IMG/VR virus record: IMGVR_UViG_3300022555_000023
Location: 8,095 to 72,094 of that record
DNA from: a virus
Taxonomy: Duplodnaviria > Heunggongvirae > Uroviricota > Caudoviricetes
Length of the DNA stretch: 64,000 bases
Reading direction: 5' to 3' (one strand)
Shown: positions 1 to 64,000 of the stretch, piece by piece
How positions within the stretch are numbered: position 1 is the first letter of the stretch
How the letters are laid out: each line of letters starts with the position of its first letter
Notes under the pieces: model-generated
Seen by the model: only the letters and a program-made list of their open reading frames with translations
Told to the model about the DNA's origin: nothing
Databases searched by the model: none
Made by a program: the position numbers and the translations under genes

Positions 1-1115
1 CCACCAAAGTCACGGGCGATCTTGGCGGGCATTTTGCCTGCGGGTGTGGGGCGATCAGCAGCCTGCCGCACACCAATGCGAGCACGGTTCGCGTCGGCGG
101 CTGCCTTATCGGCGGCCTGCACCCGCCGCGACATCGCCTCGTCGGTCGTGCTCAGTTGCGGTTTGGCAGCCGGTGGCGGAGCAACCGGGGCAGGCGGTGC
201 CACTGGTGCTGGGTTGGCAGCCTGCCACATGGCCTTGTGAGCGTCGTAAGCCTTCGCCGCCATGCGGTGGTGATTCTCGTTTTCCAGGGCCAGGGCGAAC
301 ATGGCCATCTTGTCGGGATCTTTGATCTTGCCGATGCGACGTTCCAGGGCGGCGTCGTCCATCGTCCTGAGACGCTTGTACTCATGGTCCATCGCCTTCT
401 CATAGGCACGCTCGCCCATGCGGTTGCGTAGATCGTCATGATCCGGCATTCGGTACTTGGCTCGTGGGGCGGCACCGCCGGATCCACCGCCGTTATCCGG
501 AGCCAACTTTGCTCCGCCCGCACCGCCCGACCACTGGTTACCGTGGAAAGGATGACCCGCAAGATCACCAAGCTCAAGGTCAAGGCCGCGGGAAAGCTTG
601 CCCGTGGACGACTTGTCGTCGTGATCAACGGCGGCGTCTTCGTGGGCACGGGCTAACGCACTGTAGGCCGCAGAAAGCTTCTCGTGCATGTCCTGGTGGT
701 TCGCGCCGTGCTCGGATGCCTCGCGACTATCGGCACGGTTATACTCCCTGCCGCGTAGCGGGCCGTCCGTGGGGCCGTCCTCGGCTGACTGACTGTATTT
801 GGCCGCCATCTTCTCAGCGTAGTCCTGGGCCGCACCGTGTGCGTTGGAGGCGGTGTCGTGATCGCTGCTGTTGCACTTCGGGCCGCACTTGCTGCTGGCC
901 TTCTGGGCATCATCTGAGGACGCCGTTACCTCGTCATCGTCATGGGTATCGACGCCCCGTTTGTCCGCTACACGCTTCAGGCGTTCGACGGTGTCGCGAG
1001 CCTTACCTACAGCGGCCCAGCGACCGTTCTCGTCGCGGGCCTGGTCGCCGCCCAGAGAAATAGCCTTGCCGCTAACCGGAAGGCTGAGAAACATATCGAC
1101 GATGAAGTTCTGCAT
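1..1115 (-). CDS. Partial CDS. The N-terminal 371 aa lie in the window and the C-terminus runs off the window start. One copy of the GNQY motif (LDLELGDLAGHPFHGNQW) sits near 533-586.
   Basis: Translating the minus strand by hand from ATG 1113-1115 gives MQNFIVDMFLSLPVSGK... with no stop down to position 1. It is missing from the ORF track because it has no in-window stop. Its N-terminus resembles the adjacent 1125..1646 protein (MQNYIVDLFLS). Confidence 0.7.
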   Translation of the reverse strand, partial: MQNFIVDMFLSLPVSGKAISLGGDQARDENGRWAAVGKARDTVERLKRVADKRGVDTHDDDEVTASSDDAQKASSKCGPKCNSSDHDTASNAHGAAQDYAEKMAAKYSQSAEDGPTDGPLRGREYNRADSREASEHGANHQDMHEKLSAAYSALARAHEDAAVDHDDKSSTGKLSRGLDLELGDLAGHPFHGNQWSGGAGGAKLAPDNGGGSGGAAPRAKYRMPDHDDLRNRMGERAYEKAMDHEYKRLRTMDDAALERRIGKIKDPDKMAMFALALENENHHRMAAKAYDAHKAMWQAANPAPVAPPAPVAPPPAAKPQLSTTDEAMSRRVQAADKAAADANRARIGVRQAADRPTPAGKMPAKIARDFG

Positions 1116-1124
1116 GATACCACC

Positions 1125-1646
1125 TTATTCGTAATATACGCCGCCCAGGTCTCCCCGCACCTTCTTCAGGCCGGCATCCAAGTTGGCTTGCTCCCGAGCA
1201 CTAACGCGTCGCGGCTTGGACTTGGCTTCAGGATGATCGGCCTCGATGGATTTGGCGGCAGCCTCGTTGGCTGCCTTGGCCTTCATCTGGGCACTGGCGG
1301 CTTCACCGTCACGAGTTACGTCGCGGTAGTCGACGTGATTGTAAGTATCCTCGTGCTCCAGCCACGCCTTCTTATGATATTTTGCTGCGGAACGGTAAGC
1401 CACAACGGCCTTGCCGAACTTGCCTTTGGCGAGATGACCCTTAGCCTCGTCTGCCTTGGCCTGGGCCATGTCCGCATGATTCTTGGCACCCATAGCACCG
1501 TTCAGTGCTCTGGTCTTAGCGTTGGCCTCGGACGACGCGGTCTCGGCTGATGCAGTATACTGATTGCCGTGAAACGCGTGACCCGCCACGTCGCCCAGAA
1601 CGAGCGACGGCTGGCTCAAGAATAGATCGACGATGTAATTCTGCAC
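1125..1646 (-). CDS. Hypothetical GNQY-motif protein of 173 aa (LVLGDVAGHAFHGNQY near the N-terminus). Rich in Ala and Lys.
   Basis: ORF on the coding strand of the operon. The motif is shared with four neighbouring genes. The N-terminus is paralogous to the 1..1115 ORF. Confidence 0.7.
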   Translation of the reverse strand: MQNYIVDLFLSQPSLVLGDVAGHAFHGNQYTASAETASSEANAKTRALNGAMGAKNHADMAQAKADEAKGHLAKGKFGKAVVAYRSAAKYHKKAWLEHEDTYNHVDYRDVTRDGEAASAQMKAKAANEAAAKSIEADHPEAKSKPRRVSAREQANLDAGLKKVRGDLGGVYYE

Positions 1647-1664
1647 GGCGGTCTCCTTTGATAT

Positions 1665-3203
1665 TTACTTCGCCAGAGCAGCCATACGCTCGGCCATCAC
1701 CACTGTCGCGGGACGTTCCAGAACCCATGCACCCTGGCTGAACACCAGAGGCAGGTTCTCGCCACGGCTCAGGGACACCAAACGTTCACCCGCGGCCTTG
1801 GCGAGGTCGTGTTTTCCCGCCCGCTTAAGGGCACCGACGAAGCGTTCCAGTTTGTCCTTGTTCTTGATCTTGTTGATGCGAGTGGCCAAGTCGCGGTCGT
1901 TCATGGTCAGAATTCGCATCTGCTCATGCTCTTCATTCGATGTGGCGGCCACCACCTTCTTCTCGGCCCGCCCGTAACTCTTGGTCTGACGGGCAGCCGG
2001 CTTGACGTCGCTGCGGAGAACGGGCTTGCCTTCACCTGGGGCACGCTCGACAATCCGCTTGGCCGCCGCACGGGCTCCCACCGCAGCACCAGCCTCGCCA
2101 CCGGCGTACTGGTTGCCGTGGAACGCGTGCCCGGCCTGTTCGAGAACGAGGTCGCCGTGGCTCAGGGAGGTGTCCTGACCACCGCCCTTCGCGTCCCACT
2201 TGTCGCAGTCGGCATCGTGCTTGGCCATCAGGGCGTTCATGGACGCACGGCTCGGGGCACCCTTCTTGCCGAAGGCCAGTTTCAGATCACCGCGACTCAG
2301 GGCTGCCGGTGCGGCTGCGGCTTCATCGTGGGACGCCTGGTTGATTTTCTTCCATCCCTTGTCGCGGCTGGCCCGCAGGGAATAGATATCCTCTAGCGGG
2401 ATGGCCCGCACGGGAATCTTCTTCTCGATGCCGCCCTGCTCCGCTGCCTTGGGCTTGCTGTTGCCGCCTTGCAGGAGATTCTTCTTGAGTTCCTTCACCT
2501 CTTCCGCCGGCAGGACGCGGCCCGTGGCATTGTCACGCCACTGCTCGTGCTCGCGTCGCACGTTGCCCTTGGCGTCGGTGTGCGGACGAAGCTGGAGGTA
2601 TTCACGTCCGGTATCGACGTGCTTGATGATCTGGGGGTTGTCGGCATCGTGCTGGCCGGCACCTTCGGGATGGGCCTTCGAGACCCACATGGGCTGCTTC
2701 TCGAAGTCCTGATCGAGACCCTCACGGCCCTGCTGGGCCTGCACGTTCTTCTCGTAATTGAACCCGACGTGGAAACGACCGACCGCTTCGCGGGTGACGC
2801 CCTGCGGGTACAGCTCCTCGGTCTTCTTGCCCTTGTTCGGATGCTCGCCGCCGTCCGCTGCGATGCCACGGTGCTTCTTGACCAGTTCACCGTTGGCTGC
2901 GGAGAAGACCTTACGGTGGGCGACGCTGATGATGTTGTTGCCCTTCTTGAGGTCGTTGTTCAGGAACTCGCGGGTCTTCGCACCGTGGATGCTGCCCGGC
3001 CCGTACTGGTTCCCGTGGAACTCGTGTCCCGTCACATCGCCCAATCGAAGAACTTCAAACTCGCCGCAGCCAAGGGACAGAAGGAGAACATCCGTCGTCG
3101 GCTTGCTGCTCGTGCCCAGCTTGATTTCCTTCGTACCGAAAAGCTGGTTACTCAGGCTCATGGCCCAGTCACCCACCGGACGGTTATCGAACATCCTCGT
3201 CAT
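1665..3203 (-). CDS. Hypothetical GNQY-motif protein of about 513 aa with two copies: LRLGDVTGHEFHGNQY near the N-terminus and LVLEQAGHAFHGNQY near residue 350.
   Basis: The ORF track gives 1665..3293, but an ATG at 3201-3203 has an AAAGGAGAA ribosome-binding site (MTRMFDNRPV...) and is the likely start. The reading frame is long and open. Confidence 0.7.
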   Translation of the reverse strand: MTRMFDNRPVGDWAMSLSNQLFGTKEIKLGTSSKPTTDVLLLSLGCGEFEVLRLGDVTGHEFHGNQYGPGSIHGAKTREFLNNDLKKGNNIISVAHRKVFSAANGELVKKHRGIAADGGEHPNKGKKTEELYPQGVTREAVGRFHVGFNYEKNVQAQQGREGLDQDFEKQPMWVSKAHPEGAGQHDADNPQIIKHVDTGREYLQLRPHTDAKGNVRREHEQWRDNATGRVLPAEEVKELKKNLLQGGNSKPKAAEQGGIEKKIPVRAIPLEDIYSLRASRDKGWKKINQASHDEAAAAPAALSRGDLKLAFGKKGAPSRASMNALMAKHDADCDKWDAKGGGQDTSLSHGDLVLEQAGHAFHGNQYAGGEAGAAVGARAAAKRIVERAPGEGKPVLRSDVKPAARQTKSYGRAEKKVVAATSNEEHEQMRILTMNDRDLATRINKIKNKDKLERFVGALKRAGKHDLAKAAGERLVSLSRGENLPLVFSQGAWVLERPATVVMAERMAALAK

Positions 3204-3231
3204 GACGATTCTCCTTTGTAAGATCATTTGA

Positions 3232-4299
3232 TTAGACAATACCCTGCAGCACGGCTGCTGTGCGTCCAACCATAGACGCGATGGTGACTCCAATCGGGTT
3301 CAGTAGCTGGCCCGCGTTCTTGGTTCCGCCGTTGGGCAGGATGACCCAATACGGATCGGTGCCCGCTGCTGGTGCGGCTATGCCAAGAATCTTACAGAAG
3401 TTGTAGGGACCGATGAGACCCGTAAGACCCAGACCGTTCGGGATGCCGGCGGCGGTCGGTGCTGTGCCGGTAATCGCCCGGTAGCACATGTAGGTGCTGC
3501 CGTTTGTCGCAAGCATCCCAGGAACGTAGGACGTACCGCCCGCGTAGGCTCCGGGCGAACCGATACTGGTCGTGGCCGTGATGCTGGTCAACCACCGCAT
3601 CGTGGTGTTGGGGTTGCCCCAGTCCTTGATGTTGTAAGCCTCGCTGTACTGAGCCAGACTTCCGCCCGTCGTCAGCAAGGTTCCAGGCTGGCGAGCGTTA
3701 CCGGACACTCCGTAGCCGTCGCTGACACCCTGCGAAACGTTGGGTCCGAAAAGCTGGGAGGTCTGACCTGCGGCGATGTTCTGCACGTCAACCCGCACCT
3801 GATCGAGGACGTCCACCACCGTACCGTAGACCGCCCGCAGTCCGATGACCGCACCCGTGCCGCTGCTGGCCGCACCGGAGGAGTTGACAGCCGTGGTCGT
3901 GGCGAAGCCCGCCTTGTATCCCGTACCGGGAACCAAGGGCAAGACGGCGGTCACACCGCCCGTCGCGCTGATTCTGGCCACCACCACCTTGCCGCCCGAC
4001 GCCCCGGTCTGCACCAGGGTCAGGATGTCGCCGATGCGGTAGTTCTGCCCCGCACCGCCCGGCTGTGTGGCAGCCTTGGCCCAGGGTAGAAGGTCCGAGC
4101 CTGACGTCAGCACCGCCCGTCGAAACGGCTTCTTGTAGAAGGCGTCGATGGCCGCGTACTGCGTGGCCGAGATGTAGCCCGCTGTCGTGCCCGGCCCAGT
4201 GTACATGAGGCGGGCCATTCGCAGCAGGGCGAACTGGAAGTAGCGAATCTTCCGCCGCGGCGGCATTTCGCTGGACTGGTAGGTCTTCAATGTGGCCAT
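3232..4299 (-). CDS. Putative virion structural protein of 355 aa. Gly-, Thr-, Ala- and Ser-rich and fibre-like. No family assigned.
   Basis: Long ORF in the operon. Low-complexity G/T/S-rich composition is typical of fibre or capsid-associated proteins. The call rests on position and composition only. Confidence 0.5.
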   Translation of the reverse strand: MATLKTYQSSEMPPRRKIRYFQFALLRMARLMYTGPGTTAGYISATQYAAIDAFYKKPFRRAVLTSGSDLLPWAKAATQPGGAGQNYRIGDILTLVQTGASGGKVVVARISATGGVTAVLPLVPGTGYKAGFATTTAVNSSGAASSGTGAVIGLRAVYGTVVDVLDQVRVDVQNIAAGQTSQLFGPNVSQGVSDGYGVSGNARQPGTLLTTGGSLAQYSEAYNIKDWGNPNTTMRWLTSITATTSIGSPGAYAGGTSYVPGMLATNGSTYMCYRAITGTAPTAAGIPNGLGLTGLIGPYNFCKILGIAAPAAGTDPYWVILPNGGTKNAGQLLNPIGVTIASMVGRTAAVLQGIV

Positions 4300-4320
4300 T
4301 GTAATGGTGCTCCGTATGGT

Positions 4321-4824
4321 TTACTGAACTTCGGCGTCCGCCGTGCCGGTGACACGCGCTTGCAGGCCCGCTTCCCGCATGGCACGCACCACGCGTGCCC
4401 CGCAGTCGATGATCACGATCATAGCGTCCGTCTCAATGCGGGCCTGTGCGCCATTTCGCGAGACGGTTTGTTGAATTGCGTAGGTGTCCGTTGACCGGCG
4501 ACGCAGAGTGGCCAGGGTGCGTTCCAACGCGTGCAGCCTGTTCACAATGGTCGGATCCGGTTCGGGCACGCTGCCCACCACCGTGGGATCGCCGAAGCGG
4601 CGTCGCAGGAGGATGCCCTGCATTTCCCAGATGGCTCGGGCCAATTCCGCCGTGCGGCTTGCCAGGCCATCACCTGTGGCGATGTCCTCGATATCGGCGA
4701 GGAGGACGTCAAGGACAGCCTCGTCGGGATATGGCGTGCGGGGCGGCGGAGTGTATTGCGGCTGCTCGCGGATGATGCGACGGCGGCTGCTGGTGTTCGT
4801 TGTTGATTCGGCTACTTCTGGCAT
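4321..4824 (-). CDS. Hypothetical protein of 167 aa
   Basis: ORF in the operon. Its N-terminus contains SSRRRII, a weak resemblance to the RRRIQT tag. Confidence 0.5.
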   Translation of the reverse strand: MPEVAESTTNTSSRRRIIREQPQYTPPPRTPYPDEAVLDVLLADIEDIATGDGLASRTAELARAIWEMQGILLRRRFGDPTVVGSVPEPDPTIVNRLHALERTLATLRRRSTDTYAIQQTVSRNGAQARIETDAMIVIIDCGARVVRAMREAGLQARVTGTADAEVQ

Positions 4825-4863
4825 TTCGGAAATCTCCTAATTCGGCTTCGGATGATCGCGGGC

Positions 4864-5613
4864 TTATTTGCCCGCCTTGTGCTGCTCCCATGCAGCTTTG
4901 TTGACGTAGTACTGGCTGTGCTCATGCACGCTTGGCGACTGCCCCTTGGGCGTGACCAGCACCTGATTGTTTTGGGATCGCGTCGCGCTGCCACCGGCGG
5001 GATTGTGCTCGACGTAATCGCCTGCGGGAAGATGACCCGCGTAGGGCACACCGGCCTGATATCCGTGCGACGGGATTTTGCCGGCGGGAACGGTGACGGC
5101 TGACGCGAGCTTTGTTGCTTCGGCGTCGTGATTGGCCGCCTCTTCGAGATGACCCTTGACCTTGTTCTGATACTCCCGCTTGTTCTCCTGCCACTTTTCT
5201 AATGGCTCGTAACCTTCATCCTCGTACCGTGACGCGGGGTATGGAACCTTGGGGGCGGCTGGGAAATCGTCGAGGGCCTCGTTGATGACACTGGCCGCAC
5301 GCCGGTTCAAGTCGGCTGCGGTCTTATGGGCCTCGGGCGTGTTCTTATCGTAAGCATCGTTCGTGGCGTCGATGGCCTTATCGGAAGCCTTATCGGGATC
5401 GCCGCCGTCCGTGTACTGATTGCCGCGAAACTTGTGGCCGGCAACATCACCCAGAACCAGGTCACCGCCACGAAGGTTATCATGACTCAAGGTCATGTCG
5501 GAAGCGTGGCCCGGCTTGATTCCCAAAAAGGTGTCAATGGTCTTGTTCAGGCTCGACATGATGTTACCTATGATACGATATGACGCAGCAGCACTGCAAG
5601 GGCTTAACTGCAT
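4864..5613 (-). CDS. Hypothetical GNQY-motif protein of 249 aa (LVLGDVAGHKFRGNQY near residue 45)
   Basis: The ORF and motif are coded at 5413-5466. A sigma-70-like promoter and a ribosome-binding site lie upstream. Confidence 0.7.
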   Translation of the reverse strand: MQLSPCSAAASYRIIGNIMSSLNKTIDTFLGIKPGHASDMTLSHDNLRGGDLVLGDVAGHKFRGNQYTDGGDPDKASDKAIDATNDAYDKNTPEAHKTAADLNRRAASVINEALDDFPAAPKVPYPASRYEDEGYEPLEKWQENKREYQNKVKGHLEEAANHDAEATKLASAVTVPAGKIPSHGYQAGVPYAGHLPAGDYVEHNPAGGSATRSQNNQVLVTPKGQSPSVHEHSQYYVNKAAWEQHKAGK

Positions 5614-5649
5614 TGACTTCCATAATACACGGTTGGGGCAATCTTAGCG

Positions 5650-5695
5650 ATACCATTACTTTTCTCATTTTACAATGATCTAAGTATGATCAACC
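5650..5695 (-). promoter_or_regulatory. Candidate sigma-70-like promoter on the minus strand (TTGATC, about 15 nt, then TAAAAT) in the 76-bp gap upstream of 4864..5613
   Basis: This is an AT-rich island in otherwise GC-rich DNA. The hexamers were read by eye. The spacing is short. Confidence 0.25.
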
Positions 5696-8600
5696 CTTGG
5701 CATGCTGCTCAGCTTGGCGACGATAGAATCGTGCCCGACCGAAGTGATTACTCGCTCGGTTCGTGCTGCCGGCAGCTCGGTGCTTCACGGCAGAATCGGC
5801 AAACGCCTCAGATGCCCTGACTGCCAACGAGGCTTTCTCGCCCGGTGATGCCGTGGATGCTCGGTACGCCTTGCCCGCCTGCTGGGCCGTCTTCATGGCC
5901 GCGTCAGCACGCTCCTGCATGGCCGCGTAAGCTGGATGATCCTTGAGCTTGCCCTTGCGGTCTTCAAACTCGTGGTCGCTGGCCCCGTGCTCGTGCAGGT
6001 GCATGAAGGCCATCAGGGCTCGGGCCTGCTCGTCATGGTCTTCGGTTCCGGGCTGGTCTCCGACCGCCTCGGCCAGCTTGGCGGCCTTCATGTGCTTCAC
6101 CGCGGCATCGCCCAGGCGGTTGCCGATCCAGTGGTGCATGGAATCCTCGATGTCGGGCGTCAGGGCCTGCGGCGGTCCACCGTGGTGGTGGGCGTTCATG
6201 GCCTCGCCCGCAGCTATGCGGGCGGCGTAGTCGGCCTGCTCGTACTGGATAGCCTTCTTCGCGTCGGGCTCCTTGGGCTGGCCAGCACTGTACTGATTGC
6301 CGCGGAATTCATGCCCCGCAACGTCACCAAGCTCCAGCGGCACATCCAGACTCAACCGAGCGTCGCGGGGGCGGCGGGGAGGATGGGCTTCAGCCTGGGC
6401 CTTGGCCGCGTTATCTCGCAGGGCCTGCATCCTGCCGGCGGATGGCAGTCTGACCACGTGCTCGCCTGCTCCGCGTATGCGTCGCGATTCCTCCTCGTGT
6501 TCGCGAGCCGCAGAGATTGCTGCCTTCTGGGCGGCGTGGTGCATGCTGGCGAACTCCAGGCTGACGTCACTGCCGTCTTCTTCATGATGCTGGGCGGCGA
6601 GAACATGACCTTTAGCAGCCTTCTGGAACTGCTCGGCGGCCTTATCATGATCTGCCGCCGCACCGGAGGCAATGGCTTTCTTCGCCGTCACCAGGGCCAC
6701 GTTGTTATCGCTGGTCGACGCGATGCTCTTGGCTAGTGCGCCCTTCTGCACCGTACCGGCTAGGGGGAACAACTTATAGTTCCGGATGGCGGCGTTAGCC
6801 TTGGCAGATGATTCTGTTGCCGTGAACTGGTTGCCATGAAACGCGTGCCCTGCGACGTCACCAAGCTCGATAGGTAGATCATGACTCAGGCCCTTGATCT
6901 GGAAATCATTCTGACGGCCCTGCACGTTGGCATTGTGAGCATCCCCGTACTTGCGACCATGCTCGTCATCATCTTCCGGGTTCCAGCCGGCGGCAATGGC
7001 CTGCCTACGCATCTCATCTGCCTGGAGACTCATGCGTTTTCCCTGAGCCATCGAAGTATGACGTGTTGCCAGGTCTTCCAGCTTCTCAGGATCATTGGCA
7101 GCACTCTTCGCCACGGGCAAACCACGGTTCTCATACACGCCCCGCACGGTTCTGCCGACAGCCGCAGCCTCCCTCAGATGACCCGCAGCATCGAGATGAT
7201 GCTGTATGGCCTCGGGTGTATCCCCGGCAGCCAGAGCCCGTGATGCTGCTTGTCCAGCCTGCGTTGTATGGTACTTGTGCTCAACGTAGGCTGACATACT
7301 TACATCATTTGCCGCCGCGTGCGTATCATCATGAAGTTGCTGAGCTGCCGTGACTGCATTGCTTTGCGCTACCGCCGGCAATGCAGTCAAATCTGTCTGG
7401 GGACGGTCATGATACGGCTCGATCATATTCTTACCCACGCTTTGCTGCGGGTTTATGGGCAGTCCCGCATCGTGCGTGATCACAACAGCATTGCCGCGGT
7501 CTTCGACGACCCGGAAGTCACGAGCATCATCTCCGGGATCCTGCCACTCCGGTTTGATGGCTACCCGCTGGCCTGCCAGGTACTGGCCGTGCTGCTCGGC
7601 GGCTCCCTCCAGATACTTAGCCGTCTCAATATGCTCTCGTGCCGCCATTCTGTGCTGGCCGCGTTCAAGCTGGGTCAGCCTTGGTGCCTCAGAGGCATTC
7701 GCATGACCTTCGGCGGCGTCGCGACAACGTGATGCTGCGGCAGAATACAGGCCGTCCTTGACGAGACGCTTCGCATCATCTGAAGCGTCCACATGACGTT
7801 TGCCAGCCCGTGCGCCCTTCGTACTGTTGGTGGCGTCACTAGCCTTCTTCACAGCATCAACGGCTCCCTGGTGCGTGTACTGATTCCCGTGGAACTCGTG
7901 ACCTGCAACGTCACCAAGCTCAAGATCAATATTTAGGCCATGACCTAAATTTAGGTCATCGGCTAACGCGGTGTCAGTTTGGCTCATGGCCATATCCTCT
8001 GGTTTGGTACTTCCAGTCCAAGACTGGAGATGATGGTTCGCCAGTTCCTGTAGGGCCTCGCCGGCAGAGCGACAGGCGTCGGCGGCGTCTTCATGATATG
8101 AATCGTGACCATCGGAACTGTTCAGGTCAGCATCGTTGTGCAGGTCGGCTGTGTGATGATACTCGTTCGCAGCCCTCGCACAGGCTTTGAAAGCAGCGTC
8201 GTTCGACCGGCCCGAGGCTGACTCCTTCAGGGCGACCACGGCTGCCGTGTTGGCCGCACCGTGTGCGTCGCGTGCGGCTGCTCCGCGGCGACCGGGCGGT
8301 GAGCCAATGGCTTCCTTGCTGGCCTTGGCGGCGTAGTCTACGGCCTCCTGTGCGGTCGCGGCGAACCTCCCACGGGCGTCCCGTTCCTGGCCCTCGCCGT
8401 GGCTGGCCCGCAGATCTCCCCGCAGGGCGGTAGCTCCGTCGCCAACAGCGTCGTCCTTGGGCTGGCACGTCTGGCCGCAGGTCGGGCACTTACCATCCTG
8501 ACACGCACCCTTGCAGGCCGGGCAGGTGGCATCCTGGCTCAATGCGGCGTCCTTACCGCCACCGATGAGAACCGGGTGTCCGTTGATCGTGACCCAATGA

Positions 8601-9469
8601 GCATCGTCCGGAAGTTTGGATCCGGCGTTGTGCGTGCGGGCCTTCACGCGGTGCTGGGATGCTGCATCGGACAGGCCCGCCTTCTCGGCCTTGCGGGCTG
8701 CGTCATTCCGGTCTAGATAAGCGTTCCTGTGCGCCCGCCGCAGGTTGACCAGATTGCCGTGGGACGGATCCGCACGGTGGGCGTCCTCGGCGGATTTGAC
8801 CTGGGACGCACGACGGTCGGCCCGTGCAGATGCCGTGGCGTGCTTCTTCAGGTTGCCAGCCTTTTCCTTTTCGGCCTTCTTGGCAGCTTCGGCCTTCGCC
8901 TTATCATCTGCAACCTTTTTATCGGCGGCGGCCTTCTCCCTGGCCAGTCGTTGGCTGCGGGCCACGAAGCCCTCCTGTGGAGTCTGGGCGAGATTTCTGC
9001 GGCCCACGTTAAGAACGCGTCCAATAGCACGGTCGCCAAACACGTTCGTGTTCCAGGCCCCGCCCCGTCCGCGGTTGCGGCCCGCGTCGGTTCGGTCCTT
9101 GACGAACTTCTGCCAGTGCTTCTTGTCGGCTGCGGACATCATATCATGGGAGATCTCGTGATGCCCGCCGGGGTTGGCCTCCTGGTCATGCATCATATCG
9201 TATGCATGGTCGGCAGACTTGGCCGGGCCGTACAGGTTACCTTCTGATATTCCGGGCTGCTCGATGTAGTCGCTGTGGAAGTCGCTGCCCATCTCCGACC
9301 GCATGCGGTCGGCTTTATCTTCATCGGGATAAGGTGCGACGGCGCAGTACCATTTGCCCTTCTCGGGTTCAAAGACCACGCAGTCCCGCTGCACGGACAG
9401 AATCAGGGCGGGCATCTCAACGGGGATATCTAGGGCTGACATGATACATCCTTGGTTAGCGGCGGGCAT
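5690..9469 (-). CDS. Giant hypothetical protein of 1259 aa with three copies of the GNQY motif (coded near 7876-7930, 6822-6878 and 6291-6338). Rich in Ala, Lys, Glu, Asp and His, with coiled-coil-like stretches and a Cys cluster CPACKGACQDGKCPTCGQTC.
   Basis: This is the longest ORF in the window. The repeats are spaced roughly 300 aa apart. The composition resembles internal virion proteins, ejection proteins or tape-measure-like proteins. The function is unknown. Confidence 0.75.
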   Translation of the reverse strand: MPAANQGCIMSALDIPVEMPALILSVQRDCVVFEPEKGKWYCAVAPYPDEDKADRMRSEMGSDFHSDYIEQPGISEGNLYGPAKSADHAYDMMHDQEANPGGHHEISHDMMSAADKKHWQKFVKDRTDAGRNRGRGGAWNTNVFGDRAIGRVLNVGRRNLAQTPQEGFVARSQRLAREKAAADKKVADDKAKAEAAKKAEKEKAGNLKKHATASARADRRASQVKSAEDAHRADPSHGNLVNLRRAHRNAYLDRNDAARKAEKAGLSDAASQHRVKARTHNAGSKLPDDAHWVTINGHPVLIGGGKDAALSQDATCPACKGACQDGKCPTCGQTCQPKDDAVGDGATALRGDLRASHGEGQERDARGRFAATAQEAVDYAAKASKEAIGSPPGRRGAAARDAHGAANTAAVVALKESASGRSNDAAFKACARAANEYHHTADLHNDADLNSSDGHDSYHEDAADACRSAGEALQELANHHLQSWTGSTKPEDMAMSQTDTALADDLNLGHGLNIDLELGDVAGHEFHGNQYTHQGAVDAVKKASDATNSTKGARAGKRHVDASDDAKRLVKDGLYSAAASRCRDAAEGHANASEAPRLTQLERGQHRMAAREHIETAKYLEGAAEQHGQYLAGQRVAIKPEWQDPGDDARDFRVVEDRGNAVVITHDAGLPINPQQSVGKNMIEPYHDRPQTDLTALPAVAQSNAVTAAQQLHDDTHAAANDVSMSAYVEHKYHTTQAGQAASRALAAGDTPEAIQHHLDAAGHLREAAAVGRTVRGVYENRGLPVAKSAANDPEKLEDLATRHTSMAQGKRMSLQADEMRRQAIAAGWNPEDDDEHGRKYGDAHNANVQGRQNDFQIKGLSHDLPIELGDVAGHAFHGNQFTATESSAKANAAIRNYKLFPLAGTVQKGALAKSIASTSDNNVALVTAKKAIASGAAADHDKAAEQFQKAAKGHVLAAQHHEEDGSDVSLEFASMHHAAQKAAISAAREHEEESRRIRGAGEHVVRLPSAGRMQALRDNAAKAQAEAHPPRRPRDARLSLDVPLELGDVAGHEFRGNQYSAGQPKEPDAKKAIQYEQADYAARIAAGEAMNAHHHGGPPQALTPDIEDSMHHWIGNRLGDAAVKHMKAAKLAEAVGDQPGTEDHDEQARALMAFMHLHEHGASDHEFEDRKGKLKDHPAYAAMQERADAAMKTAQQAGKAYRASTASPGEKASLAVRASEAFADSAVKHRAAGSTNRASNHFGRARFYRRQAEQHAKG

Positions 9470-9735
9470 GCTTCATGCGGTTCATGGCATGCCAAACATC
9501 GCAGGCATAATGATGCTGCGATGAAATTTGTGGCTTCAGTGATGAACTTCTCACGACGAGACGCTTCGTCCTTCTCATAGCGGCGGAACTTCTCATACAG
9601 GTTCTCAGCCAGGCGGCGAGCAAACTCGTCGTGATTACGCATCGCATCTCGGGCCTCCGTATCACATAGCATAACGGATGAAGGCCGTTCAGGCGACGTT
9701 ATGGCTTGGGGCACGGCCCGCCCGCGGGGCAGCAC
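9430..9735 (-). CDS. Hypothetical protein of 101 aa. Overlaps the start of the giant gene, which probably begins at a downstream Met.
   Basis: ORF only. Confidence 0.3.
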   Translation of the reverse strand: MLPRGRAVPQAITSPERPSSVMLCDTEARDAMRNHDEFARRLAENLYEKFRRYEKDEASRREKFITEATNFIAASLCLRCLACHEPHEACPPLTKDVSCQP

Positions 9736-10139
9736 GCTTTCTCTAGCGGCACCTTGATGGCGTAAGTGCAGACCGACTGATCGAACTTGCCCAACTGCTT
9801 AGCCTTATCATTGGAGTAGCTGGCTTCACATGTTCCCGGATACTCGCCGTTGGGCACGCAGGCACATAGCTCGTGTTTGACCACGCAGCCGCAGGGACTG
9901 ACGCTCTTGATCATGTGCAACGTCTTGGGCTGCTCGGGATTGGGCTTGCCGTCTTTGAACGCCGGCGGCTTGGTCATGTAGTCGTAGACCGTGGCTTTGC
10001 ACGGCCCATTCTTATGCGGGCACTCGGCAGGCACGGGAGCCGAGATGATGACCAGGCCGGGGTGCGTGACGTCGGGACATTCAATCTCGAAGTCGGCCCC
10101 AATGAAAGATGCTGCCAGTAGTAACGCTGCGGTTAACAT
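9699..10139 (-). CDS. Secreted cysteine-rich protein of 146 aa. N-terminal signal peptide and 14 Cys.
   Basis: MLTAALLLAASFIGA is followed by many CxxC, CC and CGC pairs. No family is recognisable. Confidence 0.55.
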   Translation of the reverse strand: MLTAALLLAASFIGADFEIECPDVTHPGLVIISAPVPAECPHKNGPCKATVYDYMTKPPAFKDGKPNPEQPKTLHMIKSVSPCGCVVKHELCACVPNGEYPGTCEASYSNDKAKQLGKFDQSVCTYAIKVPLEKACCPAGGPCPKP

Positions 10140-10161
10140 GATCTGTCTCCTAGAGGTTAGT

Positions 10162-10329
10162 TACTCAGACCAATCTGAGATTTGAGCGTAACGCTTTGCG
10201 ATATCCAGTTCGATCTGGAGCCGCTTGTTTTGTGCCCCGCTGCTGCACGCCTCGCCGCACCAATGATTCGCGGCGGCCAGCAAGATGATATTCAGGCAGA
10301 CAGAAATAATTAGGGCTGTGAGTAATACG
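10162..10329 (-). CDS. Small membrane protein of 55 aa (one N-terminal transmembrane segment)
   Basis: Translated by hand as MIAVLLTALIISVCLNIILLAAANHW... A GGAGGA ribosome-binding site precedes it. It is below the 60-aa cutoff of the ORF track. Confidence 0.3.
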
Positions 10330-10333
10330 GCGA

Positions 10334-10579
10334 TCATATTTCCTCCGTGTTGGTTCGACAGGTCGCTTCCTCCATACGAATGATCATGTCGTAGATACGA
10401 CGTGTTGACTCGTTGCAGGTTGCATCTGGCCCGGCCCGGCTGCCTACTTCATCGGTCTGCAACCACGATTCGTCTACGGCGGAGACCTTCGTATCGACGT
10501 GCGTGCGAGTGTTGGTCTCACGTATCCGCCCCAGGGTATTTTCCATGCGAAGCAAACGCTGCTTCAGGCTGTGTATCAT
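10334..10579 (-). CDS. Hypothetical protein of 81 aa
   Basis: ORF whose stop abuts the ribosome-binding site of the next gene. Confidence 0.3.
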   Translation of the reverse strand: MIHSLKQRLLRMENTLGRIRETNTRTHVDTKVSAVDESWLQTDEVGSRAGPDATCNESTRRIYDMIIRMEEATCRTNTEEI

Positions 10580-10785
10580 ATTGAGCCCCCTGGAAATGCA
10601 GCCCGCCCAGTCATTGGGCTTAAACGTTGCTCGCCTCGGGTGCTTCTAGATTTAAATGTGGGGCGGGGGCCTGAATCTGTTGCCGGGTCGGAAAAGCGAG
10701 TGGCGGCTGTGTTTGGCGCGTCCGACCCGATTTTCAAAGCTGTAGTCCCCGTGACCCCCCGTCCATGAGAAGCATCACGTCTCCT

Positions 10786-10860
10786 GTCTACATAGATACT
10801 GTCTACATAGATACTGTCTACATAGATACTGTCTACATAGATACTGTCTACATCCGCCCC
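10786..10860. repeat. Tandem direct repeat of a 15-bp unit, CTGTCTACATAGATA, with four full copies and one partial copy
   Basis: Seen directly in the sequence as ctgtctacatagata repeated four times then ctgtctacatcc. It lies inside a 1.3-kb low-coding, lower-GC region between two minus-strand gene blocks. Confidence 0.9.
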
Positions 10861-11124
10861 CATGACTTCCGTTTGCTTCGGTATGATATCCTTATCATAT
10901 TGTTGTTGAATCAACGTGTGACGCGACGCACAACCACGCAACATGTCTATACAGATCTTGTTACGTCGCTGTGCGTTCATTACGCTACTCCTGTACACCG
11001 TCTTCGATCACGCGACGCAACCGTGATCTCCTGCGATCACTGGATGTCTTGCGTTGCACACGTCCATTAGATTACAGTTACTGTTCGCGTGTGTATGATC
11101 TTCATTCATCGTTCGTTTCATGAA

Positions 11125-11146
11125 GACGCGTCCTGTCACGCGTCTC
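11125..11146. promoter_or_regulatory. Perfect 8-bp inverted repeat, AGACGCGT then cctgtc then ACGCGTCT, in the same non-coding region
   Basis: Seen directly in the sequence. It could be an operator or a hairpin. Confidence 0.3.
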
Positions 11147-11474
11147 ACGCTCGTCCTTGGGTTTAAATCTTCCCTTAGAGTTGCCCAGCCATCTGTATGA
11201 CGTACACATCGTGCAACGCACGCTGCGTCTACGCTTACCGTTGGTCTTACGTCGTGTGCCCATGTGCGTGTGTGATCTCGTGGCTAACAGATGATCTTGG
11301 GTTGTTGGTCAGGCAGCGGGTCTCCAGTCGTTACCCTATTGGGCACACGTGGGTCCTGGATAGGCGGGCCAACAGGAAACGTCCCTAGCCCAGGCTGCAC
11401 TGTAGGCCCGCATGCACACGACCGCACCCACGGGGCGTTGGCCCTTCCACACTTCGGGCACGTCCATCCTTCGT

Positions 11475-11702
11475 TCATGGCTTGGCTACCTCATGTGCCG
11501 TAATAGTGATACTGCCGCCCGCGTCAACGACCGGCTTATCGTTGGCGACCAATTGGCGTAACAGGCCGATGGCACTTAGGCCGTGAAATTGGGCCTCTGT
11601 GTAACTGGCCTGTGTGATGATCATGTTGTCCTTGTCCTTGGCGACAACGTTGTAGGTCATGGTCATGATTTCGGCTCCTGTGATGTTGAAAAGTAAATAC
11701 AA
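11475..11702 (-). CDS. Hypothetical protein of 75 aa
   Basis: ORF at the distal end of the long minus-strand operon. Confidence 0.4.
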   Translation of the reverse strand: MYLLFNITGAEIMTMTYNVVAKDKDNMIITQASYTEAQFHGLSAIGLLRQLVANDKPVVDAGGSITITAHEVAKP

Positions 11703-12226
11703 TCGCTCTCGTGAAAATGCCTTGTTGTTCCGCCCTTGTAAATCTTGATTTCGGCCTGTGGGAATTCCTCGTGGAACATGGCCTCAGTTAATACGTGCAA
11801 ATGCAACTTGTCTGTGGGCCAGTTAATCGGCTCGAAGACTCGCAGCACTTTTGCACATGACTTCGCCTTCCTTAGTATCATTCTGGGATCGACTACATGC
11901 TGCAGCACGTTGAAGATCCACGCTTCATCGAAAATCGAGGGTGCCTCGTACTGCTCGAACGGCAGGGGGATGATCTCGACGTCGTCTCGTTGCAGCTTGT
12001 CATGATACGCGACCCACAGCGGATCAACGTTCACGGCTCTGCGAAACATCGGCAAGTTGCCGCATACCGGAAAGTTTCCACCGCCGATCTCCAGGATCGT
12101 TCTGTCTGCTACGTCCTCGGCTGTGATGGCGAGATACTGGAAAACCTCATAGTTTCGGCGACTAACATCAGCGTTCTGGCCGTGATGCTTCTCATGGCTC
12201 TGGGCCTCGATCCATTGTTTGTTCAT
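11663..12226 (-). CDS. Class I SAM-dependent methyltransferase of 187 aa
   Basis: Motif I ILEIGGGNF is followed by an acidic residue at the end of beta-2 (AVNVDP). Confidence 0.65.
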   Translation of the reverse strand: MNKQWIEAQSHEKHHGQNADVSRRNYEVFQYLAITAEDVADRTILEIGGGNFPVCGNLPMFRRAVNVDPLWVAYHDKLQRDDVEIIPLPFEQYEAPSIFDEAWIFNVLQHVVDPRMILRKAKSCAKVLRVFEPINWPTDKLHLHVLTEAMFHEEFPQAEIKIYKGGTTRHFHESDCIYFSTSQEPKS

Positions 12227-12471
12227 TTTGGCCCCTTCAAGCTCGTCATACTATCGTACAACAGGAAAGCGGTTCGTTGAAATTCTCGCACTGCCTTTCT
12301 CAACTTGGTCTGGGCCTCGCTGGATGCGGCTTTAATATCCATCATTTTTAAGGCCCTTGTGTCGGCCTCGATATTCGCGGCCAGATGAGCGGCCCTCAAA
12401 TTGGCTTGTGGATCCGGCTCGGGTTTTACGGGATTTTCGGGCAAGCTGGCTATGGTCAGTTTACGATCCAT
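12223..12471 (-). CDS. Hypothetical protein of 82 aa
   Basis: ORF with ATGA overlaps to both neighbours. Confidence 0.45.
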   Translation of the reverse strand: MDRKLTIASLPENPVKPEPDPQANLRAAHLAANIEADTRALKMMDIKAASSEAQTKLRKAVREFQRTAFLLYDSMTSLKGPK

Positions 12472-12475
12472 GATA

Positions 12476-13177
12476 TTACGCCAGCCTGTACTTCGTGAAC
12501 GTCCAGAAGGTCTCGAACAATGGGCAGTAGCGGCAGAACCTGTGAAACTCCGCCGTAGCCTCGTCCTGGAGAAGCCTGATGATTCTGGTTTCAGACTTCG
12601 ACTTGTGCTCGCCGGTTTGTGATATGACCCACTTGCCGCGGAAGGCCCGCGCTAGATTGAGCCTGTAATCCTCGGATGCATGAGTCGGCTCGACAGTCAT
12701 ATCATCAAAAACAACGTCGTACTTGTCGGCGTTCTCGTACAAGTATCGGAACGCGTCACCTACGTTCACGTGCAGCTTGTGGGCCTCGCCGTTAAGGCTT
12801 ATGGGAAAGTGCCGCCGGCAAACGTCGAGAACCTCGCTATCAATCTCACAGCATGTGACTCGTGCCACGTTGGGCAGGTCGCATAGCTCGGCTGCCAGGC
12901 TGCCGTCGCCTCCGCCCATGATCAAGACCCGCATGTGATCCATGTCGGGCAGCAGGTCGAGCATAGCCCGATCATACTCAGTATCACTGTTGGCCGACAT
13001 AACATCGTCGCCCACGATGAGGGTCTTGCCATGAGCCTCATGATCCATGACCCTAATGATCTGAAAAGGCGACTTGCGCTCTTCGAGAATTCCAGAGAAC
13101 TTGTACCTGACCGGCCCGACGCGGTCTTCACTGTAGATAGTCAGGGATAATCCGTCATCGTCCCACTGTGAGTTCAT
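12476..13177 (-). CDS. speE: Spermidine synthase-like polyamine aminopropyltransferase (PABS fold) of 233 aa
   Basis: Matches the PABS family: VLIMGGGDGSLAAEL against VLIIGGGDGGVLREV, KSPFQIIRVMD/HEAHGKTLIVGD against SPFQ..GKVLVLDG, and YDVVFDDMT against FDVIIVDS. Confidence 0.75.
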   Translation of the reverse strand: MNSQWDDDGLSLTIYSEDRVGPVRYKFSGILEERKSPFQIIRVMDHEAHGKTLIVGDDVMSANSDTEYDRAMLDLLPDMDHMRVLIMGGGDGSLAAELCDLPNVARVTCCEIDSEVLDVCRRHFPISLNGEAHKLHVNVGDAFRYLYENADKYDVVFDDMTVEPTHASEDYRLNLARAFRGKWVISQTGEHKSKSETRIIRLLQDEATAEFHRFCRYCPLFETFWTFTKYRLA

Positions 13178-13718
13178 TTGTCTTTCCTGTCAGGTCATCG
13201 TGAGGTGCATCCCGATACAGGAAGTTAACTTTCCTGAACTTGGGCTTGAATCGTTCGTCGATCATCTTCAGGACGACCGACTGGTCATACGGCTTGCACG
13301 AGAAGATATCGAAGTACATGCTGCCGATGCGGTTGTCGCCGTGCATGGAGATGTTACTGGTTGTGATAAGCTGTAACGCACTCCAGCCACCATCGGAATC
13401 CGTGCCGAAGTTATACAGGAACGGCTCGCCCACGGCGGTCATCTTGATGGCCGCGACCAGATCCTTGATGAACTTCTTGATCTGCTTGCCGTCGTCGATG
13501 TTCTTGTTGCAGCCGGAGCAGTCCACCATCATGTGAAAGCCCCAATGCTCCTTGCCGTCTTCGCCCGTGAACAGATCATTTCGGGGATCGCGTTTGAGGT
13601 CGACTACGGGCGACTCGGGAATCGCGGCGGCATCTACGGGAGCGTCGCCCTGGGCCAGTTTGAGGTCGGCCTCGCGACCAGGCCGCAGGGACAGGAAAGA
13701 ATTCAGTTCGTGGTTCAT
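13155..13718 (-). CDS. speD: S-adenosylmethionine decarboxylase proenzyme (pyruvoyl-dependent, SpeH/SpeD-like) of 187 aa
   Basis: HMMVDCSGCN (GxHxxxDxxGC) and LITTSNISMHGDN against the ESHISIHTWPE self-cleavage site region. It is adjacent to the aminopropyltransferase. Confidence 0.7.
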   Translation of the reverse strand: MNHELNSFLSLRPGREADLKLAQGDAPVDAAAIPESPVVDLKRDPRNDLFTGEDGKEHWGFHMMVDCSGCNKNIDDGKQIKKFIKDLVAAIKMTAVGEPFLYNFGTDSDGGWSALQLITTSNISMHGDNRIGSMYFDIFSCKPYDQSVVLKMIDERFKPKFRKVNFLYRDAPHDDLTGKTNELTVGR

Positions 13719-14008
13719 ACTATTGCGCCTCTCGTGATATGAAAATGAGCGTGGCCCGCACTCGATGCGTCGATGCTCGGCTCGATGGTTATCGTGTCAA
13801 AGTCCTCGTCGCCAATCAACGTCCACGTATGATCCTGTCGTGCCGGATGGCACAAGATGTACTGGTCGTCGATGGCTTCGCGTCCCTTATGATGAAACTG
13901 TACCGCCAACCTGATATTCCTGCAACAGGGACAGTCGAACGTCAGGCCCACAAGTACGGTCTCGCCGGCGAAGGTCCACCACCGCGGGTTCAGTTCTCTC
14001 AGCCTCAT
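13715..14008 (-). CDS. Hypothetical protein of 97 aa
   Basis: ORF with ATGA overlaps. Confidence 0.45.
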   Translation of the reverse strand: MRLRELNPRWWTFAGETVLVGLTFDCPCCRNIRLAVQFHHKGREAIDDQYILCHPARQDHTWTLIGDEDFDTITIEPSIDASSAGHAHFHITRGAIV

Positions 14009-14667
14009 GATTTCCCTTCATGAAACTCGATGCCCACAATCCTGGGCACGCTGCCTTCGTACATCGTGGCTTGTTCGTTGGCTCGCCGGATGTCAACTTC
14101 GGTCTGCTTGAAGGGCAGGGTCAGGCATCGGAACCAGGCCGACACGACCTTGCCGTTGTGGGTCTCGATATCGAGGTAGTTACCCTCGCTATGCACGCTG
14201 CCGCCGTAGTATCGCGTGCCCTTGGCCCGGCAGGCGGCCTGTTGGTGCTTATGCCCACCGAAGGCCAGCAGGCCCGCTAGAAAGCCGTGTATGCGAGCCA
14301 GGGCCGTGGGCTTGGGCTGTTGTTCGCTTACAAAAGGCGGCTCGACGAGATGCTCGATGATATTGCGGGCGTCGCGTAGCAGGTCGCACGACATCCAGCG
14401 GCCCGCGTCTTTGTGCTGGCGGGACGCCTCGTCGAGTTGCTCCAGAACCGGCACTTCTTCGAGATTCTCCCGAATGAACACGGCCTTCTTCTCTGGGAAC
14501 CAGGCGGGCCACGAGCATACCATACAGTCGACTCCGCGATAGCCTTCGACTCGCAGCATAGTACCGTCGCCGGCACGATCACGAACGATACTGTTCTCGC
14601 GGATCATAATATGATCTCCGTTAGGGCTTGTTGGCCTTCGGAATTTCCGGAGCCAGCGGGATATCAA
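14005..14667 (-). CDS. Hypothetical protein of 220 aa
   Basis: ORF with ATGA overlap. Confidence 0.5.
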   Translation of the reverse strand: MISRWLRKFRRPTSPNGDHIMIRENSIVRDRAGDGTMLRVEGYRGVDCMVCSWPAWFPEKKAVFIRENLEEVPVLEQLDEASRQHKDAGRWMSCDLLRDARNIIEHLVEPPFVSEQQPKPTALARIHGFLAGLLAFGGHKHQQAACRAKGTRYYGGSVHSEGNYLDIETHNGKVVSAWFRCLTLPFKQTEVDIRRANEQATMYEGSVPRIVGIEFHEGKS

Positions 14668-15130
14668 CCAGAGGAACCGTAGGATGCGGGCTATGCGTTC
14701 CCTGCCGCGACATCACGATCTTGACGGTCGATAGCACCTCGTCGATCTTCTTCTCGTTGTTCGCGGCGATACTGGCCGCAGCGTCGATCTTCTTGTTGCC
14801 GTCCTCGACTTTGGCGAGGGCTTTGTCGACATCGGTCTTGATGGCCGTAACAGTGGACTCGATGCCAGCCACCTTGGCCGATGTTTCGACTTGCCGAGTG
14901 CTCACCGTAGTAAGCCAAGTCTTCATGCTGTCCACCGTGACCTCGTCCTTGGTCTGCTGCACGAGCTTCGCGTCATGATCGGCCTGGCAATGGTTGCGAT
15001 ACTCGATATAGCCGATGACCACACCGATGCATCCGAACAGTCCTAACCACAATTCCCAACGGGTGTTGGTCTTTGGGCCGTGTTTGCTGGTCATCTTGAT
15101 TTCAACGTCGTTGGCGTCGGTCGACATCAT
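14621..15130 (-). CDS. Membrane-anchored coiled-coil protein of 169 aa (N-terminal transmembrane segment then coiled coil). Possibly related to spanins or lysis.
   Basis: Transmembrane segment WELWLGLFGCIGVVIGYI is followed by an Ala/Lys/Glu heptad-rich segment. Confidence 0.5.
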   Translation of the reverse strand: MMSTDANDVEIKMTSKHGPKTNTRWELWLGLFGCIGVVIGYIEYRNHCQADHDAKLVQQTKDEVTVDSMKTWLTTVSTRQVETSAKVAGIESTVTAIKTDVDKALAKVEDGNKKIDAAASIAANNEKKIDEVLSTVKIVMSRQGTHSPHPTVPLVDIPLAPEIPKANKP

Positions 15131-15501
15131 TTGCCTCCAGTGGACTTGCCCTTCAGTTCTTCGATTTCTTTCTGCATATTCGAGATGACCACGCCTCGAT
15201 CAGAAAGTACCTTCTTCATGTCGTTGATATCTTCCTGCATGGTTTTCATATACTCGCCATTCTTGGCGATAGCTGCCGCATTACTCTTCATCTGGCTGGG
15301 CACGTATCCCGAGTCGCTGGCCAGATTGATCAACAGGATCGCGAGGAGCAAACCCATGAAGCCCAGCACCGCATATAGAATCTTGCGTAACGTCCTGATT
15401 TCCGGATCCGTGTATCGGCTCGCCTCCTGATGATTTGTGGGCTTAGTGCGAAGCCTCAGACAGCATCTTACCGTTTTCAGGAAATAACCGCCACATCGCA
15501 A
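15127..15501 (-). CDS. Second membrane-anchored coiled-coil protein of 124 aa
   Basis: Transmembrane segment ILYAVLGFMGLLLAILLINL, then a coiled coil. ATGA overlap with the previous gene. Confidence 0.5.
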   Translation of the reverse strand: MRCGGYFLKTVRCCLRLRTKPTNHQEASRYTDPEIRTLRKILYAVLGFMGLLLAILLINLASDSGYVPSQMKSNAAAIAKNGEYMKTMQEDINDMKKVLSDRGVVISNMQKEIEELKGKSTGGK

Positions 15502-15502
15502 A

Positions 15503-15700
15503 TTACGGGCTGATAACTCGACGAAAAGATTCGCAGTGCATCAACACATAAACCGTAAGGCACGAGGTCATGATAGAAACTATCGCAGCCACGATCATAA
15601 CATAAGCCAACTTCATGATATGCCTCACGCGAACAGTATGAACACCGAAAGCAGGGCTTCCAGTGCCGATAGGATCTGTGGCAAGTGACCCTCGATCCAA
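15503..15700 (-). CDS. Small membrane protein of 65 aa (holin-like size)
   Basis: Hydrophobic core MIVAAIVSIMTSCLTVYVLM. Confidence 0.35.
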   Translation of the reverse strand: MDRGSLATDPIGTGSPAFGVHTVRVRHIMKLAYVMIVAAIVSIMTSCLTVYVLMHCESFRRVISP

Positions 15701-16047
15701 GTGATGATACTGCCCCAGTTGAACGTGGCCATCATCAGTTCGCCGATGCCGTAGCCGAGGTTATCAGCGGCGGCCATCGATGCGACCTTACCATGCATGA
15801 CGTCGATCAGGTTGCACGTCTCGCCTTTGTCGTTCTTCCGCATGGGCCGGGCTAGGGCTTCATGCACCGTGTCGGCCTGCTGCTGCGTGATCTTGCCCGC
15901 CCGCAACTGCGTGTGGGTCGCCCGATACATTGCCAAGCTGAACAGCGGATGGTGGAATAGGGCTTCGCTCATGTTAAAAATCCCTTGGGTTTCAGGTGCG
16001 TTCCAGCCTAAGTAGCCAGTCGCGTGCGTGGTTTCGATACCGCCCAT
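15625..16047 (-). CDS. Hypothetical protein of 140 aa with a hydrophobic C-terminus
   Basis: ORF. It overlaps 15503..15700, so one of the two starts is probably wrong. Confidence 0.4.
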   Translation of the reverse strand: MGGIETTHATGYLGWNAPETQGIFNMSEALFHHPLFSLAMYRATHTQLRAGKITQQQADTVHEALARPMRKNDKGETCNLIDVMHGKVASMAAADNLGYGIGELMMATFNWGSIITWIEGHLPQILSALEALLSVFILFA

Positions 16048-16059
16048 TATAGCCTGCTA

Positions 16060-16554
16060 TCAGAAACCGTCCTGAGCCTCGTTGCGGGCCGCAACCAGGC
16101 GTTCCAGTTCGGCCTCCAGATCGCGGACTCGCTCCTCGGTAGCAAAGTCGGCAACCCTGCCGCACATGCGTTCCATGAGGCTGAGCAGGTACATGCTCTT
16201 GCCACTGCGGGCATGACGGATCCAGTCGGCCACGAAGCCCTCCAGAACTTCATCCGTCATCTGGGCTCGGATAGCCGCCTGGATGCGGTTCTGCTCGCGC
16301 ACATACGGATTGCCGCCACTGCACCGATTACCTCTGAGAAACTTGCCCGACACCGGATCCCTGCCCGATGATGTCGACGTTGCTGCTTCGGTGGGCAACG
16401 CCGGCGGATCCTGCTTCGTATTCGGGTCGGAAGTGATACGCCTTCGATTGATACTCATTATCGTCCTACCAGTTGAATTACCGGCTGCGTTCCGGTCGCC
16501 GTAGATCGCTACCGCGTGCGGCAGCCAGGCAACCCACAGATAAAAACGCAGCAT
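16060..16554 (-). CDS. Hypothetical protein of about 130-164 aa
   Basis: ORF. The start is uncertain and may be at internal MSINRRR. Confidence 0.45.
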   Translation of the reverse strand: MLRFYLWVAWLPHAVAIYGDRNAAGNSTGRTIMSINRRRITSDPNTKQDPPALPTEAATSTSSGRDPVSGKFLRGNRCSGGNPYVREQNRIQAAIRAQMTDEVLEGFVADWIRHARSGKSMYLLSLMERMCGRVADFATEERVRDLEAELERLVAARNEAQDGF

Positions 16555-16607
16555 CCATAACCATCGATCTTACATCGGGACCGGACTGCGTCAATACAAG
16601 TTAGCGG

Positions 16608-16850
16608 TTATTTCAGATCTTTCATCCAAAGATCATACTCTAACGCCACGTCGCGGTACTGCCTATGAAAGTGTTCCACGCTTTCGGCATCCCGCAGTTC
16701 GCTTGCGATCTGCATAGCACAAATGTTCCTGATCATTCGCAGATGGTAACCGATTACGCGTCGCAGTTGTTTGCACGCTTTGATCAACTGCCACGCACAT
16801 GCCAGGTTGATGAACGCGGCGGCGATAAAAACGAACCACATAACGGTCAC
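16608..16850 (-). CDS. Small membrane protein of 80 aa
   Basis: N-terminal transmembrane segment MTVMWFVFIAAAFINLACA. ATGA overlap. Confidence 0.45.
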   Translation of the reverse strand: MTVMWFVFIAAAFINLACAWQLIKACKQLRRVIGYHLRMIRNICAMQIASELRDAESVEHFHRQYRDVALEYDLWMKDLK

Positions 16851-17599
16851 AGTTCACCACCGTTGGGCAGATTCTGGATGCGTCGTCGCTTCGGGCGTAA
16901 CTGCGGAGCAGTCGCACCAGGCGGGTCACGCAGATTGGGAATGCACGGCTCTTGGTCGATTTGCCGAATGCTGGCAAAAACGGCGGGCGGTATCTGCATC
17001 GCACGCATCACTCGCTGTTCTAACTCACGCATCTCCTCGGTGATATCTCGGGCTCGCGGCGTATTGGGGTTGCGCGGCTCACACGTCGGCCCAGTTGGTA
17101 CGACGTAGCGAAGATCGAGGGCGTCTTCAATACTACCGCCGTTGTGGACGCTTGGAATGACCGCGACCACCGAATCATGCATTGGGGCCGCTGTATAGCG
17201 GTGCCGATCCATCGCGTCGCGGAACGGCTCCATCGCTTCAAACGCACCATTCAGTGCCGTATCCAGGCCCGTACCAGCGAACACGTCCATCAGGGTGCGG
17301 CCCTGCGGCGGGTCTCGCAGTTCGGGCGGCTCAGGCCGCGGCGTTGCGCTCTGCACAGCCCACCGTAGACAATGCAAAGAGTTGATCATACAACTGCTCC
17401 ATCCCGATGGTGACGACGGATCAGGACTTGAATGTCTGATCACAGCTTCGCCCGCTTCCTTCAGAGCATCGCGATGCTGGGTGATGCGGGCGACGAAGTT
17501 GACCAGTTCATGATACTCCTCAGACGACGCATGGTTGCGTCGGGCTTGGTTGTAATTCCCCAGCAGTCTGTCCAGCGTTCGTCGTTCGTCTTGCGTCAT
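16847..17599 (-). CDS. Hypothetical protein of 250 aa ending in the C-terminal tag RRRIQNLPNGGEL
   Basis: ORF. The tag is coded at 16850-16888. Confidence 0.55.
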   Translation of the reverse strand: MTQDERRTLDRLLGNYNQARRNHASSEEYHELVNFVARITQHRDALKEAGEAVIRHSSPDPSSPSGWSSCMINSLHCLRWAVQSATPRPEPPELRDPPQGRTLMDVFAGTGLDTALNGAFEAMEPFRDAMDRHRYTAAPMHDSVVAVIPSVHNGGSIEDALDLRYVVPTGPTCEPRNPNTPRARDITEEMRELEQRVMRAMQIPPAVFASIRQIDQEPCIPNLRDPPGATAPQLRPKRRRIQNLPNGGEL

Positions 17600-17603
17600 G
17601 ATT

Positions 17604-18068
17604 TTACTCCATCCATGCCAGACACCCCGGCGTGCTACATCGTCCCCAGCAATGCCCGTTGATAGCCGCTATCGATAGCGTCAGCCGCCCGCCGCAGCCA
17701 GTCGGGCAATCTACGGTCTCCTGAGCGTTCTGGCGTTTGTGGCGGCTCCTGAAGGCATCCACGGTATCGGCGGCCATAGCATGACGTTCGAGAATACGGA
17801 TTAGTTCGATGTTCCTGGCTCGGCCCTCGGCCCGCGTGAACATAGCGAAATGATCACACGGCACGCGGTTTGAGTCCGATGCGTCGCTCAGTTTCCGGCA
17901 CGGTGCACGCAGTGCCCAGCCGATGTCAACCCCGCCTATCAGTCGCCTGATATCGATGTCCATAGCACACGGACGATCCTCTAACATGCCGCGAAAATGT
18001 CGGCATATCTGATCAGGCCCGGCCATCTTCGGGGCGGTTCTCATCCTGCGTCGTTCAGGCATGGTCAT
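17604..18068 (-). CDS. Hypothetical protein of 154 aa starting MTMPERRRMRT (N-terminal tag)
   Basis: ORF. Member of the tag family. Confidence 0.5.
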   Translation of the reverse strand: MTMPERRRMRTAPKMAGPDQICRHFRGMLEDRPCAMDIDIRRLIGGVDIGWALRAPCRKLSDASDSNRVPCDHFAMFTRAEGRARNIELIRILERHAMAADTVDAFRSRHKRQNAQETVDCPTGCGGRLTLSIAAINGHCWGRCSTPGCLAWME

Positions 18069-18111
18069 CTTTCAGTGGCGACGGCTTCATCATACGATGA
18101 CGCAATCACGA

Positions 18112-18963
18112 TCATAGTTCACCACCTTCACCCACGGGATTGTCGATGAAGTCCAGAAACTGTCGGCGTTGGTGGCCAGTCATGCTGCGAACTTGGTCTA
18201 CTGTCCAGCCATAGTATTCAGCCAGGCGTAGCTCGATGCAATCCTCGGGCGGTCGCAGGCCGATCATTACGATGTCCCACACGTTAGTGTTGTTGTTTCC
18301 GTTGCGGCCAACCAGCATGACCGTGCCCAGGGATAAGCTGCGTCGGACCGTGCTGGGCGACTCGCGGCCCGCACGAATGTTCTCCACGATGACTCCAGTA
18401 TCACGCACCTTGATCCGCACGCCAGACGGCTCCATACGGTCGGACATCAGCATCATGGCGTGTGCTTCGCCCAGTGGCCGCAGTTCCTCCAGCAGCACGC
18501 ACGACAGTATCTGGCTATATGAATCCGACCGCCGTCTGGTGAAGCATGACGTCATTTTGCGTCGTTCGACTGTTCTCGTGATTCGGAGTCGCTCCGGACG
18601 CTGCCGAACGTCATTGATCTCGATAACGATGAGGTTTTCTACAGTGCCACGATCACACCGCGGGTTAAATCGTGGGTCAGCAAACGTATTGCGATAACGT
18701 GGGTTTGGGTAGTTCTCATTCACGAGAGCATCACGACCATCGGAGAAACAGATCTCAGTCTCGGTTATGATCACCAAGTTTCGCGGCCCGCCAAAGTTGG
18801 ACCAGGCACATCGTAGCTCGACATCGTAGACTGACGGCACGCGTCCACCGACCAGAAGCGGCCTGATGTACATAACCAGGGCATTGACGTTGTGGCCCAG
18901 GCTGTCGGCGATGACCTTCATCATCACCTTGCCCGCCTTCGTGATCACGAGCATACCCGTCAT
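18112..18963 (-). CDS. Hypothetical protein of 283 aa with internally duplicated halves. The C-terminus ends ...GEGGEL.
   Basis: ORF. Confidence 0.5.
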   Translation of the reverse strand: MTGMLVITKAGKVMMKVIADSLGHNVNALVMYIRPLLVGGRVPSVYDVELRCAWSNFGGPRNLVIITETEICFSDGRDALVNENYPNPRYRNTFADPRFNPRCDRGTVENLIVIEINDVRQRPERLRITRTVERRKMTSCFTRRRSDSYSQILSCVLLEELRPLGEAHAMMLMSDRMEPSGVRIKVRDTGVIVENIRAGRESPSTVRRSLSLGTVMLVGRNGNNNTNVWDIVMIGLRPPEDCIELRLAEYYGWTVDQVRSMTGHQRRQFLDFIDNPVGEGGEL

Positions 18964-19247
18964 AAACTACACCGTAATCTTTCTAGAGTTGGATCGTAGC
19001 GATAGTTGTGCTTGACGCAGATATCCTGACACTGCTCCCAGGTGATGTTGCCCGCCTTGTACTGAGCAATCGCGTCGTTGGCCGCCGCCCGGTCGGCGTT
19101 CAGTTCGGCCCGCAGCTTCACCACCATATCGTGTAGCGGGCCGCGGTGCGGCTGGCACTTGTGCAGGGGCAGGCCCAGTGCCTGGAAGAACCGGCCCAGC
19201 CAGCCGATCTGGTCACCACACTTCTGACAACAGCTACTCGGGTACAT
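18960..19247 (-). CDS. Hypothetical protein of 95 aa
   Basis: ORF with ATGA overlap. Confidence 0.45.
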   Translation of the reverse strand: MYPSSCCQKCGDQIGWLGRFFQALGLPLHKCQPHRGPLHDMVVKLRAELNADRAAANDAIAQYKAGNITWEQCQDICVKHNYRYDPTLERLRCSL

Positions 19248-19518
19248 GATCTTCTCCTGGGCCTATCGCGGCCATCACTCGATGGTAGAGATCTTCAGGG
19301 AACTCGGGAAGCTGTAGTTCGCTTCTCACAATCTTCCCGATATCGGCACGCTCCAGTTCCAAACACGTGCGGATAATATCGTTTTGGGCGACGACGAACT
19401 CATCGTAGGGCTTCGTCGAGTCAAACTCGTTCTGGAACCGAATCAGCGTCTGCTGCGATACGCCCGATAGGTTCTTCCACACCTCACGCATCAACACAAC
19501 TCGATCATTTTCTGTCAT
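19234..19518 (-). CDS. Hypothetical protein of 94 aa
   Basis: ORF. Confidence 0.45.
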   Translation of the reverse strand: MTENDRVVLMREVWKNLSGVSQQTLIRFQNEFDSTKPYDEFVVAQNDIIRTCLELERADIGKIVRSELQLPEFPEDLYHRVMAAIGPGEDHVPE

Positions 19519-19570
19519 GATTTCGCCTTACAAATTAATCGTGGATCTCTTGTTTAGTAACGCCACCCAT

Positions 19571-19798
19571 TTAATTTGCCACCCATCCCAGGTTGTTGTG
19601 CCATACCACGTCGCCGCGCTCCCGCGGCGTCAGTTCACGATAGTAGTCTCGATGCGACCAGTGATAGTTACGATCCTCACCATCGTGGTGAACCCGCGGC
19701 TTCACATGCAGGAGGTTGCCGTCCACGTCACCGACAATGAACTCGCATCCCGCACGCGGGCCTTGTATCTGGATCACTATGTCACCCGCTTCGATCAT
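19571..19798 (-). CDS. Hypothetical protein of 75 aa
   Basis: ORF. Confidence 0.4.
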   Translation of the reverse strand: MIEAGDIVIQIQGPRAGCEFIVGDVDGNLLHVKPRVHHDGEDRNYHWSHRDYYRELTPRERGDVVWHNNLGWVAN

Positions 19799-20756
19799 TA
19801 TTTCGTACCTTCACGCAACGGTCCCACGACTCACCAAACACCCTCTCCCAGTCATTGCTGCTCACATCGAGGTAGCGGGCAACCCAGGATCGCACGTCAA
19901 GCCGGGTTTGCAGGCCCTCGCGGTGCTTGATCAGGGACAGGCCGGCGTCTGGCGTACCGGGCCGCAGGTCGTCGATGCTCAGGCGGGGCACGTCGGGCAG
20001 CAGTGGCCGCACCACGTCGCTGAAGGCCCGATAGTAGTCCGGAATGCCTGTGTCGCTAGGCAGGGCCAAACTGAACGCCAGGGGCGGGTATAGCTGGCCG
20101 TGCATTTCATCCTCCAGCCAGCAATGTACCTCCCGCACCTTGCCGCGAGCAAGCCTTCGCAGGGGCACGACATGCTCCTTCCACGTGAACTCGCCCGTGC
20201 CTTGCCAGATATCGAAGAATCCGCTGTCGTATGATCCCGGCTGGCAGTCCTTCAGGAACTGGAACAGGTCGGCTCGCACCACGCGTCGGTATTCCTTCCG
20301 CAGGGCCATGCGGCACAGATTCGGCCACACCAAGTCGATGATACGCTGGTCGTTCTCCACGACGGTGATGCCCTTGACCCGGCGATTGTAAGTCGCGTAT
20401 GTGGGAGCAACTCCCAAGCCCAGACCGCCGATCAGGGTATTGCCGTGCAGATACTGGACGGCGTCGTCCATCTGCCATAGCTCGCAGGGCACTGTGGACA
20501 TCCACGTGCCGCCCTCGTACTTCAGGGCGTTCGTGATGACGTCACTGGAGAACCGCAGCGAGACTGGTCGCTTTCCCATCAGAATCGCGTTACGCATCGA
20601 CACCAGATCGATGGGTACGCCGGCCTTGATGGTACTGATCACCACCTCGACGTCCTCGATCTTGCCGGGAGGTATCATCGGCATGCGTCGCAGCAGGCGG
20701 CACATGCGAGTGTTCGTATCCTCGGGCGTCTTGTTGCGTACCAGGGTTCGGCTCAT
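19782..20756 (-). CDS. Protein with a putative SAM-dependent methyltransferase or PABS-like fold, 324 aa
   Basis: A glycine-rich loop LIGGLGLGVAP is followed by ITVVENDQRIIDL and by YDSGFFDIW. This loosely resembles the post-I and motif IV regions of PABS and methyltransferase families. Confidence 0.45.
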   Translation of the reverse strand: MSRTLVRNKTPEDTNTRMCRLLRRMPMIPPGKIEDVEVVISTIKAGVPIDLVSMRNAILMGKRPVSLRFSSDVITNALKYEGGTWMSTVPCELWQMDDAVQYLHGNTLIGGLGLGVAPTYATYNRRVKGITVVENDQRIIDLVWPNLCRMALRKEYRRVVRADLFQFLKDCQPGSYDSGFFDIWQGTGEFTWKEHVVPLRRLARGKVREVHCWLEDEMHGQLYPPLAFSLALPSDTGIPDYYRAFSDVVRPLLPDVPRLSIDDLRPGTPDAGLSLIKHREGLQTRLDVRSWVARYLDVSSNDWERVFGESWDRCVKVRNNDRSG

Positions 20757-21016
20757 TGTCCATCACTCCTTTTCGTAAAATCACCGGGAAACACAGCACG
20801 TTCCAAACGATCAATACGTGCAAGTATGTCCGCACTAGCGGTCTCCGTAATAACTGAAATATTCGCTAGTGCGGAATCCAGCAGTTCATCGATGGCTTGT
20901 GATCTGTACATCCGCCTGCCGATCTGACCCTGACGCATAACACGATATGCCTCGATCTTTTGATACCGAGTTTTGCGAATTCGAGCGTCTTTCGATAGTT
21001 TTGGAACGTTCTCCAT
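20753..21016 (-). CDS. Hypothetical protein of 87 aa
   Basis: ORF with ATGA overlap. Confidence 0.45.
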   Translation of the reverse strand: MENVPKLSKDARIRKTRYQKIEAYRVMRQGQIGRRMYRSQAIDELLDSALANISVITETASADILARIDRLERAVFPGDFTKRSDGQ

Positions 21017-21453
21017 TAGTCTCCAAGCTCCTCTTCGATCTGCTGGTCGATACCCGCCAGAAGCGTCGCTACCTGTATCTCGACCGAATGACGCAGGGCA
21101 CGCAGGGCCAGCAGCCGTGTCGAGTACAGAAACTTCGGATCCTGCGTCGTCGTATGATCATCTTGCCCAAAGGCATGGCTGACGCAGCCTGAACAGGCGG
21201 GCTCAACATGCGGCCCGCTGTGGCCACCGATGTAGTTGTTGTAGAGAAAGCCCTTGGTCAGGCCGCTGCCGCTGGGCGGGGCAACGTCGGGCCTCACGTC
21301 CTCGGTAAACCGCATGGCCTTCGCCAGCCTGAGTTCCTGCTGCAGGTCTGCCATTGCCTGCTGTTCCTTCTTCGTCATAGCCATCATACGTCCTTTACTC
21401 GGAAAGTGATCTTCAGTACGCCCGCCATCAACCGCTTTGCCACGGGTTCCCAA
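21016..21453 (-). CDS. Hypothetical protein, probably starting at internal MMAMTKKEQQ
   Basis: ORF. Confidence 0.45.
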   Translation of the reverse strand: MGTRGKAVDGGRTEDHFPSKGRMMAMTKKEQQAMADLQQELRLAKAMRFTEDVRPDVAPPSGSGLTKGFLYNNYIGGHSGPHVEPACSGCVSHAFGQDDHTTTQDPKFLYSTRLLALRALRHSVEIQVATLLAGIDQQIEEELGD

Positions 21454-21747
21454 AGCTGGCCGTCGTAAAAGCGTGTACGGGGCCGCTGGTTACAAGAATA
21501 TTGGTCACGATAGTGATTCTCCTATGCCTTATCCAGACACGGGAGGTTCAATATCATTTGTGAATCAAATAGATCGTCGGCTGCGGCTGAGGTGATTCAG
21601 GCGTGCCACGGTAGTACTTAGCCGTAACCAGAGTGTTCTCGTCCAGGCGACCAAGCTCCAGGATTACCTGAGTCTGATCCAGTTCCTGCCGCGGTATCGC
21701 CTCAAGCCATTGCAGAAGTTGCAGGCCAGTCATGATTTGTCACCTTA

Positions 21748-22098
21748 TCAGATCATCTCCACGATATCGTGGGCCAACTCATCGGGCCAACGGTCACCAC
21801 GACGTTGATCTTCAGCCAATTCAGTACCAAGCCATCGAATCTTCAGATCGGCGGCTGTCGGCCACACACGCTTGTACTTTACGGCGTTATGCATAACGTC
21901 GTCGGTGACACTCGTGTCGTATTCATCGACAACCGCGTTTGGAACGAAAACAACGGCGTCACGACCACGATGGCCGTACCACGGCTGATCTAGTCCGACG
22001 CTAAGGCGTCCTTTGGCGTTAGCTATCGCGTCCGATTTGCTCGTATGAATCGAACACATATAGCCATCTTTCAAGTTCTTAACAGCGTAAAGCAACAT
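21748..22098 (-). CDS. Hypothetical protein of 116 aa
   Basis: ORF. Confidence 0.45.
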   Translation of the reverse strand: MLLYAVKNLKDGYMCSIHTSKSDAIANAKGRLSVGLDQPWYGHRGRDAVVFVPNAVVDEYDTSVTDDVMHNAVKYKRVWPTAADLKIRWLGTELAEDQRRGDRWPDELAHDIVEMI

Positions 22099-22143
22099 GA
22101 TTCATACCTCCTATCACACTGGACACGGCCCGCCAATATGATA

Positions 22144-22455
22144 TTAGTTCATTTCGGGGCCGAAATGCGGAGAATTCGGATCGCCGACCGCCTGGTTCAG
22201 GCTTTCCGCCGGCGGATCCGCGATCACCTCGATGCCGGGCGGCGGTTCGGTCCACTGATCGCCCAGTTGCGATTTCCAGAACTCGATCATGCCGGGCAGG
22301 CAGTGTGCCGCGGCGTCAGCCCAGGTCGGCCAACGGCCACGCAGTTCGCGGAACCGCATTTGATAGTAGATGCTGCTCGCGTTATGAGGGAAATGCGGCT
22401 CATGTTTGTGGCCGCAGACCGGGCACATATCCTTGGACGGAGGGAGTAGAAGCAT
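22144..22455 (-). CDS. Hypothetical protein of 103 aa with Cys and His residues (CPVCGHKHEPH)
   Basis: ORF. Confidence 0.45.
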   Translation of the reverse strand: MLLLPPSKDMCPVCGHKHEPHFPHNASSIYYQMRFRELRGRWPTWADAAAHCLPGMIEFWKSQLGDQWTEPPPGIEVIADPPAESLNQAVGDPNSPHFGPEMN

Positions 22456-23078
22456 TACGGTGCGAACTCCAGAGTTTCCATGTGCCTTCGACTCCTAAGT
22501 ATATCTTCGTGCGACACGCGAGGTGGTCTGAACTCGTTGCGCACCACGCGACCGTTCATGAGTTCGTTGTAATCAAAACGAACTTCAGTGGCCTGTCTAA
22601 ATGAGACGTCCTCACAGGCGAAGTCACACAGAGCGTTCTTAAATATGATAGCTATTCGTGGAATAAGAAGTTCGCCGCGAATGAACCTGCGTCCTCGATC
22701 ACGCAGACGATACCAGCCCTTCTTCAATACGCGTTCCTCGCGCCCGGCCACAATGATCAACTCAAATCGCTGCTCGACTACACCCCAGTGTCGCATATAC
22801 GATGAATCGCCCCATGATCCACTCGTGGTGTTATCGTGACCCTCAACTAGCCTGACAATCTCAATCCACTCCTCGCCGGTATTGTCGGTATATTCCTGCA
22901 TCCACTTCAGTATGCAGCAGTATTCACTAACGAATGGCCGTGGATAGAGACAGCACAGCCCTCCGCACACCTCACAGTGAAACTTCTCGCAGTCCCATAG
23001 ACGTCTCTCGTAATCTTCCTGCGTCTGGCGTATAACCGTCTCACGAGTAATAGTTTGCATCCGGCGTCGTTCGGGCAT
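22455..23078 (-). CDS. Hypothetical Cys-rich protein of 207 aa starting MPERRRMQT (N-terminal tag)
   Basis: ORF. GGAGAAACGCG precedes the ATG as a ribosome-binding site. Confidence 0.55.
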   Translation of the reverse strand: MPERRRMQTITRETVIRQTQEDYERRLWDCEKFHCEVCGGLCCLYPRPFVSEYCCILKWMQEYTDNTGEEWIEIVRLVEGHDNTTSGSWGDSSYMRHWGVVEQRFELIIVAGREERVLKKGWYRLRDRGRRFIRGELLIPRIAIIFKNALCDFACEDVSFRQATEVRFDYNELMNGRVVRNEFRPPRVSHEDILRSRRHMETLEFAP

Positions 23079-23235
23079 CGCGTTTCTCCTTCTCGTAAGC
23101 TAAGGCCAACGTCAGATTTACCGTTAGCACCGAGGATAAATGCTGCTGTTCAGGCGGCGTATTGATGTACCGCTGCACGGCTTCGCGGGCCGCTGGCGAT
23201 AGACTTTCAAGATAGCGGTCGATGTCGAACATCAT
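23041..23235 (-). CDS. Hypothetical protein of 64 aa
   Basis: ORF. Confidence 0.35.
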   Translation of the reverse strand: MMFDIDRYLESLSPAAREAVQRYINTPPEQQHLSSVLTVNLTLALAYEKEKRDARTTPDANYYS

Positions 23236-23420
23236 CCTATCCAGACATGCGGGTAGTCGCTCATGTGGCCCTCGTAAATCAACCAGAACACTTCGTCTCC
23301 GCCGATGGTCTCACCGCTTTCGGATGCATAATCATCGATCATGTTTCTGATCTCGGTTGGGCCGACGTTCTGGCCTGCGGTCAGGCGTTGCTGTAAGTAG
23401 TCTAGTAGGCTCATGATCAA
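23232..23420 (-). CDS. Hypothetical protein of 62 aa
   Basis: ORF with ATGA overlaps. Confidence 0.4.
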   Translation of the reverse strand: MIMSLLDYLQQRLTAGQNVGPTEIRNMIDDYASESGETIGGDEVFWLIYEGHMSDYPHVWIG

Positions 23421-23794
23421 AGCTCCCAGCCAGGCCGCGATGATGGCGGCGGTGCAGGTGGTTCGGGCGGCGGTGTCTGCATGCGGCGGCGTACTATGAC
23501 TGGCCTCGTCAGTTCCCGTACCAGGGCGATCATAGCGTTTGTGGCAGTCTCAACGTCGGGCATGCGGCGACTCATGAAGGCCGCCTGCCTGTCTTCCAGT
23601 ATCTGCTTAATGCGGTTCTTGACGTCTTCGTCGGACATAACCTCGCGGCCACGCACGAAGTCCTCGGAGAACCGCATGATCTGGCCACGATACTCTGACT
23701 TACGATAGGCATCGTTGGCCGCGACGAGGCGGGTTAGTAGATTATGCAGAAAGTCGGTGTCGCCTTGGTTCATGCCTAACCAGACACGGCTCAC
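23417..23794 (-). CDS. Hypothetical protein of 125 aa
   Basis: ORF with ATGA overlaps. Confidence 0.45.
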   Translation of the reverse strand: MSRVWLGMNQGDTDFLHNLLTRLVAANDAYRKSEYRGQIMRFSEDFVRGREVMSDEDVKNRIKQILEDRQAAFMSRRMPDVETATNAMIALVRELTRPVIVRRRMQTPPPEPPAPPPSSRPGWEL

Positions 23795-24003
23795 CGAGAT
23801 GATTCAGGCACTGTCCCGCCCTGGGGTTTGGCTCGCTCTAGATTAGCCTCGCGTGCGCTCAGGTTGATGGGCTTCGACCGGCAGCCATGACACAGCGTGT
23901 GGTACTTTTCCTTCGGCTGGAACGTCTGATAACACCGCATACACGGTCGCTTCGGGGGCAGGTCTTCTGCGTCATCTTCTTCGATTAGAACGTCCGTGCT
24001 CAT
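23791..24003 (-). CDS. Small zinc-ribbon protein of 70 aa (CMRC...CHGC)
   Basis: Two CxxC pairs. Confidence 0.45.
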   Translation of the reverse strand: MSTDVLIEEDDAEDLPPKRPCMRCYQTFQPKEKYHTLCHGCRSKPINLSAREANLERAKPQGGTVPESSR

Positions 24004-24256
24004 GCTGCTTCCTTATTTCTACAAGTCGGCGGGCCGTCACCTCGATGGCCCCGGCTCGCACAGCTACTGCCCGCCGTGCTCGGGTTAGGTCGTAATGATC
24101 GCCGTGCCGCCATCCCCTTCGCAAGCCGATACTGCGGGCGAACGCTTCGAGTTCCGCGTCGCTGTCGGCCATAAGATGACAGGCTTCAGCATAGGGCCAG
24201 TTGCGGATAAACGCCATAGACGTATCACGTAGATCATCCACGTAGACCGACATCAC
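23972..24256 (-). CDS. DUF4031 family protein of 94 aa
   Basis: MSVYVDD...CHLMADSDAELEAFARSIGLRRGW..GDHYDL matches the DUF4031 consensus. Confidence 0.55.
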   Translation of the reverse strand: MMSVYVDDLRDTSMAFIRNWPYAEACHLMADSDAELEAFARSIGLRRGWRHGDHYDLTRARRAVAVRAGAIEVTARRLVEIRKQHEHGRSNRRR

Positions 24257-24560
24257 TACTCTGCTGCCTCTCCATCCTGGCCATCATTTCGTTGTAGCTC
24301 GTCACGTCACGCGGCAGGATGGGTCGAGGCTGCCTCCCAGTGTAGTGCGTAAATAACTTGGCGTGTTCCTCGCAGTAGAACGTCGTCCAGCCCATCACAT
24401 AGTCCATAACCGACTTGCCGCCCAGGCCACTGAAGAACACCGGCGTCTGAATTTCCTCAAAGGCCAGGGTGGGTTTGGTCCTGCACTCCTCGCCTGGCTT
24501 ACCGAGAAACTTACCATAGAAGTTATGGTTGTGCTGACAAACGTGAATATCTGTGCTCAT
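24234..24560 (-). CDS. Hypothetical protein of 108 aa
   Basis: ORF. Confidence 0.45.
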   Translation of the reverse strand: MSTDIHVCQHNHNFYGKFLGKPGEECRTKPTLAFEEIQTPVFFSGLGGKSVMDYVMGWTTFYCEEHAKLFTHYTGRQPRPILPRDVTSYNEMMARMERQQSSDVGLRG

Positions 24561-25087
24561 GACTTCGGCTTTTGCTTCAGTTCGTCGATGTATCGGCCCA
24601 GACGTTCAGACACGTGCAGCAAGTCCTCGTTCTCATATACGGCGTTGCAATCCTCCTCGGTTTCGCACGGCAGCACGGCGCAGCACAACAGTTCGTACCG
24701 CAGCCGGCGGTTGATGATGTGCATCTCCGATAGCTGGCACTCCAAGGAGTGTTGGTCCCGTCCATCGGAATCGATGCGGCTGCCACACACCCATGCGTAT
24801 GGCATGCCGCTGATTCTCCTGGTCGGCTGGGCACCACACTTCTGACAGTGATCCTTTGGAAACTTACTGTCGGGGCAGTAGTTCTGTAGATCGGTGTTCA
24901 TGATCGCGGACTCATTAGAACGAGGCAAACCAGAGCGGCTACAGTCAGCACCACCATCACGATAAACGTCCAGCAGCCCATCGCGTTGCAGCGGCACGGC
25001 CAGTAGCCGCACTCCTGGCACTTCATAGTTCGGTCGTTCATTGTCGCGGGGCTGGCTTGTCGGCGGGGCCATGATGACCCTCGGCAA
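24557..25087 (-). CDS. Hypothetical Cys-rich protein of 176 aa
   Basis: ORF with ATGA overlap. Confidence 0.45.
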   Translation of the reverse strand: MPRVIMAPPTSQPRDNERPNYEVPGVRLLAVPLQRDGLLDVYRDGGADCSRSGLPRSNESAIMNTDLQNYCPDSKFPKDHCQKCGAQPTRRISGMPYAWVCGSRIDSDGRDQHSLECQLSEMHIINRRLRYELLCCAVLPCETEEDCNAVYENEDLLHVSERLGRYIDELKQKPKS

Positions 25088-25328
25088 CGGGGCCTTCGAC
25101 GTAGTCGGGCTGCGTCATGACCGGCTTCTCGCTGATCACGTTCAGGCGGCACACATCCATCCAGTACTGGTCGAGGCGTTTGCCGTCTTTGTCGAAGCCG
25201 AGGTCCAGGGTCGCCTGGATGCAACCGTACAGGTCGAACGAGATCGACGAGCAGACGCCCTCCAGTCCGGTGACCTTGTCTTTGACCTTGTGGCCCAGCA
25301 GGGCCAGATGCTGTTGTACGTTCGTCAC
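25038..25328 (-). CDS. Hypothetical protein of 96 aa
   Basis: Preferred over the overlapping Arg-rich ORF 24898..25419. Confidence 0.4.
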   Translation of the reverse strand: MTNVQQHLALLGHKVKDKVTGLEGVCSSISFDLYGCIQATLDLGFDKDGKRLDQYWMDVCRLNVISEKPVMTQPDYVEGPVAEGHHGPADKPAPRQ

Positions 25329-25844
25329 TTATGATTCTCCTTGGGTTTGTATTTTGCGTCGTTCGATCACCTTCTCCTCGGCGGCGATGCGGCGTGCCAG
25401 GCTGGCAACAAATCTCCACGTCGGGGCCGAGGAATCGAACCAGGGCGCACTTACGGTTACCTTACCAAACACCGTAGCACCAGGGGCTCCCCACCATCTC
25501 TGGCCACGAGTTGTGATCGGCATGATCTCGATGAGCCCAGCCCACTGTGGGATATCATCGTGCGTCAGCAGGCCACCAGGCGTTGCGTAGTAAAACTCGT
25601 TGCACAGCATCCTGGCCCGGCGTTGCTTCATGCGATTCTTAACGTCGCTGCGAAAATCGGGGCGTGATACTTTGATCTCGATGGATACCCGCCGGCAGCG
25701 ACGGTCGGATTCTATTCCCCATAAGTCCATCGTGCGCTCGCCGTCGTCGCCGAAGCCTGACCCGACACGCATCTGCCGCATCCAGATCATTTTTCCCCAG
25801 GCCCGCATGTTCCGCACGGCGTGTTCGACTTCATCGGCAGTCAC
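25329..25844 (-). CDS. MmcB-like PD-(D/E)xK nuclease of 171 aa ending in the C-terminal tag variant RRKIQTQGES
   Basis: DLWGIE...VSIEIKVSRPDF carries the D...ExK signature of the MmcB family. Confidence 0.55.
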   Translation of the reverse strand: MTADEVEHAVRNMRAWGKMIWMRQMRVGSGFGDDGERTMDLWGIESDRRCRRVSIEIKVSRPDFRSDVKNRMKQRRARMLCNEFYYATPGGLLTHDDIPQWAGLIEIMPITTRGQRWWGAPGATVFGKVTVSAPWFDSSAPTWRFVASLARRIAAEEKVIERRKIQTQGES

Positions 25845-26028
25845 GCAGTATCTCCAGCATGGTGTCGGTGATCTCGACGTTGGTGGCCAGCAGCCTGCCG
25901 TTATGCAGTACGCGACCGTCCGCTTTGAACCGCAATTGGTTATCAGGGCCGGCAGCCAAGACGATCTCGTTAGATTCGGTGGCCTTAGCGTGGCGACCGA
26001 TCACTATCGTATCGTGTACGTCGATCAT
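25831..26028 (-). CDS. Hypothetical protein of 65 aa
   Basis: ORF. Confidence 0.35.
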   Translation of the reverse strand: MIDVHDTIVIGRHAKATESNEIVLAAGPDNQLRFKADGRVLHNGRLLATNVEITDTMLEILRDCR

Positions 26029-26234
26029 CTCGACCTCACGGGCTTCAGCACGGGGCGACCGTTCTCGATCACAGACTGCACCATATCATCGGAGAAGTCC
26101 GGGGCGTCGATGGCCTCGGTTAGAATGACTCCCGTGACGGTGGCTCCATCACGAACGGATCCGTCTGGAACCACCATCGTCAGCGGCGGGCCATTATTGA
26201 ACTCAAGCGTCAGCATGCGTACCTTCATTTGCAA
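26025..26234 (-). CDS. Hypothetical protein of 69 aa
   Basis: ORF with ATGA overlap. Confidence 0.4.
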   Translation of the reverse strand: MQMKVRMLTLEFNNGPPLTMVVPDGSVRDGATVTGVILTEAIDAPDFSDDMVQSVIENGRPVLKPVRSR

Positions 26235-26650
26235 TGAATCCTTACCTTACGTGATGCGTCCTCAAACTTCCGCAGGCCGCTCAGGAACTTCGCGGTATCC
26301 CGCTGACTGCGGGCCGCCTTGACTGTAATGGCGTTGATTTCAGCACGCACGACGCCCTCCGCCCGCCTCTCGATCTTCAGCAGAGCCTTGGCCATCATCC
26401 AGCAGTGCCAATGCGCTTCTTCAAGCGTGAACTCGAACCCGCGACCGAAGTCGAAGTACTGATTGCCAACCACAAGCCATGTGCGGCACTCCTTGCGGCC
26501 CGTGACGCGAATCCAGCGATCAGCACAGTCCCGTTCTTGCACGGTAGCCTTTGGCGGAAGTACCGGCTTGTAATGTCGCGTCGTGATCATAGTTGATGCC
26601 TCCAGTGCGTCGGTTGATAGTAAACGTACATGCCACCATCCATGAACCAC
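26225..26650 (-). CDS. Hypothetical protein of 141 aa
   Basis: ORF. Confidence 0.45.
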   Translation of the reverse strand: MVHGWWHVRLLSTDALEASTMITTRHYKPVLPPKATVQERDCADRWIRVTGRKECRTWLVVGNQYFDFGRGFEFTLEEAHWHCWMMAKALLKIERRAEGVVRAEINAITVKAARSQRDTAKFLSGLRKFEDASRKVRIHCK

Positions 26651-26832
26651 AGTCGCCCGTTCGAGCCACCACGCCGCATCCGCTGGATGTTCCGTTCGCC
26701 CTCGTGGTCGCTGATTTTGGTCTCGACGGCTACATCCATCGGCGGCGAAGTGTCCGTGATCGGCTGCCAGGTTTGTATGTAGCGTCGGGTCATCGCTTCA
26801 TCACCTTCGTTAGTGTTCGGATCGCGTAGCAA
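26587..26832 (-). CDS. Hypothetical protein of 81 aa
   Basis: ORF. Confidence 0.35.
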   Translation of the reverse strand: MLRDPNTNEGDEAMTRRYIQTWQPITDTSPPMDVAVETKISDHEGERNIQRMRRGGSNGRLWFMDGGMYVYYQPTHWRHQL

Positions 26833-27221
26833 ACATGGCTGCCGCAGGCACAGTTCTCACCATGCAGCAGCACCGGAGCAGGCAGGTCGCGTCTCAAGGC
26901 GGCAATAGATTCATCGATAGCCGCAGCAAGCTCACCCTGACGGTTGCTGACGGCCAGGGCGGGCCGCAGTAGGGCATCGAGTTTTGGCAAAGGAAAGAAC
27001 TTGTGTGCCTTACCTCCCTTGCCTACGTTCATCATGGCCATCACTGCCTCGCCGGGATTATTCTTGTCCGGCGGCATCCGAGACCACAGGCCCTGCTTGC
27101 CGTCGATCATGAACACCTGTCGCCCGCAATGAATGATGCGTGCCGAGACTGTGTTGGGGTAGTTTTCGATATGGGCCATTTCTCGCACGTCGATTTCTTT
27201 TTGACAGTGAGGACACTTCAT
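26790..27221 (-). CDS. Zinc-finger protein of 143 aa (CPHCQ...CACGSHVC)
   Basis: ORF with Cys pairs. Confidence 0.45.
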   Translation of the reverse strand: MKCPHCQKEIDVREMAHIENYPNTVSARIIHCGRQVFMIDGKQGLWSRMPPDKNNPGEAVMAMMNVGKGGKAHKFFPLPKLDALLRPALAVSNRQGELAAAIDESIAALRRDLPAPVLLHGENCACGSHVCYAIRTLTKVMKR

Positions 27222-27625
27222 TTACACGTTCCCATGTTCTGGCCGCACCGCGGGCATACGCCTTCGATGGTCTTGCCGCACACGCATACGAGGTCGGGCT
27301 GATCCTTCATGACGTTAGTCCCTCGTGCCATATTTGCAACCGCTAGGTCTACGGGCGGCTTCGACATCTCCTCCACCCAGGCAATCCATCTATCCCATCG
27401 AGCCACCGTCGCCATCTGCTTCTCGTACCGGCGGGCACGTTCGCCGTCGCTCAGGCAGCTATGCGGCTTCGCAAACTTGTCGGCCCACTGCTGGCTCTTC
27501 GCCCGCTGGGCCTTCAGGTAGATCAGCAGGCCGATAGCCGGGGCCTTCTCCGCATCAGTCTGCTTGAATCCGCAGGCCGGGCAATAGGGCGTCGTGACTT
27601 CGGTTCCGCAGCGGCAAGTGCTCAT
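27218..27625 (-). CDS. Zinc-ribbon protein of about 135 aa (MSTCRCG...CPACG...CVCG..CPRCG)
   Basis: The start is moved to ATG 27623-27625, which forms an ATGA overlap with the upstream gene. Confidence 0.45.
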   Translation of the reverse strand: MSTCRCGTEVTTPYCPACGFKQTDAEKAPAIGLLIYLKAQRAKSQQWADKFAKPHSCLSDGERARRYEKQMATVARWDRWIAWVEEMSKPPVDLAVANMARGTNVMKDQPDLVCVCGKTIEGVCPRCGQNMGTCK

Positions 27626-27840
27626 GTGGGCTCCTCCATCGCCTTGCGGTTGCTGTGCTGGTACTGAGCGAATGTATCGGCCAGCCAGTATGAGCGACTC
27701 GCCAAGCAGTCCACGCACACCAGGGTGATGCTGGCGTTCCCCGGCATGTTGGCCCGCGGATGCGGGATCTCGCCGTAGGTCGCCAGTCGCCACGTGCGAT
27801 GGCCGCAGAACAGCCTCTTCAAGAAGTGGATGATTCTCAT
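27622..27840 (-). CDS. Hypothetical protein of 72 aa
   Basis: ATGA overlaps on both sides. Confidence 0.4.
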   Translation of the reverse strand: MRIIHFLKRLFCGHRTWRLATYGEIPHPRANMPGNASITLVCVDCLASRSYWLADTFAQYQHSNRKAMEEPT

Positions 27841-28133
27841 GGCTTCTCCGCCTTCATGCTGATCACGCAGAACGACTCGCTGCGGGAAATCTGGCCACCG
27901 TTCTGATAGTTGAACTTGTGGTACAAAATATGATGCCCCTGCCAGTCGAAGGTAGACCAGCCGTTGCCCACCTCGCGGACGTTCGTCGCTCCCGTGGGAA
28001 GGGTGTCACTGGTCGGGGCCACCGTGGTTTCGCCGCAGCCGATACATAAAACCAGCAGGGCTAGAGCTAGAAGTCGTTTCATGTTTGGATCCTCCTTCGC
28101 GTTGGGGTGGCAGGGGCCGCTGTTTGGCCCCAC
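27837..28133 (-). CDS. Lipoprotein of 98 aa (signal peptide with lipobox LVLCIGC)
   Basis: MKRLLALALLVLCIGCGE. Confidence 0.55.
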   Translation of the reverse strand: MGPNSGPCHPNAKEDPNMKRLLALALLVLCIGCGETTVAPTSDTLPTGATNVREVGNGWSTFDWQGHHILYHKFNYQNGGQISRSESFCVISMKAEKP

Positions 28134-28474
28134 AGGCGGTCAAAGTCACTGGCCAGCCGTTCTATCGACCTGCGGGCGACGGGCTCACGTGCGGCCACAG
28201 GCGGCGTCACAGCGGGTCGTGACGGGGCCTGGGCTGGCGTTCGGGTAGTTAAGGCCGATACATCGGCCAGGGGCTTGTCCCAGGCGGGCAAACCGGCGTC
28301 TTCCTCGCCCCACGGCAAATGGCCGGGAGCCTCGCCGGTCTCGGACCTCGTGTACTGGCCGAACTTGTCCCGAACCATGACCACCGGCGGCCCAGACTTA
28401 TTTATGAGCCCGTGGAAGATGATCTCGGCAGTAGCTTGGTCGATGTCGTGCATGGTGCTTTCAATACTGGACAC
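28079..28474 (-). CDS. Hypothetical protein of 131 aa ending ...PTRRRIQT (C-terminal tag)
   Basis: ORF. Confidence 0.45.
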   Translation of the reverse strand: MSSIESTMHDIDQATAEIIFHGLINKSGPPVVMVRDKFGQYTRSETGEAPGHLPWGEEDAGLPAWDKPLADVSALTTRTPAQAPSRPAVTPPVAAREPVARRSIERLASDFDRLWGQTAAPATPTRRRIQT

Positions 28475-28617
28475 CGCTGCGGCGTATGATTATCCCAGGG
28501 CAGCCTCTCGTATTCACGATCTGGATGATGACAGGAGAACCCGCCGTGGCTGTCCAGGTTATGAACGCAGCCCCAGCAATACGGCCCATCGTCGCACTGC
28601 TTCGGTCCAACTTGCAT
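28402..28617 (-). CDS. Small Cys- and His-rich protein of about 71 aa (MQVGPKQCDDGPYCWGC...)
   Basis: An internal ATG at 28615-28617 overlaps the upstream stop in a TGATG arrangement. Confidence 0.3.
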   Translation of the reverse strand: MQVGPKQCDDGPYCWGCVHNLDSHGGFSCHHPDREYERLPWDNHTPQRCPVLKAPCTTSTKLLPRSSSTGS

Positions 28618-28889
28618 CACCCGTCCTCCATCAGTCGCACGTTGTTTTCTTCCCACGGGCTTGGATCGTCGCTCCCGCCATGTTCCATCGGACAGCCTGG
28701 GCCGGCTGAGAATAGCTGGGCCGGTCGGCTGCTGATCGTGTCGCGGAACAGTTCGTCGGCACACTCACGGCAGTACATCATCTCGTGGCAGTGCGGCGTG
28801 ATGCCGGCTCGCGATAGCTTATCCATACGATTTGATGGATCGAATCTACACCGGCACGCTTTGCAGGTAGGCCGCAGGTCACTCATCAT
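28617..28889 (-). CDS. Zinc-finger protein of 90 aa (CKACRC...CHEMMYCREC)
   Basis: ORF with ATGA overlap. Confidence 0.45.
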   Translation of the reverse strand: MMSDLRPTCKACRCRFDPSNRMDKLSRAGITPHCHEMMYCRECADELFRDTISSRPAQLFSAGPGCPMEHGGSDDPSPWEENNVRLMEDG

Positions 28890-29251
28890 AGCCCCTTCTG
28901 ATCACGCTCCAGTTTGATGCGGGGACTGTTCAAGTACCTGTGCATCTCACGCCACAGGCGGCGGGACTCATCGGTCAGCCATATTAGGTAGTCCAGTGGA
29001 ACAGCATCGATACGCTTACCCTCGTACTTCCCAAACCTCATGGTCGCCGTCTGGCCATAGGCTTTGGCCTCGACATCGTTCATGGGTACGGTCGCCGCAG
29101 TTCCCTGTTCCGGACGAACAGGTGCTGGTAGCCAGGGACTTATCAGTTCGCCTAAACGATTAGCAACAATACGACGACCGAGATCATTCATATCACTAAC
29201 TTCGCTAATGACCAAGGCTGCCAACTCGGATGCAACTTCACCTGGACTCAT
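28886..29251 (-). CDS. DUF3820-like protein (putative quorum-sensing-regulated virulence factor family) of 121 aa
   Basis: C-terminal MRFGKYEGKRIDAVPLDYLIWL matches the DUF3820 consensus (FGKYKGK..D.P..YL.WL). Confidence 0.5.
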   Translation of the reverse strand: MSPGEVASELAALVISEVSDMNDLGRRIVANRLGELISPWLPAPVRPEQGTAATVPMNDVEAKAYGQTATMRFGKYEGKRIDAVPLDYLIWLTDESRRLWREMHRYLNSPRIKLERDQKGL

Positions 29252-29793
29252 TTAGGTTGATTCCTTACTAAATTCCGTTCCACAATCGCCTCTGCAACTC
29301 GAAGTAAAGGCCCCTCACCCCAGACACCCATAGCGTTATTCACTAGTAACCAAACAATTCTAATGTTACCCTGAACGTAACCACACGATGGATCAATACG
29401 ATCTAACGACATCTTTCCGTAGTCAGTAGTTTGCTCAAACGGCATAGCCGTTATAGCACAAACACCGCCCTGTAAATCATAAACCTGACGCAGGTATTCT
29501 AGCGATATGTTGCAATCCAGGTTACGTCTGGCACTACGAGCACGTGCGTTTCGCATCATACACTCTAACGCTATGGAAACATCTACGTGACGACGATCTC
29601 GATGCTTGCGTTGACTCTTGCCAATTATCGCCCTTGCCTTGTCTGGATCATTCTTCCAAAGTTCTGCCCATCTTTTTGCACTACGCATATTTATAGATTC
29701 ACGATTCCGTAGGTAACACTGGCGATTTGTGTACCTCTTTCTAGCCTTCCTAATTTCTTCAGGACTTGTTTGAATTCGTCGTCGTTCTAGCAT
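29248..29793 (-). CDS. Hypothetical protein of about 181 aa starting MLERRRIQT (N-terminal tag). C-terminal segment SLDRIDPSCGYVQGNIRIVWLLVNNAMG.
   Basis: The ORF track gives 29248..29898, but ATG 29791-29793 has an AAGGAG ribosome-binding site 7 nt upstream. Confidence 0.5.
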   Translation of the reverse strand: MLERRRIQTSPEEIRKARKRYTNRQCYLRNRESINMRSAKRWAELWKNDPDKARAIIGKSQRKHRDRRHVDVSIALECMMRNARARSARRNLDCNISLEYLRQVYDLQGGVCAITAMPFEQTTDYGKMSLDRIDPSCGYVQGNIRIVWLLVNNAMGVWGEGPLLRVAEAIVERNLVRNQPK

Positions 29794-30045
29794 GGCGATG
29801 CTCCTTATGCAGTCCGCCAGAGGCCCTGGAGCATCGCCAAACGCAGACAGGGCGTGGCGGACATGATTTGGGCATTGGCGATGCTCGACTAGACTCATGG
29901 TACATTAAACCACAGCCGATAGCAACTCACGGCTTCACCTTCGCTTTCGCCGCCTTCTCCCGCATCGCCGCGGTCGCCCGCAGGAACGCCTCGGCGTAGT
30001 CAAGCTGGCCCTGAACGTAGCCGTCGTGCCAGTCCTGCGAAGAGT

Positions 30046-30177
30046 TTACATCAGGAAGGGCTGGATGACCTCGGCGAGCCTATTGGCCACAATACGCCGA
30101 CCAAGGTCGTCCATACCCTTCACCTCATCGTTGAGGATGGCTACAAGCTCGGCTGCGACTTCTGCTGGGCTGTTCAT
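30046..30177 (-). CDS. Short ORF of 43 aa that is a paralogue of the N-terminal 40 aa of the DUF3820 gene (MNSPAEVAAELVAILNDEVKGMDDLGRRIVANRLAEVIQPFLM). Possibly a truncated duplicate.
   Basis: Translated by hand. ATGA overlap with 30174..30410. Compare MSPGEVASELAALVISEVSDMNDLGRRIVANRLGELISPWL in 28886..29251. Confidence 0.35.
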   Translation of the reverse strand: MNSPAEVAAELVAILNDEVKGMDDLGRRIVANRLAEVIQPFLM

Positions 30178-30410
30178 GGCATGTGTCCGAAATAGCGGCT
30201 AACCGCGGTATATGATGCTTCGCCGTAGCACACGTGCATCCAAATGGCAGCAGCGATCCACCGAGGCAATTGTGCCCAAGATTTATCCCATTGATAGAGT
30301 GCCCAACTAATCGTTGACCACCCAAAGTAAAACGCCAAAGCATCGTATCCCACGGACAGAACGACCGCCGTGCAACAGATGCTCGCTAGTATGATCGATA
30401 GCGTGCTCAT
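30174..30410 (-). CDS. Membrane protein of 78 aa (two transmembrane segments)
   Basis: Hydrophobic segments ILASICCTAVVLSVG and WIAAAIWMHV. Confidence 0.45.
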   Translation of the reverse strand: MSTLSIILASICCTAVVLSVGYDALAFYFGWSTISWALYQWDKSWAQLPRWIAAAIWMHVCYGEASYTAVSRYFGHMP

Positions 30411-30463
30411 GTTTGTTAACCTCCTACGTTCAGGTTAACAGTCATCCGCAAGCCGTGCAAGGC

Positions 30464-31177
30464 TTACGGCATCGTTGTCATTCTCCGTTTGCTCATGAGC
30501 TTGGTGTAGACATGCTGGAGGCCACCCTGCACCTCGGCGAAGAACTCATCGTCGGCATCGCAGCGGTCCAGAAGCTCCTCCAGCCAGGCGTTGGCCCACT
30601 TCGTGATCTTCTTGCGGCTACCCTCGGCCACCTCTTCCAGTTCAGCCACCTTCTTCTTCAGGTCGGTGATGGTTTTCTCGTGCAGGCCGATGAGCTTCAC
30701 CAGTTGCAAGGCTTCGGGCTTGTCTGTGTCGCAGCCCCACACCAGGGCATGGATGATATCCCGCAAATCCGGGTAACCTTCGCCCTTAACGCCGGTAGCC
30801 TTGACGACGATGTTGCAGCACGCGATGTTCTTCGCCACCAGCATCTCGGCCAGTTCCTTCACGCCCGTGCCGGGCGGGACGTCCTTCGGGTTGAGGTGAT
30901 GCTCCATGATCGCCTTCGCCCGGTACATGGCCTCGACGCTACAGTGCTTGGCCGCGGCCAACTGCTCGTTCGCCTTGTCGAGTTCCATGCCACGCAGGTT
31001 GGACTCGAAGCTGTGATGATCTTTCAGGCGTTCGGCGTTCTTCAAACGAGACATCACCGCTTTGGCGGCGTCCACGATGTCGACGATGCTGTCGTCAGGC
31101 TCGGGTATCAGAACGTCCCGCACCTCCTTCAGTATCTTGGAAAGGTCGTGGGCCGGTCCTACGCTACTATCGCTCAT
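30464..31177 (-). CDS. Hypothetical protein of 237 aa
   Basis: ORF with a ribosome-binding site. Confidence 0.5.
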   Translation of the reverse strand: MSDSSVGPAHDLSKILKEVRDVLIPEPDDSIVDIVDAAKAVMSRLKNAERLKDHHSFESNLRGMELDKANEQLAAAKHCSVEAMYRAKAIMEHHLNPKDVPPGTGVKELAEMLVAKNIACCNIVVKATGVKGEGYPDLRDIIHALVWGCDTDKPEALQLVKLIGLHEKTITDLKKKVAELEEVAEGSRKKITKWANAWLEELLDRCDADDEFFAEVQGGLQHVYTKLMSKRRMTTMP

Positions 31178-31283
31178 GGTTTGTTCTCCTTATGCTGTAC
31201 CAGACACATGCTAAATGAGGGCAGGGAGTAGAACGTGAGATACTACTCCCCTGACAATGCTGCGAATACAATTCGCGGCTTGT

Positions 31284-32711
31284 TTACTTCACGGCCTCGG
31301 CGGTCTTGACCGCAGCCTTGGCCTTCGCGGGCGGCACGTCCGCTGTGGGCATCGACAATAGCATGGTTGGCCCTGCACCGCTGCTGCCGTTCATTAGGTA
31401 CACCGGCATGCGGCCATCCCAGGTCTCCAGCATGCGGCTCTGGATTTCAAGCTGCTTCAGCATCAGGTACGCCTGCGGGTTCTCCTGAAGTTTCTGTAGC
31501 TCATACGCCTTGGCGTCGGCGACAGCCTGGATGCCCTTGGCTTCGCCCTGCTTGATGGCCAGCACCTTGGCTGCCTCGCCCTCGCCCACGGCCTGCAAAG
31601 CCTTCTTACGCTCCGTGGCGGCTTCCTGTTCGGCCTTGGCGACGTTCTTGTCCTGCTGCTGCTGGAAGACCTTGTCAATGGATGTCTGGATGTTAGGATT
31701 TGCGTAGGTCAAACCACCCTTCATACCAATGCTTGTGATGGTAATTCCTCGCTCGACGAAGTACTTCTGAGCCTCGTCTCGCATCGCCTTCAGGAACTCG
31801 GTCTTCCTATTGCGACCTTCATCCATCGTGTACTTGGCCGCCTCGTCGGAGAAAACCCGCTGGAGAACGGCTCGCACCTCGGTATCCATGACGTCTTCAA
31901 GCCCTACGGTCTTAACGACGTAGTCATCCTTGTATCCGCCGCCCGCCTTGATGACCCTATCCTTGTTCGCCGGATAGTTGAAGAAGAACTTAACCGCGTC
32001 TTCCTCAGTCAGAATACGGGCAACGATGGAGATGCCGCAGGAGAAGTTCACCGAATCACTGGACTCGACGTCAATGGCCTGGTCCCTGAACGACGTTCCT
32101 GTGTGCGGGGCTGCGGTCCACTCTCGCGTACATGGAACGCGATCTACAATGAAAACCTGAGCGTCGGGGATAAACTTGCCGTTGTTCCAACCATGACCCA
32201 TGTCCTGCCAGCGGTACGGAATAAGGATGCGCTTCGACTGCACCCAGGGTTTGCCCTCGGCAGTCTGCTGAATGAACATCTGCGTGGTCTTCGTCGCCGT
32301 TTGCTTGCTGTTGTCCTCCTTCTTCACCATGAATGCCGTCTCGGAATTACCGACATCGACGAAGACCGGAGTATCGTAGGGCGACTGACACCCACCGACA
32401 AGCAATAGCAGCAACAACGCTGGTGACATACTGGTCGCAAAGGTTTTGCCCGCCTTCGTGGCGCGCTTCAGTTCGGGCATGAAGGTCAGCAAGGTCAGCA
32501 GGGAGAACGAAGTCCAGATGATCGTGCCTGGGTACTGCTTGGCGACTTGCCAGAATCGCATGTTCTGCTGCTCATGCCGGGAGCGACTGTGATCAAGCTG
32601 GTTGTAAGCCATTTGGTCGTTCACCTCCGGAACGACAGCGTAGTGCCAGTAGCTGTGAGCCACCAATGCAGCCACGAACATGAATCCTATCAGAAACACT
32701 TTTGCAAACAT
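31284..32711 (-). CDS. Membrane or lipoprotein with an SPFH/band-7 (stomatin, prohibitin, HflK/C-like) domain, 475 aa
   Basis: Central SPFH-like core (VKTVGLEDVMDTEVRAVLQRVF...ITITSIGMKGG) and an Ala/Glu/Lys coiled-coil tail. Two N-terminal transmembrane segments. An internal MSPALLLLLLVGGC segment looks like a lipoprotein signal, so this may be two genes or an alternative start. Confidence 0.55.
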   Translation of the reverse strand: MFAKVFLIGFMFVAALVAHSYWHYAVVPEVNDQMAYNQLDHSRSRHEQQNMRFWQVAKQYPGTIIWTSFSLLTLLTFMPELKRATKAGKTFATSMSPALLLLLLVGGCQSPYDTPVFVDVGNSETAFMVKKEDNSKQTATKTTQMFIQQTAEGKPWVQSKRILIPYRWQDMGHGWNNGKFIPDAQVFIVDRVPCTREWTAAPHTGTSFRDQAIDVESSDSVNFSCGISIVARILTEEDAVKFFFNYPANKDRVIKAGGGYKDDYVVKTVGLEDVMDTEVRAVLQRVFSDEAAKYTMDEGRNRKTEFLKAMRDEAQKYFVERGITITSIGMKGGLTYANPNIQTSIDKVFQQQQDKNVAKAEQEAATERKKALQAVGEGEAAKVLAIKQGEAKGIQAVADAKAYELQKLQENPQAYLMLKQLEIQSRMLETWDGRMPVYLMNGSSGAGPTMLLSMPTADVPPAKAKAAVKTAEAVK

Positions 32712-32968
32712 AAATCACCTCCGGGTCTAGAAATAGGGTAAAACGTCATTGAGCATCCAGACACGTCGGGTTCGTATGACGCCTGGATGATTTAGCGAGC
32801 CACCTCAACTGCGACGGTGGTCGCTACGATATCGGGGTGGCCGTCCTGATGAGTGTCGGTGATCGCGTACCGCGTCACCACCTTCGATCCTGCACAACCC
32901 GCACATACTAACAGAACCAGAATAGCTACGATCCGCATGATATCATCCTTGACTCTAGGGTTTGTAAT

Positions 32969-33385
32969 CTACTCGCACACTGGTTTGATTCGGCTGCCCG
33001 GCACGTTGTTCTTGAGGCACGCGGGACACAGCACCGGGTCTTCGGTCTGCCAGCCCTTGGCCTCGTGGTCGTCCTTGCGTTGCAGGCGGGTGCAGTAATG
33101 GCACTGGAGGCGTTGCGGCTTCCCACGTCGCACACGCAGGCCCGACAGTGGCATACCTGCGGCGGCCATAGCCAGTAGCGGCGAGAAGGACATCGGGCGT
33201 CGTTTTACGGGCATGCCGGTCTTGGGCGGGCCTGCTATCTGTACCATAACGGCGTCTTTGCCAGTCTCGTCCTTCACCACCTGCATGGCATCTTCCAGGT
33301 TGGCGGGCGGTATGCTGCTGTCGGAAGTATTCACAATAATCGTTCCTCCATTATTGATGATGTCGCGTAAGCGTTCTTTGTCCAT
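32969..33385 (-). CDS. Hypothetical protein of 138 aa
   Basis: ORF. Confidence 0.45.
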   Translation of the reverse strand: MDKERLRDIINNGGTIIVNTSDSSIPPANLEDAMQVVKDETGKDAVMVQIAGPPKTGMPVKRRPMSFSPLLAMAAAGMPLSGLRVRRGKPQRLQCHYCTRLQRKDDHEAKGWQTEDPVLCPACLKNNVPGSRIKPVCE

Positions 33386-33428
33386 TGGTCACCGTACTAA
33401 GTTGAAGCAGTGGTCGTTCAGCCGTACC

Positions 33429-33626
33429 TTATCTCCTGGTTTCACGTTTGTCCCGCACTAGACGCCGGCGGTCGGTCGAAACTGGATCGGCCTTGCGTCG
33501 TTCTTTGGCCCTGGTGGCTCGACGGGCGTCCCGCCACCATACCATACGATGATACGTTACGTCTATAAACACCACCAGCAGTAGACCCAGGCCACCACCT
33601 ATCATCACGCACATGATCTCACGCAT
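33429..33626 (-). CDS. Small membrane protein of 65 aa
   Basis: MREIMCVMIGGGLGLLLVVFI. Confidence 0.4.
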   Translation of the reverse strand: MREIMCVMIGGGLGLLLVVFIDVTYHRMVWWRDARRATRAKERRKADPVSTDRRRLVRDKRETRR

Positions 33627-34609
33627 TACAGTTCTCCCGTGGACTGAATCCTTCGTCGCACGACGGTTCGCTTGCCGCGTGTAATCTTTCTTCGTTTGAC
33701 TGGTTCCGGACCAAGACGGTTCAACGTCCAGCCGACCGGCAGGACGATGCCATGCTCGGTTTCTCTGTCCATCAGGCCGGCAAGTATCGTGATAGCCAGT
33801 TGGCTGTTGCTGACAACTCGGCTGCCCTGGCGAGACTCACCGGGCGGGTATGTCAGCACCCATATCACGCGGTCGGTATTTGCCTCGACGTGGGCAATAA
33901 TACGTTGTTCAGCATTAACGAACGTTCGCGGCAGCGTGTAGCCCACGGGAAGCCGCTGGACGTTCGGCTCGGCGGGCGTCACCTGGCTGTGGGATCGCAG
34001 TCGTCGCAGATCGGCTTCTGTAATATAGGGCTGATGTTGCTGCTCAACTGCTGCTTCCAGTCGGCGTATAAACTCCGCTCGCGGTACGTCACCACGACCG
34101 AAAAGGTTGCTGAATGACATCGCGTCAGCGTGTGCGCTCGAATAGTTACTGTCCTGCGTCAGCAAGCTGCCCGGTATTCCCAGCGACTCATTAGCCCGCC
34201 GTGCGGCGTCGGTGGTAACAGCGGCTATGGCCTCGGGCGTCGGTGGTGGCGGTGTTGGCCCCAAGCGATGCTGTCGCCGCTCGGGTGGCCGGGCTCCATA
34301 CATAGGCGGAATATCCAGTCGGGATCCACGTCGACGGGCTTCGATGATGTTGGCCGCATGACCGTAGTCCTCACGGTTCCGCTGCGGGTAGAGATGAATA
34401 ATACTGTCAGTATCACTAATCTGCTGACCAAACGGCAGCCCTTCCTGAATAACGATGTATTCTCCGGTTCGCAGGCCGTAGAGGGACACAAGGTGCATGG
34501 CGTCGATGAAATGGCGGTCGCCGTCAGACATGCTGGTGACGTAGCCGGGATGCACTGCGTACCGCGGCCCGTTCATCGGTTCAGGATTGTTTGGGTTCTG
34601 CTGTGGCAT
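33626..34609 (-). CDS. Hypothetical protein of 327 aa ending in the C-terminal tag RRRIQSTGEL. Paralogue of 37026..37583.
   Basis: N-terminal (GEYIV) and C-terminal (WVLTYPPGESRQGSRVV..LAITILAGL) blocks are shared with 37026..37583. Confidence 0.55.
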   Translation of the reverse strand: MPQQNPNNPEPMNGPRYAVHPGYVTSMSDGDRHFIDAMHLVSLYGLRTGEYIVIQEGLPFGQQISDTDSIIHLYPQRNREDYGHAANIIEARRRGSRLDIPPMYGARPPERRQHRLGPTPPPPTPEAIAAVTTDAARRANESLGIPGSLLTQDSNYSSAHADAMSFSNLFGRGDVPRAEFIRRLEAAVEQQHQPYITEADLRRLRSHSQVTPAEPNVQRLPVGYTLPRTFVNAEQRIIAHVEANTDRVIWVLTYPPGESRQGSRVVSNSQLAITILAGLMDRETEHGIVLPVGWTLNRLGPEPVKRRKITRGKRTVVRRRIQSTGEL

Positions 34610-34764
34610 GACGCTAAGCTCCTACCTTCGACGCGAAAGATCACTGCCCCGCACCCAGGTTAGTCCGCCACCTCGATGATTTCCGTTGTGTCCTTGCCAG
34701 TACGAGCATCGACAGCCGCGACACTCTTCTGGACACGGGCCGAACAGCCATCGTAAGAGTCTCT

Positions 34765-35211
34765 TCACGGCTTCACCGCAATCTGTCGTTCCAATTCGTG
34801 GATACGGGCCTGGGCCTGCCGGTACAGCTCAACCGGCACGGTCGTGGGGTCGACCTTCACCGCCCGGTTCTGGAGACGCTGAATGGCTCGCAGATCTTCC
34901 AGGCTTTTGTCGCGGCGACGATTGAGAATGGCACGAAGCTGAAAGTTCTCATCCTTGATCTCCTCCAGAGCCTCGACCAAGGGTATGCCGCCGTACTGCA
35001 AGGTCACGCCCGCCAGGAGCCCTTCCAGTTCCTCGATGCGGTTACGGGCGGCCTGAGCCATCTCGGAGCAGTGTGCCCCGTACAACGGCCCCTTGCGGGC
35101 GATCTCGGCCAGGGCTTGCAAGAGAAGTTCGTTAGCTTCATCTACCGGATCGGCATTGTCGATGGGCGGTTCCACGGCGTTTCTCCTTTTGGGCCAGCAC
35201 ACGGCGGCCAC
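34765..35211 (-). CDS. Coiled-coil protein of 148 aa
   Basis: ORF rich in Leu, Glu and Ala. Confidence 0.45.
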   Translation of the reverse strand: MAAVCWPKRRNAVEPPIDNADPVDEANELLLQALAEIARKGPLYGAHCSEMAQAARNRIEELEGLLAGVTLQYGGIPLVEALEEIKDENFQLRAILNRRRDKSLEDLRAIQRLQNRAVKVDPTTVPVELYRQAQARIHELERQIAVKP

Positions 35212-35255
35212 GTTCGGTAATCGTGATGCTGCAGTATCGTCGCCGCACCCACCGT

Positions 35256-35693
35256 TTAACCAGACACTGCACTTCTATCACGGTAATGTACTTTGCGATG
35301 ACAGTTTGAACAAAGCACTATGCACTTCCGAACCTCGGCTATGATTAGATCAATGGGAACACTAGTATTTATCATGTGCCTAACGCTATCAACTTTCTCG
35401 CCAGTAACATGATGAAAATCTAAACACGCAATATGCGTTTCCCCACACGAGCATCTATCAACACCGAGCACAGCAAGTAGACGTAACTTCATGTTCTCGC
35501 TACGCTTCCGATAACGTATACGACATGATTCCCGTGCATAGCTCGTTCTTACATAAATCCTCGCAGCCTCTCTTCGGCATGATAGACACGTGGATACGGG
35601 CCGACCGCGTGACATACAGAAGTTGCCCGTAATCGGTTTAGTGTACCCACATTTAGCACATCGCTTCGTTGCTATTTTCTGTCGTTCAACCAC
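35256..35693 (-). CDS. HNH endonuclease of 145 aa
   Basis: N-terminal CAKCG...CLSC zinc finger and LDFHHVTGEK...NTSVP...LCSNCHRKVH, an HNH ββα-Me motif. Confidence 0.6.
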   Translation of the reverse strand: MVERQKIATKRCAKCGYTKPITGNFCMSRGRPVSTCLSCRREAARIYVRTSYARESCRIRYRKRSENMKLRLLAVLGVDRCSCGETHIACLDFHHVTGEKVDSVRHMINTSVPIDLIIAEVRKCIVLCSNCHRKVHYRDRSAVSG

Positions 35694-35822
35694 GACTGTT
35701 CTCCAAACGCCGCCCGCCCCACCAGCAGAAGTAGCCGCGAAGTTAGATCGCTGGTGGGGCGTTTGGCGTGTACGGGAGTTCGCGGCTACCGTCGAGTTAA
35801 CAACTCAGTATAGCTTATCATA

Positions 35823-36005
35823 TCAAACAGTACAACACATATCCACGGTTCGGCGTTGCAGCAACTCATCCAGACACCGCGACTCAAATCGAGACACCCG
35901 TATCATCTGCCTGAATCGCAGTCCGTAGACACTGTCCCAGATATAGGCCATGTCCCAGCCGTACTTGGCCGTATCCCGCAGGATTTGTAGCTGCCGGCGG
36001 GTCAT
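35823..36005 (-). CDS. Hypothetical protein of 60 aa
   Basis: ORF. Confidence 0.3.
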   Translation of the reverse strand: MTRRQLQILRDTAKYGWDMAYIWDSVYGLRFRQMIRVSRFESRCLDELLQRRTVDMCCTV

Positions 36006-37114
36006 ATCGTGTCATGCACCGTGCGTTTGCCGGCCTTGCGGTCGTGATACTGAGCTTCTATCCAAGCAAATGTTCGTGCCAGGCCGACGCGGAACGATGT
36101 CCGTGGCTGCCAGCCCAGGTAGTGCTGAATCATCGTGTTGTCGCTGTTGCGACCAGCCACACCCTTGGGGGCACTGAGATCGTACAGTCGCTTCAGCTTC
36201 ACGCCTCCGATTTCCTCGGCGATATCCACCAAGTCATTGACAGAGATCGACTCATTGGATCCGAGGTTGATGGGCGTCGCGATAAGATCACTGCATTGCG
36301 TAATACGGTCGATGCCGTCCAGACAGTCCTCGATCCACATGTAGCTGCGATTCTGCGTGCCGTCGCCCCATATCGTGATCTCGTGCTTGCCGGTTTCCCT
36401 GGCCTCGATCACCTTGCGGCAGATAGCTGCTGGTGCCTTCTCACGGCCACCGTCCCACGTGCCGTGCGGGCCGTAGACGTTGTGGAAGCGGGCGATGAAG
36501 GTCTTCATGCCGCGTTCGGCCCAATACTCCTGACAGAACATCTCCGAGAGGAGCTTCTCCCAGCCGTAACCACGCTCCGCCATCGCGGGGTAGGCATCAG
36601 TCTCCTTCAGTGCCAGGCACTCGGCAGTCTTCTGCAAGTTGATGTTGTAGGCACAGGCTGACGATGAGTAGAAATACTTCTGGCAACCAGCACGCCAGGC
36701 GGCTTCGATCATGTGAGTATTAATCAACACGCTTCGCAGGCACTGGATACGGAACCTCTCGATGAAGCCCATGCCACCCATATCGGCTGCCAGGTTGTAG
36801 ACTGCGGTCGCGCCCTCACATACGCGATGGCAGTTCTCCTCGATGCTCACATCAAGACTCAGGTTCTCGACGCCGTCGCTGACCTGATACCAGTCGGGCA
36901 GTGGCTTCTTATCCACAGCCCTGATGTGAACATGACCTTTCTCGTTAAGTCGTCGCACTAATGATCCGCCGATGAACCCACCGGACCCTGTAACCACAAT
37001 CACGTCGCTCACGCTTAATTTCTCCTTAGATTTCACCACTATCGGGTAATGTTTGAATACGTCGCCGCACCGGCCTGGGTGCGTCTTCCATCGCTGGCGT
37101 CCATAACTGGCCAC
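36002..37114 (-). CDS. GDP-mannose 3,5-epimerase homologue (NAD-dependent SDR epimerase/dehydratase family) of 370 aa
   Basis: Rossmann motif VTGSGGFIGGS. There are long stretches of identity to plant GME recalled from memory: NLAADMGGMGFI, FYSSSACAY, LKETDAYPA, YGWEK (YxxxK), RFHNVYGPHGTWDGGREKAPAAICRK, IWGDGTQNRSY and GVAGRNSDNTMIQHYLGWQP. Confidence 0.75.
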   Translation of the reverse strand: MASYGRQRWKTHPGRCGDVFKHYPIVVKSKEKLSVSDVIVVTGSGGFIGGSLVRRLNEKGHVHIRAVDKKPLPDWYQVSDGVENLSLDVSIEENCHRVCEGATAVYNLAADMGGMGFIERFRIQCLRSVLINTHMIEAAWRAGCQKYFYSSSACAYNINLQKTAECLALKETDAYPAMAERGYGWEKLLSEMFCQEYWAERGMKTFIARFHNVYGPHGTWDGGREKAPAAICRKVIEARETGKHEITIWGDGTQNRSYMWIEDCLDGIDRITQCSDLIATPINLGSNESISVNDLVDIAEEIGGVKLKRLYDLSAPKGVAGRNSDNTMIQHYLGWQPRTSFRVGLARTFAWIEAQYHDRKAGKRTVHDTI

Positions 37115-37583
37115 CGTTGGTTTCGATCCACTGCGGAATCACAGGCGGACCTACGCTCTCCAGCCGCCATCCTATTTCACCAGGCTCGGAGGCAGGAAGG
37201 GCTACACCCACCGGCCAGCGGTCGCAGCTTTCCAGGGCCTGTAGTATTTGAACCGATAATTCACAGTTTTCGACTTCCCTGCCACCCTGATAAGATCTGC
37301 CGGGCGGATAGTACAGCACCCAGGCACGCTGGTTCGACGGGCAGGCTGCGGCGATTGCCGACTCTGGCCTGTTCGTGTGCCGCCGGCGGTCGATCCACTC
37401 CCGCATCTTCTGGTAGGCTTCACTCGATGGCAACACGCTCAGATACACGCAGTCACCTACATAATTGGCTGTTGGCATGAATACGTCGTATTCACCAACC
37501 ACCAAACCGTAGTTCTGCACTAGCATACGGGCTTCGGTTATGTCACCGTTCCGTTGCGGGCATATTATATAGTGACTCGGCAT
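37026..37583 (-). CDS. Hypothetical protein of 185 aa ending in the C-terminal tag RRRIQTLPDSGEI. Paralogue of 33626..34609.
   Basis: ORF whose 3' end overlaps the GME start by 89 nt in another frame. Confidence 0.5.
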   Translation of the reverse strand: MPSHYIICPQRNGDITEARMLVQNYGLVVGEYDVFMPTANYVGDCVYLSVLPSSEAYQKMREWIDRRRHTNRPESAIAAACPSNQRAWVLYYPPGRSYQGGREVENCELSVQILQALESCDRWPVGVALPASEPGEIGWRLESVGPPVIPQWIETNGGQLWTPAMEDAPRPVRRRIQTLPDSGEI

Positions 37584-38306
37584 TTACTTCACGCCAGAAA
37601 ATACCCACGCCGACAGCCTCTGGTACGTTCCGCCGAACATATTAACGACGTGTCGAATGCCCTTCATCACCACCTCGCTGGCAAACGTCCACACGAAGCT
37701 CCAGGGCCACAGGGTCACCCAGGCCACGAGCCTCTTGCGGTTCGGAGCGAACGACGGCGGCTGAATGTGCGGTGGCTTGTCCTCCGACCACTTCATGCCG
37801 TAGTTATTAATGAACCGATAGGATCCGTTCTTGACCCAACCGTCCTCGGTGTTGGGGTTATCAACGTAGTGATCGTTGACGTAGTTACGTGACACGCCGT
37901 TCAGATACGCAGCGTGTGCAGCGTTATATTCCTTCAGCACCCGCTTCAGGAATATGATCCATCGGGGAAAGCTCCAGAGCATTCCAAGAACCACCCAGGC
38001 AATCGGATAAAGCACAAAGTGCCAGGGATGCTCCAGCATCAGCGGCCACAGATTGCCGAATAACAGCCAGGCCAACAGGAATGCGACCACACCGAATACG
38101 GTCCAGCCGGGAGCATCATCGTTCTCGGCACAGAAAAAGAACATGGCGGTTGCCACCACCAGCAGCAAGTAGAATGCTAGGCTGCCGAGGACAAAGATCG
38201 AGGTAAACATGACGTGTCTCCTTGTGTTAAGATTCTTCCTCGCCTTCGGTTTTGTCCGATAGGCTTTCCATCCAGCGTGCGATACCGTCTCGCTCACCAG
38301 CATCAT
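37584..38306 (-). CDS. Polytopic membrane protein of about 200-240 aa
   Basis: Multiple hydrophobic helices (SIFVLGSLAFYLLLVVATAMFFF, VVAFLLAWLLFGNLW, IAWVVLGMLW...). Confidence 0.5.
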   Translation of the reverse strand: MMLVSETVSHAGWKAYRTKPKARKNLNTRRHVMFTSIFVLGSLAFYLLLVVATAMFFFCAENDDAPGWTVFGVVAFLLAWLLFGNLWPLMLEHPWHFVLYPIAWVVLGMLWSFPRWIIFLKRVLKEYNAAHAAYLNGVSRNYVNDHYVDNPNTEDGWVKNGSYRFINNYGMKWSEDKPPHIQPPSFAPNRKRLVAWVTLWPWSFVWTFASEVVMKGIRHVVNMFGGTYQRLSAWVFSGVK

Positions 38307-38412
38307 CAGTGTAACGCATCGCCAGCCGCAGGGTCACCAGGGCGTCGGCGTAATGCCCACCCTCCTGCTGCTGCGATGCTTGTCTCAGAAGGTCATCGTA
38401 TCGCGGGCTCAT
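38227..38412 (-). CDS. Hypothetical protein of 61 aa
   Basis: Overlaps the previous ORF, so it is a weak call. Confidence 0.25.
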   Translation of the reverse strand: MSPRYDDLLRQASQQQEGGHYADALVTLRLAMRYTDDAGERDGIARWMESLSDKTEGEEES

Positions 38413-38771
38413 GCTTCGTACTTCGCCTCGGCGACGCGGGCCTTGGCCTCCATCTCCCTCGCGGCAGAGGTGTACTTCGTCATCTCTACGCTGTCACCGT
38501 CTGCATCCAGGTGCGACGGGGGCCATCCGTGCTTGCGAACGGAAAGCATCATGCGGTTCCAGCACTTGAGTAACGTATTACAAACGGCGGTGATAACACC
38601 AGCAAACAGGGCCAATATCATGAACGTCCCGCAAAACGACCAGAAGCCAGCGGTGCCATGTTCCAAGATGTTCTCGATCATATTTATTGTCCTGCCAAGT
38701 ACAGCCCCAGGCGTATCGACGTCAGAATTACGGCGGATAGCACGCAGAGCACTACTGCACCTAACACGCAC
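38409..38771 (-). CDS. Membrane protein of 120 aa
   Basis: Transmembrane segment FWSFCGTFMILALFAGVITAV. Confidence 0.45.
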   Translation of the reverse strand: MRVRCSSALRAIRRNSDVDTPGAVLGRTINMIENILEHGTAGFWSFCGTFMILALFAGVITAVCNTLLKCWNRMMLSVRKHGWPPSHLDADGDSVEMTKYTSAAREMEAKARVAEAKYEA

Positions 38772-38935
38772 GCATGACGACAGTCACAATCAGGATGACG
38801 TTTGATCTGCACCAGGGCATAGATACTCAGTATCAAGGCTAAGGTCACAGACGAGAGAACGGCGACGCATACGATTATCATATTATACCTCACCAGCTTC
38901 TCTGGCGACATTCGGTCACCAGCCTCTGCCAACAT
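38684..38935 (-). CDS. Membrane protein of 83 aa
   Basis: Two hydrophobic helices. Confidence 0.35.
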   Translation of the reverse strand: MLAEAGDRMSPEKLVRYNMIIVCVAVLSSVTLALILSIYALVQIKRHPDCDCRHACVLGAVVLCVLSAVILTSIRLGLYLAGQ

Positions 38936-39108
38936 GCATCACAGTGTACACCAGCAACCAGTCCGTTGTCGATACGCCACTGACCGGGCCTACCACAAGA
39001 ACATAACCGTTCCTTCTTCAATTTGGCCTTTCGCTTCTTCATCATACGACGGTAGTCTCTCCACGTCCGCCGGCGTTCGCTGCCGTTCATGTATCGTCGA
39101 GGGTTCAT
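38890..39108 (-). CDS. Basic zinc-finger protein of 72 aa
   Basis: A KKRKAKLKK stretch and CSCG...CDAC. Confidence 0.4.
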   Translation of the reverse strand: MNPRRYMNGSERRRTWRDYRRMMKKRKAKLKKERLCSCGRPGQWRIDNGLVAGVHCDACWQRLVTECRQRSW

Positions 39109-39137
39109 GGGGGATATGAGGCAGTTGTGTTGTCGCC

Positions 39138-40289
39138 TTACGTGGCATCTGGACCCCGCCGTGCATAAGCATCCCAGCCAAGGGCCGTAACGTCCTCATG
39201 CGAGGCTTCCGATATCATCACCAGAGCGTCGATCAGCTTCAAGTCTCGCAAAGCGGCCAGATGCTGCTTGATGCCGTCCAGTAGGGTAACGCAGCCCTCG
39301 CTTTGCAGATGCTCTAGAAACAGACTGCGAATCTCCTGCCGTTCACGATGATACACTTCATTCATGCGTTCCACCTCGGTGATACTGAGGTGAACCTCCT
39401 GCATGAGATCGTCCACCATAATCTCGATGTTCGGATCCTTGTCCTGGAGCTTGCGGCAGTTCCGCCACCAGAACACGGCGTTCTCCCGCAGCTTCTTCGC
39501 CTCGCCATCCAGCTTCTGACGTTCCTGCATAAACACCATGAGGTTGTGGAACTCGATAGACCAACCGTGCTGACCTTCCTGGAGATCGATCTCGTCACCT
39601 CGCAGGCCGTGGGCGATAGCCTGGAATTTAGCCCGCACTGCTTCGTATTCTACTCGTGTAGCGTTGTAATCTGTCTCCAGTGCCGCCATCTTCCGCGTAA
39701 TCTCGTGGCACTTCTTTTCCCAAGTGTCACGACTGAGTTTCAGGCCGTGAACCATCGTCAGCACGCGACCCAGCGTCGGGTTGCCTGGTTTGCTGGCAAC
39801 GTACTGGTCGCAAATCTTGTCGATGCTGTTCAGCACACCCAGGGCTGCATGCAGCTTCTTGAACAGGACGTCGGAGCAGGAATGCCCACCGTGCGTGCCT
39901 GTGGGCCACGCGTAGCCGCACGTGCAGCATACGCTAGTCTTCGGGTCGCGTACCGGCTGCATGAACGCAGGCTGCTGCTTCTCCTCCAGGCCGATAGCTC
40001 GACGAATGATACGGTTCAAAGCCTCCAGAGGTTTCACGCGGGCTTCCGGTTCCAGGTTGAGCAGGGAGGCACAGATCACCTTCTCGTCCATGCACTCGTG
40101 GCACTCGCAGGGCCTGCCCGTAGGCTCGCCACGCACCGTAGCCTGCATGCCGTGGCAGCGATGCTCCCAGCCGTCCCGCACGTTACAGCCGTCGCAGATG
40201 TTCGGCGGCAGGTCGATGTGGGCTACCGTGCAGCCCTCGGCCTGTAACTCAGCGGTCGTCTTCTCTGGTTCATCGATCAGGTCGGCCAC
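39138..40289 (-). CDS. Hypothetical Cys-rich protein of 383 aa with a coiled-coil C-terminal half
   Basis: Long ORF. Confidence 0.55.
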   Translation of the reverse strand: MADLIDEPEKTTAELQAEGCTVAHIDLPPNICDGCNVRDGWEHRCHGMQATVRGEPTGRPCECHECMDEKVICASLLNLEPEARVKPLEALNRIIRRAIGLEEKQQPAFMQPVRDPKTSVCCTCGYAWPTGTHGGHSCSDVLFKKLHAALGVLNSIDKICDQYVASKPGNPTLGRVLTMVHGLKLSRDTWEKKCHEITRKMAALETDYNATRVEYEAVRAKFQAIAHGLRGDEIDLQEGQHGWSIEFHNLMVFMQERQKLDGEAKKLRENAVFWWRNCRKLQDKDPNIEIMVDDLMQEVHLSITEVERMNEVYHRERQEIRSLFLEHLQSEGCVTLLDGIKQHLAALRDLKLIDALVMISEASHEDVTALGWDAYARRGPDAT

Positions 40290-40710
40290 GGTCCTGCCGC
40301 AGTGCGAGCATCCGCCGGTGCAGACAGCCGTGCGGGGTCATCGGCCCGTGACAGGTTGGGCATGTATTCATAGCAGTCTCCTTTACAAGATTCGGGTAGG
40401 GCATACGGGCCAGCAGCTTGTCGGCCTCCTCGGGCGTGACGCTGACCGGAAGATCGTAATCTTCGGTGTTGGCCAGGATGCCGTCCGCACAGAAGTCAAG
40501 GGTGATGTCGCTGTGCCGCACCGCCTCTTCGACCACGCGGATGGCGTCGGCCCGCGTGAAGCACAGGGCGAACTCCTGCGAGTCATAAGCCTTGATGATC
40601 GTATCGACGGCGAGGCAGTGATCCGAAGCGCACTGGAGAACGCCAGTGCGGTTGCGTGCCCGCAGGAACTCGATGGCCTGCTGCAACGATGACTTGACGG
40701 TATCGCTCAT
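40270..40710 (-). CDS. Hypothetical protein of 146 aa
   Basis: ORF. Confidence 0.5.
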   Translation of the reverse strand: MSDTVKSSLQQAIEFLRARNRTGVLQCASDHCLAVDTIIKAYDSQEFALCFTRADAIRVVEEAVRHSDITLDFCADGILANTEDYDLPVSVTPEEADKLLARMPYPNLVKETAMNTCPTCHGPMTPHGCLHRRMLALRQDRGRPDR

Positions 40711-41354
40711 GATTTATCCTTGGGAAGTAGTTTGAACTCTTCGGGCTTGTAACCACCGCGGGTGCCATCGTCGAAACGGATGGTGTACAACAAACCGATC
40801 ATCTCGTTGAACCCCACGATCTCGCCAGGTACGCCCCACTTACGTTCGCCGAGAAGATCGGCAAACAACTGATTCTCGGTCTCGGTGCGAACGGTACGCG
40901 ACCTCGTCGTCACGACTCGCGTGCCCAGCGGTATCGGGGGCCACATCACCTCAACATCGCTGGCGTCCTCCAGCGTCTCCAGTTCGGCCCGTTCGTATTC
41001 ATAGCTGGAACGATCTCGCAGGATGTGCCAGGCCAGCCAGCCGTTGTTGGTGTCGATGGCCCGCTTGATGCGGTTGTAATCATCGGTCTCCTGCTGCCAG
41101 GCGTTCAGCGACCGCCGGTACTGCTTGAACGTCTCCTTCGCCGCAGCCTGCATGGACGCTGGCATCTTCTCGATGTCGGCCTCCGCGAAGTCGGGCTTCG
41201 TGGGAGCGACGCCAGGGGCGTAGTACCAGCCGCCCTCATCGAAACGGGCCTTCAGGACTGACAGTGCAGCCTGGGCCAGCAGTTTGTCGGTCGATGCGTC
41301 GAAGTGGCGGGTGCCGTGCTTTTCTTCCAGAACGAGAATGCGTTTCATGATCAT
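40707..41354 (-). CDS. Hypothetical protein of 215 aa
   Basis: ORF with ATGA overlap. Confidence 0.5.
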   Translation of the reverse strand: MIMKRILVLEEKHGTRHFDASTDKLLAQAALSVLKARFDEGGWYYAPGVAPTKPDFAEADIEKMPASMQAAAKETFKQYRRSLNAWQQETDDYNRIKRAIDTNNGWLAWHILRDRSSYEYERAELETLEDASDVEVMWPPIPLGTRVVTTRSRTVRTETENQLFADLLGERKWGVPGEIVGFNEMIGLLYTIRFDDGTRGGYKPEEFKLLPKDKS

Positions 41355-42220
41355 CCACGGGGTTCGTCGCCGGGAACGACAGCTTCGCCCAGCGGCATGG
41401 GTCGGTTCTCAGGGTATTCGGGATACGTCTTGGGATGGGCGGCGTGCCATGCAACAGCAGCCTCCTGATTCTTGCGATCCTCGTCGTCGCGGGCCTGTGT
41501 AATACGCTTGTGGGCCTCGATCAGTTCCAGGCGGGCCTCCTCCTTCTTCGCCTCTTCATCCAGGTCGGGGGCGATCTCCACAACCGCCTCGGTATCCGGG
41601 TCGGTTGCCGGCAGTTCGGTCTGATCGTCGCCGCTGCTGTGGCTATGCTCCATCTCGGCGGGCATATCACCGAACGTCTCGCCCAGGTAGCGGAAGACGT
41701 AGTCGAGGATGCTCTTGGCATACCGCACGCACGTCTCGCCCTTGGTGTAACCCATAGGCTCAAACTTCGTGTGGCTGAACTTCTCCACGAGCTTGTACAG
41801 CGGCCACCCGCTTTGCAGGCAGAAGCTGGTCAGGGTGGCGATGCCGTCGAGCAGGCCGTCGATGGTGCTGCCCTCCTTCCGCGTCGTCAGGAAGATCTCG
41901 CACAGCCTGCCGTCAGGAAAGGTGTTCGAGATGATGAAGAATTCGACCGGATCGGGCGACGTGCCGTCATCGGACATGGCGAGGATGGTGGCCTTGTGCG
42001 TCAGGCCAAATCGGGTCTCGGTTGGTTTTTCACGGTTCATATCGGTCTCCTTGATAAGGGCGGAACGGGCGAGCGACGCCTCCGAATCACAGAGAGTCAC
42101 TAGGCCCGAAGGCCACGCCATTCTAAGGGATGCCGTGCGTAGCGATCCCAACCATCCCTGCGTCGTAACGCCGCCCGCACCATGCATCACCAGACACGAA
42201 CTACATACCGGAAAACACAA
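41351..42220 (-). CDS. Possible TSCPD-domain protein (like the C-terminal domain of class II ribonucleotide reductase NrdJ), 289 aa
   Basis: The segment STIDGLLDGIATLTSFCLQSGWPLYKLVEKFSHTKFEPMGYT resembles the TSCPD consensus. This comes from memory and is weak. Confidence 0.4.
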   Translation of the reverse strand: MCFPVCSSCLVMHGAGGVTTQGWLGSLRTASLRMAWPSGLVTLCDSEASLARSALIKETDMNREKPTETRFGLTHKATILAMSDDGTSPDPVEFFIISNTFPDGRLCEIFLTTRKEGSTIDGLLDGIATLTSFCLQSGWPLYKLVEKFSHTKFEPMGYTKGETCVRYAKSILDYVFRYLGETFGDMPAEMEHSHSSGDDQTELPATDPDTEAVVEIAPDLDEEAKKEEARLELIEAHKRITQARDDEDRKNQEAAVAWHAAHPKTYPEYPENRPMPLGEAVVPGDEPRG

Positions 42221-42686
42221 TAATCCAGTCGTGCAATGAACTGCCTGACGATACGTTAGCTACATAAACTTGCTGGCTTTTTAGCCCGAGGGCATTCACA
42301 TACAGCTCCTTGACCACCCAGTGTTCATCCTGCCACGCCAACTGAACTGTAATTGGTGATTTAAGGCTTGCCGCACGAGCATCGTCTTTCCATTCGGATG
42401 ACGGTATAGAGTACTCGTCGCGGAACGTAACCGTCGCCGTGTACGGCGTTATCATCGAATCCGTCTTCTTGACATCATAATGCAAGTCATGAGCAGTCGC
42501 ACCACGCGGCGTGCCGCGTGCCACGCGAGCCAGAATATCCTTCATGGCCGAGACTGGATCGGGTTTGACCGGAACGGAAACCAGGACAGGATCAGCAGAC
42601 TGTTTGGCGTTGGGTGTCGACGTTACGGATGTCTCGAACGAGCATCCGGCAACGATCAACAAAAGTACGAGACTCGCAAACTTCAT
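42201..42686 (-). CDS. Lipoprotein of about 161 aa
   Basis: Internal start MKFASLVLLLIVAGCS, which is a signal peptide plus lipobox. Confidence 0.5.
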   Translation of the reverse strand: MKFASLVLLLIVAGCSFETSVTSTPNAKQSADPVLVSVPVKPDPVSAMKDILARVARGTPRGATAHDLHYDVKKTDSMITPYTATVTFRDEYSIPSSEWKDDARAASLKSPITVQLAWQDEHWVVKELYVNALGLKSQQVYVANVSSGSSLHDWIIVFSGM

Positions 42687-42739
42687 GATACTACCTTTCG
42701 AGTTAGTGGAGATGTAAACCTGCATCACGTCACCAGACA

Positions 42740-43669
42740 CTACTCAAGCGGTGCATTTCCGATATCATATCTCCCGTCACCGGCTCGCGTCAGGGTGCGG
42801 TACTGAAACGGCATTACGCCAGCGTTGGGCGGGGATTGGCTATCGGGTACGATATCGAACGATGGATGATATACAATGAACGCAAACGCCGCACGATGCG
42901 GCTCGTGGTGAACGCTGCGTATGACAGCCCCGTGCGGCAATTCGGGGTCGATGCCGACCACGATGTAGTCGGGATCCTCGCGGTAGAAGGCGATCAGCAG
43001 TTCTCGCTCGCGGATGTAGTATATCATCTCGCGGCGTTCCCGGTTGGGGGCATGGGACATGTCCATGACTCGCCCGCGGGCCACGCCACGCAAATCTTCA
43101 CCGATGGCGGGGCATCGCGGTTGGGCCTCGCAGATGACTCCCGATTGACCGTTTCCCATGTGGAACGCTAGGTTCTCGGGGCCACCCAGCGGTAACGGGG
43201 CTGCCCGCCCGCCTGAACGCGGCACGTTGCTCACGTTGGGCCTTGCGGAAGATACGCGGCCCGTTTCCGTACTATGCCACTGAAGCCGCCTGTCGAGGTT
43301 TACGGCCTCGTCAAAGGCTACGCCGCTGATCTCCTGTCCGCGAAGCGGTACGTTATCCGGTGGAACCCACAGCCCGGCGATACCGGCACGCTGCCCTGGC
43401 GGGTAGGCCACCTCCATGTTCAGCACCACCTGACCGTTACACACATAAGCTGTACAGTTCCTAACCGTCGCCGGCTCACCGTTGATGTTGATGAATCGGT
43501 TCATCAAGTCGACGTTGATGTTGCCCGGGTCAGGGCTCGCGATCCTCATACCGAATTGACCGGCACGCATCGGTTCGGGGCGTAGGGACGGCGGAACGGG
43601 TGGCGGACCACCTGTGTTCATACGTCGTCGAACTACAGGCGGTGTCTGGATGCGTCTACGTTCGGGCAT
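42740..43669 (-). CDS. Hypothetical protein of 309 aa starting MPERRRIQTPPVVRRRMNT (N-terminal tag followed by a half-repeat)
   Basis: ORF with the ribosome-binding site TAGGAGCAAGTC. Confidence 0.55.
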   Translation of the reverse strand: MPERRRIQTPPVVRRRMNTGGPPPVPPSLRPEPMRAGQFGMRIASPDPGNINVDLMNRFININGEPATVRNCTAYVCNGQVVLNMEVAYPPGQRAGIAGLWVPPDNVPLRGQEISGVAFDEAVNLDRRLQWHSTETGRVSSARPNVSNVPRSGGRAAPLPLGGPENLAFHMGNGQSGVICEAQPRCPAIGEDLRGVARGRVMDMSHAPNRERREMIYYIRERELLIAFYREDPDYIVVGIDPELPHGAVIRSVHHEPHRAAFAFIVYHPSFDIVPDSQSPPNAGVMPFQYRTLTRAGDGRYDIGNAPLE

Positions 43670-44519
43670 GACTTGCTCCTATACGACGTCTAGACACGAA
43701 GATTCGCTTTACTTCGTCCACATCGGTGCGGAGCGTAACCAGTTGCCGCATGATTGCCAGTCCATCATCGCGGAACTTCAGCAGGGCGGCCCTGCGGGAC
43801 GCGCTGACCTTAACTGAATCGATGTTATCGTAAATAGCGTCGATGCTGCCCCACTGCCGAATAGCCTCGCTGGCCGTCTTCTCGCCCCATCCCGGACAAC
43901 CAGGCACACCGTCTCCAGAATCACCAGCGAGGGTCTGATAATCAATCCACTGACGCGGCGTCAGGCCCTTCTGATCGAGAAGAAGCTGCGGCGTCATCCA
44001 CTCAATGTTTGTGATACCCGATCCCAACAGGTGGAACTTCTTGATGATCGTTACGCGGTCGGCAACCAAGCACTGGTTGAGGTCTTTGTCGGGCGACGCG
44101 AGCACGGCATCACTGCCCACGGCGACCGCCCTGGCGGCTAAGGCAGCTAGGCAATCATCCGCTTCAAAACCGTTTACCTGAACCACCACGGCCCAGTCCT
44201 TCAGCACGCCCAGAGCATTCTCCAGTACGAAGTGCAGGTTCTCGTCGTGCGGGCGTTCGCCCCGTTTGGCCTTATAGGGCGGATAGAGATCATGCCGGAA
44301 GCTCCTGCGGTCGAGGCACACCACCACCAGCTTCGGCTGTAGGTTCCGCGTCAGGGCGTCGATGCGGCGCACCACAGTCTCCAGCACATCGTGCCCGTTG
44401 TTGGCATGGTAGATAGTGTGCAGCCAGTTCGTACCGTCGATGCCGAGATAGACTTGACGGCTGGCCCGTGTGGTAGCGACATCGAACAATGATCGATCCG
44501 GGCGGCGGATTGCCATCAT
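43656..44519 (-). CDS. 5'-3' exonuclease / flap endonuclease (FEN, RNase H-like) of 287 aa
   Basis: YLGIDGTNWLH, YKAKR, GFEADDCLAALA and GDSGDGVPGCPGWGEKTA are hallmark motifs of the PIN and H3TH domains. Confidence 0.75.
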   Translation of the reverse strand: MMAIRRPDRSLFDVATTRASRQVYLGIDGTNWLHTIYHANNGHDVLETVVRRIDALTRNLQPKLVVVCLDRRSFRHDLYPPYKAKRGERPHDENLHFVLENALGVLKDWAVVVQVNGFEADDCLAALAARAVAVGSDAVLASPDKDLNQCLVADRVTIIKKFHLLGSGITNIEWMTPQLLLDQKGLTPRQWIDYQTLAGDSGDGVPGCPGWGEKTASEAIRQWGSIDAIYDNIDSVKVSASRRAALLKFRDDGLAIMRQLVTLRTDVDEVKRIFVSRRRIGASHART

Positions 44520-44995
44520 ATCCTCACGGATACGTGAACTCCGGTCAGCAGCGACTTGGTCACTCCCGCCGGCATCTCGGAGCTTGAATATTCCTTGCGG
44601 CCCAGCGATATGCTCAGCACGGTCAGGCCGGTCCGTAGCTCGAACTCTCGCACCAGCGTGCCCACCGATTCAGCTAACGCTATTTTGGCTCGCTTGGCCT
44701 CGTCGATGTTCATGCTTTGGATTTCCGGTACTTTGACCTCGTTCATCAGGGCGCACATCTTACGGATGGCCTTCTCCTCGATCTGGCGGATGCGGGCGAC
44801 GGTGGTCTTGAAGATGTGGGCCACCTCCTGAAATGTGTAGCAGTAGCCATCGCCAAAACCGAACCGCAGCTTGAGTATCTCACGCTCGCGATAGGTGATC
44901 TTGCTGAGATGAATCACTACAGCGTCTTTGCCCAGCACGGAGATCGCCGTGCCGAACTTTTGCAGTACTTCAGATCTTGTTGGTTTTTTGGTCAT
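44516..44995 (-). CDS. Protein of about 159 aa containing a sigma-70 region 4 domain. Putative phage sigma-like or transcription factor.
   Basis: REREILKLRFGFGDGYCYTFQEVAHIFKTTVARIRQIEEKAIRKM matches the sigma-70 region 4 consensus. Start taken at ATG 44993-44995. No region 2 is recognisable. Confidence 0.55.
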   Translation of the reverse strand: MTKKPTRSEVLQKFGTAISVLGKDAVVIHLSKITYREREILKLRFGFGDGYCYTFQEVAHIFKTTVARIRQIEEKAIRKMCALMNEVKVPEIQSMNIDEAKRAKIALAESVGTLVREFELRTGLTVLSISLGRKEYSSSEMPAGVTKSLLTGVHVSVRI

Positions 44996-44996
44996 A

Positions 44997-46211
44997 TTAC
45001 TTCTTTCCGAATCTAAGCCAAATATCACTGCCACTACCACAGGCCGGGCTGAACCAAACACGCTCGCGGCCCGCGTTCCCGCGAAGAAACTGCCCGCCCT
45101 TCTCTACCTTCTTGTTAGCCCCATCCTGACCCTGGTTTCCGTAGCCTCCTGCGGCTGTCCACGCGTGAACTGCCCATCCGTTCTGCTCAAGGATATCACC
45201 TTCCGGTGTATAGCCGCAGTACGCGATGCGGTAGATATTCGTGTCTTTGTTCGCTCGGCACCACGCGGGGTCGGTATGCTGGATGCACCACTCCTTGATC
45301 TTGGTGCTGATGTCGGCATCCTGATTTGTGTATAGGGTGCCGTTGAAGTTGGCATCAGCACCGTAGGGCGGGTCGAACATGATGCCTATTTTGCCCGTTC
45401 CCGTGAACGCGGGCGTCACGGCCCGCGACCAGTCACCGCTGAGGACTAATGTCTGTCGCATGCGGTACGACAGGGCTCGCATCCACGACTTGAGGTAGTC
45501 AAGCTCCTGCCGCAGCACGCCCCGGTTCCCCACGCAGGGCACGCTACAGGTGATGCCGTTGCCGTCCCGTCGCGGGTCGTCCTTCTCCAGGCACACAAGC
45601 TCGTCGTTGATGACGTACCACGGGCCGTCGCCGCTACAGAACCCACCGCCCAGCTTCATGCAGATGCCCCACAGCCACCACGCGCCGAGCTTCACGTCAC
45701 AGAAGTCGGTACTGCCGCCCACGAGCTTCCGCATGCGATCCCTGGATCGCGTGAGGTGCGAGTGGATGGCGTGCAGTTCCATCTCGGCCAGCATGATACC
45801 GTTGCAGATCTCAGCCACCTCGTCGGGATGACGGCTGATGGCCCTCCACGCGTTCACCAGGAGGGCATCGTAGTCGTTGAGGACTTCACGGCCCACCCAC
45901 GGCTGTGGTCGCACGAGGTACGTTGCTGCGGATCCCATGCACGGCTCGATATAGCAGTCGAGGGTCTTGGGATCCAGGCGACTCCATATCTCATTAGCGA
46001 CACCGCTTTTTCCGCCGAAGTACGGATAGGGGGCAACAAGTAGCTTCTCGTCCACGTTCCCGCTATCACCAATATGCCTGCGAGCAGGGGTCGCAATCGA
46101 GCGACGGACGAGGGTACGCTGGTCGGATGTCGGTTCTTCCGCGACGGGAACCTCCACGGACGAGATGATGCGGCGTCGTGTAGGTACGGTTTCGATATTT
46201 CGGCGTTCCAT
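44997..46211 (-). CDS. DNA N6-adenine methyltransferase (Dam/D12 class) of 404 aa with an N-terminal extension of about 50 aa carrying the MERRNIETVPTRRRII tag
   Basis: YPYFGGK (SAM-binding motif of Dam) and the DPPY catalytic motif (IMFDPPYG). Confidence 0.7.
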   Translation of the reverse strand: MERRNIETVPTRRRIISSVEVPVAEEPTSDQRTLVRRSIATPARRHIGDSGNVDEKLLVAPYPYFGGKSGVANEIWSRLDPKTLDCYIEPCMGSAATYLVRPQPWVGREVLNDYDALLVNAWRAISRHPDEVAEICNGIMLAEMELHAIHSHLTRSRDRMRKLVGGSTDFCDVKLGAWWLWGICMKLGGGFCSGDGPWYVINDELVCLEKDDPRRDGNGITCSVPCVGNRGVLRQELDYLKSWMRALSYRMRQTLVLSGDWSRAVTPAFTGTGKIGIMFDPPYGADANFNGTLYTNQDADISTKIKEWCIQHTDPAWCRANKDTNIYRIAYCGYTPEGDILEQNGWAVHAWTAAGGYGNQGQDGANKKVEKGGQFLRGNAGRERVWFSPACGSGSDIWLRFGKK

Positions 46212-46442
46212 TTACTTCGGCTTTCCTTTACTCCCTAGTTTAGACGCGGCCCATTCCAGTCGATCCTGGGCGACGCGAGCGATGCGTCGTAGCTCAGCCG
46301 AATCAAACCGGCTGGCCTGCATAACTTCAACAAACTCAACATCGGTTTTGGCCATCCGAGCCATATCAAGGGGATCGGTGGGCCACAGAGATTCACTGTG
46401 AATTCTGTTCGTGGGTTTGTGCGGCTGCGGCCTGGGCTTCAT
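46212..46442 (-). CDS. Hypothetical protein of 76 aa
   Basis: ORF. Confidence 0.4.
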   Translation of the reverse strand: MKPRPQPHKPTNRIHSESLWPTDPLDMARMAKTDVEFVEVMQASRFDSAELRRIARVAQDRLEWAASKLGSKGKPK

Positions 46443-46660
46443 GGTGATCTCCTATTCCATCGCCTGACTGCTTCGGTCAGGCCCGCGGCTGCGATCTTGG
46501 GATACCAGTAGCTCAGACAGTTCTTCTGAATGTTGTCGATGATACTACTCATCGGAATCCTCTTCGTTACAGATTTCTTTGTGACCACAGTCGACGTTCC
46601 TCGCCTTTCTTCTTGTACGGGGCTCGATATAGTGATTTGCATACAGGGCAAGGTTGGCAA
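46439..46660 (-). CDS. Hypothetical protein of 73 aa
   Basis: ORF with ATGA overlap. Confidence 0.4.
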   Translation of the reverse strand: MPTLPCMQITISSPVQEERRGTSTVVTKKSVTKRIPMSSIIDNIQKNCLSYWYPKIAAAGLTEAVRRWNRRSP

Positions 46661-46699
46661 CCGTACATATTGCTGTTTGCATGGTCGTGCTTGATGATG

Positions 46700-46945
46700 T
46701 TACTCGCCAGCTTCGGCATGTCTCGTCACCCATGTCGCCCGGCGTACCCGTCGCTGGCGACGCTCGATGTCGTGGTGTCGCTGGCAGTACCGCCCGGCCA
46801 CGGCCTTCTCTGGGCACTTGATGCACAGACCGGCCCGCTGGTGCAGTATCTGGTACTTCCGCTGCCGCGATACATGTTCCATGACTAACCTATACCCGGC
46901 ACCTGAATAGAGCAGACCGTGTCGTTCGGCGTCGTACTGCTCCAC
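46700..46945 (-). CDS. Hypothetical Cys-containing protein of 81 aa
   Basis: ORF. Confidence 0.4.
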   Translation of the reverse strand: MEQYDAERHGLLYSGAGYRLVMEHVSRQRKYQILHQRAGLCIKCPEKAVAGRYCQRHHDIERRQRRVRRATWVTRHAEAGE

Positions 46946-47106
46946 GTGTCGCCGCGTTCATGGCCGACCACGTATGCTTGCAGGAGGCTCAGGCCCTTCT
47001 GAATCACCAGGGATGGTGTAAGGTCGTAAGCATCGCACATGTGGTCGATGAAGGCTTCGGCTTCCGGTGTGAACTCTATTTCCATGATATTACATCCATT
47101 GTCCAA
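46885..47106 (-). CDS. Hypothetical protein of 73 aa
   Basis: ORF. Confidence 0.4.
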   Translation of the reverse strand: MDNGCNIMEIEFTPEAEAFIDHMCDAYDLTPSLVIQKGLSLLQAYVVGHERGDTWSSTTPNDTVCSIQVPGIG

Positions 47107-48949
47107 GGTGGGATCCGCTTTCGTCGCGGGTCACGGTAAGTACACCATCAAACAACCCGCTGTCCAGGCTGCGGTGATCGACGATAAAGATTCGTTTGTT
47201 TTCCACGCGGGCTCGCGTGCGTAGAAAGTCCAGCAAGTCGGCAACACCCTGCACGTTCAGGTGTGCTGTCGGCTCGTCCCATATCTCGCAGTCGCACATC
47301 ACGCCTGCGTAGTCGCTGACCAGCTTCATCATGCCAACCGTAGTCGCTATCCGCAGACGCTGCACCTCGCCGCCGCAGTATGATTCCCACTTCGACGCAA
47401 TCTCCGAACCCGGAGGTGCGATCATGGTCTGCATGCCGTGGGATAAAGTGCCGGCCTTGGTTTTGCGTTCGACGACGAACTCCACATTCCATCCGTCCAG
47501 GCCGAGGGTCGCCACGTCGCTGTTCACGTGCGTTTCAAGCTGACGGAGAGCGTCCTCCATGATGCTCAGCCGCAGGTTCTTGAAGCCGCGGGTGGCCCAG
47601 AACTCCATGAACCGCTCATTCCGCTTCGCCACCCGCAGGTCGAACAGGCAGTCCCGCATGCTTTCGCCGAGGGCTCGCATGTTCTCCAGAGTTTCCTCAT
47701 ATTCCAGGGTGCGTTCACCGCTGGCACTAGCAGTCGCCTCCAGCCTCGCGATATCGGCCCGCACATGACGCAGATCGGCCTCGGATTGCTCGCGGGCGGA
47801 ATCGGTGCGGCGTACCTGGGTCTCCATCTCCTGCCGGGACCGCTGGAGGGTACTGACCGTGCGGTCATGCCCCGCCACCGTCTGGCGGATTTCGGTGAGG
47901 GATCGGCGGGCCTCAGTTTCAACGGTCTCCAGTTCCTGCCGTTTGGTCTTGGCCGCGGCCACCTTGTTCGCCCGCGTTGCAAGCTCGGTGTCGAAATGAT
48001 CTCGCGACACCACCTGCCCGCACTCCACGCAGCGGGGGAATGCCCGCTTCAGGCGTTCTACCTCGCCGCTCAGGCGTATGATCTCGGTTTTCTGGGCGGT
48101 TACCTTGGCCGACGCCCCGGCCTGTGCCGCCACAAGGTCTTCCACCTGTATCTGGGCCTCACGTCTCGCCGCTGTGGCCTCGTCTACGGCCCGCTGGGCT
48201 ATGTGTACCTTTCGCCGCATCCAGGCCACGTCCCGCCGCATAGAGGCTATGTCGGCCTCGTATTGGGTCGCTTCGGCCTCCAGGCGTGTACGGTCTTCCT
48301 CAAGCTGACGGCGGCTGCGGGTGATAATGGCGTCGAGGCTCGCCAATCGGTCGGCCACCTCCTCGTAACGGCCCTTCACCTGGGCTTGGTTGGTGCTGGC
48401 CTCCGCCGCCTTGATGGCTGCGGCGTTAGCGGCGTCCCTGGCTCGGGCAGCACACTCCTGCCAATAGTCCAGGCCAAGAACGAAACTGAACAGGGCCAGT
48501 TTCTCGGCGGGTAGCAGGTCAACGAAGTGGCGGGCGAACTGCCCAACCAATGCTGCGAAGCTGAAGCAATCGAAGTTCAGACCGATGGCTTGGTTCGCTG
48601 CGTCCTGATCGATTTCCTGGCCGTCGAGGGTGATGCTTCCGGGCTGCGTAGACCGCCGCATGATATGCTGCTGGTTGCCCTTCAGGTACTTCACCTCGAC
48701 CGCAGATGATCGCGGCCCGTTCCACGATGCCACTTCCCCGCCACGCAGGCCGCGTGACGTCTTGCCATAGAAACACCACGGGATGGACTCGACGAGGGTA
48801 GACTTGCCCGCACCGTTGGAATGTAGCTGGGGGGCGACGGTGTTGTCACCCCCAATCATGTATAATCCGGGACGTTCAGGAAGAACCCAGCGTGTTTCCT
48901 CGGCGAACGACTTGAATCCCTTCAGGGTGACTTCCTGTATATGCATCAT
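47090..48949 (-). CDS. Rad50/SbcC-like recombination ATPase (T4 gp46-like) of 619 aa
   Basis: Walker A SNGAGKST, a long coiled coil with a CxxC zinc-hook candidate (CVECG), and a C-terminal Walker B/D-loop IFIVDH. Confidence 0.75.
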   Translation of the reverse strand: MMHIQEVTLKGFKSFAEETRWVLPERPGLYMIGGDNTVAPQLHSNGAGKSTLVESIPWCFYGKTSRGLRGGEVASWNGPRSSAVEVKYLKGNQQHIMRRSTQPGSITLDGQEIDQDAANQAIGLNFDCFSFAALVGQFARHFVDLLPAEKLALFSFVLGLDYWQECAARARDAANAAAIKAAEASTNQAQVKGRYEEVADRLASLDAIITRSRRQLEEDRTRLEAEATQYEADIASMRRDVAWMRRKVHIAQRAVDEATAARREAQIQVEDLVAAQAGASAKVTAQKTEIIRLSGEVERLKRAFPRCVECGQVVSRDHFDTELATRANKVAAAKTKRQELETVETEARRSLTEIRQTVAGHDRTVSTLQRSRQEMETQVRRTDSAREQSEADLRHVRADIARLEATASASGERTLEYEETLENMRALGESMRDCLFDLRVAKRNERFMEFWATRGFKNLRLSIMEDALRQLETHVNSDVATLGLDGWNVEFVVERKTKAGTLSHGMQTMIAPPGSEIASKWESYCGGEVQRLRIATTVGMMKLVSDYAGVMCDCEIWDEPTAHLNVQGVADLLDFLRTRARVENKRIFIVDHRSLDSGLFDGVLTVTRDESGSHLGQWM

Positions 48950-48964
48950 TTCTCCTTGAACCGA

Positions 48965-49312
48965 CTACCACGTGCGGTAGATGATCGGGTCGTCCACCCA
49001 CACCACGCGGCGGGTATATCCGTGACGTTGCTCGATGTAAGACGGCGGCTGAACTTGCTTCTTGCAGTTTCGCTGCTCGATACGGGACGGCGGCTGTACC
49101 TGATGCCAGACACCGCACTCGCCGCACTTCCGCCACTCGGGAGCAGGAACCACGGTGATCTCATACGTTGATTCCACCCACACCGGGGCCGGATAGACGG
49201 TGACGTTGTATGTCGTCTCGTCCCACACCTCTTGCCACGCCGCATTCGCCGTTCCGCAAAGCAGCATCATGGCACAAATCAAACCAGCAAACCACTTCAT
49301 GATGACCTCCAC
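48965..49312 (-). CDS. Secreted protein of 115 aa (signal peptide)
   Basis: MKWFAGLICAMMLLCGTANAAW with internal repeats (VTVYPAPVWVEST / EITVVPAPEW). Confidence 0.5.
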   Translation of the reverse strand: MEVIMKWFAGLICAMMLLCGTANAAWQEVWDETTYNVTVYPAPVWVESTYEITVVPAPEWRKCGECGVWHQVQPPSRIEQRNCKKQVQPPSYIEQRHGYTRRVVWVDDPIIYRTW

Positions 49313-49346
49313 AAGTTAGTATAGACCGACTGCCGCCGGCGTTCAA

Positions 49347-49646
49347 TCAACCACTACCGTCGCGGTAGTTTATTTCGTTATCGTCGTCATCTCCACCCGC
49401 AGACGCGTGCAGTAGCACGGCCTCACGTATGCCGCATGCAGCCGCCTGCTGAAAGAACCTAATTGCCTGGTCGGGGAACTCCGTGAACCGCCGGCGTACT
49501 GATTCCACGTCCTCGGTAGCCAGCCAGTTAAATAGGAAGTCCTGCACAGCATCATCTGTTTTCTCCCAGACGCTGCGTAGCTCCTCCAGAGCCATGTCCT
49601 GGTTCGACCGGCCACGCAGGAAAGCAATGCGTTCGTCTTCATTCAT
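49347..49646 (-). CDS. Hypothetical protein of 99 aa
   Basis: ORF. Confidence 0.45.
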   Translation of the reverse strand: MNEDERIAFLRGRSNQDMALEELRSVWEKTDDAVQDFLFNWLATEDVESVRRRFTEFPDQAIRFFQQAAACGIREAVLLHASAGGDDDDNEINYRDGSG

Positions 49647-49882
49647 GATTTCACCTCAGCCGCGTATGCGGCGTCCTCCTCGGCCTGGTTTCGTAAACCA
49701 AGCTCGACGTCCCATGTATTACCTCGTTGTAGGCTACACCACATGAACGATACATTCTTCCCACTATCGGTTTTTACTACATAAGTTTTACCGCTAGGTC
49801 CGCACTCATCGATAACGCCATGTAGCCCACGATGTTCCGCGGGATCGCATAGGACTTCTTCGCCTACACTGAACGTAGTCAT
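49643..49882 (-). CDS. Hypothetical protein of 79 aa
   Basis: ORF with ATGA overlap. Confidence 0.45.
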   Translation of the reverse strand: MTTFSVGEEVLCDPAEHRGLHGVIDECGPSGKTYVVKTDSGKNVSFMWCSLQRGNTWDVELGLRNQAEEDAAYAAEVKS

Positions 49883-50175
49883 GATTTCTTTTTCCCACCT
49901 CGGCGTTCCTCAATCCAGCCTGTAGCCCACTTCCGAGTCACATTCTCCAGAGCCTCACTAGCCAGCTTGGATTCCTTCGCTATGCGGGTCACGTCCTTCG
50001 TCATCTTCTTGGCGATCACGTCGCCGTGCTTGGCCATGATTCGCATGTAGCTGGCATGGCTCGCGAGCTTACCCACTCCCTCAGCCAGAGCGTAACGGAT
50101 GGTGTTCAACTGCGACAGAGTCATGGTCAAGGTGACCACGCTGGTTCGTTTGCTAGAATCAACGCTGATCTTCAT
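49879..50175 (-). CDS. Hypothetical protein of 98 aa
   Basis: ORF with ATGA overlap. Confidence 0.45.
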   Translation of the reverse strand: MKISVDSSKRTSVVTLTMTLSQLNTIRYALAEGVGKLASHASYMRIMAKHGDVIAKKMTKDVTRIAKESKLASEALENVTRKWATGWIEERRGGKKKS

Positions 50176-50468
50176 GATCTGCCCCGCTTTTTCTGTTCCG
50201 GATTACCAGTTCGCACTGCCCGATGCCGTTCACCCATACGTTCCAGCACCATATCAGCCAGCGTGCCCTTAACCCAGGACCGCTTGGCGAAGAACTCGAT
50301 TCTCAGTCGGGTTGCCGGAGGCGAGCAGCCGTTGTGATCGAAGAACGGTGTCTCGTTGCAAAAGTCGCCAACCTGATATTCCTTACCCCGATAGTAGATC
50401 GGGTCTTGGCCGCACCCAAGTGCGTCCAGAATATAGGCGGCCACCTCGGCTGTAACGTAGTTCGTCAT
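50172..50468 (-). CDS. Hypothetical protein of 98 aa
   Basis: ORF with ATGA overlap. Confidence 0.45.
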   Translation of the reverse strand: MTNYVTAEVAAYILDALGCGQDPIYYRGKEYQVGDFCNETPFFDHNGCSPPATRLRIEFFAKRSWVKGTLADMVLERMGERHRAVRTGNPEQKKRGRS

Positions 50469-50830
50469 GATTGGTCTTTCTTCTCTCGCCGGGCTGCTAT
50501 CAGCTTATGCAAAGCATGCCGGGCAGGCGACTGTGGGTCTTTGACCTTCTCGACAGCATCCTTCGACTCCTGGCGGCGGGTCTTGCGTGCTTTGCTGATC
50601 TTCGCCTGGTCGCCGGCATCCAGAAGTTCTACGATGCGGACAGCCAATTCGGTGTAGCGGGCCGCAATAAGATCAGCATGAGCAATCCTACCCGCAGCCA
50701 CCTCCTCGCTGGTCTTGCCAGCGGCGAGATCCTTCCGGACGTATCGCTTCGAGTGTCGCCGATAAGCTCGGGCTTGTTGCAGGGCCGCAAGCGTCGTCAG
50801 CAAATCGTAGCGGGACAGGTGCAGGAACAT
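50465..50830 (-). CDS. Hypothetical protein of 121 aa
   Basis: ORF with ATGA overlap. Confidence 0.45.
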   Translation of the reverse strand: MFLHLSRYDLLTTLAALQQARAYRRHSKRYVRKDLAAGKTSEEVAAGRIAHADLIAARYTELAVRIVELLDAGDQAKISKARKTRRQESKDAVEKVKDPQSPARHALHKLIAARREKKDQS

Positions 50831-51183
50831 CAGCGGCTACTCCGGGTCGATTCGGCCATAATGATTTCGCGGCAAAAACTACATGTGTGGGAGTAAAACA
50901 CGGCGTTCACGCACCCACATCGAACACAGGTCTCGTCTACAGAAACTCCACGCCTTATCAGACACTCGTAGCCGTCAGCGTTGGACGTTAGATCATCCAC
51001 GGCGATCCAGTATTCGGACGTTCCGCGGCTCGCACACCACACGTCCCAGTTCAGGTACAGATCGCCGGGCTTCACCGCACCACGCCATACACGATAGTGT
51101 CCTATCGGCAGTTCAATGACCGCTGGTTTGCCCTCCCGTAGTGGATCGTTGCCGAACTCCTGCGTGATGACCAAGGTATTCAT
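50830..51183 (-). CDS. Hypothetical Cys-containing protein of 117 aa
   Basis: ORF. Confidence 0.45.
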   Translation of the reverse strand: MNTLVITQEFGNDPLREGKPAVIELPIGHYRVWRGAVKPGDLYLNWDVWCASRGTSEYWIAVDDLTSNADGYECLIRRGVSVDETCVRCGCVNAVFYSHTCSFCREIIMAESTRSSR

Positions 51184-51404
51184 CGTTTGCCTCCGATGTT
51201 CACGCCAAACATGGTTTCACCGTGCAGGCAGCGGCAGCACGGGCACATGCACGCAGGCTGGCACGGCATGTTGCCAGGATGACCGATATAGCCCTTGTGG
51301 CCACAGCCTAGATACATGCACTGCACGCCGGTGCTGCCGTCATCCAGCTTGCAGGCCCGGTACGATGGGAAACCCGAAGGTGCTGTGCCGTCGCCGATGA
51401 TCAT
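51180..51404 (-). CDS. Small Cys-rich protein of 74 aa
   Basis: CMYLGCGHKG...CQPACMCPCCRC. Confidence 0.4.
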   Translation of the reverse strand: MIIGDGTAPSGFPSYRACKLDDGSTGVQCMYLGCGHKGYIGHPGNMPCQPACMCPCCRCLHGETMFGVNIGGKR

Positions 51405-51847
51405 ACTTGCCTCTCGACGTAAGTTGTGGAATCTCCCCAGGCCACGCCGGTCATATCCATGCTGATTAATCCTGCCTTGCGAACGTAATGCGTCACCAGC
51501 AAGTCGTTCTCAGGTTCGGGCAGGTAACCTATCGGCAGGCCCAGTTCCGCAGCGAAGAGTCGCTCCTCTCGCAGACCGACCGATTCCTGCCATCCCTCGA
51601 TCTCCGTGATCAGCATCGCCTGGCTACGTTCCAGCATCATGTGGTCGAACCGCTTCCAGTATTCCCAGTCCAGAGGCAGCCCGTGGGCCACAGCAATTGG
51701 GTGAGCATGCACGATAGGTGCGAACACGAAGCACCCGGCCCGCTTCAGAATCGATGCGCAGTGCGTCACGATCTCAAACCGCCGTCGCCTCACATCAGCG
51801 TCCTTGTGCGTGTACGGCGACGATAGGTAGATCAGCTTCCCTGTCAT
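51401..51847 (-). CDS. DUF1937 protein (nucleoside 2-deoxyribosyltransferase-like fold) of 148 aa
   Basis: IYLSSPYTHKDADVRRRRFEIV...GCFVFAPIVHAH matches the DUF1937 consensus. Confidence 0.55.
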   Translation of the reverse strand: MTGKLIYLSSPYTHKDADVRRRRFEIVTHCASILKRAGCFVFAPIVHAHPIAVAHGLPLDWEYWKRFDHMMLERSQAMLITEIEGWQESVGLREERLFAAELGLPIGYLPEPENDLLVTHYVRKAGLISMDMTGVAWGDSTTYVERQV

Positions 51848-52149
51848 TCTTCGTTACTCCCTAATCCCATGCCCGGCCTTACGCATGGCGGTACGGGCAA
51901 ATGATCGACGGTGCAGACCGTGTGGAACTCGCTGTGCTGCCCACGCGTCGTAACCTTGGATCCCAGGTAACTGGCGAGGTTCTCGGTAACCTCCTCCTGC
52001 GTTGCCTTCTTGCTCGTGTATAACTTCAACACCTTGCGAATCTCCTCAACCATGATTTCTCTGGTGAGGGTGATGTCCACCTCGTAGCAGTCAACGTCAT
52101 CGTTGATGGGACTGATGCATCTCAGGTCGGTGGTGTGTGTTACAATCAC
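51844..52149 (-). CDS. Hypothetical protein of 101 aa
   Basis: ORF with ATGA overlap. Confidence 0.45.
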   Translation of the reverse strand: MIVTHTTDLRCISPINDDVDCYEVDITLTREIMVEEIRKVLKLYTSKKATQEEVTENLASYLGSKVTTRGQHSEFHTVCTVDHLPVPPCVRPGMGLGSNEE

Positions 52150-52490
52150 AGCCCGCGCCTCCCTAGTATGCGACGGATGTCGGAAACTCCACTAATCGTG
52201 TTACCAACATTCCGAAACGGGGTCATGTTCCCTGGACGCAAACCGGATGAATTCGTCATCGGCGGTATTGGTTCCAGTTCCCGTTCCTCGGTGATCGGAG
52301 GCCCGCCCACGATGTTACCGTTTCGATTCTTCGCCGGGCGGGCAAGCAAATGCGTCACGGTGTCGTAACGAAGCACGTCGACCTGCTGACGGGTAGTTTT
52401 GTCCCGCACGCCGCGTCGCCATTCAGCAGGAATAGGGACGACATTGTCGTTGTCGTCGAATGCATGTCCCACCTCCCAGTCGATCAGCAT
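52146..52490 (-). CDS. Hypothetical protein of 114 aa
   Basis: ORF with ATGA overlap. Confidence 0.45.
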   Translation of the reverse strand: MLIDWEVGHAFDDNDNVVPIPAEWRRGVRDKTTRQQVDVLRYDTVTHLLARPAKNRNGNIVGGPPITEERELEPIPPMTNSSGLRPGNMTPFRNVGNTISGVSDIRRILGRRGL

Positions 52491-52741
52491 GACTTCAGTC
52501 TCTTTGCTATCGCGTCCAGTTCATCGAGCTTAGCCTTTAACCCACGCCACGCCTGAAGTTCGGTATCGGCCATGAACCCTTGATCCTTCAAGCCGTCGCT
52601 CCACGCGACATAAACCCAATACCGACCGTTGGCGTACCGCGTAATATCGTAATTAGAGAATCCGGGCAGCTTCATGCACTGCCGCTTGATGCTGTTGATC
52701 TCGTTGGCTGGTGCCCGTCTACTTGTTCCCATTGCCGACAC
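52484..52741 (-). CDS. Hypothetical protein of 85 aa
   Basis: ORF. Confidence 0.4.
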   Translation of the reverse strand: MSAMGTSRRAPANEINSIKRQCMKLPGFSNYDITRYANGRYWVYVAWSDGLKDQGFMADTELQAWRGLKAKLDELDAIAKRLKSC

Positions 52742-52786
52742 CTTACAGGTTATTTCTTATGCTATCCAGACACTTGGCTGTCCGCG

Positions 52787-53149
52787 TCAGCCGCCACGCC
52801 GATAGTCGCGGGCGGCTTCATTGTAGCCAGCCGCGTTGCCCTCGGCAATCACGTCCTGTAGAAACCACCAGTACTTCTTCTTGATTTCCTGCCAGGCCGT
52901 CTCACCAGCAATCAGCTTGGCGTACACTTCATCATTCGTCCCATCACACTCCAGGCAAACGAACGGGTTGCCGCCCGGAACGCCAAGCTGGCAACACTGC
53001 GGCGTATTGGTCATGATGAACCGCAGTACATCGCCCTCCACGAAGTCATGCCCGCACAGGGCACAGGCAAACTGGCGATGCCTCGACCACGCCACCACTG
53101 TTGCGGCGTCAACTACATGCTGCTCTCCGTCGCACATTCCCCTGGGCAT
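52787..53149 (-). CDS. Zinc-binding protein of 120 aa (CALCGH...CLECDG)
   Basis: ORF. Confidence 0.45.
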   Translation of the reverse strand: MPRGMCDGEQHVVDAATVVAWSRHRQFACALCGHDFVEGDVLRFIMTNTPQCCQLGVPGGNPFVCLECDGTNDEVYAKLIAGETAWQEIKKKYWWFLQDVIAEGNAAGYNEAARDYRRGG

Positions 53150-53151
53150 GA

Positions 53152-53511
53152 TTAATCCAACCGTTCTACCTTGTCCACAGTGTACTGCGATCCCTGCTGG
53201 GCCGGTGCAATCATGTACTGGTGATAATGAATCTTGACCTTGTGTCCGTCCAGGGCTTCCAGTTGCTGGCCGATGCCGTCGTCGCGGCTGGAGAACTCGA
53301 ACACATTCGTGCCCTTGTCCTCGCCGGACTTCCGCAAGTTGAAGTCGGACAGCTTCAGTTCGCCCTCCCAGGACTTCCAGATCACGCCCTTATTACTGAT
53401 CTTGTAAAGCTCGCCTGTACGCGAACCATCCGAATACTCGGGCATGAAACCGCCGCCTAGCTTGATGGCGGCACAGGACGGGATGAGAATTAGGGCTGCG
53501 ATAATAACCAC
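53152..53511 (-). CDS. Membrane-anchored protein of 119 aa
   Basis: N-terminal hydrophobic segment MVIIAALILIPSCAA. Confidence 0.45.
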   Translation of the reverse strand: MVIIAALILIPSCAAIKLGGGFMPEYSDGSRTGELYKISNKGVIWKSWEGELKLSDFNLRKSGEDKGTNVFEFSSRDDGIGQQLEALDGHKVKIHYHQYMIAPAQQGSQYTVDKVERLD

Positions 53512-53615
53512 GATGCCCAGCTTGGCATTGCCGTCGAGGCGTCTGGGGGACTGATAGGAACGCGTAATGATCTCCTTGGGTCTGGTGTGCCTCGCGTTAC
53601 GTTACGCCCGGCTGA

Positions 53616-54686
53616 TCATTCAGACACAGATGATTCTAGACGTCGCCGCGTCAATTGCCGGCCTACGGTTTCCTCCGGGTTGGCCCGTGGAAACTGCGGG
53701 CCGGCCAAGCACGCCTTGCCCGCTGCCTTCAGGTCGTCGCTGATCTGGTCGGCGTTGCTGGCGCAGTAGTGATTGAACAGGTCACCGGGCGGCAGACGCC
53801 GGGCGGCCAAGTCCATCGGGCTCATGTGGTGAACATCGCGTTCCACGAGCCTGCACCCGCACAGCACGGCCCTTTGGCGTTCGGCAAACTCCTGCACCCG
53901 CCGGCGGCACTCGTTCCAGGTGTCAAACTCGGCCCGCTTCAGCCGCACCTCGATCTTGATCATGTCGCCGGGGTTCACCCGCATATCGGTAAGCCGGTCG
54001 GTGCCATCGATGACCAGCTTCCGCTTGGCCGGGAACGGCGGGTTGATATCCTCGTAGTCCCGACCACTGTCGAAGATCACCCGCGGTATGTATTCATCGC
54101 CGAAGTCAACGTGGTACGGTGCCCCGACATACTCGATGTTCGCCAGCCGCTGCGGAACATGAACGTCCCCGCAGTATACCCTCGCCCGCGTACCCGAGAA
54201 CGTCGAAGTCGGCAGGCCATCTAAACGCTTCCCGCCGCCGATACTGGCCCCGTGGAATGTCTGGTGGGCGAATATGTAGTCGAAGTCGGACATCCTGTAG
54301 CCTTCGGCGTACTGCCGCACAGCCCGCGTGTGAGGCAGGAACAGGCACTTGGACTCGCCGAGGGTGCGCTTGGTAGGCTCCAGAAAGAACTCCACGCCCG
54401 TATGCCGCAGCCAACGGAAGTAGGGCACGTCGGGGTTCACGTAATCGTGGTTGCCCATCAGAACGATAGTCGGAGCGGCGTCGTCGAGGAGTTTCAGCCC
54501 ATCGGCAATAGCGTTCGCCAGGGCCGAAGAGTGTCGATCCTTGGATTCCGTCAAATCCCCAAGGATTATGATATAGTTCACGTGCCGCCGCGTCGCCTCA
54601 CCCGCCAGCCACTCAAAGATTCTCAATCGATAGGCGTCTCGCAGGTTATCGGTCTCGTGCAGGTCGCTGGCTATCAGTAAGTTCAT
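53616..54686 (-). CDS. Mre11/SbcD-like metallophosphoesterase nuclease (T4 gp47-like) of 356 aa
   Basis: Phosphoesterase motifs ASDLH, ILGDLTE and MGNHD. Confidence 0.7.
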   Translation of the reverse strand: MNLLIASDLHETDNLRDAYRLRIFEWLAGEATRRHVNYIIILGDLTESKDRHSSALANAIADGLKLLDDAAPTIVLMGNHDYVNPDVPYFRWLRHTGVEFFLEPTKRTLGESKCLFLPHTRAVRQYAEGYRMSDFDYIFAHQTFHGASIGGGKRLDGLPTSTFSGTRARVYCGDVHVPQRLANIEYVGAPYHVDFGDEYIPRVIFDSGRDYEDINPPFPAKRKLVIDGTDRLTDMRVNPGDMIKIEVRLKRAEFDTWNECRRRVQEFAERQRAVLCGCRLVERDVHHMSPMDLAARRLPPGDLFNHYCASNADQISDDLKAAGKACLAGPQFPRANPEETVGRQLTRRRLESSVSE

Positions 54687-54833
54687 GATGGTTCCTTAAC
54701 TCCGTAGCGGAACGGGCTTGTGATGTAGCCGTCAGTTCCTTCGCATAGTTCGGGCGTGTTCAGGTGGCGGATACATTCACGATACTTGTTGTATCGGGTG
54801 CTGTCCACCCGTACTAACAGACACCCGCACCGT

Positions 54834-55451
54834 TCACATCGCGGCTGAATTGATTCCGCCATTCGTCACCACGCCATAGTATGTGATCAGCAGGGCGTCG
54901 CATACCGCCATTTGCTCCTTCTTCGTCTTCTGCCACACGTCCAGATCGGGCATCAGTTCCTGAGCCCGCTTGCGGATATCCTCTTTGTGTTCAGCCTGGA
55001 GCAGTGCTTTGACCGCCTTGGTCGTCCGTGTGCTGCCGTCCTGCTTGCGGAAGTCCACGGGCACTGGCTTGCGGGTCGTCGGGATGTTCATGGCCCGCTG
55101 CCAAGTGGCGGGCTGCACCTTAACCGGGATGATATCCAGAGCTGTCATGAACGCCAGAAGTCGCCCGTAACCTACGCCAAACTTGAATGCCCCAGCCACG
55201 CCCATCGCATAGGCATGCACGGCCTCGATGTAGACGCTGACGTTGCTTGGATCCGCGATATGCTGCCGCAGCCAAGCCCACAGTTCGTCGTTCCCTTCGG
55301 GCATCCGCTTGACCAACATGATCGCGTTGGGTCCGGTCTCGGTGACAGCCAAGCCACCGTTCATGCCGGGATCGATACCCATGATCAGTCTGCGTTCGGG
55401 AGTGATCACCTCACGCCAGTCGGTAGTTTTAATGCGGCGGCGTTCGGTCAC
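54834..55451 (-). CDS. RuvC-like Holliday-junction resolvase of 205 aa with an N-terminal extension of about 20 aa carrying the MTERRRIKT tag
   Basis: LIMGIDPGMNGGLAV matches the N-terminal catalytic motif of RuvC. Confidence 0.65.
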   Translation of the reverse strand: MTERRRIKTTDWREVITPERRLIMGIDPGMNGGLAVTETGPNAIMLVKRMPEGNDELWAWLRQHIADPSNVSVYIEAVHAYAMGVAGAFKFGVGYGRLLAFMTALDIIPVKVQPATWQRAMNIPTTRKPVPVDFRKQDGSTRTTKAVKALLQAEHKEDIRKRAQELMPDLDVWQKTKKEQMAVCDALLITYYGVVTNGGINSAAM

Positions 55452-55699
55452 GCGGTCTCCAGTTTATGCACCAGCCGTAGAAGCTCGATACCGACGTCCT
55501 TCAGGTCTGGGTAGTGCTGGCTTGCGGCAGCATAGGCCACAGCAGCCTCGCGGCACGAGGCGATGTGGCCTATGCTGCCACCACTGTCCAGACGCAGTAC
55601 GAAGTACACGGCGTTCGGGTCGCACGTCGTACCATCGGCCTTGGTGACCTTATACCGCTGGTGAAGTCCGTTAGGATTCTCTTCGGCTGTTGGTATCAT
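55448..55699 (-). CDS. Hypothetical protein of 83 aa
   Basis: ORF with ATGA overlap. Confidence 0.45.
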   Translation of the reverse strand: MIPTAEENPNGLHQRYKVTKADGTTCDPNAVYFVLRLDSGGSIGHIASCREAAVAYAAASQHYPDLKDVGIELLRLVHKLETA

Positions 55700-56013
55700 C
55701 CTATCTCATCCCTTGGGGTTCGGTTGCTCGGAACTTCACGATCACGCATGGCGTTGATCGCCTCCTGTGCCTTGCCTACGTTGGCGAAGGTACGAATGCC
55801 ATCAGTCTTGGCCACGTGATGCCGGCACCAGCCCGCACCATCGATAGGGAGATGCAGGGCTGGGTTCAGTTCGCAGTGCTCGGCCTCGGCGTTGTGGTTG
55901 CCGCTACAGTCGCTCTCCCTGTAATGAACACAGGTCGAACAGCAGCGTACCGGGTCATGGTAACCCATCTCATCCAGCAGGGCCTTCACCACGCTATCGT
56001 TCTTACTTCTCAC
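55696..56013 (-). CDS. Hypothetical Cys-rich protein of 105 aa
   Basis: ORF with ATGA overlap. Confidence 0.45.
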   Translation of the reverse strand: MRSKNDSVVKALLDEMGYHDPVRCCSTCVHYRESDCSGNHNAEAEHCELNPALHLPIDGAGWCRHHVAKTDGIRTFANVGKAQEAINAMRDREVPSNRTPRDEIG

Positions 56014-56024
56014 CTTCGACCTCC

Positions 56025-56564
56025 TTACGAATCTGCTCGCACTAAACCACCGTTTCGTATCTTCACCAGCATCGGGTCACCGTGCCGCTTGAACCGCTGG
56101 TAGTGCTTCCGACACATTCCTAATTCAAAGGACTGATCACCACAAAAACATACTACACTAGTTTTCCGCTTTCCTCGTTTCCCGTGCTGCCAGTGCCACT
56201 TAGTATGACATCGCGGGCATAGCGTCATTCGGTTAGACGGATCGTTGTTCTCTTTGTCGCCATCGATGTGATGTGTTCCTAACCGCTTCCGCTGTCGTTT
56301 GCACATCTCGCACCGCCGTTTCTTCGGCAGTTTGCTGTTCCTGGTTGCTACGGTCTCCAGAGACAGCTTCGGCACCTCGATCAGCTTGTAGCCGATGCGC
56401 TCGTTACGGCACAAGGCGACCTGCCGGTCGGCGGGCACGTGCGGCGTCTCGTTGCCGGCACCGACATAGGTCTGCTGCGATACGCCCCACACGTAGAAGG
56501 GCATGATGTATTCACCGTCCACGATCACGTGAACCGTATCGCCGGGTTTCGGTAAGGTAATCAT
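56025..56564 (-). CDS. HNH endonuclease of 179 aa
   Basis: THHIDGDKENNDPSNRMTLCPRCH, preceded by a basic zinc finger. Confidence 0.65.
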   Translation of the reverse strand: MITLPKPGDTVHVIVDGEYIMPFYVWGVSQQTYVGAGNETPHVPADRQVALCRNERIGYKLIEVPKLSLETVATRNSKLPKKRRCEMCKRQRKRLGTHHIDGDKENNDPSNRMTLCPRCHTKWHWQHGKRGKRKTSVVCFCGDQSFELGMCRKHYQRFKRHGDPMLVKIRNGGLVRADS

Positions 56565-56872
56565 CCTAAGTCTTCTCCACAGTTATTACAGCGCATGTCA
56601 GGCTCCAGGGCGTTCACGTTATACCACACCACGCCGCCTGGATGATTTCGCACGCGGCACCAGAAATTCGTCCAACCCGTGCAGCCGTCGAACAGGTATA
56701 GCCACCAACTTAAACTAAACCATTTCATCATCGCATCCACAGGGTTGTTGCTAAATCACCCGGCACTTCGCGGGCCAGACGCACCTTGAAGTCGGGGAAC
56801 GGTACGTCATACACAACCAGTCCAGACACGGTGGCGTTGTACGCGTTGCAGATACGTGGTATAGTGTCTGCT

Positions 56873-57265
56873 ATGGATATCACGTGTAACCTCTGCGGCG
56901 TTCCTCAACCGACCACCGAATTTTCGGGACTACGCAACCGTTCGTATAGATGTAAAACGTGCTGCACAAAAAGGAAAAACGAGTGGCGACGTCAGGTACG
57001 GGTTGCTGTACTACAAATGCTCGGCGGATGTTGCTGCAAATGTGGGTACAACAAACATCCTGAAATATTACAAGCAGATCATATTGTTGCTATCGGCGGC
57101 GGACGTCATAGAACTGGTGATAACACGGTCAGGGCCTATAAAAACCCCGAACTCTACCAACTCATGTGCCCAAACTGCCATGCTCTGAAAACTATCAAGG
57201 ATAAGATCATTCTTCGGAACAAACAGACTAAACATTCAACGCCAAAGGCTACACCCGCCGCTTAG
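56873..57265 (+). CDS. HNH endonuclease of about 130 aa on the plus strand
   Basis: CNLCG..CKTCC zinc finger and LQADHIVAIGGG...MCPNCHALKT. The track ORF 56786..57265 uses a TTG start. The ATG at 56873 is preferred. Confidence 0.55.
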   Translation: MDITCNLCGVPQPTTEFSGLRNRSYRCKTCCTKRKNEWRRQVRVAVLQMLGGCCCKCGYNKHPEILQADHIVAIGGGRHRTGDNTVRAYKNPELYQLMCPNCHALKTIKDKIILRNKQTKHSTPKATPAA

Positions 57266-57994
57266 AATGACCGACATCACCACGTCGCTCGGCACGTCTG
57301 GAAGCAGTTGTATCCTAAGATTCGTAAACTCAACATCATAGACCTTCAGCTTTGGTACGATCACTCGCGTACCACCCATCGCACGCCATTGTTGGAGTGG
57401 GATATTCCACCCATAACCATATCCAAAACTGCCCCATCCGATGGTCTTGCCGTTGCGGGACAGTGCGTTGTTCAGCAGCTTCGGCCCGCGATGTCCGTAA
57501 GCCTTCCAGATCATTCGCAGCGGAACCACAATCACGTCTTGCATTAGCCTGGCAATTTCATGATATAGCTCGGTCTTACTCTCAGCCTTCGAGACCTGGC
57601 AGTGGTGATGCCAGAACCAGTAGCATAACTGGTAGCCGCGGAGGCAGAAGTCGGCGTCCTTGCGCAGGCGGCTCTGATAGATGATCGCCTGGTCAGTGTT
57701 GCCGACCGACTTGCTCTCGAAGAACAGCCGGCGGGAATACTGGATGTCTGGACAAATCTCGCAGCGGCAGTCCGTCCGGAGTCGCACGCTGCTGGTGAGG
57801 CATGCGGTTGCTTCCTCCATGAAATCGCCCACCATCACGCGACACATACCGTGCGTCATCTCTTGCGTATCAAACATCATACGTTGACGTTCAACTGATC
57901 TCGGCTTCGGGAGTTGGTGTCGATTCAGCCTCATGATATCGTCTTTCCGTAACAACTCTTGCGTATTAGCAATAGCTTTGCTACAATAAAGCAA
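57236..57994 (-). CDS. Hypothetical protein of 252 aa. Its C-terminus contains LRIQLLPDVPSD, a weak relative of the tag.
   Basis: ORF. The 3' end overlaps the plus-strand HNH gene. Confidence 0.45.
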   Translation of the reverse strand: MLYCSKAIANTQELLRKDDIMRLNRHQLPKPRSVERQRMMFDTQEMTHGMCRVMVGDFMEEATACLTSSVRLRTDCRCEICPDIQYSRRLFFESKSVGNTDQAIIYQSRLRKDADFCLRGYQLCYWFWHHHCQVSKAESKTELYHEIARLMQDVIVVPLRMIWKAYGHRGPKLLNNALSRNGKTIGWGSFGYGYGWNIPLQQWRAMGGTRVIVPKLKVYDVEFTNLRIQLLPDVPSDVVMSVILSGGCSLWR

Positions 57995-58005
57995 AGGAGA
58001 TAACT

Positions 58006-58479
58006 ATGTCCCGCCACGCCATACCACTTGATGTTAGATTCCACACTGTGCCCAAACGCCGAAGAATCGGAGGATGTTTGATCTGGATGGGCGGAACCAG
58101 AAGTGGCTATGGAATGATAGGATCCGGTGGCACGAACTCGAAGCCACTGTACGCCCACCGCGTCGCTTATGAACTCGCTTACGGCCCAATACCGGATGGT
58201 ATGTATGTCTGTCACCACTGTGATAACCCACCGTGCGTCGAGCCTACACACCTGTTCCTCGGAACACAGCAAGATAACGAAGACGACTGTGTTTCCAAAA
58301 GACGGCACATGCACGGAGCCACCCACTATAACGCTAAGATGACTACACCCCAGGTTATTGAAGCTCGTCTCCTTTACGCGACTGGTGAATTTGGGTACTA
58401 CCGACTCGGAATACGATTTAACGTCAACCCCACAACGATTCGTAACATCATCAAGGGCTATACACGACAGCTTGAATAG
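58006..58479 (+). CDS. HNH endonuclease of 157 aa on the plus strand
   Basis: An AAAGGAGATAACT ribosome-binding site precedes it. HNH core AHRVAYELAYGPIPDGMYVCHHCDNPPCVEPTHLFLGTQQDN. Confidence 0.7.
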   Translation: MSRHAIPLDVRFHTVPKRRRIGGCLIWMGGTRSGYGMIGSGGTNSKPLYAHRVAYELAYGPIPDGMYVCHHCDNPPCVEPTHLFLGTQQDNEDDCVSKRRHMHGATHYNAKMTTPQVIEARLLYATGEFGYYRLGIRFNVNPTTIRNIIKGYTRQLE

Positions 58480-58483
58480 ACGT

Positions 58484-59044
58484 TCAAAATGGGACATCGT
58501 CCACCCTACCACGGTTCGCGGCTATGGTTCGCAGCCTAAGATTCCTATAAGAACAGTTCGCCCTATTCTTATCTCGATGATCTACATCGTAACCATCCGG
58601 TATTAGTTTTCGGCGAACGGCCATGTAAACTAATCTGTGAACCATAGCACCCTTGCGGTGACCGTTCCAGTAGATGCGGACGCTGGGGTAACCATTACGG
58701 TCTAAATCCTGCTTGAGGATGACCCACTGCTTCGTCCACTCGTGACAAACCTTGCGGTGCTTACGAACCACGCCGGTTATCGGATTGACCTTGAGATGAC
58801 CTTCCTCGATCAGTTGTAGTATTTGATCATCGGTCATCCTGCGGTATTTGCGCTCGCGGTAGTTTCGCAGCTTCTCGACGTAGACTGCGTCGGTTCGCCA
58901 TTTGCCGCCGCAGGCAAGGCACTTCACCTCGGAATACTTACTGGCCACCTCGTCGCCGGTCGTCGATGTAGCCACGAACCGCCGCGTGCAAACGTAGTTA
59001 CTCCGGGTTCTACATCCCGGCAGACAGCGGCAGCCTTGAGCCAT
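58484..59044 (-). CDS. HNH endonuclease (HNH_3-like) of 186 aa
   Basis: GYPSVRIYWNGHRKGAMVHRLVYM...DGYDVDHRDKNRANCSYRNLRL. Confidence 0.65.
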   Translation of the reverse strand: MAQGCRCLPGCRTRSNYVCTRRFVATSTTGDEVASKYSEVKCLACGGKWRTDAVYVEKLRNYRERKYRRMTDDQILQLIEEGHLKVNPITGVVRKHRKVCHEWTKQWVILKQDLDRNGYPSVRIYWNGHRKGAMVHRLVYMAVRRKLIPDGYDVDHRDKNRANCSYRNLRLRTIAANRGRVDDVPF

Positions 59045-59203
59045 AGTCTCATCCCTTGGTATTCCTGATGAATGGGCGTAGGAACCACCAGGGACGGCGT
59101 TCGGGCTGACCTGGGATATGGTGAACGAGACCCCACAGCCTGTCGTATTGTTGCTCGCTGAGCTTCAGGCCGTTAACGGCCCGGATAAATGCCCACATGG
59201 TTC

Positions 59204-59416
59204 TCAGCGAGTCCACGGTTCACCTCTGTGGTTTAATCTCATGCGACGGTCGATGATACGTCGGGCCACACGCGATGCGCAGTCCAGATCTTCGGGCGAC
59301 AGAATACCTTGCTGTACAAGCTGAATCATGTGCATCGCCGCCTCATGAATCTTCGGATCATTCTGGTAACGCCGTTCGTCGTCCTCGGCCTGGCAGTTCA
59401 ACGGGTCGTCGTCCAT
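59204..59416 (-). CDS. Hypothetical protein of 70 aa
   Basis: ORF. Confidence 0.4.
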   Translation of the reverse strand: MDDDPLNCQAEDDERRYQNDPKIHEAAMHMIQLVQQGILSPEDLDCASRVARRIIDRRMRLNHRGEPWTR

Positions 59417-59417
59417 A

Positions 59418-59672
59418 TCATTCGTACCTCGGCTTTATTAACCACAGGTCGGGTCGGCCCTGAACTGATGTGATGCTAATAGAATGGGCGAAGGGAAACA
59501 TGGCCTTCGCCTGCTCCATCGCCTCGCCCGTGGTTTTGCCCAACACGATATGAGAATCGGGACGCGTGCTATCGTAAATCTCCGGTGATGACTCCAGCAC
59601 GCCGCGGACGACGAAGCCCACCACGTATCCTACAGCCACCGCAATTCCGGTTACGATCCACATGGCCGTCAC
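59418..59672 (-). CDS. Membrane protein of 84 aa
   Basis: Transmembrane segment MWIVTGIAVAVGYVVGFVV. Confidence 0.45.
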   Translation of the reverse strand: MTAMWIVTGIAVAVGYVVGFVVRGVLESSPEIYDSTRPDSHIVLGKTTGEAMEQAKAMFPFAHSISITSVQGRPDLWLIKPRYE

Positions 59673-59675
59673 CTC

Positions 59676-60248
59676 CTAGCGACGTCCGCGTCGTGCCGCC
59701 CAGCGAGCAAATAGGCCCTGGCGTTCGCGCCCGCCCCGTGACGATCCGTACTGATCACCCTGCGGTGTCGTTTCAGGGGCGACGGCTGGGGGCGTCTGGC
59801 CGACTTCGCGTCGGGCCTCGGCTGTTTGCAGGGGATGCGTGATAGCCCGCACAGCGTTTGCCACAGGGCCGTTGGGTCGATTGCCCACGAATAACTGGCA
59901 GAACTTGACCCCGTTGTTGTATGACGCTGCGGCCCCGGCGTAGGTAAAGTTGCCGGTTGTATTGCACGCCAGCCAGCCACTGCTGATAGCTCCGCCGTCG
60001 CAGCCGCCGAAGTCGGCCCATGATCCCCTGGGCAGGAACGCGAAGTCGTTCCCGGTGTGGTGATGCATGCCGTAACTGGCACGATAGTCGGCGCAGGCCA
60101 TCGCACCCTGCGTCATCGCTGCGTCCCGCTGGAATGCAGGCATACCGTGCTGGGCACGAATTGCGTTCACTTCATCGAGAGCATCGGTCGCGGCATTGGC
60201 AATGCCCGCAATGCATACGACCACAAAGAACAAAACTGACTTCATCAT
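59676..60248 (-). CDS. Secreted CAP/SCP/PR-1-like domain protein of about 190 aa
   Basis: The start is moved to ATG 60246-60248, which has a GGAGGA ribosome-binding site. Signal peptide MMKSVLFFVVVCIAGIANA, then ALDEVNAIRAQHG, which resembles the N-terminal signature of the CAP family. Confidence 0.55.
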   Translation of the reverse strand: MMKSVLFFVVVCIAGIANAATDALDEVNAIRAQHGMPAFQRDAAMTQGAMACADYRASYGMHHHTGNDFAFLPRGSWADFGGCDGGAISSGWLACNTTGNFTYAGAAASYNNGVKFCQLFVGNRPNGPVANAVRAITHPLQTAEARREVGQTPPAVAPETTPQGDQYGSSRGGRERQGLFARWAARRGRR

Positions 60249-60276
60249 CTTCTTCCTCCTAATGGTGAAATTCGCC

Positions 60277-61470
60277 TTAGCTACCGTACTTCGAGAAGTT
60301 CGGCGAGAATGACTCCTCGATCTTGTCCCACTCGGCCCGCACCACTGCGGACATACGCTTGGATTCGCTAATGTACATTTCACGCGGCTGTTTGTCCAGC
60401 CACTTCAGGTACGTTCCAGGTTTTCGTTCATCGAACAGTTCCCACTTCTTCACCTCAACTAACCAGTCTGCCATCGATTCGATGTCATCGATGCCGTAGT
60501 CAAAGATCACGGGGAACTCGCACTCGCGGAACGGCGGGCCACACTTGTTCTTCTTGCACTTGGCCTTGATGCGAACACCGACCACGCGTTCGATGCCGTT
60601 GACCGAGCGTTTGATCTGGCCAATATGCGACAGCCACACCACCCACGAAGCGTAGAAGTCCAGGGCTTTGCCGCCGGCACGCGTCGCCTTCTCGCCGAAC
60701 GATACATTCAGCTTGTCGCGTAGCTGCGAGATGACTATCAGGGTCACCTTGGCGGAGTTCAAAGGGCCGGCCAGGGTGCGGAAGAACTGTGACATGCGTT
60801 TGGCCTTCGCCATACCGTAACTGGCCTTGTCCATACCGCCATCCAGTTCGGCCTGATCGCTCAGGGCATCAAGGCTATCGATGATATACAAGCCTGGCAC
60901 GCGACGGCGTTCACACTCGGCAATGAAGTCCTTCACGTCCTGAAAGAACACCTCGACGATACGGCACTCCTCGACGAAGCTGATTCTGTCCATCGGCAGT
61001 CCCATGCGGCGGGCATAATTCACATCGAACGCGGCCTCGGCGTCGTTATATCGCGTGATGCCGGTCGGATAGGCGATGGAAAAGTTGGCACACGCCTCGA
61101 TGCATACGCCTGTCTTGTTCGTTGACTGCCAGCCAGCGAAGTTCACCACGCGGCCTTCAGGGAACGCTCCGCCACCACCACCACCAATCTCGCAGTCCAG
61201 AAGGGTACAGCCCGAACCGAATCGTTTAACACGGATATCCTCCATGTCGCCCGTGAGCCCGTAGGCCCCACCGTCGCGTACCAACGGCTCGTCATCGGTA
61301 TCGCGGGCGGTCTTGCGGCGAGTAGCCTTAGCCGTGCGACGTGGGGCTGCACGTGACCCGCGGGCCGGTGTTTCATCTTCGGTTGACTCGACGTCTTCGT
61401 CCTCTTCCTCACGCTGCGGAGGTGGGGGCGTTGCCGTTACGAGACGTCGTCGAACTATTTTCTTCGCCAT
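60277..61470 (-). CDS. uvsX: UvsX/RecA-family recombinase of 397 aa
   Basis: P-loop FAGWQSTNKTG (GxxxxxKT as in T4 UvsX, which has GPSKHFKS), LYIIDSLDAL (RecA strand-exchange region) and an acidic N-terminal extension. Confidence 0.7.
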   Translation of the reverse strand: MAKKIVRRRLVTATPPPPQREEEDEDVESTEDETPARGSRAAPRRTAKATRRKTARDTDDEPLVRDGGAYGLTGDMEDIRVKRFGSGCTLLDCEIGGGGGGAFPEGRVVNFAGWQSTNKTGVCIEACANFSIAYPTGITRYNDAEAAFDVNYARRMGLPMDRISFVEECRIVEVFFQDVKDFIAECERRRVPGLYIIDSLDALSDQAELDGGMDKASYGMAKAKRMSQFFRTLAGPLNSAKVTLIVISQLRDKLNVSFGEKATRAGGKALDFYASWVVWLSHIGQIKRSVNGIERVVGVRIKAKCKKNKCGPPFRECEFPVIFDYGIDDIESMADWLVEVKKWELFDERKPGTYLKWLDKQPREMYISESKRMSAVVRAEWDKIEESFSPNFSKYGS

Positions 61471-61638
61471 GATCTAACCTTCCTGATGCCCCGTATGCAC
61501 AGTCCTATGAAGAAGACATACAACATTCCGGGTGCGGTCAAAATGATGAACGGGAAAGTCCAAATCTTGTGAACTTTCTCCGCCTCGTCGCATACGTCTA
61601 AAAACCAGTTCATAGTTACCTCGGCTGACTAGACACGA

Positions 61639-61887
61639 TCACGGTTGCTTTCCCGTTTCCGTAGTCTGATACCGCATCCGCATCTCGACGCCTGACATAC
61701 CACAGCGAGGACAGCGTTGCCTGATGGAATCGTACTTGAACCAGTACGGCATGAAGAAGCACGGATGCGGTAGGCCACGGAGGCGTTCGCCTGGATCCAT
61801 CCGGTCAGCACTCGCCTGTCGAAGAAGTAGATCGATCTCGGCATCGTCATTATCGACAGGCGAGGTGACCGGACTCGCTGGAACCAT
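61639..61887 (-). CDS. Hypothetical zinc-finger protein of 82 aa (CPRCG)
   Basis: ORF. Confidence 0.35.
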   Translation of the reverse strand: MVPASPVTSPVDNDDAEIDLLLRQASADRMDPGERLRGLPHPCFFMPYWFKYDSIRQRCPRCGMSGVEMRMRYQTTETGKQP

Positions 61888-61982
61888 AGCTCATGATCTC
61901 CATATAAAGCGAGCCCGGCTATTTCGGAATCGCCGCCGGGCGGGGCACGTGCAGGCCCCTCAGAGACCGTCGTCATCTGCAT

Positions 61983-62457
61983 GCCTGCACTTGTTCATTC
62001 TGCCGTAGAACGATCATATCGTTCGCGCCTGCATGTCGTTGACGCATTGCTGGCTTAACCGTTTTCGATACCATCGGTCGCTACGAGCTACCTACTGCAT
62101 CGTTCGTATCTAACCACCTCCGCTATCACCGTAGTATGCTAGGTAGGAGTGCAAACCCAGCGCGTCTACGAGCACATCGTCGTCTGATCCAAGAACAAAC
62201 CCGTCGCTTCGCAATCGGGTGGTGAAGGCTGGTCTCGCAGGCAACCCTGCCGCCTTGCGTTGACAGGCCATGCTGCGGTCGAGTGGAACGCCCATCAGGT
62301 GTGCTCAAGCGCGTCCATCCCAATCCGTCCTGATTCCGGCCAGCCCTCACCACCCGCCTCTCCCCCACTGGGACTGAGAGGCGAAGCCTTGCGGCTACCC
62401 ACCAGTCTACCCGTCGCCGGGTTTTCCTTCTAGTGCAGGTAGTCGCAATCATTCGGT
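61983..62457 (-). other. Structured non-coding region of 475 bp between the SSB and UvsX genes. It may be a regulatory RNA, a 5' leader or an origin.
   Basis: No ORF of 60 aa or longer on the coding strand. There are nested inverted repeats, for example cctctc(13-nt loop)gagagg at 62364-62388, gcagg(caac)cctgc near 62231-62244, and a long-range pair gggtggtgaagg at 62213-62224 with cctcaccaccc at 62344-62354. Confidence 0.3.
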
Positions 62458-63780
62458 TCAGCTTTCGCTGCGGCGGCGTCCCTCGGCCACGCGATCCCGC
62501 AAGCTCGTGCGTGCGGGCGGGGCGTCGTCGGCATCGGCGTCGCGGCTTCGGCTGCGGGTCTCGCGGGCCGGTGGGTCAGTAGCCTCCTCGGCAGCACGGC
62601 TGCTGCGGCGGCGGGCTGGCGGGGCGTCGTCGTGGCCCGTGTCGCGGGCTGGCGGCGGGTCACGGTCGTCATCGACGTCCGCGTCGGCTTCTCGGCTGCG
62701 GCCCCCGTTGCGGCCAGCACGGGCCGGTGGCGGGTCATCGTCGTGGTCGTCGCGGTCGCGTCCTCGCCCACGTGCGGGCGGCGGATCATCATCAACGTCA
62801 GCGTCGCGTCCCCGGATCGCCGGTCGGCGGGCTCGGTTGTCGTCATCGTCGTCGGCGATATCGCGTGCTCGGCTACGGCTGCCGCGATCACCATCGTCGT
62901 CGTCGCGGGCGTGCCTGCGGTCGTCACCGCGATTTCCACCGCCTCGGCGATCATCTCCACCTTCGTCGCGGTTGCGGCGTTGCCCGGCCAGAGCAGCCTT
63001 GATGTGCTCATAGTCGTGGAAGGTGAGAAGCTCGGGAATCGGATTCTCGGCGATGGTACGCAACCAGTCGTCCTGACGGTCAGGGTTGTCGCTCAGCGGC
63101 GTGCTGCGGCGAGCAATGGCGATGCCACCGTACTTCGTCTTGATGCCGGTGCCGGTCACAGAAAACTCGATGTCGAATCCCTCCTCGGGATGATCGATGC
63201 ACACGGCTTCGCGGGTTTCCTTGTCCATGCTCAGCTTGTTCAAGTCGCGGTCCATCGACCACGCCATGTTCCAAAGCTGCGGGCCACTGTTGCGTTCGTC
63301 GCGGTCGATCACGTATGCGATCACCCGCTTTGTCGGCTGAAGGTTGCGGATGTAATCGTCGAAGTCCTTATCCGCCATCGACATCCCAGCAGCACCCAGT
63401 GCGGCGACGCGTTCACGCTCTTCGCACACCGGGCAGGCTTCGCCCTTCATCTTCTTCAGGCAGAAGTACTTCTGATTGTCCGCGCCCACGCTGAAGTGAA
63501 CATAGACCTCCAGGCCAAAGTCATCGGCACCTTCCGGATCCCAGTCGTCGGAACGTGTGGGATGGACGATCCCCAGTTCTTCCAGCAGATGATCGTTCCA
63601 CGACGGCGGGCAGATACGCAGCCGCCAGTCGCCCTCCTTGATGGAGACGACGTCAACATCGCTGCGGAACAGCGAGTCGAAAGCACCACCGCTCTGGTTG
63701 GCACGCCGCTGTACGGTGGCCGATGAGCGTTCGCGGTATTGAAAACCGCCGCGATTTCGGTCGTTGCCTCTTGTAGGCAT
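62458..63780 (-). CDS. gp32-like ssDNA-binding protein of 440 aa with a low-complexity C-terminal tail of about 170 aa, rich in Arg and Asp, carrying (D)nPPPAR repeats
   Basis: Zn-site-like CLKKMKGEACPVCEE. The size and acidic tail are typical of gp32. The tail has six PPAR repeats. Confidence 0.6.
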   Translation of the reverse strand: MPTRGNDRNRGGFQYRERSSATVQRRANQSGGAFDSLFRSDVDVVSIKEGDWRLRICPPSWNDHLLEELGIVHPTRSDDWDPEGADDFGLEVYVHFSVGADNQKYFCLKKMKGEACPVCEERERVAALGAAGMSMADKDFDDYIRNLQPTKRVIAYVIDRDERNSGPQLWNMAWSMDRDLNKLSMDKETREAVCIDHPEEGFDIEFSVTGTGIKTKYGGIAIARRSTPLSDNPDRQDDWLRTIAENPIPELLTFHDYEHIKAALAGQRRNRDEGGDDRRGGGNRGDDRRHARDDDDGDRGSRSRARDIADDDDDNRARRPAIRGRDADVDDDPPPARGRGRDRDDHDDDPPPARAGRNGGRSREADADVDDDRDPPPARDTGHDDAPPARRRSSRAAEEATDPPARETRSRSRDADADDAPPARTSLRDRVAEGRRRSES

Positions 63781-64000
63781 GGGTTCACCTCATTGGTTAC
63801 AGGTTCTTGGTTCCAGCGTTACGGGTCGCCTTATCGTCCCGCTTGCTACTCCTACACTAAACACATCTGCCGTTGGCTTCCGCGATCATTCTCGCGAGGT
63901 GCTGTTCATGCGACGTCGCTGGTCCGCCACGGCTTGGCGGGCCTCGTCACCTGCACGTTCTTCGGCGGCACGTCGGTCACCGGCGAGGCTTGCGTTGGCC

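Follow-up and report, generated by a model that had tools for sequence, protein, structure and literature searches.

Motif-bearing genes in the window

The window analysed here is a 64-kb stretch from a 192.5-kb uncultured phage. A cluster of minus-strand genes lies at its start, and five of them carry a short peptide motif. The genes are as follows:

1..1115, minus strand: first 371 aa of an 820-aa motif protein, which runs off the window edge and has the leader MQNFIVDMFLS
1125..1646, minus strand: 173-aa single-module protein, one motif copy
1665..3203, minus strand: 512-aa two-module protein, two motif copies
3232..4299, minus strand: 355-aa Gly/Thr/Ala-rich protein within the cluster, motif-free
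4321..4824, minus strand: 167-aa protein within the cluster, motif-free
4864..5613, minus strand: 249-aa single-module protein, one motif copy, from residue 52
5690..9469, minus strand: giant motif protein, ORF of 1259 aa, three motif copies, helical His/Ala/charged-rich modules, no known domain
9413..9442, minus strand: N-terminus MSALDIPVEM of the giant protein, similar to the extended motif in its upstream half alone ([SL]LD[VI]P[LI]x)

The length of 1259 aa first given for the giant protein is right for the ORF, but matching public contigs call a protein of 1250 aa that starts with MSALDIPVEM at 9442, and this start is without the GD..GH.F.GNQ core. Six-frame translation of the whole window gave exactly 8 matches to GH.F[HR]GNQ, all on the minus strand and within 1-9469, with none outside this region, which bears out the eight copies reported by the first-pass annotation at their places. 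About 3e-6 copies were expected from the residue composition of the five carriers, and 2000 residue shuffles of these proteins gave 0 matches. The copies are as follows:

531..578, minus strand: LELGDLAGHPFHGNQW, 820-aa protein, aa 180-195
1557..1604, minus strand: LVLGDVAGHAFHGNQY, 173-aa protein, aa 15-30
2106..2150, minus strand: LVLEQAGHAFHGNQY, slightly degenerate copy, 512-aa protein, aa 352-366
3003..3050, minus strand: LRLGDVTGHEFHGNQY, 512-aa protein, aa 52-67
5413..5460, minus strand: LVLGDVAGHKFRGNQY, 249-aa protein, aa 52-67
6290..6337, minus strand: LELGDVAGHEFRGNQY, giant protein, aa 1045-1060, LSLDVP just before
6824..6871, minus strand: IELGDVAGHAFHGNQF, giant protein, aa 867-882, LSHDLP just before
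7877..7924, minus strand: LELGDVAGHEFHGNQY, giant protein, aa 516-531

The eight peptides had been called near-identical, but one of them, at 2106-2150, has degenerated a little (LVLEQAGH, with GD gone and one residue fewer), and the L001 orthologue of the 512-aa protein has the intact LVLGDVAGHEFHGNQY in its place. The conserved unit is also longer than the 14 residues first proposed, and in the window it reads [SL]-L-D-[VI]-P-[LI]-x-L-G-D-x-x-G-H-x-F-[HR]-G-N-Q-[WYF]. An N-terminal copy had been assigned to four of the five proteins, but only three of them have one (from residue 15 in the 173-aa protein and from residue 52 in the 249- and 512-aa proteins). The partial ORF at the window edge does have the leader, but no intact copy comes before residue 180, and the giant protein has its first one from residue 516. 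The 820-aa protein has one copy in the window and a second past the window edge. Leaders in this phage include MQN[YF]IVD[LM]FLS, MIID[VI]PI[IF]LGD and others. A second element, [ED]..HPR..G.[FW], was enriched as well (9 against 0.65 expected) and was too rare to judge as an equivalent signal.

No recognisable domain was found in the five motif proteins with Pfam, PHROGs or NCBIfam. The AF2 model of the 173-aa protein has a leader helix (aa 2-10, QNYIVDLFL), an exposed coil (aa 11-33) that holds the motif, and a helical bundle (aa 34-171) that is predicted with confidence and against which the motif coil is not packed. Foldseek returned only generic MIT/TPR-like helical matches for this model (E>0.07). 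For the motif-free 355-aa protein, profile and sequence searches gave no family match and no PDB relative, the IMG/VR search gave no relatives, and AF2 without an alignment gave a mean pLDDT of 32; it may be fibre-like or a capsid protein. The 167-aa protein matched no family either, and a PDB sequence search with it was empty.

Genome context

The five-gene cluster (820, 173, 512, 249 and 1250 aa) is directly upstream of the terminase and portal. The gene order is motif cluster, TerL (with an intein), a 1676-aa motif protein with the N-terminus MIIDVPIILGD, a Mu-like portal, and a 3461-aa protein with 8 motif copies and InPase and PI3/4-kinase-like domains. TerL matches PDB 4zni, and L122 is 100% identical to the window. 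At least 19 motif copies in 7 proteins were counted around the terminase and portal of this phage. The window content is that of a phage (gp32-like, UvsX/RecA, gp46/47-like and exonuclease genes), and GenBank phages gave no DNA or protein match to the region, the giant protein or the portal. The cluster runs into TerL, the Mu-like portal and the two giant motif proteins, so the earlier suggestion that the window genes encode internal virion or ejected proteins is very probably right for head-internal or ejected cargo, while nothing points to tail genes as a tape-measure-like role would.

Conservation of the peptide

The general consensus of the motif is [VLI]-x-[KL]-G-D-x-x-G-H-x-F-[HR]-G-N-Q-[WY]-T-G-G. 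In 547 copies the residues G, D, G, H, F, G, N and Q are invariant, a Gly-rich stretch follows, and the copies are spaced by a median of 200 aa. Of the two His only the first is invariant, with Arg in place of the second in 31% of these copies. The third-codon identity of the window copies at identical residues is only 46%, and therefore selection acts on the peptide and not on the DNA. Their nucleotide identity is 73% and their common DNA words are 5-17 nt long; a word shared by three copies had been noted, but the 17-mer gcaacgtcaccaagctc is exact only twice (6318 and 7905), and it is a 14-mer that occurs in three. The motif core remains intact in orthologues of only 47-64% overall identity. 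Recent paralogous duplication could be ruled out, as the copies are scrambled at synonymous sites and hundreds of unrelated phages carry the motif.

About half of the window copies have a Glu ahead of LGD, and position -9 is Glu in 18% of the 547 copies, among which there is no conserved x-E in or beside the motif. A T4-type L/I-x-E site was ruled out on these frequencies.

Distribution of the motif

Word-indexed protein searches with motif profiles returned 1 and 2 matches, and exhaustive HMMER was needed for so short a query. This profile search returned 907 cluster representatives at E<=1e-3, of which 280 pass E<=1e-10, with many carriers of 1000-3461 aa and up to 9 copies per protein, and an IMG/VR scan found at least 118 stretches matching the motif. 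Judged from these matches, the motif is not private to the window; it is widespread among phages and falls in a known class, the polyvalent proteins. The first-pass annotation could not place it in any known family, and this stands: no curated family covers it in Pfam (nothing relevant at E<=1), NCBIfam or PHROGs annotation, and a PDB profile search with the motif returned only the coincidental GDVNGHKF of GFP. The motif is not mentioned in the searchable full-text literature.

Plasmids gave no motif match, though the same query recovers the 'internal head protein' of phage Rb1 at E=2e-3, and in bacterial genomes the motif is rare (only 12 matches in 185,579 species genomes). The only cultured carrier found by short-motif tblastn against GenBank phages was Xanthomonas phage Rb1, with a single copy in protein XPA09464.1. 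The neighbourhood of the Rb1 'internal head protein' is Dar-like (DarA-N, metallopeptidase and giant helicase).

Architecture of the carriers

The domains found in carriers were ART, ART-PolyVal, MuF, InPase, 2H ligase, Tpt1, NUDIX, GNAT, Topo IB and one portal fusion. All 14 Pfam matches listed for five multi-copy carriers, taken by their best-stretch coordinates, fall between motif copies, for example PARP at 411-534, with copies at 409 and 543 on either side, and no domain is interrupted by the motif. Unrelated domains fill the segments from one copy to the next, and the motif itself is coil in the AF2 model, which does not fit the earlier idea of a repeat unit of a new fold. The motif stands at module boundaries and near N-termini: 190 copies are no more than 45 aa from an ORF start, against 13 at that distance from an ORF end, some N-terminal copies begin at residue 4, and the leaders are conserved from Met1 and common to the paralogues of one phage. 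Larger elements ahead of the first copy are portals, maturation proteases, MuF or other modules, which gives an order of anchor, motif and cargo; natural fusions of a protease to the motif were found only in L117, L008 and L004.

The gene neighbours of the carriers are TerL, portal, MuF and head-maturation proteases. A single conserved reader of the motif is not obvious, because the portal, terminase and protease families of the carriers are diverse. Major capsid and scaffold proteins are absent from the 25 most frequent PHROG families of motif-bearing ORFs, and for this reason there is no sign that the site is shared, as in T4, with the core proteins of the head.

Comparison with known systems

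Polyvalent proteins carry 2-15 diverse effector or enzymatic domains in one polypeptide (Iyer, Burroughs, Anand, de Souza and Aravind 2017, J Bacteriol 199:e00245-17; PMC5512222), and from their domains the carriers appear to be phage 'polyvalent' effector proteins. Multi-copy carriers have the hallmark domains (ART-PolyVal, MuF, InPase, 2H, Tpt1, NUDIX, GNAT and portal fusions), and the carriers have head genes as neighbours and would be injected together with the DNA. Multiple domains are seen in carriers elsewhere and in the 3461-aa InPase-bearing protein, which is in the same genome as the window, and the position beside head and packaging genes is that of the window cluster too. Unlike typical polyvalent proteins, the five window proteins are split among separate genes and have modules that are delimited by the motif and contain no recognised domain; Pfam and PHROGs found no MuF, portal or MPTase domain in them, while these are present in other carriers. 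The motif is phage-only and absent from the polyvalent proteins of plasmids, and it is not described in PMC5512222 or its follow-ups ('GNQ' and 'linker' occur 0 times).

Phage T4 offers a precedent. Its CTS (Mullaney and Black; review PMC9026906, cited in PMC9024508) is an N-terminal signal of the internal proteins IPI-III and Alt, which are packed in the head and injected, and it is removed by the prohead protease. As in T4, one short signal is present on several adjacent, otherwise unrelated and fast-evolving genes, both here (the 173-, 249-, 512-, 820- and 1676-aa genes, which have a common N-terminal signal) and in runs of 5-6 adjacent genes in L014, L038 and L045. There is no sequence similarity between the two signals. 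The CTS is about 10 residues long, ends in L/I-x-E, belongs to one lineage and is not known to be internal, whereas the motif is longer, has no conserved Glu before its core, is near-invariant across diverse phages and is repeated within polyproteins. In phage P1, no more than 30 N-terminal residues suffice to bring either DarB, a giant anti-restriction protein, or a reporter into the capsid, and the authors found no consensus among Dar N-termini (PMC9024508); the Dar-like neighbourhood in Rb1 is a further likeness to this system. In phiKZ-like and SPN3US giant phages the prohead protease cuts many head-internal proteins at a common short motif (PMC5694885, PMC10052503), which is an S/A/G-x-E or A-x-E tripeptide, whereas the window copies are without a consistent Glu at any position.

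A candidate head-loading and processing signal

Capsid-borne proteins that phages inject are first-strike weapons against host defences and are hard to recognise from sequence. The reading we favour, at somewhat better than even probability, is that the motif is a head-loading and processing signal like the T4 CTS, placed at the N-terminal edge of injected cargo modules. The peptide would be the invariant core of a linear signal of 20-40 residues, one at the N-terminal border of each cargo module. Each unit would consist of a short leader or an upstream module, then h-x-(K/L)-G-D-x-x-G-H-x-F-(H/R)-G-N-Q-(W/Y), often a Gly-rich spacer, and one folded domain, and the units could follow one another in polyproteins of up to 3461 aa or form separate, adjacent genes as in the window. 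The exposed signal would be read by the head-assembly machinery, most plausibly by the assemblin/HK97-type maturation protease, and the modules would enter the procapsid in this way and afterwards be severed from one another or from the portal, MuF or protease that anchors them. The product would be free single-domain effectors that leave with the DNA, and the window genes would encode novel helical, His-rich cargo modules of a phage head-loaded class. The packaging itself, a reader protein and the cleavage are what we infer here. Among the functions offered earlier, prohead-protease processing or capsid targeting fits best. Carriers in other phages are fused to or stand beside portal, MuF and maturation protease. 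Zincin-like MPTase domains have been proposed for the processing of polyvalent proteins (PMC5512222).

Several observations speak against the head-loading and processing signal. A near-invariant site of 13 residues is far more conserved than prohead-protease sites (L/I-x-E in T4, S/A/G-x-E in phiKZ/SPN3US). For copies that begin at residue 4, cleavage upstream of the core would remove almost nothing. For a polyprotein loaded intact one signal would be enough, and a strictly conserved copy in every module would make sense only with a need for cleavage or multivalent binding. The covered parts of the genome yielded neither a maturation protease nor a major capsid protein.

If the signal is real, it would be a search handle for injected effectors in metagenomes, including new domains, with 907 protein clusters already at hand. 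It would also give a testable answer to how giant polyvalent proteins are loaded and separated into working parts, and a candidate portable tag for packing foreign proteins, as with the T4 CTS and P1 DarB, possibly across many lineages.

Alternative explanations

The motif might bind a fixed site inside the procapsid (capsid, scaffold or portal) and never be cleaved, with multiple copies serving as multivalent anchoring, and we consider this unlikely. It agrees with the exposed coil in the AF2 model, with the copy kept by every module, with the restriction to phages and absence from plasmids, and with nearly leaderless N-terminal copies (MIIDVPIILGD), which look more like tags than like sites for removing a propeptide; P1 DarB and the T4 CTS are precedents for N-terminal tags. 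However, cargo that follows a portal or a maturation protease in one polypeptide would stay tethered if uncut and could not be injected, and the capsid, scaffold and portal sequences of the carriers are highly divergent while the motif is nearly invariant. Encapsulin cargo-loading peptides are short conserved peptides that dock unrelated cargo in an HK97-fold shell, and they are usually C-terminal, single-copy and uncleaved. Compared by eye, their G-S-L-type consensus has no resemblance to G-D-x-x-G-H-x-F-x-G-N-Q.

A more far-reaching reading, which we rate as distinctly unlikely, is a lineage-independent and self-sufficient cargo tag, either self-cutting through Asn, His and Asp or recognised by a single pocket of the head machinery that is deeply conserved. 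In that case a stretch of some 20-35 residues would suffice for any protein to enter the capsids of very different phages and be set free in the host; the tag would work by a mechanism new to biochemistry and would mark injected phage effectors universally.

Self-cleavage may also be considered by itself: the invariant Asp, His and Asn could break the backbone without a protease, for example by Asn cyclisation at G-N|Q, and polyproteins of any phage lineage would fall apart in the capsid or after injection. Autocatalytic Asn cleavage has textbook precedent in virus capsid interiors, as in nodavirus and picornavirus capsid maturation, and also in FlhB/YscU (N|PTH). Nine near-invariant positions across diverse portal, terminase and protease families would fit intrinsic chemistry better than a common partner, D, H, N and Q are all invariant, and the motif sits between modules and between anchors and cargo. 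The proposal is pattern-based, though, and Asn-cyclisation sites need a folded context while the motif is predicted as coil; the His two residues ahead of the Asn is often replaced by Arg, and the extreme N-terminal copies are left unexplained. We therefore regard it as improbable, and if true, it would be a new kind of protein chemistry.

It is very improbable that the motif has no role in head assembly and is read after injection by a host protease, chaperone or localisation factor that releases or activates the effectors. A host factor conserved across many bacteria would account for the invariance, and separation of domains after delivery has been proposed for polyvalent proteins (PMC5512222), but plasmid-borne polyvalent proteins have the same need and are without the motif, and the procapsid anchors, the head genes and the N-terminal position in single-domain proteins would stay unexplained.

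That the motif is a small element for binding metal or ligand, or caps the N-terminus of each module for its folding or stability, is highly doubtful. His, Asp, Asn and Gln with an aromatic residue are typical of ligand contacts and the window proteins are His-rich, yet the metal site suggested earlier gains weak support at best from this, as there is one invariant His and the second is frequently Arg. The domains that follow the motif are structurally unrelated (ART, GNAT, 2H, Topo IB and helical bundles), so a common cap is unlikely, and AF2 shows no packing against the domain and there is no PDB or Pfam analogue.

Retention of the copies as DNA homology patches for module shuffling is scarcely credible and is largely refuted as the primary cause by the synonymous-site pattern; the short shared words and low nucleotide and third-position identity of the window copies and the peptide-level conservation across hundreds of unrelated phages also stand against it. 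The earlier suggestion of recombination at the copies does hold in so far as module gain, loss and exchange in relatives break at the motif, and such shuffling is better read as a by-product of cassettes and of selection for in-frame junctions. In the relatives L001 and L002, two insertions, of about 440 and 700 nt, have their breakpoints at motif copies or no more than about 25 nt away, a block of flank and motif 91 nt long is 94.5% identical in different genes of the two, and some L001 copies share exact words of 17-25 nt.

Motif copies in the window

Six-frame translation of the window gave exactly eight matches to GH.F[HR]GNQ, the core of the motif, every one of them on the minus strand and inside 1-9469; the remaining 54 kb contained no further match. 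Only 3e-6 matches were expected by chance from the residue composition of the five proteins, and 2000 residue shuffles of these proteins gave none, so the eight copies in five adjacent ORFs reported by the first-pass annotation were confirmed.

Motif-carrying ORFs of the window
1-1115, minus, partial ORF, 1 copy
1125-1646, minus, 173-aa ORF, 1 copy
1665-3203, minus, 512-aa ORF, 2 copies (1 slightly degenerate)
4864-5613, minus, 249-aa ORF, 1 copy
5690-9469, minus, 1259-aa ORF (giant protein), 3 copies

The DNA of these copies was only 73% identical, with a third-codon identity of 46% where the residues were identical, and the longest words in common were 5-17 nt, which means that conservation is at the peptide level. 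A 17-mer said to be in three copies was present twice. It had also been claimed that four of the five proteins carry a copy 15-50 residues from the N-terminus, and this held loosely: the copy of the 173-aa protein starts at residue 15, and the first copies of the 249- and 512-aa proteins nearly fit (residue 52). It did not hold for the partial ORF, which has the leader yet shows its first intact copy from residue 180, or for the giant protein (residue 516). Leader and motif together read, for example, MTNPFSTDALVPNWTKASEILKGDVPGHPFHGNQYTGG, and in the window's phage MIIDVPIILGDTAGHEFRGNQYTG.

The cluster modules were helical and rich in His, Ala and charged residues, and the cluster proteins had no matching model in Pfam, PHROGs or NCBIfam. 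The five genes look like one polyvalent protein broken into pieces. Two genes within the cluster (167 aa and 355 aa) lack the motif, and the 355-aa product is Gly/Thr-rich. We modelled the 173-aa protein by AF2 with 46 motif segments supplied as alignment rows. The model (overall mean pLDDT 80.6) consisted of a leader helix (2-10), a coil including the motif (11-33, pLDDT 63-67) and a helical bundle predicted with confidence (34-171, pLDDT 85-92), which had only generic MIT/TPR-like structural matches. Thus, the motif is predicted to be an exposed linear peptide outside any fold, which argues against the earlier idea that it belongs to a new fold.

Other elements were seen in the same proteins. 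Close to its N-terminus, the giant protein has a 242-aa stretch (8669-9394, minus) that was absent from a co-occurring 1008-aa variant (P0002, L123), and the junction lay between ...ALILS and DAASQ..., with 'LS' preceding both; this loss is a module deletion at the population level. The giant protein also contains a Cys-rich string, CPACKGACQDGKCPTCGQTC (8465-8596, minus), a possible zinc ribbon, and WVTINGHPVLI just upstream of it recurs as GRWVTMHGSPVFI in a 1676-aa protein that this phage also encodes. A further short element, [ED]..(H/D)(P/E/D)R..G(R)[FW], occurs at 1017-1040 and 8363-8386 (minus) and at 13491-14477 of L122, a contig stretch that overlaps and extends the window. Its forms (ARDENGRW, ERDARGRF, ARDDHGRW) are akin to EHPRDxxGxF in a few other motif carriers, and 9 loose matches were found versus 0.65 expected from shuffles. 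This element may act as an alternative linker signal or be a degenerate one.

Distribution and consensus

The HMM search suggested earlier was run with HMMER, using a 45-column profile from the window copies against 1.84 billion cluster representatives. The motif was widespread: 907 proteins scored E<=1e-3, of which 280 reached E<=1e-10 and 22 reached E<=1e-30, and many were 1000-3461 aa long, with up to 9 matched stretches each. The consensus of 547 copies was [VLI]-x-[K/L]-G-D-[V/L]-[P/A/E]-G-H-[P/E]-F-[H/R]-G-N-Q-[W/Y]-T-x-G-x-G-G, in which G, D, G, H, F, G, N and Q were essentially invariant, and the median distance between copies was 200 aa. With a back-translated DNA pattern, at least 118 stretches matched in IMG/VR and only 12 in bacterial/archaeal genomes (185,579 species, one genome each). 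The 72,556 plasmids searched had no copy, though the same query detected the copy of Xanthomonas phage Rb1 at E=2e-3. The motif thus goes with capsids rather than with polyvalent proteins in general. It is a genuine linear signal, specific to phages and under strong selection.

Searching the profile against all PDB sequences gave nothing but a coincidental GFP string, GDVNGHKF, and together with the Pfam, PHROGs and NCBIfam searches this agreed with the earlier view that the motif lies outside known families. Full-text search of 8 million papers found none of ten substrings of the motif. The motif therefore appears to be undescribed, being absent from curated libraries and searchable literature, and the first observation was confirmed in a stronger form than the sequence alone could reveal.

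Among 50,697 GenBank phages, the only recognisable copy was LDGDFSGHPFRGNQH in Rb1. Its carrier (XPA09464.1; PQ569993.1 51801-55466) is a 1222-aa 'internal head protein' with one copy near aa 744, and it sits in a P1 Dar-like neighbourhood with DarA-N, a reprolysin-like metallopeptidase and a 2238-aa helicase-like protein. As the only cultured-phage copy found, Rb1 is a possible experimental model; a probable prophage of Ideonella livida TBM-1 (NZ_JAAGOH010000001.1), once induced, could be another. By eye, the N-terminus of this carrier looks InPase-type. The bacterial-genome copies (L124-L135) include a distinct variant, (L)DGDFPGHPFRGNQ[YF], with an acidic DDEEW-type stretch before it, in three Betaproteobacteria (Ideonella, Propionivibrio and Hydrogenophaga); it is close to the Rb1 copy, and its carriers are probably prophages.

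Carriers and module boundaries

The 27 largest multi-copy proteins contained ADP-ribosyltransferases (including ART-PolyVal), MuF, InPase, 2'-5' RNA ligase, Tpt1/KptA, NUDIX, GNAT, pentapeptide repeats, topoisomerase IB and a portal domain. This is the domain set of phage polyvalent proteins (Iyer et al. 2017, PMC5512222), and the motif is nowhere mentioned in that paper or in two follow-ups. All 14 of the 14 Pfam hits listed in five proteins (best-stretch coordinates) lay between motif copies, often tightly bracketed, such as PARP at 411-534 (copies at 409 and 543) and ART at 2351-2507 (copies at 2308 and 2533). With about one copy per domain, the motif thus delimits modules. There were 190 copies within 45 residues of the ORF start and only 13 within that distance of the ORF end; the motif belongs with the front of the following module.

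Single-module proteins had a conserved leader running from Met1 into the motif core.

Leader examples
MTNPFSTDALVPNW..ASEILKGD.PGH.FHGNQY
MSGFTT.ELLYPLTKGD..GH.FHGNQ
MDWRSITTILKGDVPGH

The paralogues of one phage have a common leader, and other contigs had up to six or seven adjacent motif genes in a row. Some leader types also stand before internal copies, which is consistent with fusion and fission of cassettes made of leader, core and domain. Where the first copy was more than 150 residues in, a portal, head-maturation protease, MuF or other cargo module preceded it, as in two contigs of other motif phages.

Protease fusions
L117:4199-5842, IMG/VR contig, minus, protease-motif-topoisomerase IB-like fusion
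L008:6599-8212, plus, XkdF-type protease-motif-ParB-like nuclease fusion

Motif-free neighbour genes encoded large terminases, portals, MuF and maturation proteases (S78_2, Mu gpI-like, DUF2213). Judged from gene context and domain fusions, the carriers are probably head cargo. Besides its head-protease fusion (L117), the topoisomerase IB-like domain was found as a stand-alone protein with leader and motif (L003:2409-3473, plus, in another motif phage); topoisomerase IB, if packaged, would be unusual phage cargo.

Gene order around the packaging genes

The 173-aa protein was matched exactly in ENA contig ERZ27245846:k141_83342 (192,532 bp), of which L122 is a stretch. Read onward from the left edge of the window, the order was as follows.

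Gene order in contig k141_83342
820-aa ORF, the completed partial ORF, with a second motif copy
ORFs of 160, 328 and 166 aa
L122:15015-17780, about 5 kb past the left edge, large terminase, 921 aa, intein-interrupted
75-aa ORF
1676-aa protein, N-terminus MIIDVPIILGDTAGHEFRGNQY, one further motif copy
85-aa ORF, then a Mu-like portal, then small reverse-strand genes in a block
3461-aa protein with 8 copies, InPase and a PI3/4-kinase-like domain

The window's phage thus carries at least 19 copies, spread over 7 proteins around its packaging genes; this count covers the contig up to about 77 kb and from about 164 kb on. The terminase extein matched PDB 4zni (E=2e-5), with an ATPase match at aa 543-677, and the intein (about aa 49-477) contains a LAGLIDADG-type homing endonuclease. 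The 166-aa protein directly upstream of the terminase (L122:14496-14996) starts with MNRRSFLQRASAFFAAVVAG, which resembles a twin-arginine export signal and is odd within a head/packaging region.

Proposed role of the motif

In our analysis, the motif is best explained, with a probability a little above even, as a head-loading and processing signal whose likeliest reader is the maturation protease. Of the roles proposed in the first-pass annotation, capsid targeting or prohead-protease processing was the best fit. The exposed signal would be recognised while the procapsid assembles, and separation of modules from one another, or from the portal, MuF or protease anchor, would take place at the motif itself or in the Gly-rich stretch that follows it. 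Cleavage is proposed because cargo behind a portal or a self-destructing protease would be undeliverable unless released, and it is placed at the motif because no other element is conserved between anchor and cargo. An assemblin/HK97-type maturation protease would be the likeliest reader since it is among the few components common to all carriers; MPTase peptidases have been proposed for processing in the polyvalent-protein papers (PMC5512222 and follow-ups). The proposed role is analogous to that of the T4 capsid-targeting sequence and the P1 DarB N-terminal signal (PMC9024508). Capsid-targeting/processing signals and polyvalent proteins are kinds already known, and the motif is not a categorically new system.

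However, known prohead-protease sites are unlike this 13-residue, near-invariant site, which persists across diverse head-gene families, so three rivals stay alive. A tag for docking only, which would leave cargo unreleased from its anchor, is unlikely. Intrinsic self-cleavage could use the invariant Asp, His and Asn and is quite improbable, and a signal to be read inside the host once the proteins are injected is very improbable. A structural or metal-binding cap, the latter also raised earlier, is a poor fit and highly improbable.

Module exchange at the motif

Orthologues of the giant protein (47-64% identity) kept every core residue. Two related contigs (L001 vs L002) differed by an insertion of about 440 nt in the giant gene and by another of about 700 nt in the orthologue of the 249-aa gene, with breakpoints at motif copies or within about 25 nt of them. 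Moreover, a 91-nt flank-plus-motif block (94.5% identical) was in the giant gene of one phage and in the neighbouring gene of the other. Modules have therefore been gained, lost and moved at the motif. A DNA recombination signal, as suggested earlier, is nevertheless a poor fit and the least probable reading, because the synonymous sites are scrambled. We read the exchange not as the motif's reason for being but as something that follows from cassette structure and from selection for joints that stay in frame, with microhomology helping.

Other features of the window's phage

No relative of this phage was found among GenBank phages, and the giant protein had only three relatives among 5.8 billion clustered sequences. 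The window genes are small, tightly packed and nearly all on the minus strand, with Pfam matches to a gp32-like SSB, RecA/UvsX, an SbcCD-like pair, a 5'-3' exonuclease, Dam methylase, AdoMet decarboxylase and spermidine synthase. In this jumbo phage, the decarboxylase (13155-13718) adjoins the synthase (12476-13177) within 12476-13718, minus, and the pair is also kept in the related contig of L001; polyamines made by the phage may serve DNA condensation. GC content was higher in the motif cluster (1-10000, 0.60-0.63) than in most of the window (0.53-0.59), and was likewise 0.63 at the gp32-like end (62-64 kb). A perfect 15-nt tandem repeat, CTGTCTACATAGATA, with 4.7 copies lies at 10784-10853, in a lower-GC stretch with short doubtful ORFs. 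L122 was 100% identical to window 1-11,676 except that it had two units fewer of this repeat, which therefore represents a copy-number polymorphism in the phage population.

What the first reader, a model, noticed from the sequence alone, without database searches (positions are those of the whole stretch)
11663..13718. Phage-encoded polyamine module: AdoMet decarboxylase, spermidine-synthase-like aminopropyltransferase and a SAM methyltransferase
Three adjacent genes form the module:
- 13155-13718 has the pyruvoyl AdoMetDC signatures HMMVDCSGCN and TSNISMHGDN.
- 12476-13177 matches the PABS family (VLIMGGGDGS, KSPFQII.V...GKTLIVGD, YDVVFDDM).
- 11663-12226 is a class I SAM methyltransferase.

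Together they can make decarboxylated SAM and transfer aminopropyl groups. speD alone is a known auxiliary gene in cyanophages. A speD and speE pair plus a methyltransferase in a GC-rich phage is unusual.

Possible roles are boosting spermidine for DNA condensation during packaging, or aminopropylating or methylating a non-canonical acceptor. One speculative acceptor is a DNA base, by analogy with polyamine-modified thymine in some phages.

A second PABS- or methyltransferase-fold protein at 19782-20756 could be a further transferase of unknown specificity.
Basis: partly seen in the sequence, partly recalled or inferred. Interest (0 to 1): 0.75.

Follow-up and report, generated by a model that had tools for sequence, protein, structure and literature searches.

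The report
Phage polyamine gene pair, atypical enzymes
A large uncultured phage carries a conserved pair of polyamine-synthesis genes, but the "AdoMet decarboxylase" looks more like an ornithine decarboxylase derived from that family. The spermidine-synthase-like enzyme is a compact, phage-only variant, and the neighbouring methyltransferase is not part of the unit.

Summary
- 13155-13718: PF02675 (AdoMet_dc), E=1e-17.
- 12476-13177: PF01564 (Spermine_synth), E=3e-19. The AF2 model has pLDDT 94.6 and all top-50 Foldseek hits are aminopropyltransferases.
- 11663-12226: class-I methyltransferase fold.

The interpretation needs three corrections.
1. The decarboxylase keeps the pyruvoyl Ser121, His126 and Cys141. 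It lacks the Pro-Glu of the H-x-x-P-E motif that marks true AdoMetDCs and binds the AdoMet ribose. It sits in the atypical clade that holds the SpeD-derived ornithine decarboxylases. A clade member is coupled to an arginine dihydrolase. It is most likely an ornithine decarboxylase.
2. The SpeE homologue keeps every dcAdoMet-binding and catalytic residue. It belongs to a compact 215-240 aa family seen only on uncultured, mostly phage-like metagenome contigs, with a shortened gate loop, no C-terminal tail and altered acceptor-binding residues.
3. Only the SpeD-SpeE pair is conserved, in four lineages and two arrangements. The methyltransferase and the 324-aa ORF are unrelated accessories.

No DNA-hypermodification genes are present. 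A phage AdoMetDC+SpeE pair was shown experimentally in 2023, so this is a new variant of a known kind.

The parts
13155..13718 (-). SpeD-superfamily pyruvoyl decarboxylase proenzyme (187 aa). It has a ~55-aa N-terminal extension. The predicted self-cleavage/pyruvoyl Ser is Ser121, with His126 and Cys141. Atypical positions are Thr120, Gly127, Asn129 and Arg130. Most likely an ornithine decarboxylase of the SpeDC lineage.
   Evidence: Pfam PF02675 E=9.8e-18. Alignment to experimental references. Residue numbers. Bootstrap placement. NCBIfam AdoMetDC equivalog score 35.3 against a 75.65 cutoff.
12476..13177 (-). Compact SpeE-family aminopropyltransferase (233 aa). It overlaps the decarboxylase gene by 23 nt. 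The dcAdoMet and catalytic residues are intact: Q39, Y68, GGGD88-91, E111, D141, D159, Q187. The acceptor side is remodelled: E163 after a 1-aa insertion, F221, a 5-aa shorter gate loop and no C-terminal tail.
   Evidence: Pfam PF01564 E=3.3e-19. PDB sequence hits 1.5e-17 and profile hits 3e-31. AF2 pLDDT 94.6. Foldseek top 50 are all aminopropyltransferases, TM 0.71-0.80. Family alignment.
12223..12471 (-). 82-aa ORF of unknown function directly downstream of SpeE. It is conserved in the closest related phages only, so this is synteny and not proven function.
   Evidence: tblastn 43-49 % identity at the same position in L002 and L044-47. No Pfam or PHROG hit.
11663..12226 (-). Adjacent class-I SAM methyltransferase-fold protein (187 aa). 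It is NOT a conserved part of the module and is listed only because the finding included it.
   Evidence: AF2 plus Foldseek. Absent from related SpeD/SpeE loci. Homologues lie beside epimerase and glycosyltransferase genes.
13715..14008 (-). 97-aa DUF6527 ORF upstream whose stop overlaps the SpeD start (ATGA). It is present only in this phage lineage and is not part of the conserved pair.
   Evidence: Pfam PF20137 E=1.7e-6. No counterpart in L001, L002, L041 or L044-47. Junction sequence.

Best explanation
A two-gene, translationally coupled polyamine module of a large (contigs up to 192 kb) uncultured phage.

Step 1 (inferred): the 187-aa SpeD-superfamily proenzyme self-cleaves at Thr120/Ser121 to make a pyruvoyl cofactor. 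It decarboxylates L-ornithine, not AdoMet, to give putrescine.

Step 2 (inferred from conserved residues and fold): the compact SpeE-family enzyme transfers an aminopropyl group from decarboxylated AdoMet to that diamine, giving spermidine. The dcAdoMet would come from the host, or from a phage AdoMetDC outside this window.

The expected benefit is extra spermidine for phage translation, replication or packaging. The neighbouring methyltransferase, DUF6527 ORF and 324-aa ORF are unrelated accessory genes.
For: Family and fold:
- Both proteins are assigned securely.

The pair is a unit:
- SpeD is followed directly by SpeE in the window, in L001/L044-47 (76 % / 57 % identity) and in L002 (63 % / 60 %).
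- The two genes are convergent in L041 (56 % / 43 %).

The decarboxylase is not a typical AdoMetDC:
- It has no hit to canonical phage AdoMetDCs, which number 137 records.
- It is 50 % identical to the ~117-aa group carrying the Gln/Thr/Phe/Tyr pattern given as diagnostic of SpeD-derived ODCs. It is only 18-20 % identical to canonical enzymes.
- Bootstrap support: HG+HF clade 78; the wider clade that also takes in the second-copy group and phiN3 88.
- The Pro that is 'completely conserved in bona fide AdoMetDCs' is Asn129.
- The two AdoMet-binding glutamates are Thr120 and Arg130.
- The clade member P0159 overlaps an arginine dihydrolase homologue (ArgZ/AgrE, 2.4e-18). That gives Arg to Orn to putrescine.
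- In about 12 IMG/VR phage contigs, an ODC-type copy sits between a canonical AdoMetDC and SpeE. An ODC-type gene next to SpeE is therefore an established arrangement.

The SpeE homologue uses dcAdoMet:
- GGGD Asp91, Glu111, Asp141 and catalytic Asp159 are invariant.
- A natural fusion joins a canonical AdoMetDC to this compact SpeE type (P0019).
Against: - Everywhere else in my sample, the SpeD homologue linked or fused to SpeE is a canonical AdoMetDC. This covers about 60 bacterial loci, giant-virus fusions and the first copies in phage clusters. Guilt by association therefore favours AdoMetDC.
- Sinorhizobium phage phiN3, in the same broad clade and also lacking Pro-Glu, is an experimentally proven AdoMetDC.
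- The window protein has Gly127 where I place the ODC-diagnostic Phe.
- My mapping of the four diagnostic residues, and my equation of the ~117-aa group with the assayed ODCs, are inferred from text, size and motif. I did not have the published sequences.
- No AdoMetDC was found in the 64-kb window, so the module would depend on the host for dcAdoMet.
- The acceptor pocket of the SpeE homologue differs from putrescine-specific enzymes. Asp199, called 'invariant' in SpdS, is Glu after an insertion here and is variable across the family.
Confidence: 0.5

Rival explanations
1. The pair is a self-sufficient AdoMetDC + spermidine synthase module. The atypical decarboxylase has kept or regained AdoMet decarboxylase activity despite lacking the Pro-Glu motif. 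It would supply dcAdoMet directly to the adjacent aminopropyltransferase, which uses host putrescine.
For: - The only experimentally shown phage two-enzyme module is AdoMetDC+SpdSyn.
- SpeE-linked SpeD homologues are otherwise always AdoMetDCs.
- The linkage is strict within this clade (4 of 5 lineages), whereas the sister ~117-aa group is solitary.
- phiN3 shows that AdoMetDC activity exists in this atypical clade without Pro-Glu.
- The loss of the ODC-type Phe (Gly127) could mark a change of substrate.
Against: - Both AdoMet-contacting glutamates are missing (Thr120, Arg130), with no conserved acidic replacement across the clade: HGDNR, HGANI, HGDDE. phiN3 keeps an Asp at or near both positions.
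- The score of 35 bits is well below the 75.65-bit equivalog cutoff.
- The clade member P0159 is coupled to an arginine dihydrolase.
Confidence: 0.28
2. Both enzymes have non-canonical substrates. The decarboxylase would act on another basic amino acid (arginine, lysine or 2,4-diaminobutyrate). The compact aminopropyltransferase would then aminopropylate the resulting amine (agmatine, cadaverine or 1,3-diaminopropane) or a longer polyamine, producing something other than spermidine.
For: - SpeD homologues have switched to arginine several times, as in HTVC201P.
- MaAM05 has a speH/speH/speE/speB (agmatinase) cluster, which suggests an aminopropylagmatine route in a phage.
- Acceptor-side residues of the compact SpeE are altered, and the position of SpdS-invariant Asp199 varies across the family.
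- The Gly127 substitution lies in the loop after the catalytic His.
Against: - No agmatinase or ureohydrolase, nor any other polyamine gene, is present in the window.
- The nearest characterised lineage acts on ornithine.
- Trp5, Tyr68, Asp159 and Gln187 of the putrescine site are retained.
Confidence: 0.14
3. The aminopropyltransferase, alone or with the methyltransferase, modifies a macromolecule such as phage DNA bases or a protein, rather than a free polyamine.
For: Only the general precedent of polyamine-decorated thymine in some phages (my background knowledge) and the remodelled acceptor side.
Against: - No hydroxymethylase, kinase or transferase genes for base hypermodification are in the window.
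- The methyltransferase is not co-conserved.
- The enzyme keeps the closed small-molecule SpeE architecture, and all fold neighbours are free-polyamine enzymes.
Confidence: 0.03

Closest known systems
AdoMetDC + spermidine synthase gene pair of an uncultured freshwater Caudovirales phage (Li et al., PNAS 2023, PMC9992855)
   Same: A phage-encoded, clustered SpeD-family and SpeE-family gene pair that forms a spermidine-synthesis module. Both enzyme families are the same.
   Different: In that phage the SpeD is a bona fide class-1b AdoMetDC and the SpdSyn is related to gamma-proteobacterial enzymes, both shown by complementation. Here the SpeD homologue is in the atypical ODC-type clade without Pro-Glu. 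The SpeE is a compact family with no close relative in 185,579 reference genomes.
SpeDC: pyruvoyl-dependent ornithine decarboxylases derived from AdoMetDC (Li et al., PNAS 2023; JBC 2023, PMC10407285)
   Same: The Ser/His/Cys catalytic triad is retained, with Gln116, Thr120 and Tyr135 matching three of the four diagnostic residues as I map them. It is 50 % identical to the ~117-aa phage group, and the phylogenetic placement agrees.
   Different: It has Gly127 instead of the diagnostic Phe. It has N-terminal (~55 aa) and C-terminal extensions, giving 187 aa against 117-122. It is strictly linked to a SpeE gene, whereas the sister ~117-aa group sampled here stands alone and Li et al. used absence of SpeE as one search criterion for such homologues.
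Canonical spermidine synthase (SpeE; human 2O05, P. falciparum 2PSS, E. coli 3O4F)
   Same: An N-terminal beta domain plus Rossmann fold. The GGGD, Glu(ribose), Asp(adenine), catalytic Asp, Gln and Tyr residues are conserved.
   Different: It is 233 aa against about 280-300. It lacks the ~45-aa C-terminal tail and the gate loop is 5 residues shorter. His103 is replaced by Asp69, Asp199 by Glu163 with an insertion, and Tyr264 by Phe221. It scores far below the NCBIfam equivalog cutoffs, 77-99 bits against 250-260.
Three-gene AdoMetDC / ODC-type SpeD / SpeE clusters in IMG/VR phage contigs, and the Microcystis phage MaAM05 speH-speH-speE-speB cluster
   Same: An atypical SpeD paralogue lies immediately upstream of SpeE in a phage genome.
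   Different: Those clusters also encode a canonical H-T-W-P-E AdoMetDC and a full-length SpeE. The window cluster has neither.

Membership tests
Aminopropyltransferase / PABS (SpeE, PF01564) | Significant match to the family profile | tested here: met
   PF01564 scores 69.6 bits against a GA of 22.9. There are 26 PDB aminopropyltransferases at E<=1e-6, and the profile search gives 3e-31.
Aminopropyltransferase / PABS (SpeE, PF01564) | Two-domain fold: an N-terminal beta-sheet domain plus a Rossmann domain | tested here: met
   AF2 pLDDT 94.6. The Foldseek top 50 are all spermidine, spermine or thermospermine synthases, TM 0.71-0.80 over the full length.
Aminopropyltransferase / PABS (SpeE, PF01564) | GGGD Asp that binds the aminopropyl amine of dcAdoMet (Pf Asp127), plus the ribose Glu and adenine Asp | tested here: met
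   G88-G89-G90-D91 are invariant. E111 and D141 are present. Their roles follow PMC4356361.
Aminopropyltransferase / PABS (SpeE, PF01564) | Catalytic gate-loop Asp (Pf Asp196 / human Asp173) | tested here: met
   D159 is invariant in all 18 aligned sequences and aligns to Asp196.
Putrescine-specific spermidine synthase | Second gate-loop Asp that binds the distal amine (Pf Asp199, 'invariant in SpdS'), with a full-length gate loop | tested here: not met
   The position holds Glu163 after a 1-residue insertion. Across the family it is E, D, Q, I, S or V. The loop is 5 residues shorter.
Putrescine-specific spermidine synthase | Score above the curated equivalog thresholds (TIGR00417, PRK00811) | tested here: not met
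   77.5 against 249.55 bits, and 99 against 260 bits.
Putrescine-specific spermidine synthase | Converts putrescine plus dcAdoMet to spermidine | not testable with these tools
   This needs delta-speE complementation or an in vitro assay.
Bona fide class-1b AdoMet decarboxylase (SpeD/SpeH) | Pyruvoyl-forming Ser, catalytic His and Cys (T. maritima S63, H68, C83) | tested here: met
   Ser121, His126 and Cys141 align with these residues.
Bona fide class-1b AdoMet decarboxylase (SpeD/SpeH) | The Pro of H-x-x-P-E, 'completely conserved in bona fide AdoMetDCs' (PMC10407285) | tested here: not met
   Asn129 occupies this position. The whole clade lacks Pro.
Bona fide class-1b AdoMet decarboxylase (SpeD/SpeH) | Two AdoMet-binding glutamates: one before the pyruvoyl Ser (adenine) and one at the end of the His strand (ribose hydroxyls) | tested here: not met
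   These positions hold Thr120 and Arg130. Their roles follow PMC1282579, with the alignment. Caveat: some SpeE-fused viral enzymes also have Thr before Ser but keep Pro-Glu.
Bona fide class-1b AdoMet decarboxylase (SpeD/SpeH) | Score above the NCBIfam equivalog cutoff (TIGR03330) | tested here: not met
   35.3 against 75.65 bits. The experimentally proven phiN3 enzyme also fails this test (28.9 bits), so it is not decisive.
SpeDC (SpeD-derived pyruvoyl ornithine decarboxylase) | Four diagnostic residues: Gln, Thr, Phe, Tyr | tested here: inconclusive
   Gln116, Thr120 and Tyr135 are present. The position I assign to Phe is Gly127. The positions are inferred from the paper's text and the ~117-aa group, not from the published figure.
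SpeDC (SpeD-derived pyruvoyl ornithine decarboxylase) | Membership of the single SpeDC clade | tested here: inconclusive
   The window clade is sister to the ~117-aa HF group (bootstrap 78). Together with the second-copy group and phiN3 it separates from canonical AdoMetDCs (bootstrap 88). The assayed reference sequences themselves were not available to me.
SpeDC (SpeD-derived pyruvoyl ornithine decarboxylase) | Decarboxylates L-ornithine and not AdoMet | not testable with these tools
   The only support is indirect: clade member P0159 overlaps an arginine dihydrolase gene.
Class-I SAM-dependent methyltransferase (ORF 11663-12226) | Rossmann methyltransferase fold with a glycine-rich motif I | tested here: met
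   Motif 'LEIGGG'. AF2 pLDDT 79. Foldseek matches NodS, CmoB and alkaloid N-methyltransferases at E~1e-7. The Pfam hit is below the gathering score.

The most novel reading that the evidence does not exclude
The 'HG' decarboxylase clade and the compact SpeE family form a co-evolved, phage-specific enzyme pair with new specificities. One possibility is an AdoMet decarboxylase re-invented inside the ornithine-decarboxylase lineage without either AdoMet-binding glutamate. The other is a pair that makes a non-spermidine polyamine from a different amino acid and amine acceptor.
Probability: 0.2. Interest if true: 0.65.

Novelty: new variant of a known kind. Interest (0 to 1): 0.45.

Why it matters
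Spermidine is needed for phage replication, and viral polyamine genes are an active topic. So far only one phage was known to encode two steps of the pathway (AdoMetDC plus SpdSyn).

This locus suggests a different two-step solution: a cofactor-independent ornithine decarboxylase plus a minimal aminopropyltransferase. It also defines a compact SpeE family that profile-based annotation thresholds miss.

It is a warning as well. "speD" auxiliary genes in phage genomes cannot be read as AdoMetDC from the Pfam hit alone.

Both open questions (the substrate of the decarboxylase and the acceptor of the transferase) can be settled with published E. coli delta-speD and delta-speE complementation and LC-MS assays.

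Tried and rejected
- Megablast of the region against 50,697 phage records found no match.
- A search for the compact SpeE in 185,579 reference genomes found only ordinary SpeEs at <=30 % identity over long stretches.
- The IMG/VR scan found no close relative, only <=32 % identity.
- I tried to link the ~117-aa group to the assayed ODC accessions. The cluster look-up returned no accessions, and the papers' supplements hold no sequences.
- I looked for a second, canonical AdoMetDC, an agmatinase or arginase, or DNA-hypermodification genes in the window. None was found.
- I considered the 324-aa ORF as a second PABS enzyme and rejected it: no GGGD motif, no SpeE-HMM hit and no significant PDB hit.
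- I considered the methyltransferase as a module member and rejected it on synteny.
- Model coordinates are not exposed to scripts, so pocket geometry and docking could not be examined.
- The rest of the >=192-kb phage genome could not be scanned for an AdoMetDC.
Full report
**The observation**

Every quoted peptide motif is present. They lie in a tightly packed co-directional array:

| ORF | Coordinates |
|---|---|
| DUF6527 ORF | 13715-14008 |
| SpeD-like | 13155-13718 |
| SpeE-like | 12476-13177 |
| 82-aa ORF | 12223-12471 |
| 187-aa ORF | 11663-12226 |

Starts and stops overlap or nearly touch (ATGA overlaps, and a 23-nt SpeD/SpeE overlap). In my own ORF selection, which favoured the minus strand, about 103 of 109 ORFs of at least 70 aa are on the minus strand.

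Window gene content includes a gp32-like SSB, RecA/UvsX, SbcCD, a 5'-3' exonuclease, a sigma factor and a Dam methylase. There are no tRNAs, and GC is 53-63 %. This fits the replication/recombination region of a large phage. The identical SpeD protein occurs on 12 metagenome contigs of up to 192.5 kb. There is no nucleotide match in 50,697 deposited phage genomes.

**The aminopropyltransferase (12476-13177)**

The family assignment is secure:
- Pfam PF01564 scores 69.6 bits against a cutoff of 22.9.
- PDB sequence searches hit only aminopropyltransferases, at 1.5e-17 with the single sequence and 3e-31 with the family profile.
- The AlphaFold model built on a family alignment is very confident (pLDDT 94.6, pTM 0.91).
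- All 50 best Foldseek matches in the PDB are spermine, spermidine or thermospermine synthases, with TM 0.71-0.80 over the full length.

An exhaustive HMMER search of 1.84 billion cluster representatives shows the protein belongs to a small family of compact (about 215-240 aa) proteins that match it end to end. Ordinary 280-300-aa SpeEs match only residues ~25-165.

In the family alignment the following are invariant: G50, G88-G89-G90-D91, D113, D154, D159, Q187 and W225. I mapped these onto P. falciparum SpdS through the profile alignment, using the residue roles given in PMC4356361.

| PfSpdS residue | Window residue | Status |
|---|---|---|
| Gln72 | Q39 | conserved |
| Tyr102 | Y68 | conserved |
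| Asp127 | D91 | conserved |
| Glu147 | E111 | conserved |
| Asp178 | D141 | conserved |
| Asp196 (catalytic) | D159 | conserved |
| Gln229 | Q187 | conserved |
| His103 | D69 | changed |
| Asp199 (distal amine, 'invariant in SpdS') | E163 after a one-residue insertion | changed; variable in the family |
| Tyr264 | F221 | changed |

The dcAdoMet and catalytic half of the site is therefore fully conserved. The acceptor half differs. In addition, the gate loop is five residues shorter and the ~45-aa C-terminal tail is missing. The protein scores far below the NCBIfam equivalog thresholds.

One family relative (P0019) is a natural fusion of a canonical AdoMetDC (…SHIAFHTYPE…) to this compact SpeE type. 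This argues that the family uses dcAdoMet.

Close relatives are absent from IMG/VR and from 185,579 reference genomes. They occur only on metagenome contigs.

**The decarboxylase (13155-13718)**

Pfam PF02675 is clearly met (64.9 bits), and the pyruvoyl-forming Ser121, His126 and Cys141 align with T. maritima S63, H68 and C83. Several lines argue it is not a typical AdoMetDC.

- *Search behaviour.* The protein does not hit the 137 canonical phage AdoMetDC records. Its only hits among cultured phages are Sinorhizobium phiN3-type phages, pelagiphages and MaAM05 speH_1.
- *Literature.* Li et al. showed that many phage 'SpeD' proteins are really pyruvoyl ornithine or arginine decarboxylases. They also report that bona fide AdoMetDCs have a completely conserved Pro, and that the ODC group is diagnosed by Gln, Thr, Phe and Tyr.
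- *Motif comparison.* The central region reads as follows:

| Sequence | Central region |
|---|---|
| Window | QLITT-S-NISM-H-GDNR…MYFDIFSC |
| Canonical enzymes | LAE-S-HISI-H-TWPE…VDVYTC |
| ~117-aa metagenomic group (50 % identical) | QLITT-S-NICA-H-FMEL…AYFDIFSC |

  
- *AdoMet-binding residues.* The Pro is Asn129. The two glutamates that bind the adenine and the ribose hydroxyls of AdoMet are conserved in bacterial and archaeal enzymes (PMC1282579). Here they are Thr120 and Arg130.
- *Phylogeny.* A bootstrapped NJ tree groups the window protein with P0154, L002, P0156 and P0159 (the 'HG' clade, support 83). This clade is sister to the ~117-aa 'HF' group (78). Together with the second-copy group and phiN3 it is well separated from canonical AdoMetDCs (88).

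**Genomic context**

- The SpeD-SpeE pair recurs in three further diverged lineages: head-to-tail in L001/L044-47 and L002, and convergent in L041 on a 327-kb contig. It is therefore a selected unit.
- The fifth member of the HG clade, P0159 in a T4-like phage, is not next to SpeE. It overlaps a gene whose best matches are the cyanobacterial arginine dihydrolases ArgZ/AgrE (PDB 2.4e-18; NCBIfam Arg_dihydro 1.7e-26). An Arg-to-Orn enzyme coupled to a SpeD homologue is most simply read as Arg to Orn to putrescine, which makes that homologue an ODC.
- About a dozen IMG/VR phage contigs carry a three-gene cluster of canonical AdoMetDC, ODC-type SpeD and full-length SpeE. MaAM05 carries speH_2 (canonical), speH_1 (atypical), speE and speB. 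An ODC-type paralogue directly upstream of SpeE is thus an established layout, and the window version looks like that layout without the AdoMetDC.
- Against this, every other SpeE-linked or SpeE-fused SpeD in my sample keeps H-x-x-P-E (~60 bacterial loci and giant-virus fusions). In addition, phiN3 in the same broad clade is an experimentally proven AdoMetDC without Pro-Glu.
- The sister HF group is solitary in phage contigs.
- The window holds no second SpeD, no agmatinase or arginase and no other polyamine gene.

**Weighing the readings**

| Reading | Probability |
|---|---|
| ODC-type decarboxylase plus compact spermidine-synthase-like enzyme (ornithine to putrescine to spermidine, with dcAdoMet from the host or from elsewhere in the genome) | about 0.5 |
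| AdoMetDC plus SpeE | about 0.28 |
| Other substrates | about 0.14 |
| Macromolecule modification | about 0.03 |

That the unit is a polyamine-biosynthesis module of some kind I hold at about 0.9.

**The other genes**

- *187-aa ORF.* It has a class-I methyltransferase fold (AF2 pLDDT 79; Foldseek matches to NodS and CmoB). It has no counterpart in any related SpeD/SpeE locus, even where at least 7 kb downstream is available. Its 46 %-identical homologues sit among epimerase and glycosyltransferase genes. It is not part of the module.
- *324-aa ORF (19782-20756).* It has a GGLGLG loop without the GGGD Asp. It is missed by the SpeE HMM and has no significant PDB hit. It is at most a generic Rossmann methyltransferase-like protein.
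- *DNA modification.* Nothing in the window resembles DNA-base hypermodification machinery.

**Novelty**

A phage AdoMetDC+SpdSyn pair was demonstrated in 2023, when it was the only phage known with two polyamine enzymes. Phage speE was also reported as an ocean AMG in 2024. Viral SpeD/SpeE modules are fairly common in IMG/VR.

The new elements here are:
- the pairing of an ODC-lineage decarboxylase (with extensions and a changed post-His loop) with SpeE;
- the absence of a canonical AdoMetDC from the cluster;
- the compact, phage-restricted SpeE family with a remodelled acceptor site.

This is a new variant of a known kind, of moderate interest, and it is directly testable with published complementation assays.

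Noticed in passing
window 10784-10853: A perfect 15-bp tandem repeat (CTGTCTACATAGATA, 4.7 copies). It lies in a lower-GC stretch between gene blocks and produces the spurious 'VDSIY' repeat in two overlapping ORFs. It may be a regulatory or iteron-like element.
   Followed up: partly
window 5690-9469 (minus strand): A 1259-aa Ala/Lys/His-rich ORF with three copies of a '(L)ELGDVAGHEF(H/R)GNQ(Y/F)' motif. I did not scan it on its own, and the whole-window Pfam survey turned up nothing that obviously belongs to it.
   Followed up: no
window 13715-14008 (minus strand): A 97-aa Cys-rich DUF6527 ORF (PF20137, labelled 'BubE' in the precomputed table). Its stop overlaps the SpeD start (ATGA). It is present only in this phage lineage and not in relatives that share the SpeD/SpeE pair.
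   Followed up: partly
L012, L014, L016, L018-L020, L022-L025, L027, L031, L032 (IMG/VR phage contigs), about positions 9200-10800 in the 20-kb loci: Three-gene clusters: a canonical AdoMetDC (ESHISIHTWPE), a second ODC-type SpeD paralogue (QLIETS…GHF…AYLDIFSC) and a full-length SpeE. This would be a complete ornithine-to-spermidine module in phages. The 2023 survey listed only one phage with two polyamine enzymes.
   Followed up: partly
L042 6001-7289 and L043 (T4-like phage contigs): A SpeD-type decarboxylase (P0159) overlaps by 4 nt a homologue of the cyanobacterial arginine dihydrolase ArgZ/AgrE. This is a putative phage arginine-to-ornithine-to-putrescine pair.
   Followed up: partly
L003-L011, L015, L028-L030 (mostly giant-virus MAG contigs; a few are plain IMG/VR UViGs); protein P0019: Single ORFs of about 410-500 aa that fuse a canonical AdoMetDC domain to a SpeE domain. 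P0019 (347 aa) fuses a canonical AdoMetDC to the compact SpeE type.
   Followed up: partly
L036 (Microcystis phage MaAM05, MW495066.1 246315-249093): A four-gene cluster speH_2 (canonical), speH_1 (atypical), speE and speB (agmatinase). It suggests an agmatine/aminopropylagmatine route to spermidine in a cultured cyanophage.
   Followed up: no
window 19782-20756 (minus strand): A 324-aa Rossmann-like ORF conserved at 64-71 % over its C-terminal half in the related phage lineage. Its only hit among deposited phages is a Bacteroides phage gene annotated 'entry and fusion IMV protein Cop-L5R', which looks like a mis-annotation.
   Followed up: partly
L041 9170-10447: An IS605 OrfB / Cas12f-like TnpB gene lies 2 kb from the SpeD/SpeE pair on the 327-kb phage-like contig.
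   Followed up: no

Follow-up and report, generated by a model that had tools for sequence, protein, structure and literature searches.

In the sliding clamp systems, many unrelated DNA enzymes, including clamp loaders, resolvases, nucleases, and methylases, carry a short linear peptide at their N- or C-terminus, in the form of a QL[SD]LF-type beta-clamp motif or the PIP box (Qxx[LIM]xx[FY][FY]). The transposases of many insertion sequence families bind the beta clamp via short motifs (PMC4549789), mobile-element nucleases and transposases have gained clamp-binding motifs (PMC4549789, PMC3971601), and the phage protein MuC uses a clamp-interacting motif (PMC12867686). In single-stranded DNA-binding protein (SSB) hubs, such as those of the T4 gp32 C-terminal A domain, the Escherichia coli SSB C-terminal tip, and the T7 gp2.5 acidic tail, an acidic disordered SSB tail gathers recombination and replication enzymes; the C-terminal region of T4 gp32 recruits UvsX, UvsY, gp59, Dda, and RNase H (PMC11551737). 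Terminal sorting signals, including the Tat twin-arginine signal, the nuclear localization signal (NLS), encapsulin cargo-loading peptides, and the T4 capsid targeting sequence, are transferable peptides that direct many unrelated proteins to one destination. PhiKZ-like phages have no linear import signal, and import occurs through folded surface patches (PMC11087766). The eukaryotic LC8 hub recognizes a TQT motif with a core of approximately 6 to 8 residues ending in Q-T, several copies of which may lie along disordered segments of otherwise unrelated clients. In Cluster K mycobacteriophages, start-associated sequences conserved at the DNA level are found immediately upstream of start codons.

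Here, an RRRIQT-like peptide is described that recurs in about 20 otherwise unrelated proteins, mostly DNA enzymes, of an uncultured phage of ~192 kb and its close relatives. About 83 kb of the genome was seen, and "the window" refers to the whole 64,000-nucleotide stretch analyzed. Comparison of the tag with known motif families gave no match. Like the clamp peptides, it is short, linear, terminal, carried by many unrelated DNA enzymes, and picked up by mobile-element nucleases, and the phage encodes a beta-like clamp and a tagged clamp loader. However, unlike every known clamp-binding motif, the tag has a polar, basic sequence instead of a hydrophobic or aromatic one and contains no Q-x-x-L-x-F; in addition, the phage polymerase is untagged, and clamp binding here is putative. 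The phage resembles the SSB hubs in having a gp32-like protein with an unusually long acidic repeat tail and a tagged set that includes UvsX-like, SbcD-like, and exonuclease proteins, but known hubs place the linear motif on the SSB and folded pockets on the clients, whereas in this phage the linear motif is on the putative clients. The form PKRRRIQ looks like a monopartite NLS, and the tagged set resembles the import set of nucleus-forming phages. The virion proteins are essentially untagged. A Tat signal was rejected since the tag has no hydrophobic h-region and is not restricted to the N-terminus. The resemblance to LC8 motifs is one of working mode only, an LC8 homologue not being expected here. 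Start-associated sequences and other short junction repeats share with the tag a single orientation and recurrence beside many gene starts of one genome, but the phage repeats are translated and their conservation follows codons.

Motif definition and position

The core consensus is phi-[E/V/T]-R-R-[R/K]-[I/M/L]-x-[T/S], after which Pro or a Pro-rich linker often comes. In the called proteome, RR[RK][IM]Q[TSN] had 9 matches compared with 0.01 expected from shuffles, RRRI was the most widely shared 4-mer (11 proteins; shuffle maximum, 4 to 7), and RRRIQT was the top 6-mer (4 proteins). Among 53 collected copies, Glu occurred at −1 in 17, I/M/L at +3 in 51, and Thr or Ser at +5 (tag position 6) in 35, with 41 having Thr or Ser at position 5 or 6. 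At least 17 window proteins carry an in-frame tag at the N- or C-terminus. Of the 17 strict matches, 15 are no more than 25 residues from a protein end, a zone holding 27% of residues (p = 2e-7). Some proteins carry two to four tandem copies spaced 8 to 12 residues apart. The offset of N-terminal copies from the start codon is always +6 or +9, with good Shine-Dalgarno sites ahead, and most starts of tagged genes match independent gene calls on public contigs. C-terminal copies are 0 to 19 residues from the protein end, with no fixed distance.

Tagged proteins in the window

The 12 instances listed in the original prediction were all recovered at their positions on the minus strand, which carries all of the tags given below, and the tag set is larger than that list. 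N-terminal tags are found on a RuvC-like resolvase (M(GTG)TERRRIKT, 55425 to 55451), an EndoVII/HNH-like endonuclease (MLERRRIQT, 29767 to 29793), a 207-aa phrog_2693 protein (MPERRRMQT, 23052 to 23078), and a Cys-rich protein of ~152 aa (MPERRRMRT, 18036 to 18062). The gene of the last (17604 to 18068) was missed by the public gene caller of the collection, which also prefers a longer open reading frame from 29898, without a ribosome-binding site (RBS), for the endonuclease gene at 29248, where AAGGAG lies 7 nt upstream of the tagged start. A 309-aa protein without an assigned function has a double N-terminal tag (MPERRRIQTPPVVRRRMNT, 43613 to 43669), both copies of which are kept in its L054 orthologue as RRRITT and RRRMNN. 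The N-terminal extension of the Dam methylase (46065 to 46211) contains RRNIET, RRRIIS, RRSIAT, and RRHIGD, two of which were additions to the list.

C-terminal tags are carried by an MmcB-like nuclease (RRKIQT in VIERRKIQTQGES, 25344 to 25361), a 131-aa protein ending exactly in RRRIQT (28082 to 28099), whose AGGAGG Arg codons are also the RBS of the next gene, a 185-aa protein (RRRIQT in VRRRIQTLPDSGEI, 37050 to 37067), a 327-aa protein with a double tag (KRRKITRGKRTVVRRRIQSTGEL, 33641 to 33694), and the protein ending at 16847 (RRRIQN in PKRRRIQNLPNGGEL, 16871 to 16888). The carriers had been described as unrelated, but the 327-aa protein (33626 to 34609) and the 185-aa protein (37026 to 37583) are paralogues (E = 5e-12) and therefore do not fit that description. 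The protein at 18112 to 18963 does end in GEGGEL, as listed, but has no RRRIQT at its C-terminus; its only copies, RLRITR and RRKMTS at aa 125 to 139, are internal and weak. The RRRIQT core of the proposed C-terminal consensus RRRIQTLPxxGEL holds, but the LPxxGEL part is largely a by-product of the next RBS: the GGNGAR behind "GEL" is the Shine-Dalgarno sequence of a following gene or mini-ORF that starts within ~15 nt.

The other newly found copies include RRRLVT in MAKKIVRRRLVTATPPPP at the N-terminus of RecA/UvsX (61435 to 61452; KKIVRRRPIA in the L001 orthologue) and MSINRRRITS at the N-terminus of a 132-aa protein (16429 to 16458; gene at 16060 to 16458, ATG at 16458). SbcD ends in TRRRLESSVSE (RRRLES, 53631 to 53648), with orthologue ends QRRRLGTVSG and QRRRLDSTVSG, and the 5'-3' exonuclease carries RRRIGA in its C-terminal SRRRIGASHART (43674 to 43691), overlapping the RBS of the next gene (L054 orthologue end, ARRRIRI). 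In a 169-aa ParB-nuclease-like protein (phrog_1069), the start of which is beyond the window end, RRRMNS (63901 to 63918) lies 4 residues before the C-terminus (QRRRMNSTSRE); the L001 orthologue ends in QQRRRVSTTRSE. In addition, a 125-aa protein (23417 to 23794) has RRRMQT (23474 to 23491) 19 residues from its C-terminus, with a Pro-rich tail behind it, and the phrog_2693 protein (22455 to 23078) has a weaker second copy, RRHMET, near its C-terminus (22473 to 22490).

Conservation at the peptide level

Selection acts on the tag peptide rather than on a DNA element, as originally proposed. A repeat finder given no peptide input ranked the tag as the largest family of DNA direct repeats, and among the copies chosen by that finder alone, pairwise differences were 20%, 9.5%, and 52% at codon positions 1, 2, and 3, respectively. 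The Arg codons switch between CGN and AGR among copies, and the L004 tag differs from that of the window by three synonymous changes and one at a variable position. A DNA weight-matrix scan at ≥18 bits gave 14 matches on the coding strand and none on the other, compared with 0.06 expected per strand, and 13 of the 14 shared the frame of a called gene; the strong match at 8613 to 8633 was out of frame. That the tag is a DNA or RNA element at gene junctions (promoter, translational operator, or recombination linker like the start-associated sequences), translated only incidentally, is extremely improbable. This would fit the compact genome, in which every copy is no more than ~70 nt from a start codon, the fixed N-terminal offsets, the top rank among DNA repeats, and the out-of-frame match. 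However, variation is periodic over three bases, the wobble positions being saturated, Arg codon families switch, matches are confined to one strand and nearly always to frame, orthologues differ synonymously, and copies lie on both sides of start codons and deep within the Dam and C5-methylase genes.

The tag as an appendix on enzyme cores

HMM boundaries place the tag outside the conserved cores, in agreement with its initial description as an appendix. The cores span residues 21 to 197 in RuvC, 74 to 328 in RecA, 7 to 249 of 262 in the FEN-type exonuclease, and 2 to 161 of 171 in the MmcB-like nuclease and begin at residues 61 and 31 in Dam and the clamp loader, respectively. The Dam extension with its four copies is predicted to be disordered, residues 1 to 48 having an AlphaFold2 pLDDT below 50 next to a confident core. 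Close RuvC and Dam orthologues keep the extension, whereas distant homologues of RuvC, Dam, and MmcB do not have it. RuvC orthologues at 61 to 83% identity retain M-x-ERRRI, and homologues at 30 to 34% lack the tag; Dam orthologues at 63 to 75% keep four copies with variable spacers, and homologues below 40% have no extension. The MmcB-like tag is absent from all 12 aligned homologues and is unique to this phage. In relatives, the tag is carried by an HNH_3 homing endonuclease, a C5-methylase with three internal copies, a TnpB/Cas12f-like nuclease, and small proteins, which shows that it is conserved in the clade and that the proteins that gained it differ from one relative to another.

DNA enzymes carry the tag disproportionately often: it occurs on 10 of 18 DNA-transaction proteins and 9 of 93 others (odds ratio, 11.7; p = 4e-5), an enrichment that rests on the annotated half of the carriers, as about half have no known function. 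The tagged DNA-handling proteins include the clamp loader, RecA/UvsX, RuvC, SbcD, the 5'-3' exonuclease, and two Dam-type methylases, together with the EndoVII-like and MmcB-like nucleases. PolA, the beta-like clamp itself, SbcC, and two HNH genes were checked and lack the tag, and nucleotide-metabolism enzymes have no relaxed match. Among virion-module proteins, strict matches are absent and relaxed ones number only three (RRRIIR, RRKIRY, and RRRIDN); these proteins carry a recurrent motif of their own, LGDVAGHxFxGNQY, in 11 copies on 6 proteins.

Possible functions

The favored reading, with a probability of about 0.5, is that the tag is a portable docking or sorting peptide for one common receptor. 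As a protein-level short linear motif on disordered terminal extensions, it would be recognized by this receptor and concentrate DNA-handling proteins where phage DNA is replicated, recombined, and modified, and selfish nucleases that acquired the tag would be gathered at the same place. Recruitment to a common partner or compartment, one of the possibilities raised originally, fits best, given the enrichment of the tag on DNA-handling enzymes and on selfish nucleases.

Among the alternatives, a direct nucleic acid-binding arm is unlikely. In such a model, the Arg-rich tag would contact DNA, possibly modified, or RNA with no protein receptor and raise the affinity of the carrier enzyme for DNA, as do AT-hooks or homeodomain N-terminal arms. 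The predominance of DNA enzymes, the three consecutive Arg residues, a tandem spacing close to one DNA turn when extended, and the many nucleotide-metabolism and possible DNA-modification genes in the genome are consistent with it, but the conserved nonbasic positions (Glu, I/M/L, and Thr/Ser) exceed the needs of backbone contact, two or three basic residues are fewer than in known Arg-rich motifs, and several DNA enzymes are untagged. Of the functions raised originally, the kinase substrate and the protease substrate gained no support. It is quite unlikely that the tag is a modification site, recognized by a basophilic Ser/Thr kinase with R at −5, −4, and −3 relative to Thr or by an ADP-ribosyltransferase or other arginine-modifying enzyme, through which many enzymes would be switched together. 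Although RRRxxT resembles RxRxxS/T and Thr or Ser is frequent at position 6, a quarter of the copies have neither residue at positions 5 and 6, including the orthologue-conserved RRHIGD, RRRIAG, and RRRIQN. No kinase or ADP-ribosyltransferase domain was found in ~80 proteins searched (~70 from among the window's 99 and the rest from its flanks), the only kinase-like signal being a weak precomputed PI3_PI4_kinase Pfam match in a virion protein of 1676 aa encoded shortly beyond the window. Moreover, a site on a floppy appendix cannot alone regulate a catalytic core, and terminal bias and multicopy arrays are atypical of kinase sites.

The MuA C-terminus RRKKAI is recognized by ClpX, and RRKIQT is loosely similar to it. 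A terminal degron for a host AAA+ protease, limiting the lifetime of potentially harmful nucleases and methylases, would also explain the terminal bias and the presence of carriers able to damage DNA. However, this is improbable given the internal and tandem copies (four in Dam and three inside the C5-methylase), the variable distance of C-terminal copies from the end, and carriers, such as the recombinase, clamp loader, and SbcD, that are needed throughout replication. Packaging into the procapsid for coinjection, in the manner of the T4 capsid targeting sequence or encapsulin cargo-loading peptides, would suit a short terminal peptide on unrelated enzymes with flexible Pro-rich linkers in a large phage. 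The capsid, also named originally as a destination, is nevertheless a very improbable one, because the virion module is essentially tag-free with a different recurrent motif and the tagged set is replication and recombination machinery acting in the cytoplasm.

For the docking or sorting peptide, we infer binding to a common receptor, and three candidates may be considered. The preferred one is the gp32-like SSB (62458 to 63780, minus strand), which matches the PHROG SSB family and Pfam gp32 (E = 7.7e-5, below the curated cutoff). Its C-terminal tail of ~150 aa consists of (D3-4)PPPAR repeats and ends in EGRRRSES; this acidic tail would be charge complementary to the tag and multivalent, and the protein may serve as a hub. 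The second candidate is a divergent beta-like sliding clamp of the phage itself, whose gene lies shortly beyond the window, beside those of PolA and the tagged clamp loader, and the third is another sorting or import factor. A clamp-client or import-signal model is awkward because PolA, the clamp, SbcC, and the two HNH genes are untagged. The tandem copies suggest avidity. As a whole, the original interpretation was partly supported, and the RRRIQT-like tag appears to be an address or docking label that has not been described before.

Genome organization

The window is 99.995% identical across 20.5 kb to the ENA metagenome contig ERZ27245846 k141_83342 (192,532 bp), and it spans the ends of this contig, whose terminal overlap is 141 nt. 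Two stretches of k141_83342 map to the window at offsets differing by 192,391, which equals 192,532 minus the 141-nt k-mer overlap and implies a genome of about 192.4 kb that is circular or circularly permuted. This is near jumbo-phage size, without a cultured relative. A megablast of 20 kb against GenBank phages yielded no close cultured relative, the nearest relatives at the protein level (SbcC-like) share about 30% identity, and a capsid-region protein had no match in GTDB genomes or JGI metagenomes.

Nearly all genes of the window are on the minus strand. Part of the virion module occupies approximately the first 15.5 kb (1 to 15.5 kb), and the remainder is a long run of small genes and genes for DNA metabolism, including those for a gp32-like single-stranded DNA-binding protein (SSB), RecA/UvsX, HNH endonucleases, RuvC, SbcD, and SbcC. 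The window also encodes a Dam methylase, a sigma-like protein, a 5'-3' exonuclease, an epimerase-like protein, an SPFH protein, an EndoVII-like endonuclease, and an MmcB-like nuclease. Just past the window end are genes for an OMP-decarboxylase/PRTase, a divergent beta-like processivity factor, PolA with a UDG domain, a clamp loader, and a second Dam-type methylase. The beta-like clamp, at 1571-2644 of the flanking sequence L053 and thus outside the window, gave zero tblastn matches and zero PDB sequence matches. A nucleotide-metabolism gene set (36002-37114, 41351-42220, and 51401-51847 of the window and L053:175-1455) comprises epimerase-like, TSCPD-domain, and nucleoside 2-deoxyribosyltransferase-like proteins (the latter Pfam DUF1937 in relatives) and the OMP-decarboxylase/PRTase fusion, joined in relatives by ThyX; taken together, these genes suggest modified DNA.

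A single opposite-strand gene is convincing. It encodes an HNH_3 endonuclease (58006-58479, plus strand), adjoins a second HNH gene on the minus strand (58484-59044) in a back-to-back arrangement, and probably represents the insertion of a homing endonuclease. An intein with a LAGLIDADG domain interrupts a 921-aa protein (L049:15015-17780) encoded just outside the window, past position 1. Translational coupling is very tight at 18060-18120 and many other junctions, with stop/start overlaps of ATGA or GTGA, often as AA(A/G)TCATGA, which yields C termini ending in K/R-S. A 16-codon mini-ORF joins 18112-18963 to the gene starting at 18068/18062, with an ATGA overlap at each end.

Occurrence of the RRRIQT-like tag

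The presence of a short RRRIQT-like peptide (the tag) at the ends of unrelated proteins was confirmed and extended. All of the instances in the original prediction are present in the sequence, except that 18112-18963 has only a "GEL" ending and weak internal copies. Nine strict matches were observed against 0.01 expected, and no 4-, 5-, or 6-mer of the proteome is shared more widely than RRRI, RRRIQ, and RRRIQT, respectively. In a DNA weight-matrix scan, the coding strand gave 14 matches scoring 18 bits or more and the opposite strand gave none, with 0.06 expected per strand. Additional copies were found in RecA/UvsX, SbcD, the exonuclease, the products of 23417-23794 and 16060-16458, the C terminus of 22455-23078, the Dam extension (two more), and an ORF cut by the window end. 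In total, at least 17 proteins, about one-fifth of those encoded in the window, are tagged, and they are mutually unrelated outside the tag, with the exception of one paralogue pair (33626-34609 and 37026-37583).

The profile of 53 collected copies is phi(-2)-[E/V/T](-1)-R-R-[R/K]-[I/M/L]-x-[T/S], often with Pro within the next three residues. Copies occur singly or in tandem (e.g., PERRRIQTPPVVRRRMNT and Dam residues 1-50), with 8 to 12 residues between paired copies. Half of the copies are C-terminal. Of the 17 strict matches, 15 are no more than 25 residues away from one end of the protein (p = 2e-7).

One tagged ORF (17604-18068) was missed by the public gene caller, which instead calls an opposite-strand 76-aa ORF at 17432-17662; the tagged ORF has a weak PHROG match (phrog_31210) at its zinc-ribbon-like C terminus. 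Upstream of the EndoVII-like gene is a possible sigma-70-like promoter (TTGCTA, 17 nt, TACCAT; 29899-29935, minus strand), which supports the start at 29793 over a longer ORF from 29898.

Conservation of the peptide rather than the DNA

The location of tag copies at gene junctions prompted serious consideration of an element acting as DNA or RNA. A DNA repeat finder given no peptide information recovered six tag copies as its largest family. Compared pairwise, these copies differ at 20%, 9.5%, and 52% of first, second, and third codon positions, respectively, and their Arg codons alternate between CGN and AGR. The RuvC tag of the related contig L004 differs from that of the window by three synonymous changes and one change at a variable position, and the DNA upstream is unrelated. 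Of the 14 highest-scoring DNA matches, 13 share the reading frame of a called gene. These codon-position differences, codon-family switches, frame, and synonymous changes between orthologues strongly support the proposed selection on the peptide. One strong match (8613-8633, minus strand), which scores 20.8 bits with 0.01 expected per strand, falls out of frame within a 1259-aa virion gene, in a 50-codon stop-to-stop stretch, and may be a relic or a chance match.

Copies are located after starts, before stops, 70 nt from any start, and deep within genes (four in Dam and three in the C5-methylase of a relative), with no fixed relation to the start site. A SAS-like junction repeat or promoter is conserved irrespective of frame and codon position and has a fixed place upstream of starts, and the tag differs in both respects. 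One part of the original motif did not survive: the terminal "GEL" is encoded by GGNGAR-CTN-stop, which in all five cases immediately precedes the next start codon or a coupling mini-ORF, indicating that it is the ribosome-binding site of the next gene.

Tag carriers and distribution among relatives

Of the proteins seen, the tag marks 10 of the 18 that act in DNA transactions and 9 of the remaining 93 (odds ratio, 11.7; p = 4e-5). The tagged DNA proteins include the clamp loader, RuvC, methylases, and nucleases; PolA, the beta-like clamp, SbcC, two HNH genes, and the sigma-like protein are untagged. The nucleotide-metabolism enzymes have zero relaxed matches, and the virion module has zero strict and three relaxed matches.

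The virion module has its own, unrelated recurrent peptide, (L/V)xLGD(V/T)AGHxF(H/R)GNQ(Y/F/W), with 11 N-terminal and internal copies in six large proteins (minus strand of the window at 1560-1583, 2109-2132, 3006-3029, 5416-5439, 6293-6316, 6827-6850, and 7880-7903, with further sites in L049:10532-12994 and L049:18035-20521). It resembles a boundary between modules, a site of processing, or a signal targeting giant virion proteins to the capsid.

As originally proposed, the tag is an appendix on conserved cores: profile matches start past it or stop ahead of it. The AlphaFold2 model of Dam (46 homologues) has a confident core and pLDDT values of <50 at residues 1 to 48, which hold all four copies. 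RuvC orthologues 61 to 83% identical retain M-x-ERRRI, and homologues at 30 to 34% begin at the core; an apparent second RuvC copy, ERRLIMG, is the first beta-strand of the core and not a tag. Likewise, Dam orthologues at 63 to 75% identity retain four copies, between which the spacers vary in both sequence and length, and the extension is missing from homologues below 40%. The MmcB-like tail is present only in this phage. The tag is also retained in orthologues of SbcD, the clamp loader, RecA, the exonuclease, and a 309-aa protein.

Relaxed matches are enriched in the related contigs L001 (12 versus 2.4 expected) and L054 (10 versus 1.75 expected), where other carriers include an HNH_3 homing endonuclease, a C5-methylase, a 602-aa TnpB/Cas12f-like nuclease, and several small proteins. 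The TnpB/Cas12f-like protein (L054:5127-6935; TNB domain at aa 519-569) is inserted after the exonuclease gene and begins with the tag MPVVRRRIQR. No tags occur on contigs sharing just the MmcB-like gene (a Planctomycetes MAG contig, 64% identity; a JGI contig, 51%), which indicates that the tag is confined to a narrow clade. Since relatives tag other proteins and these contigs carry none, the tag is, judging from the sequences compared, a clade-specific module that has been gained and lost. In IMG/VR, a degenerate DNA pattern for the N-terminal tag had 0 matches, and a protein-seeded scan had none; a shorter DNA pattern gave 37 single matches without local enrichment, indicating chance. By these searches, the genome itself is absent from IMG/VR. 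The tag DNA pattern had four matches in GTDB genomes and four in JGI metagenomes, which were unrelated to the phage and unenriched.

Comparison with known motifs and rival explanations

No described motif family matches the tag. Clamp- and PCNA-interacting peptides (QL[SD]LF, QLxLxL, or Qxx[LIM]xx[FY][FY]) have a hydrophobic or aromatic core, and the 53-copy profile has no aromatic residues. Clamp motifs are typically placed at the ends or in linkers of the clamp loader, of polymerases, and of enzymes for repair and modification; here the clamp loader, RuvC, methylases, and nucleases are tagged and PolA is not. Clamp-binding motifs of transposases are acquired and terminal (PMC4549789); the tag is alike in its terminal position and its uptake by selfish nucleases, although it resembles no clamp motif in sequence. 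A Tat signal combines an S/T-R-R-x-F-L-K sequence at the N terminus with a subsequent hydrophobic h-region and cleavage site. The tag has no h-region, its N-terminal copies precede polar or Pro-rich sequence, and the C-terminal location of so many copies is also inconsistent with such a signal. Literature searches yielded neither "RRRIQT" nor anything comparable on short linear motifs shared by unrelated phage proteins, and we know of no report of a terminal peptide common to a phage's DNA-metabolism proteins.

Each rival reading accounts for fewer features than a docking or sorting motif does. Four of them operate at the protein level and are less likely alternatives: an arm that binds DNA directly, a site of modification, a degron, and a packaging signal. 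The fifth is an element at the DNA level. Cargo-targeting peptides are borne by proteins that end up inside a shell; the tags are on replication and recombination proteins, and the virion module, lacking strict matches, uses a different motif, so that a capsid or encapsulin signal appears not to apply. The ClpX C-motif-2 degron (MuA RRKKAI) is at the extreme C terminus, whereas the tag has N-terminal, internal, and tandem copies, and its C-terminal ones lie 0 to 19 residues from the end. Regarding modification, a transglutaminase Q-tag was rejected, as the Gln is not conserved among the 53 copies. Basophilic kinase sites (RxRxxS/T) have an invariant Ser/Thr acceptor at a fixed offset from Arg; Ser/Thr is at position 6 in 35 of 53 tag copies and at position 5 or 6 in 41. 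The one kinase candidate is a weak precomputed PI3_PI4_kinase Pfam match in a 1676-aa protein (L049:18035-20522) that adjoins the intein-bearing protein; the match falls in the half of this protein beyond the sequence examined. No kinase, protease, or ADP-ribosyltransferase domain was found in a search of about 80 proteins, comprising about 70 of the 99 encoded in the window and others from its flanks.

Candidate receptors

The tag would be a docking or sorting motif read by one receptor, which fits best because it is short, disordered, terminal, sometimes multicopy, portable, clade-specific, and located on DNA enzymes, including selfish nucleases. From these sequence features, recruitment is its most likely function. 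Phage-encoded candidate receptors would be the gp32-like SSB and the divergent beta-like clamp adjoining the tagged clamp loader.

The SSB (62458-63780, minus strand) has a PHROG SSB match and a Pfam gp32-like match below the curated cutoff. It has the disordered acidic C-terminal region characteristic of SSB hubs, with (D3-4)PPPAR repeats. This tail (62458-62900, minus strand) is the C-terminal third of the protein, about 150 residues, with Arg clusters among the repeats, and ends in EGRRRSES; the L001 orthologue keeps the repeats, with PPARRRST and PPARRRMS within them. The C-terminal region of T4 gp32 recruits UvsX, UvsY, gp59, Dda, and RNase H (PMC11551737). Charge complementarity and a client set overlapping the T4 gp32 partners make binding of tagged clients to the SSB tail a candidate interaction. 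The tag may alternatively bind the inter-domain cleft of the clamp. The clamp is a candidate by its position next to the tagged clamp loader, yet the tag is unlike clamp motifs and PolA is untagged.

A third possibility is that the tag would be a sorting signal for a phage-organized compartment. PhiKZ-like phages have no linear import signal (PMC11087766), and such a signal would therefore be new. The tag would then act like a nuclear localization signal, admitting proteins to a DNA compartment or condensate of this ~192-kb, non-PhiKZ-like phage, and the selfish HNH and TnpB-like nucleases would have acquired it to reach phage DNA. The recombinase, resolvase, methylases, nucleases, and clamp loader would carry the entry signal, with the gp32-like protein and its polyampholyte repeat tail as a possible scaffold. 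No evidence of a compartment was seen in the sequence examined, and this reading is considered unlikely.

Implications

Short linear motifs that organize whole protein sets are well known in eukaryotes and their viruses but, to our knowledge, have seldom been described in phages. In the single clade of large uncultured phages considered here, the same label of about eight residues is found chiefly on enzymes of DNA replication, recombination, repair, and modification, and newly acquired selfish nucleases are also labeled. Recurrent-peptide searches of proteomes can thus expose organization invisible to domain annotation. If the compartment reading were true, the tag would be the first case of a bacterial virus sorting proteins inside the cell by a linear address label. 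If the tag is a docking or sorting signal, this transferable peptide would be a handle for finding the hub or compartment that organizes phage DNA metabolism, and it could serve to predict a role on DNA for proteins of unknown function and to direct foreign proteins to phage DNA.
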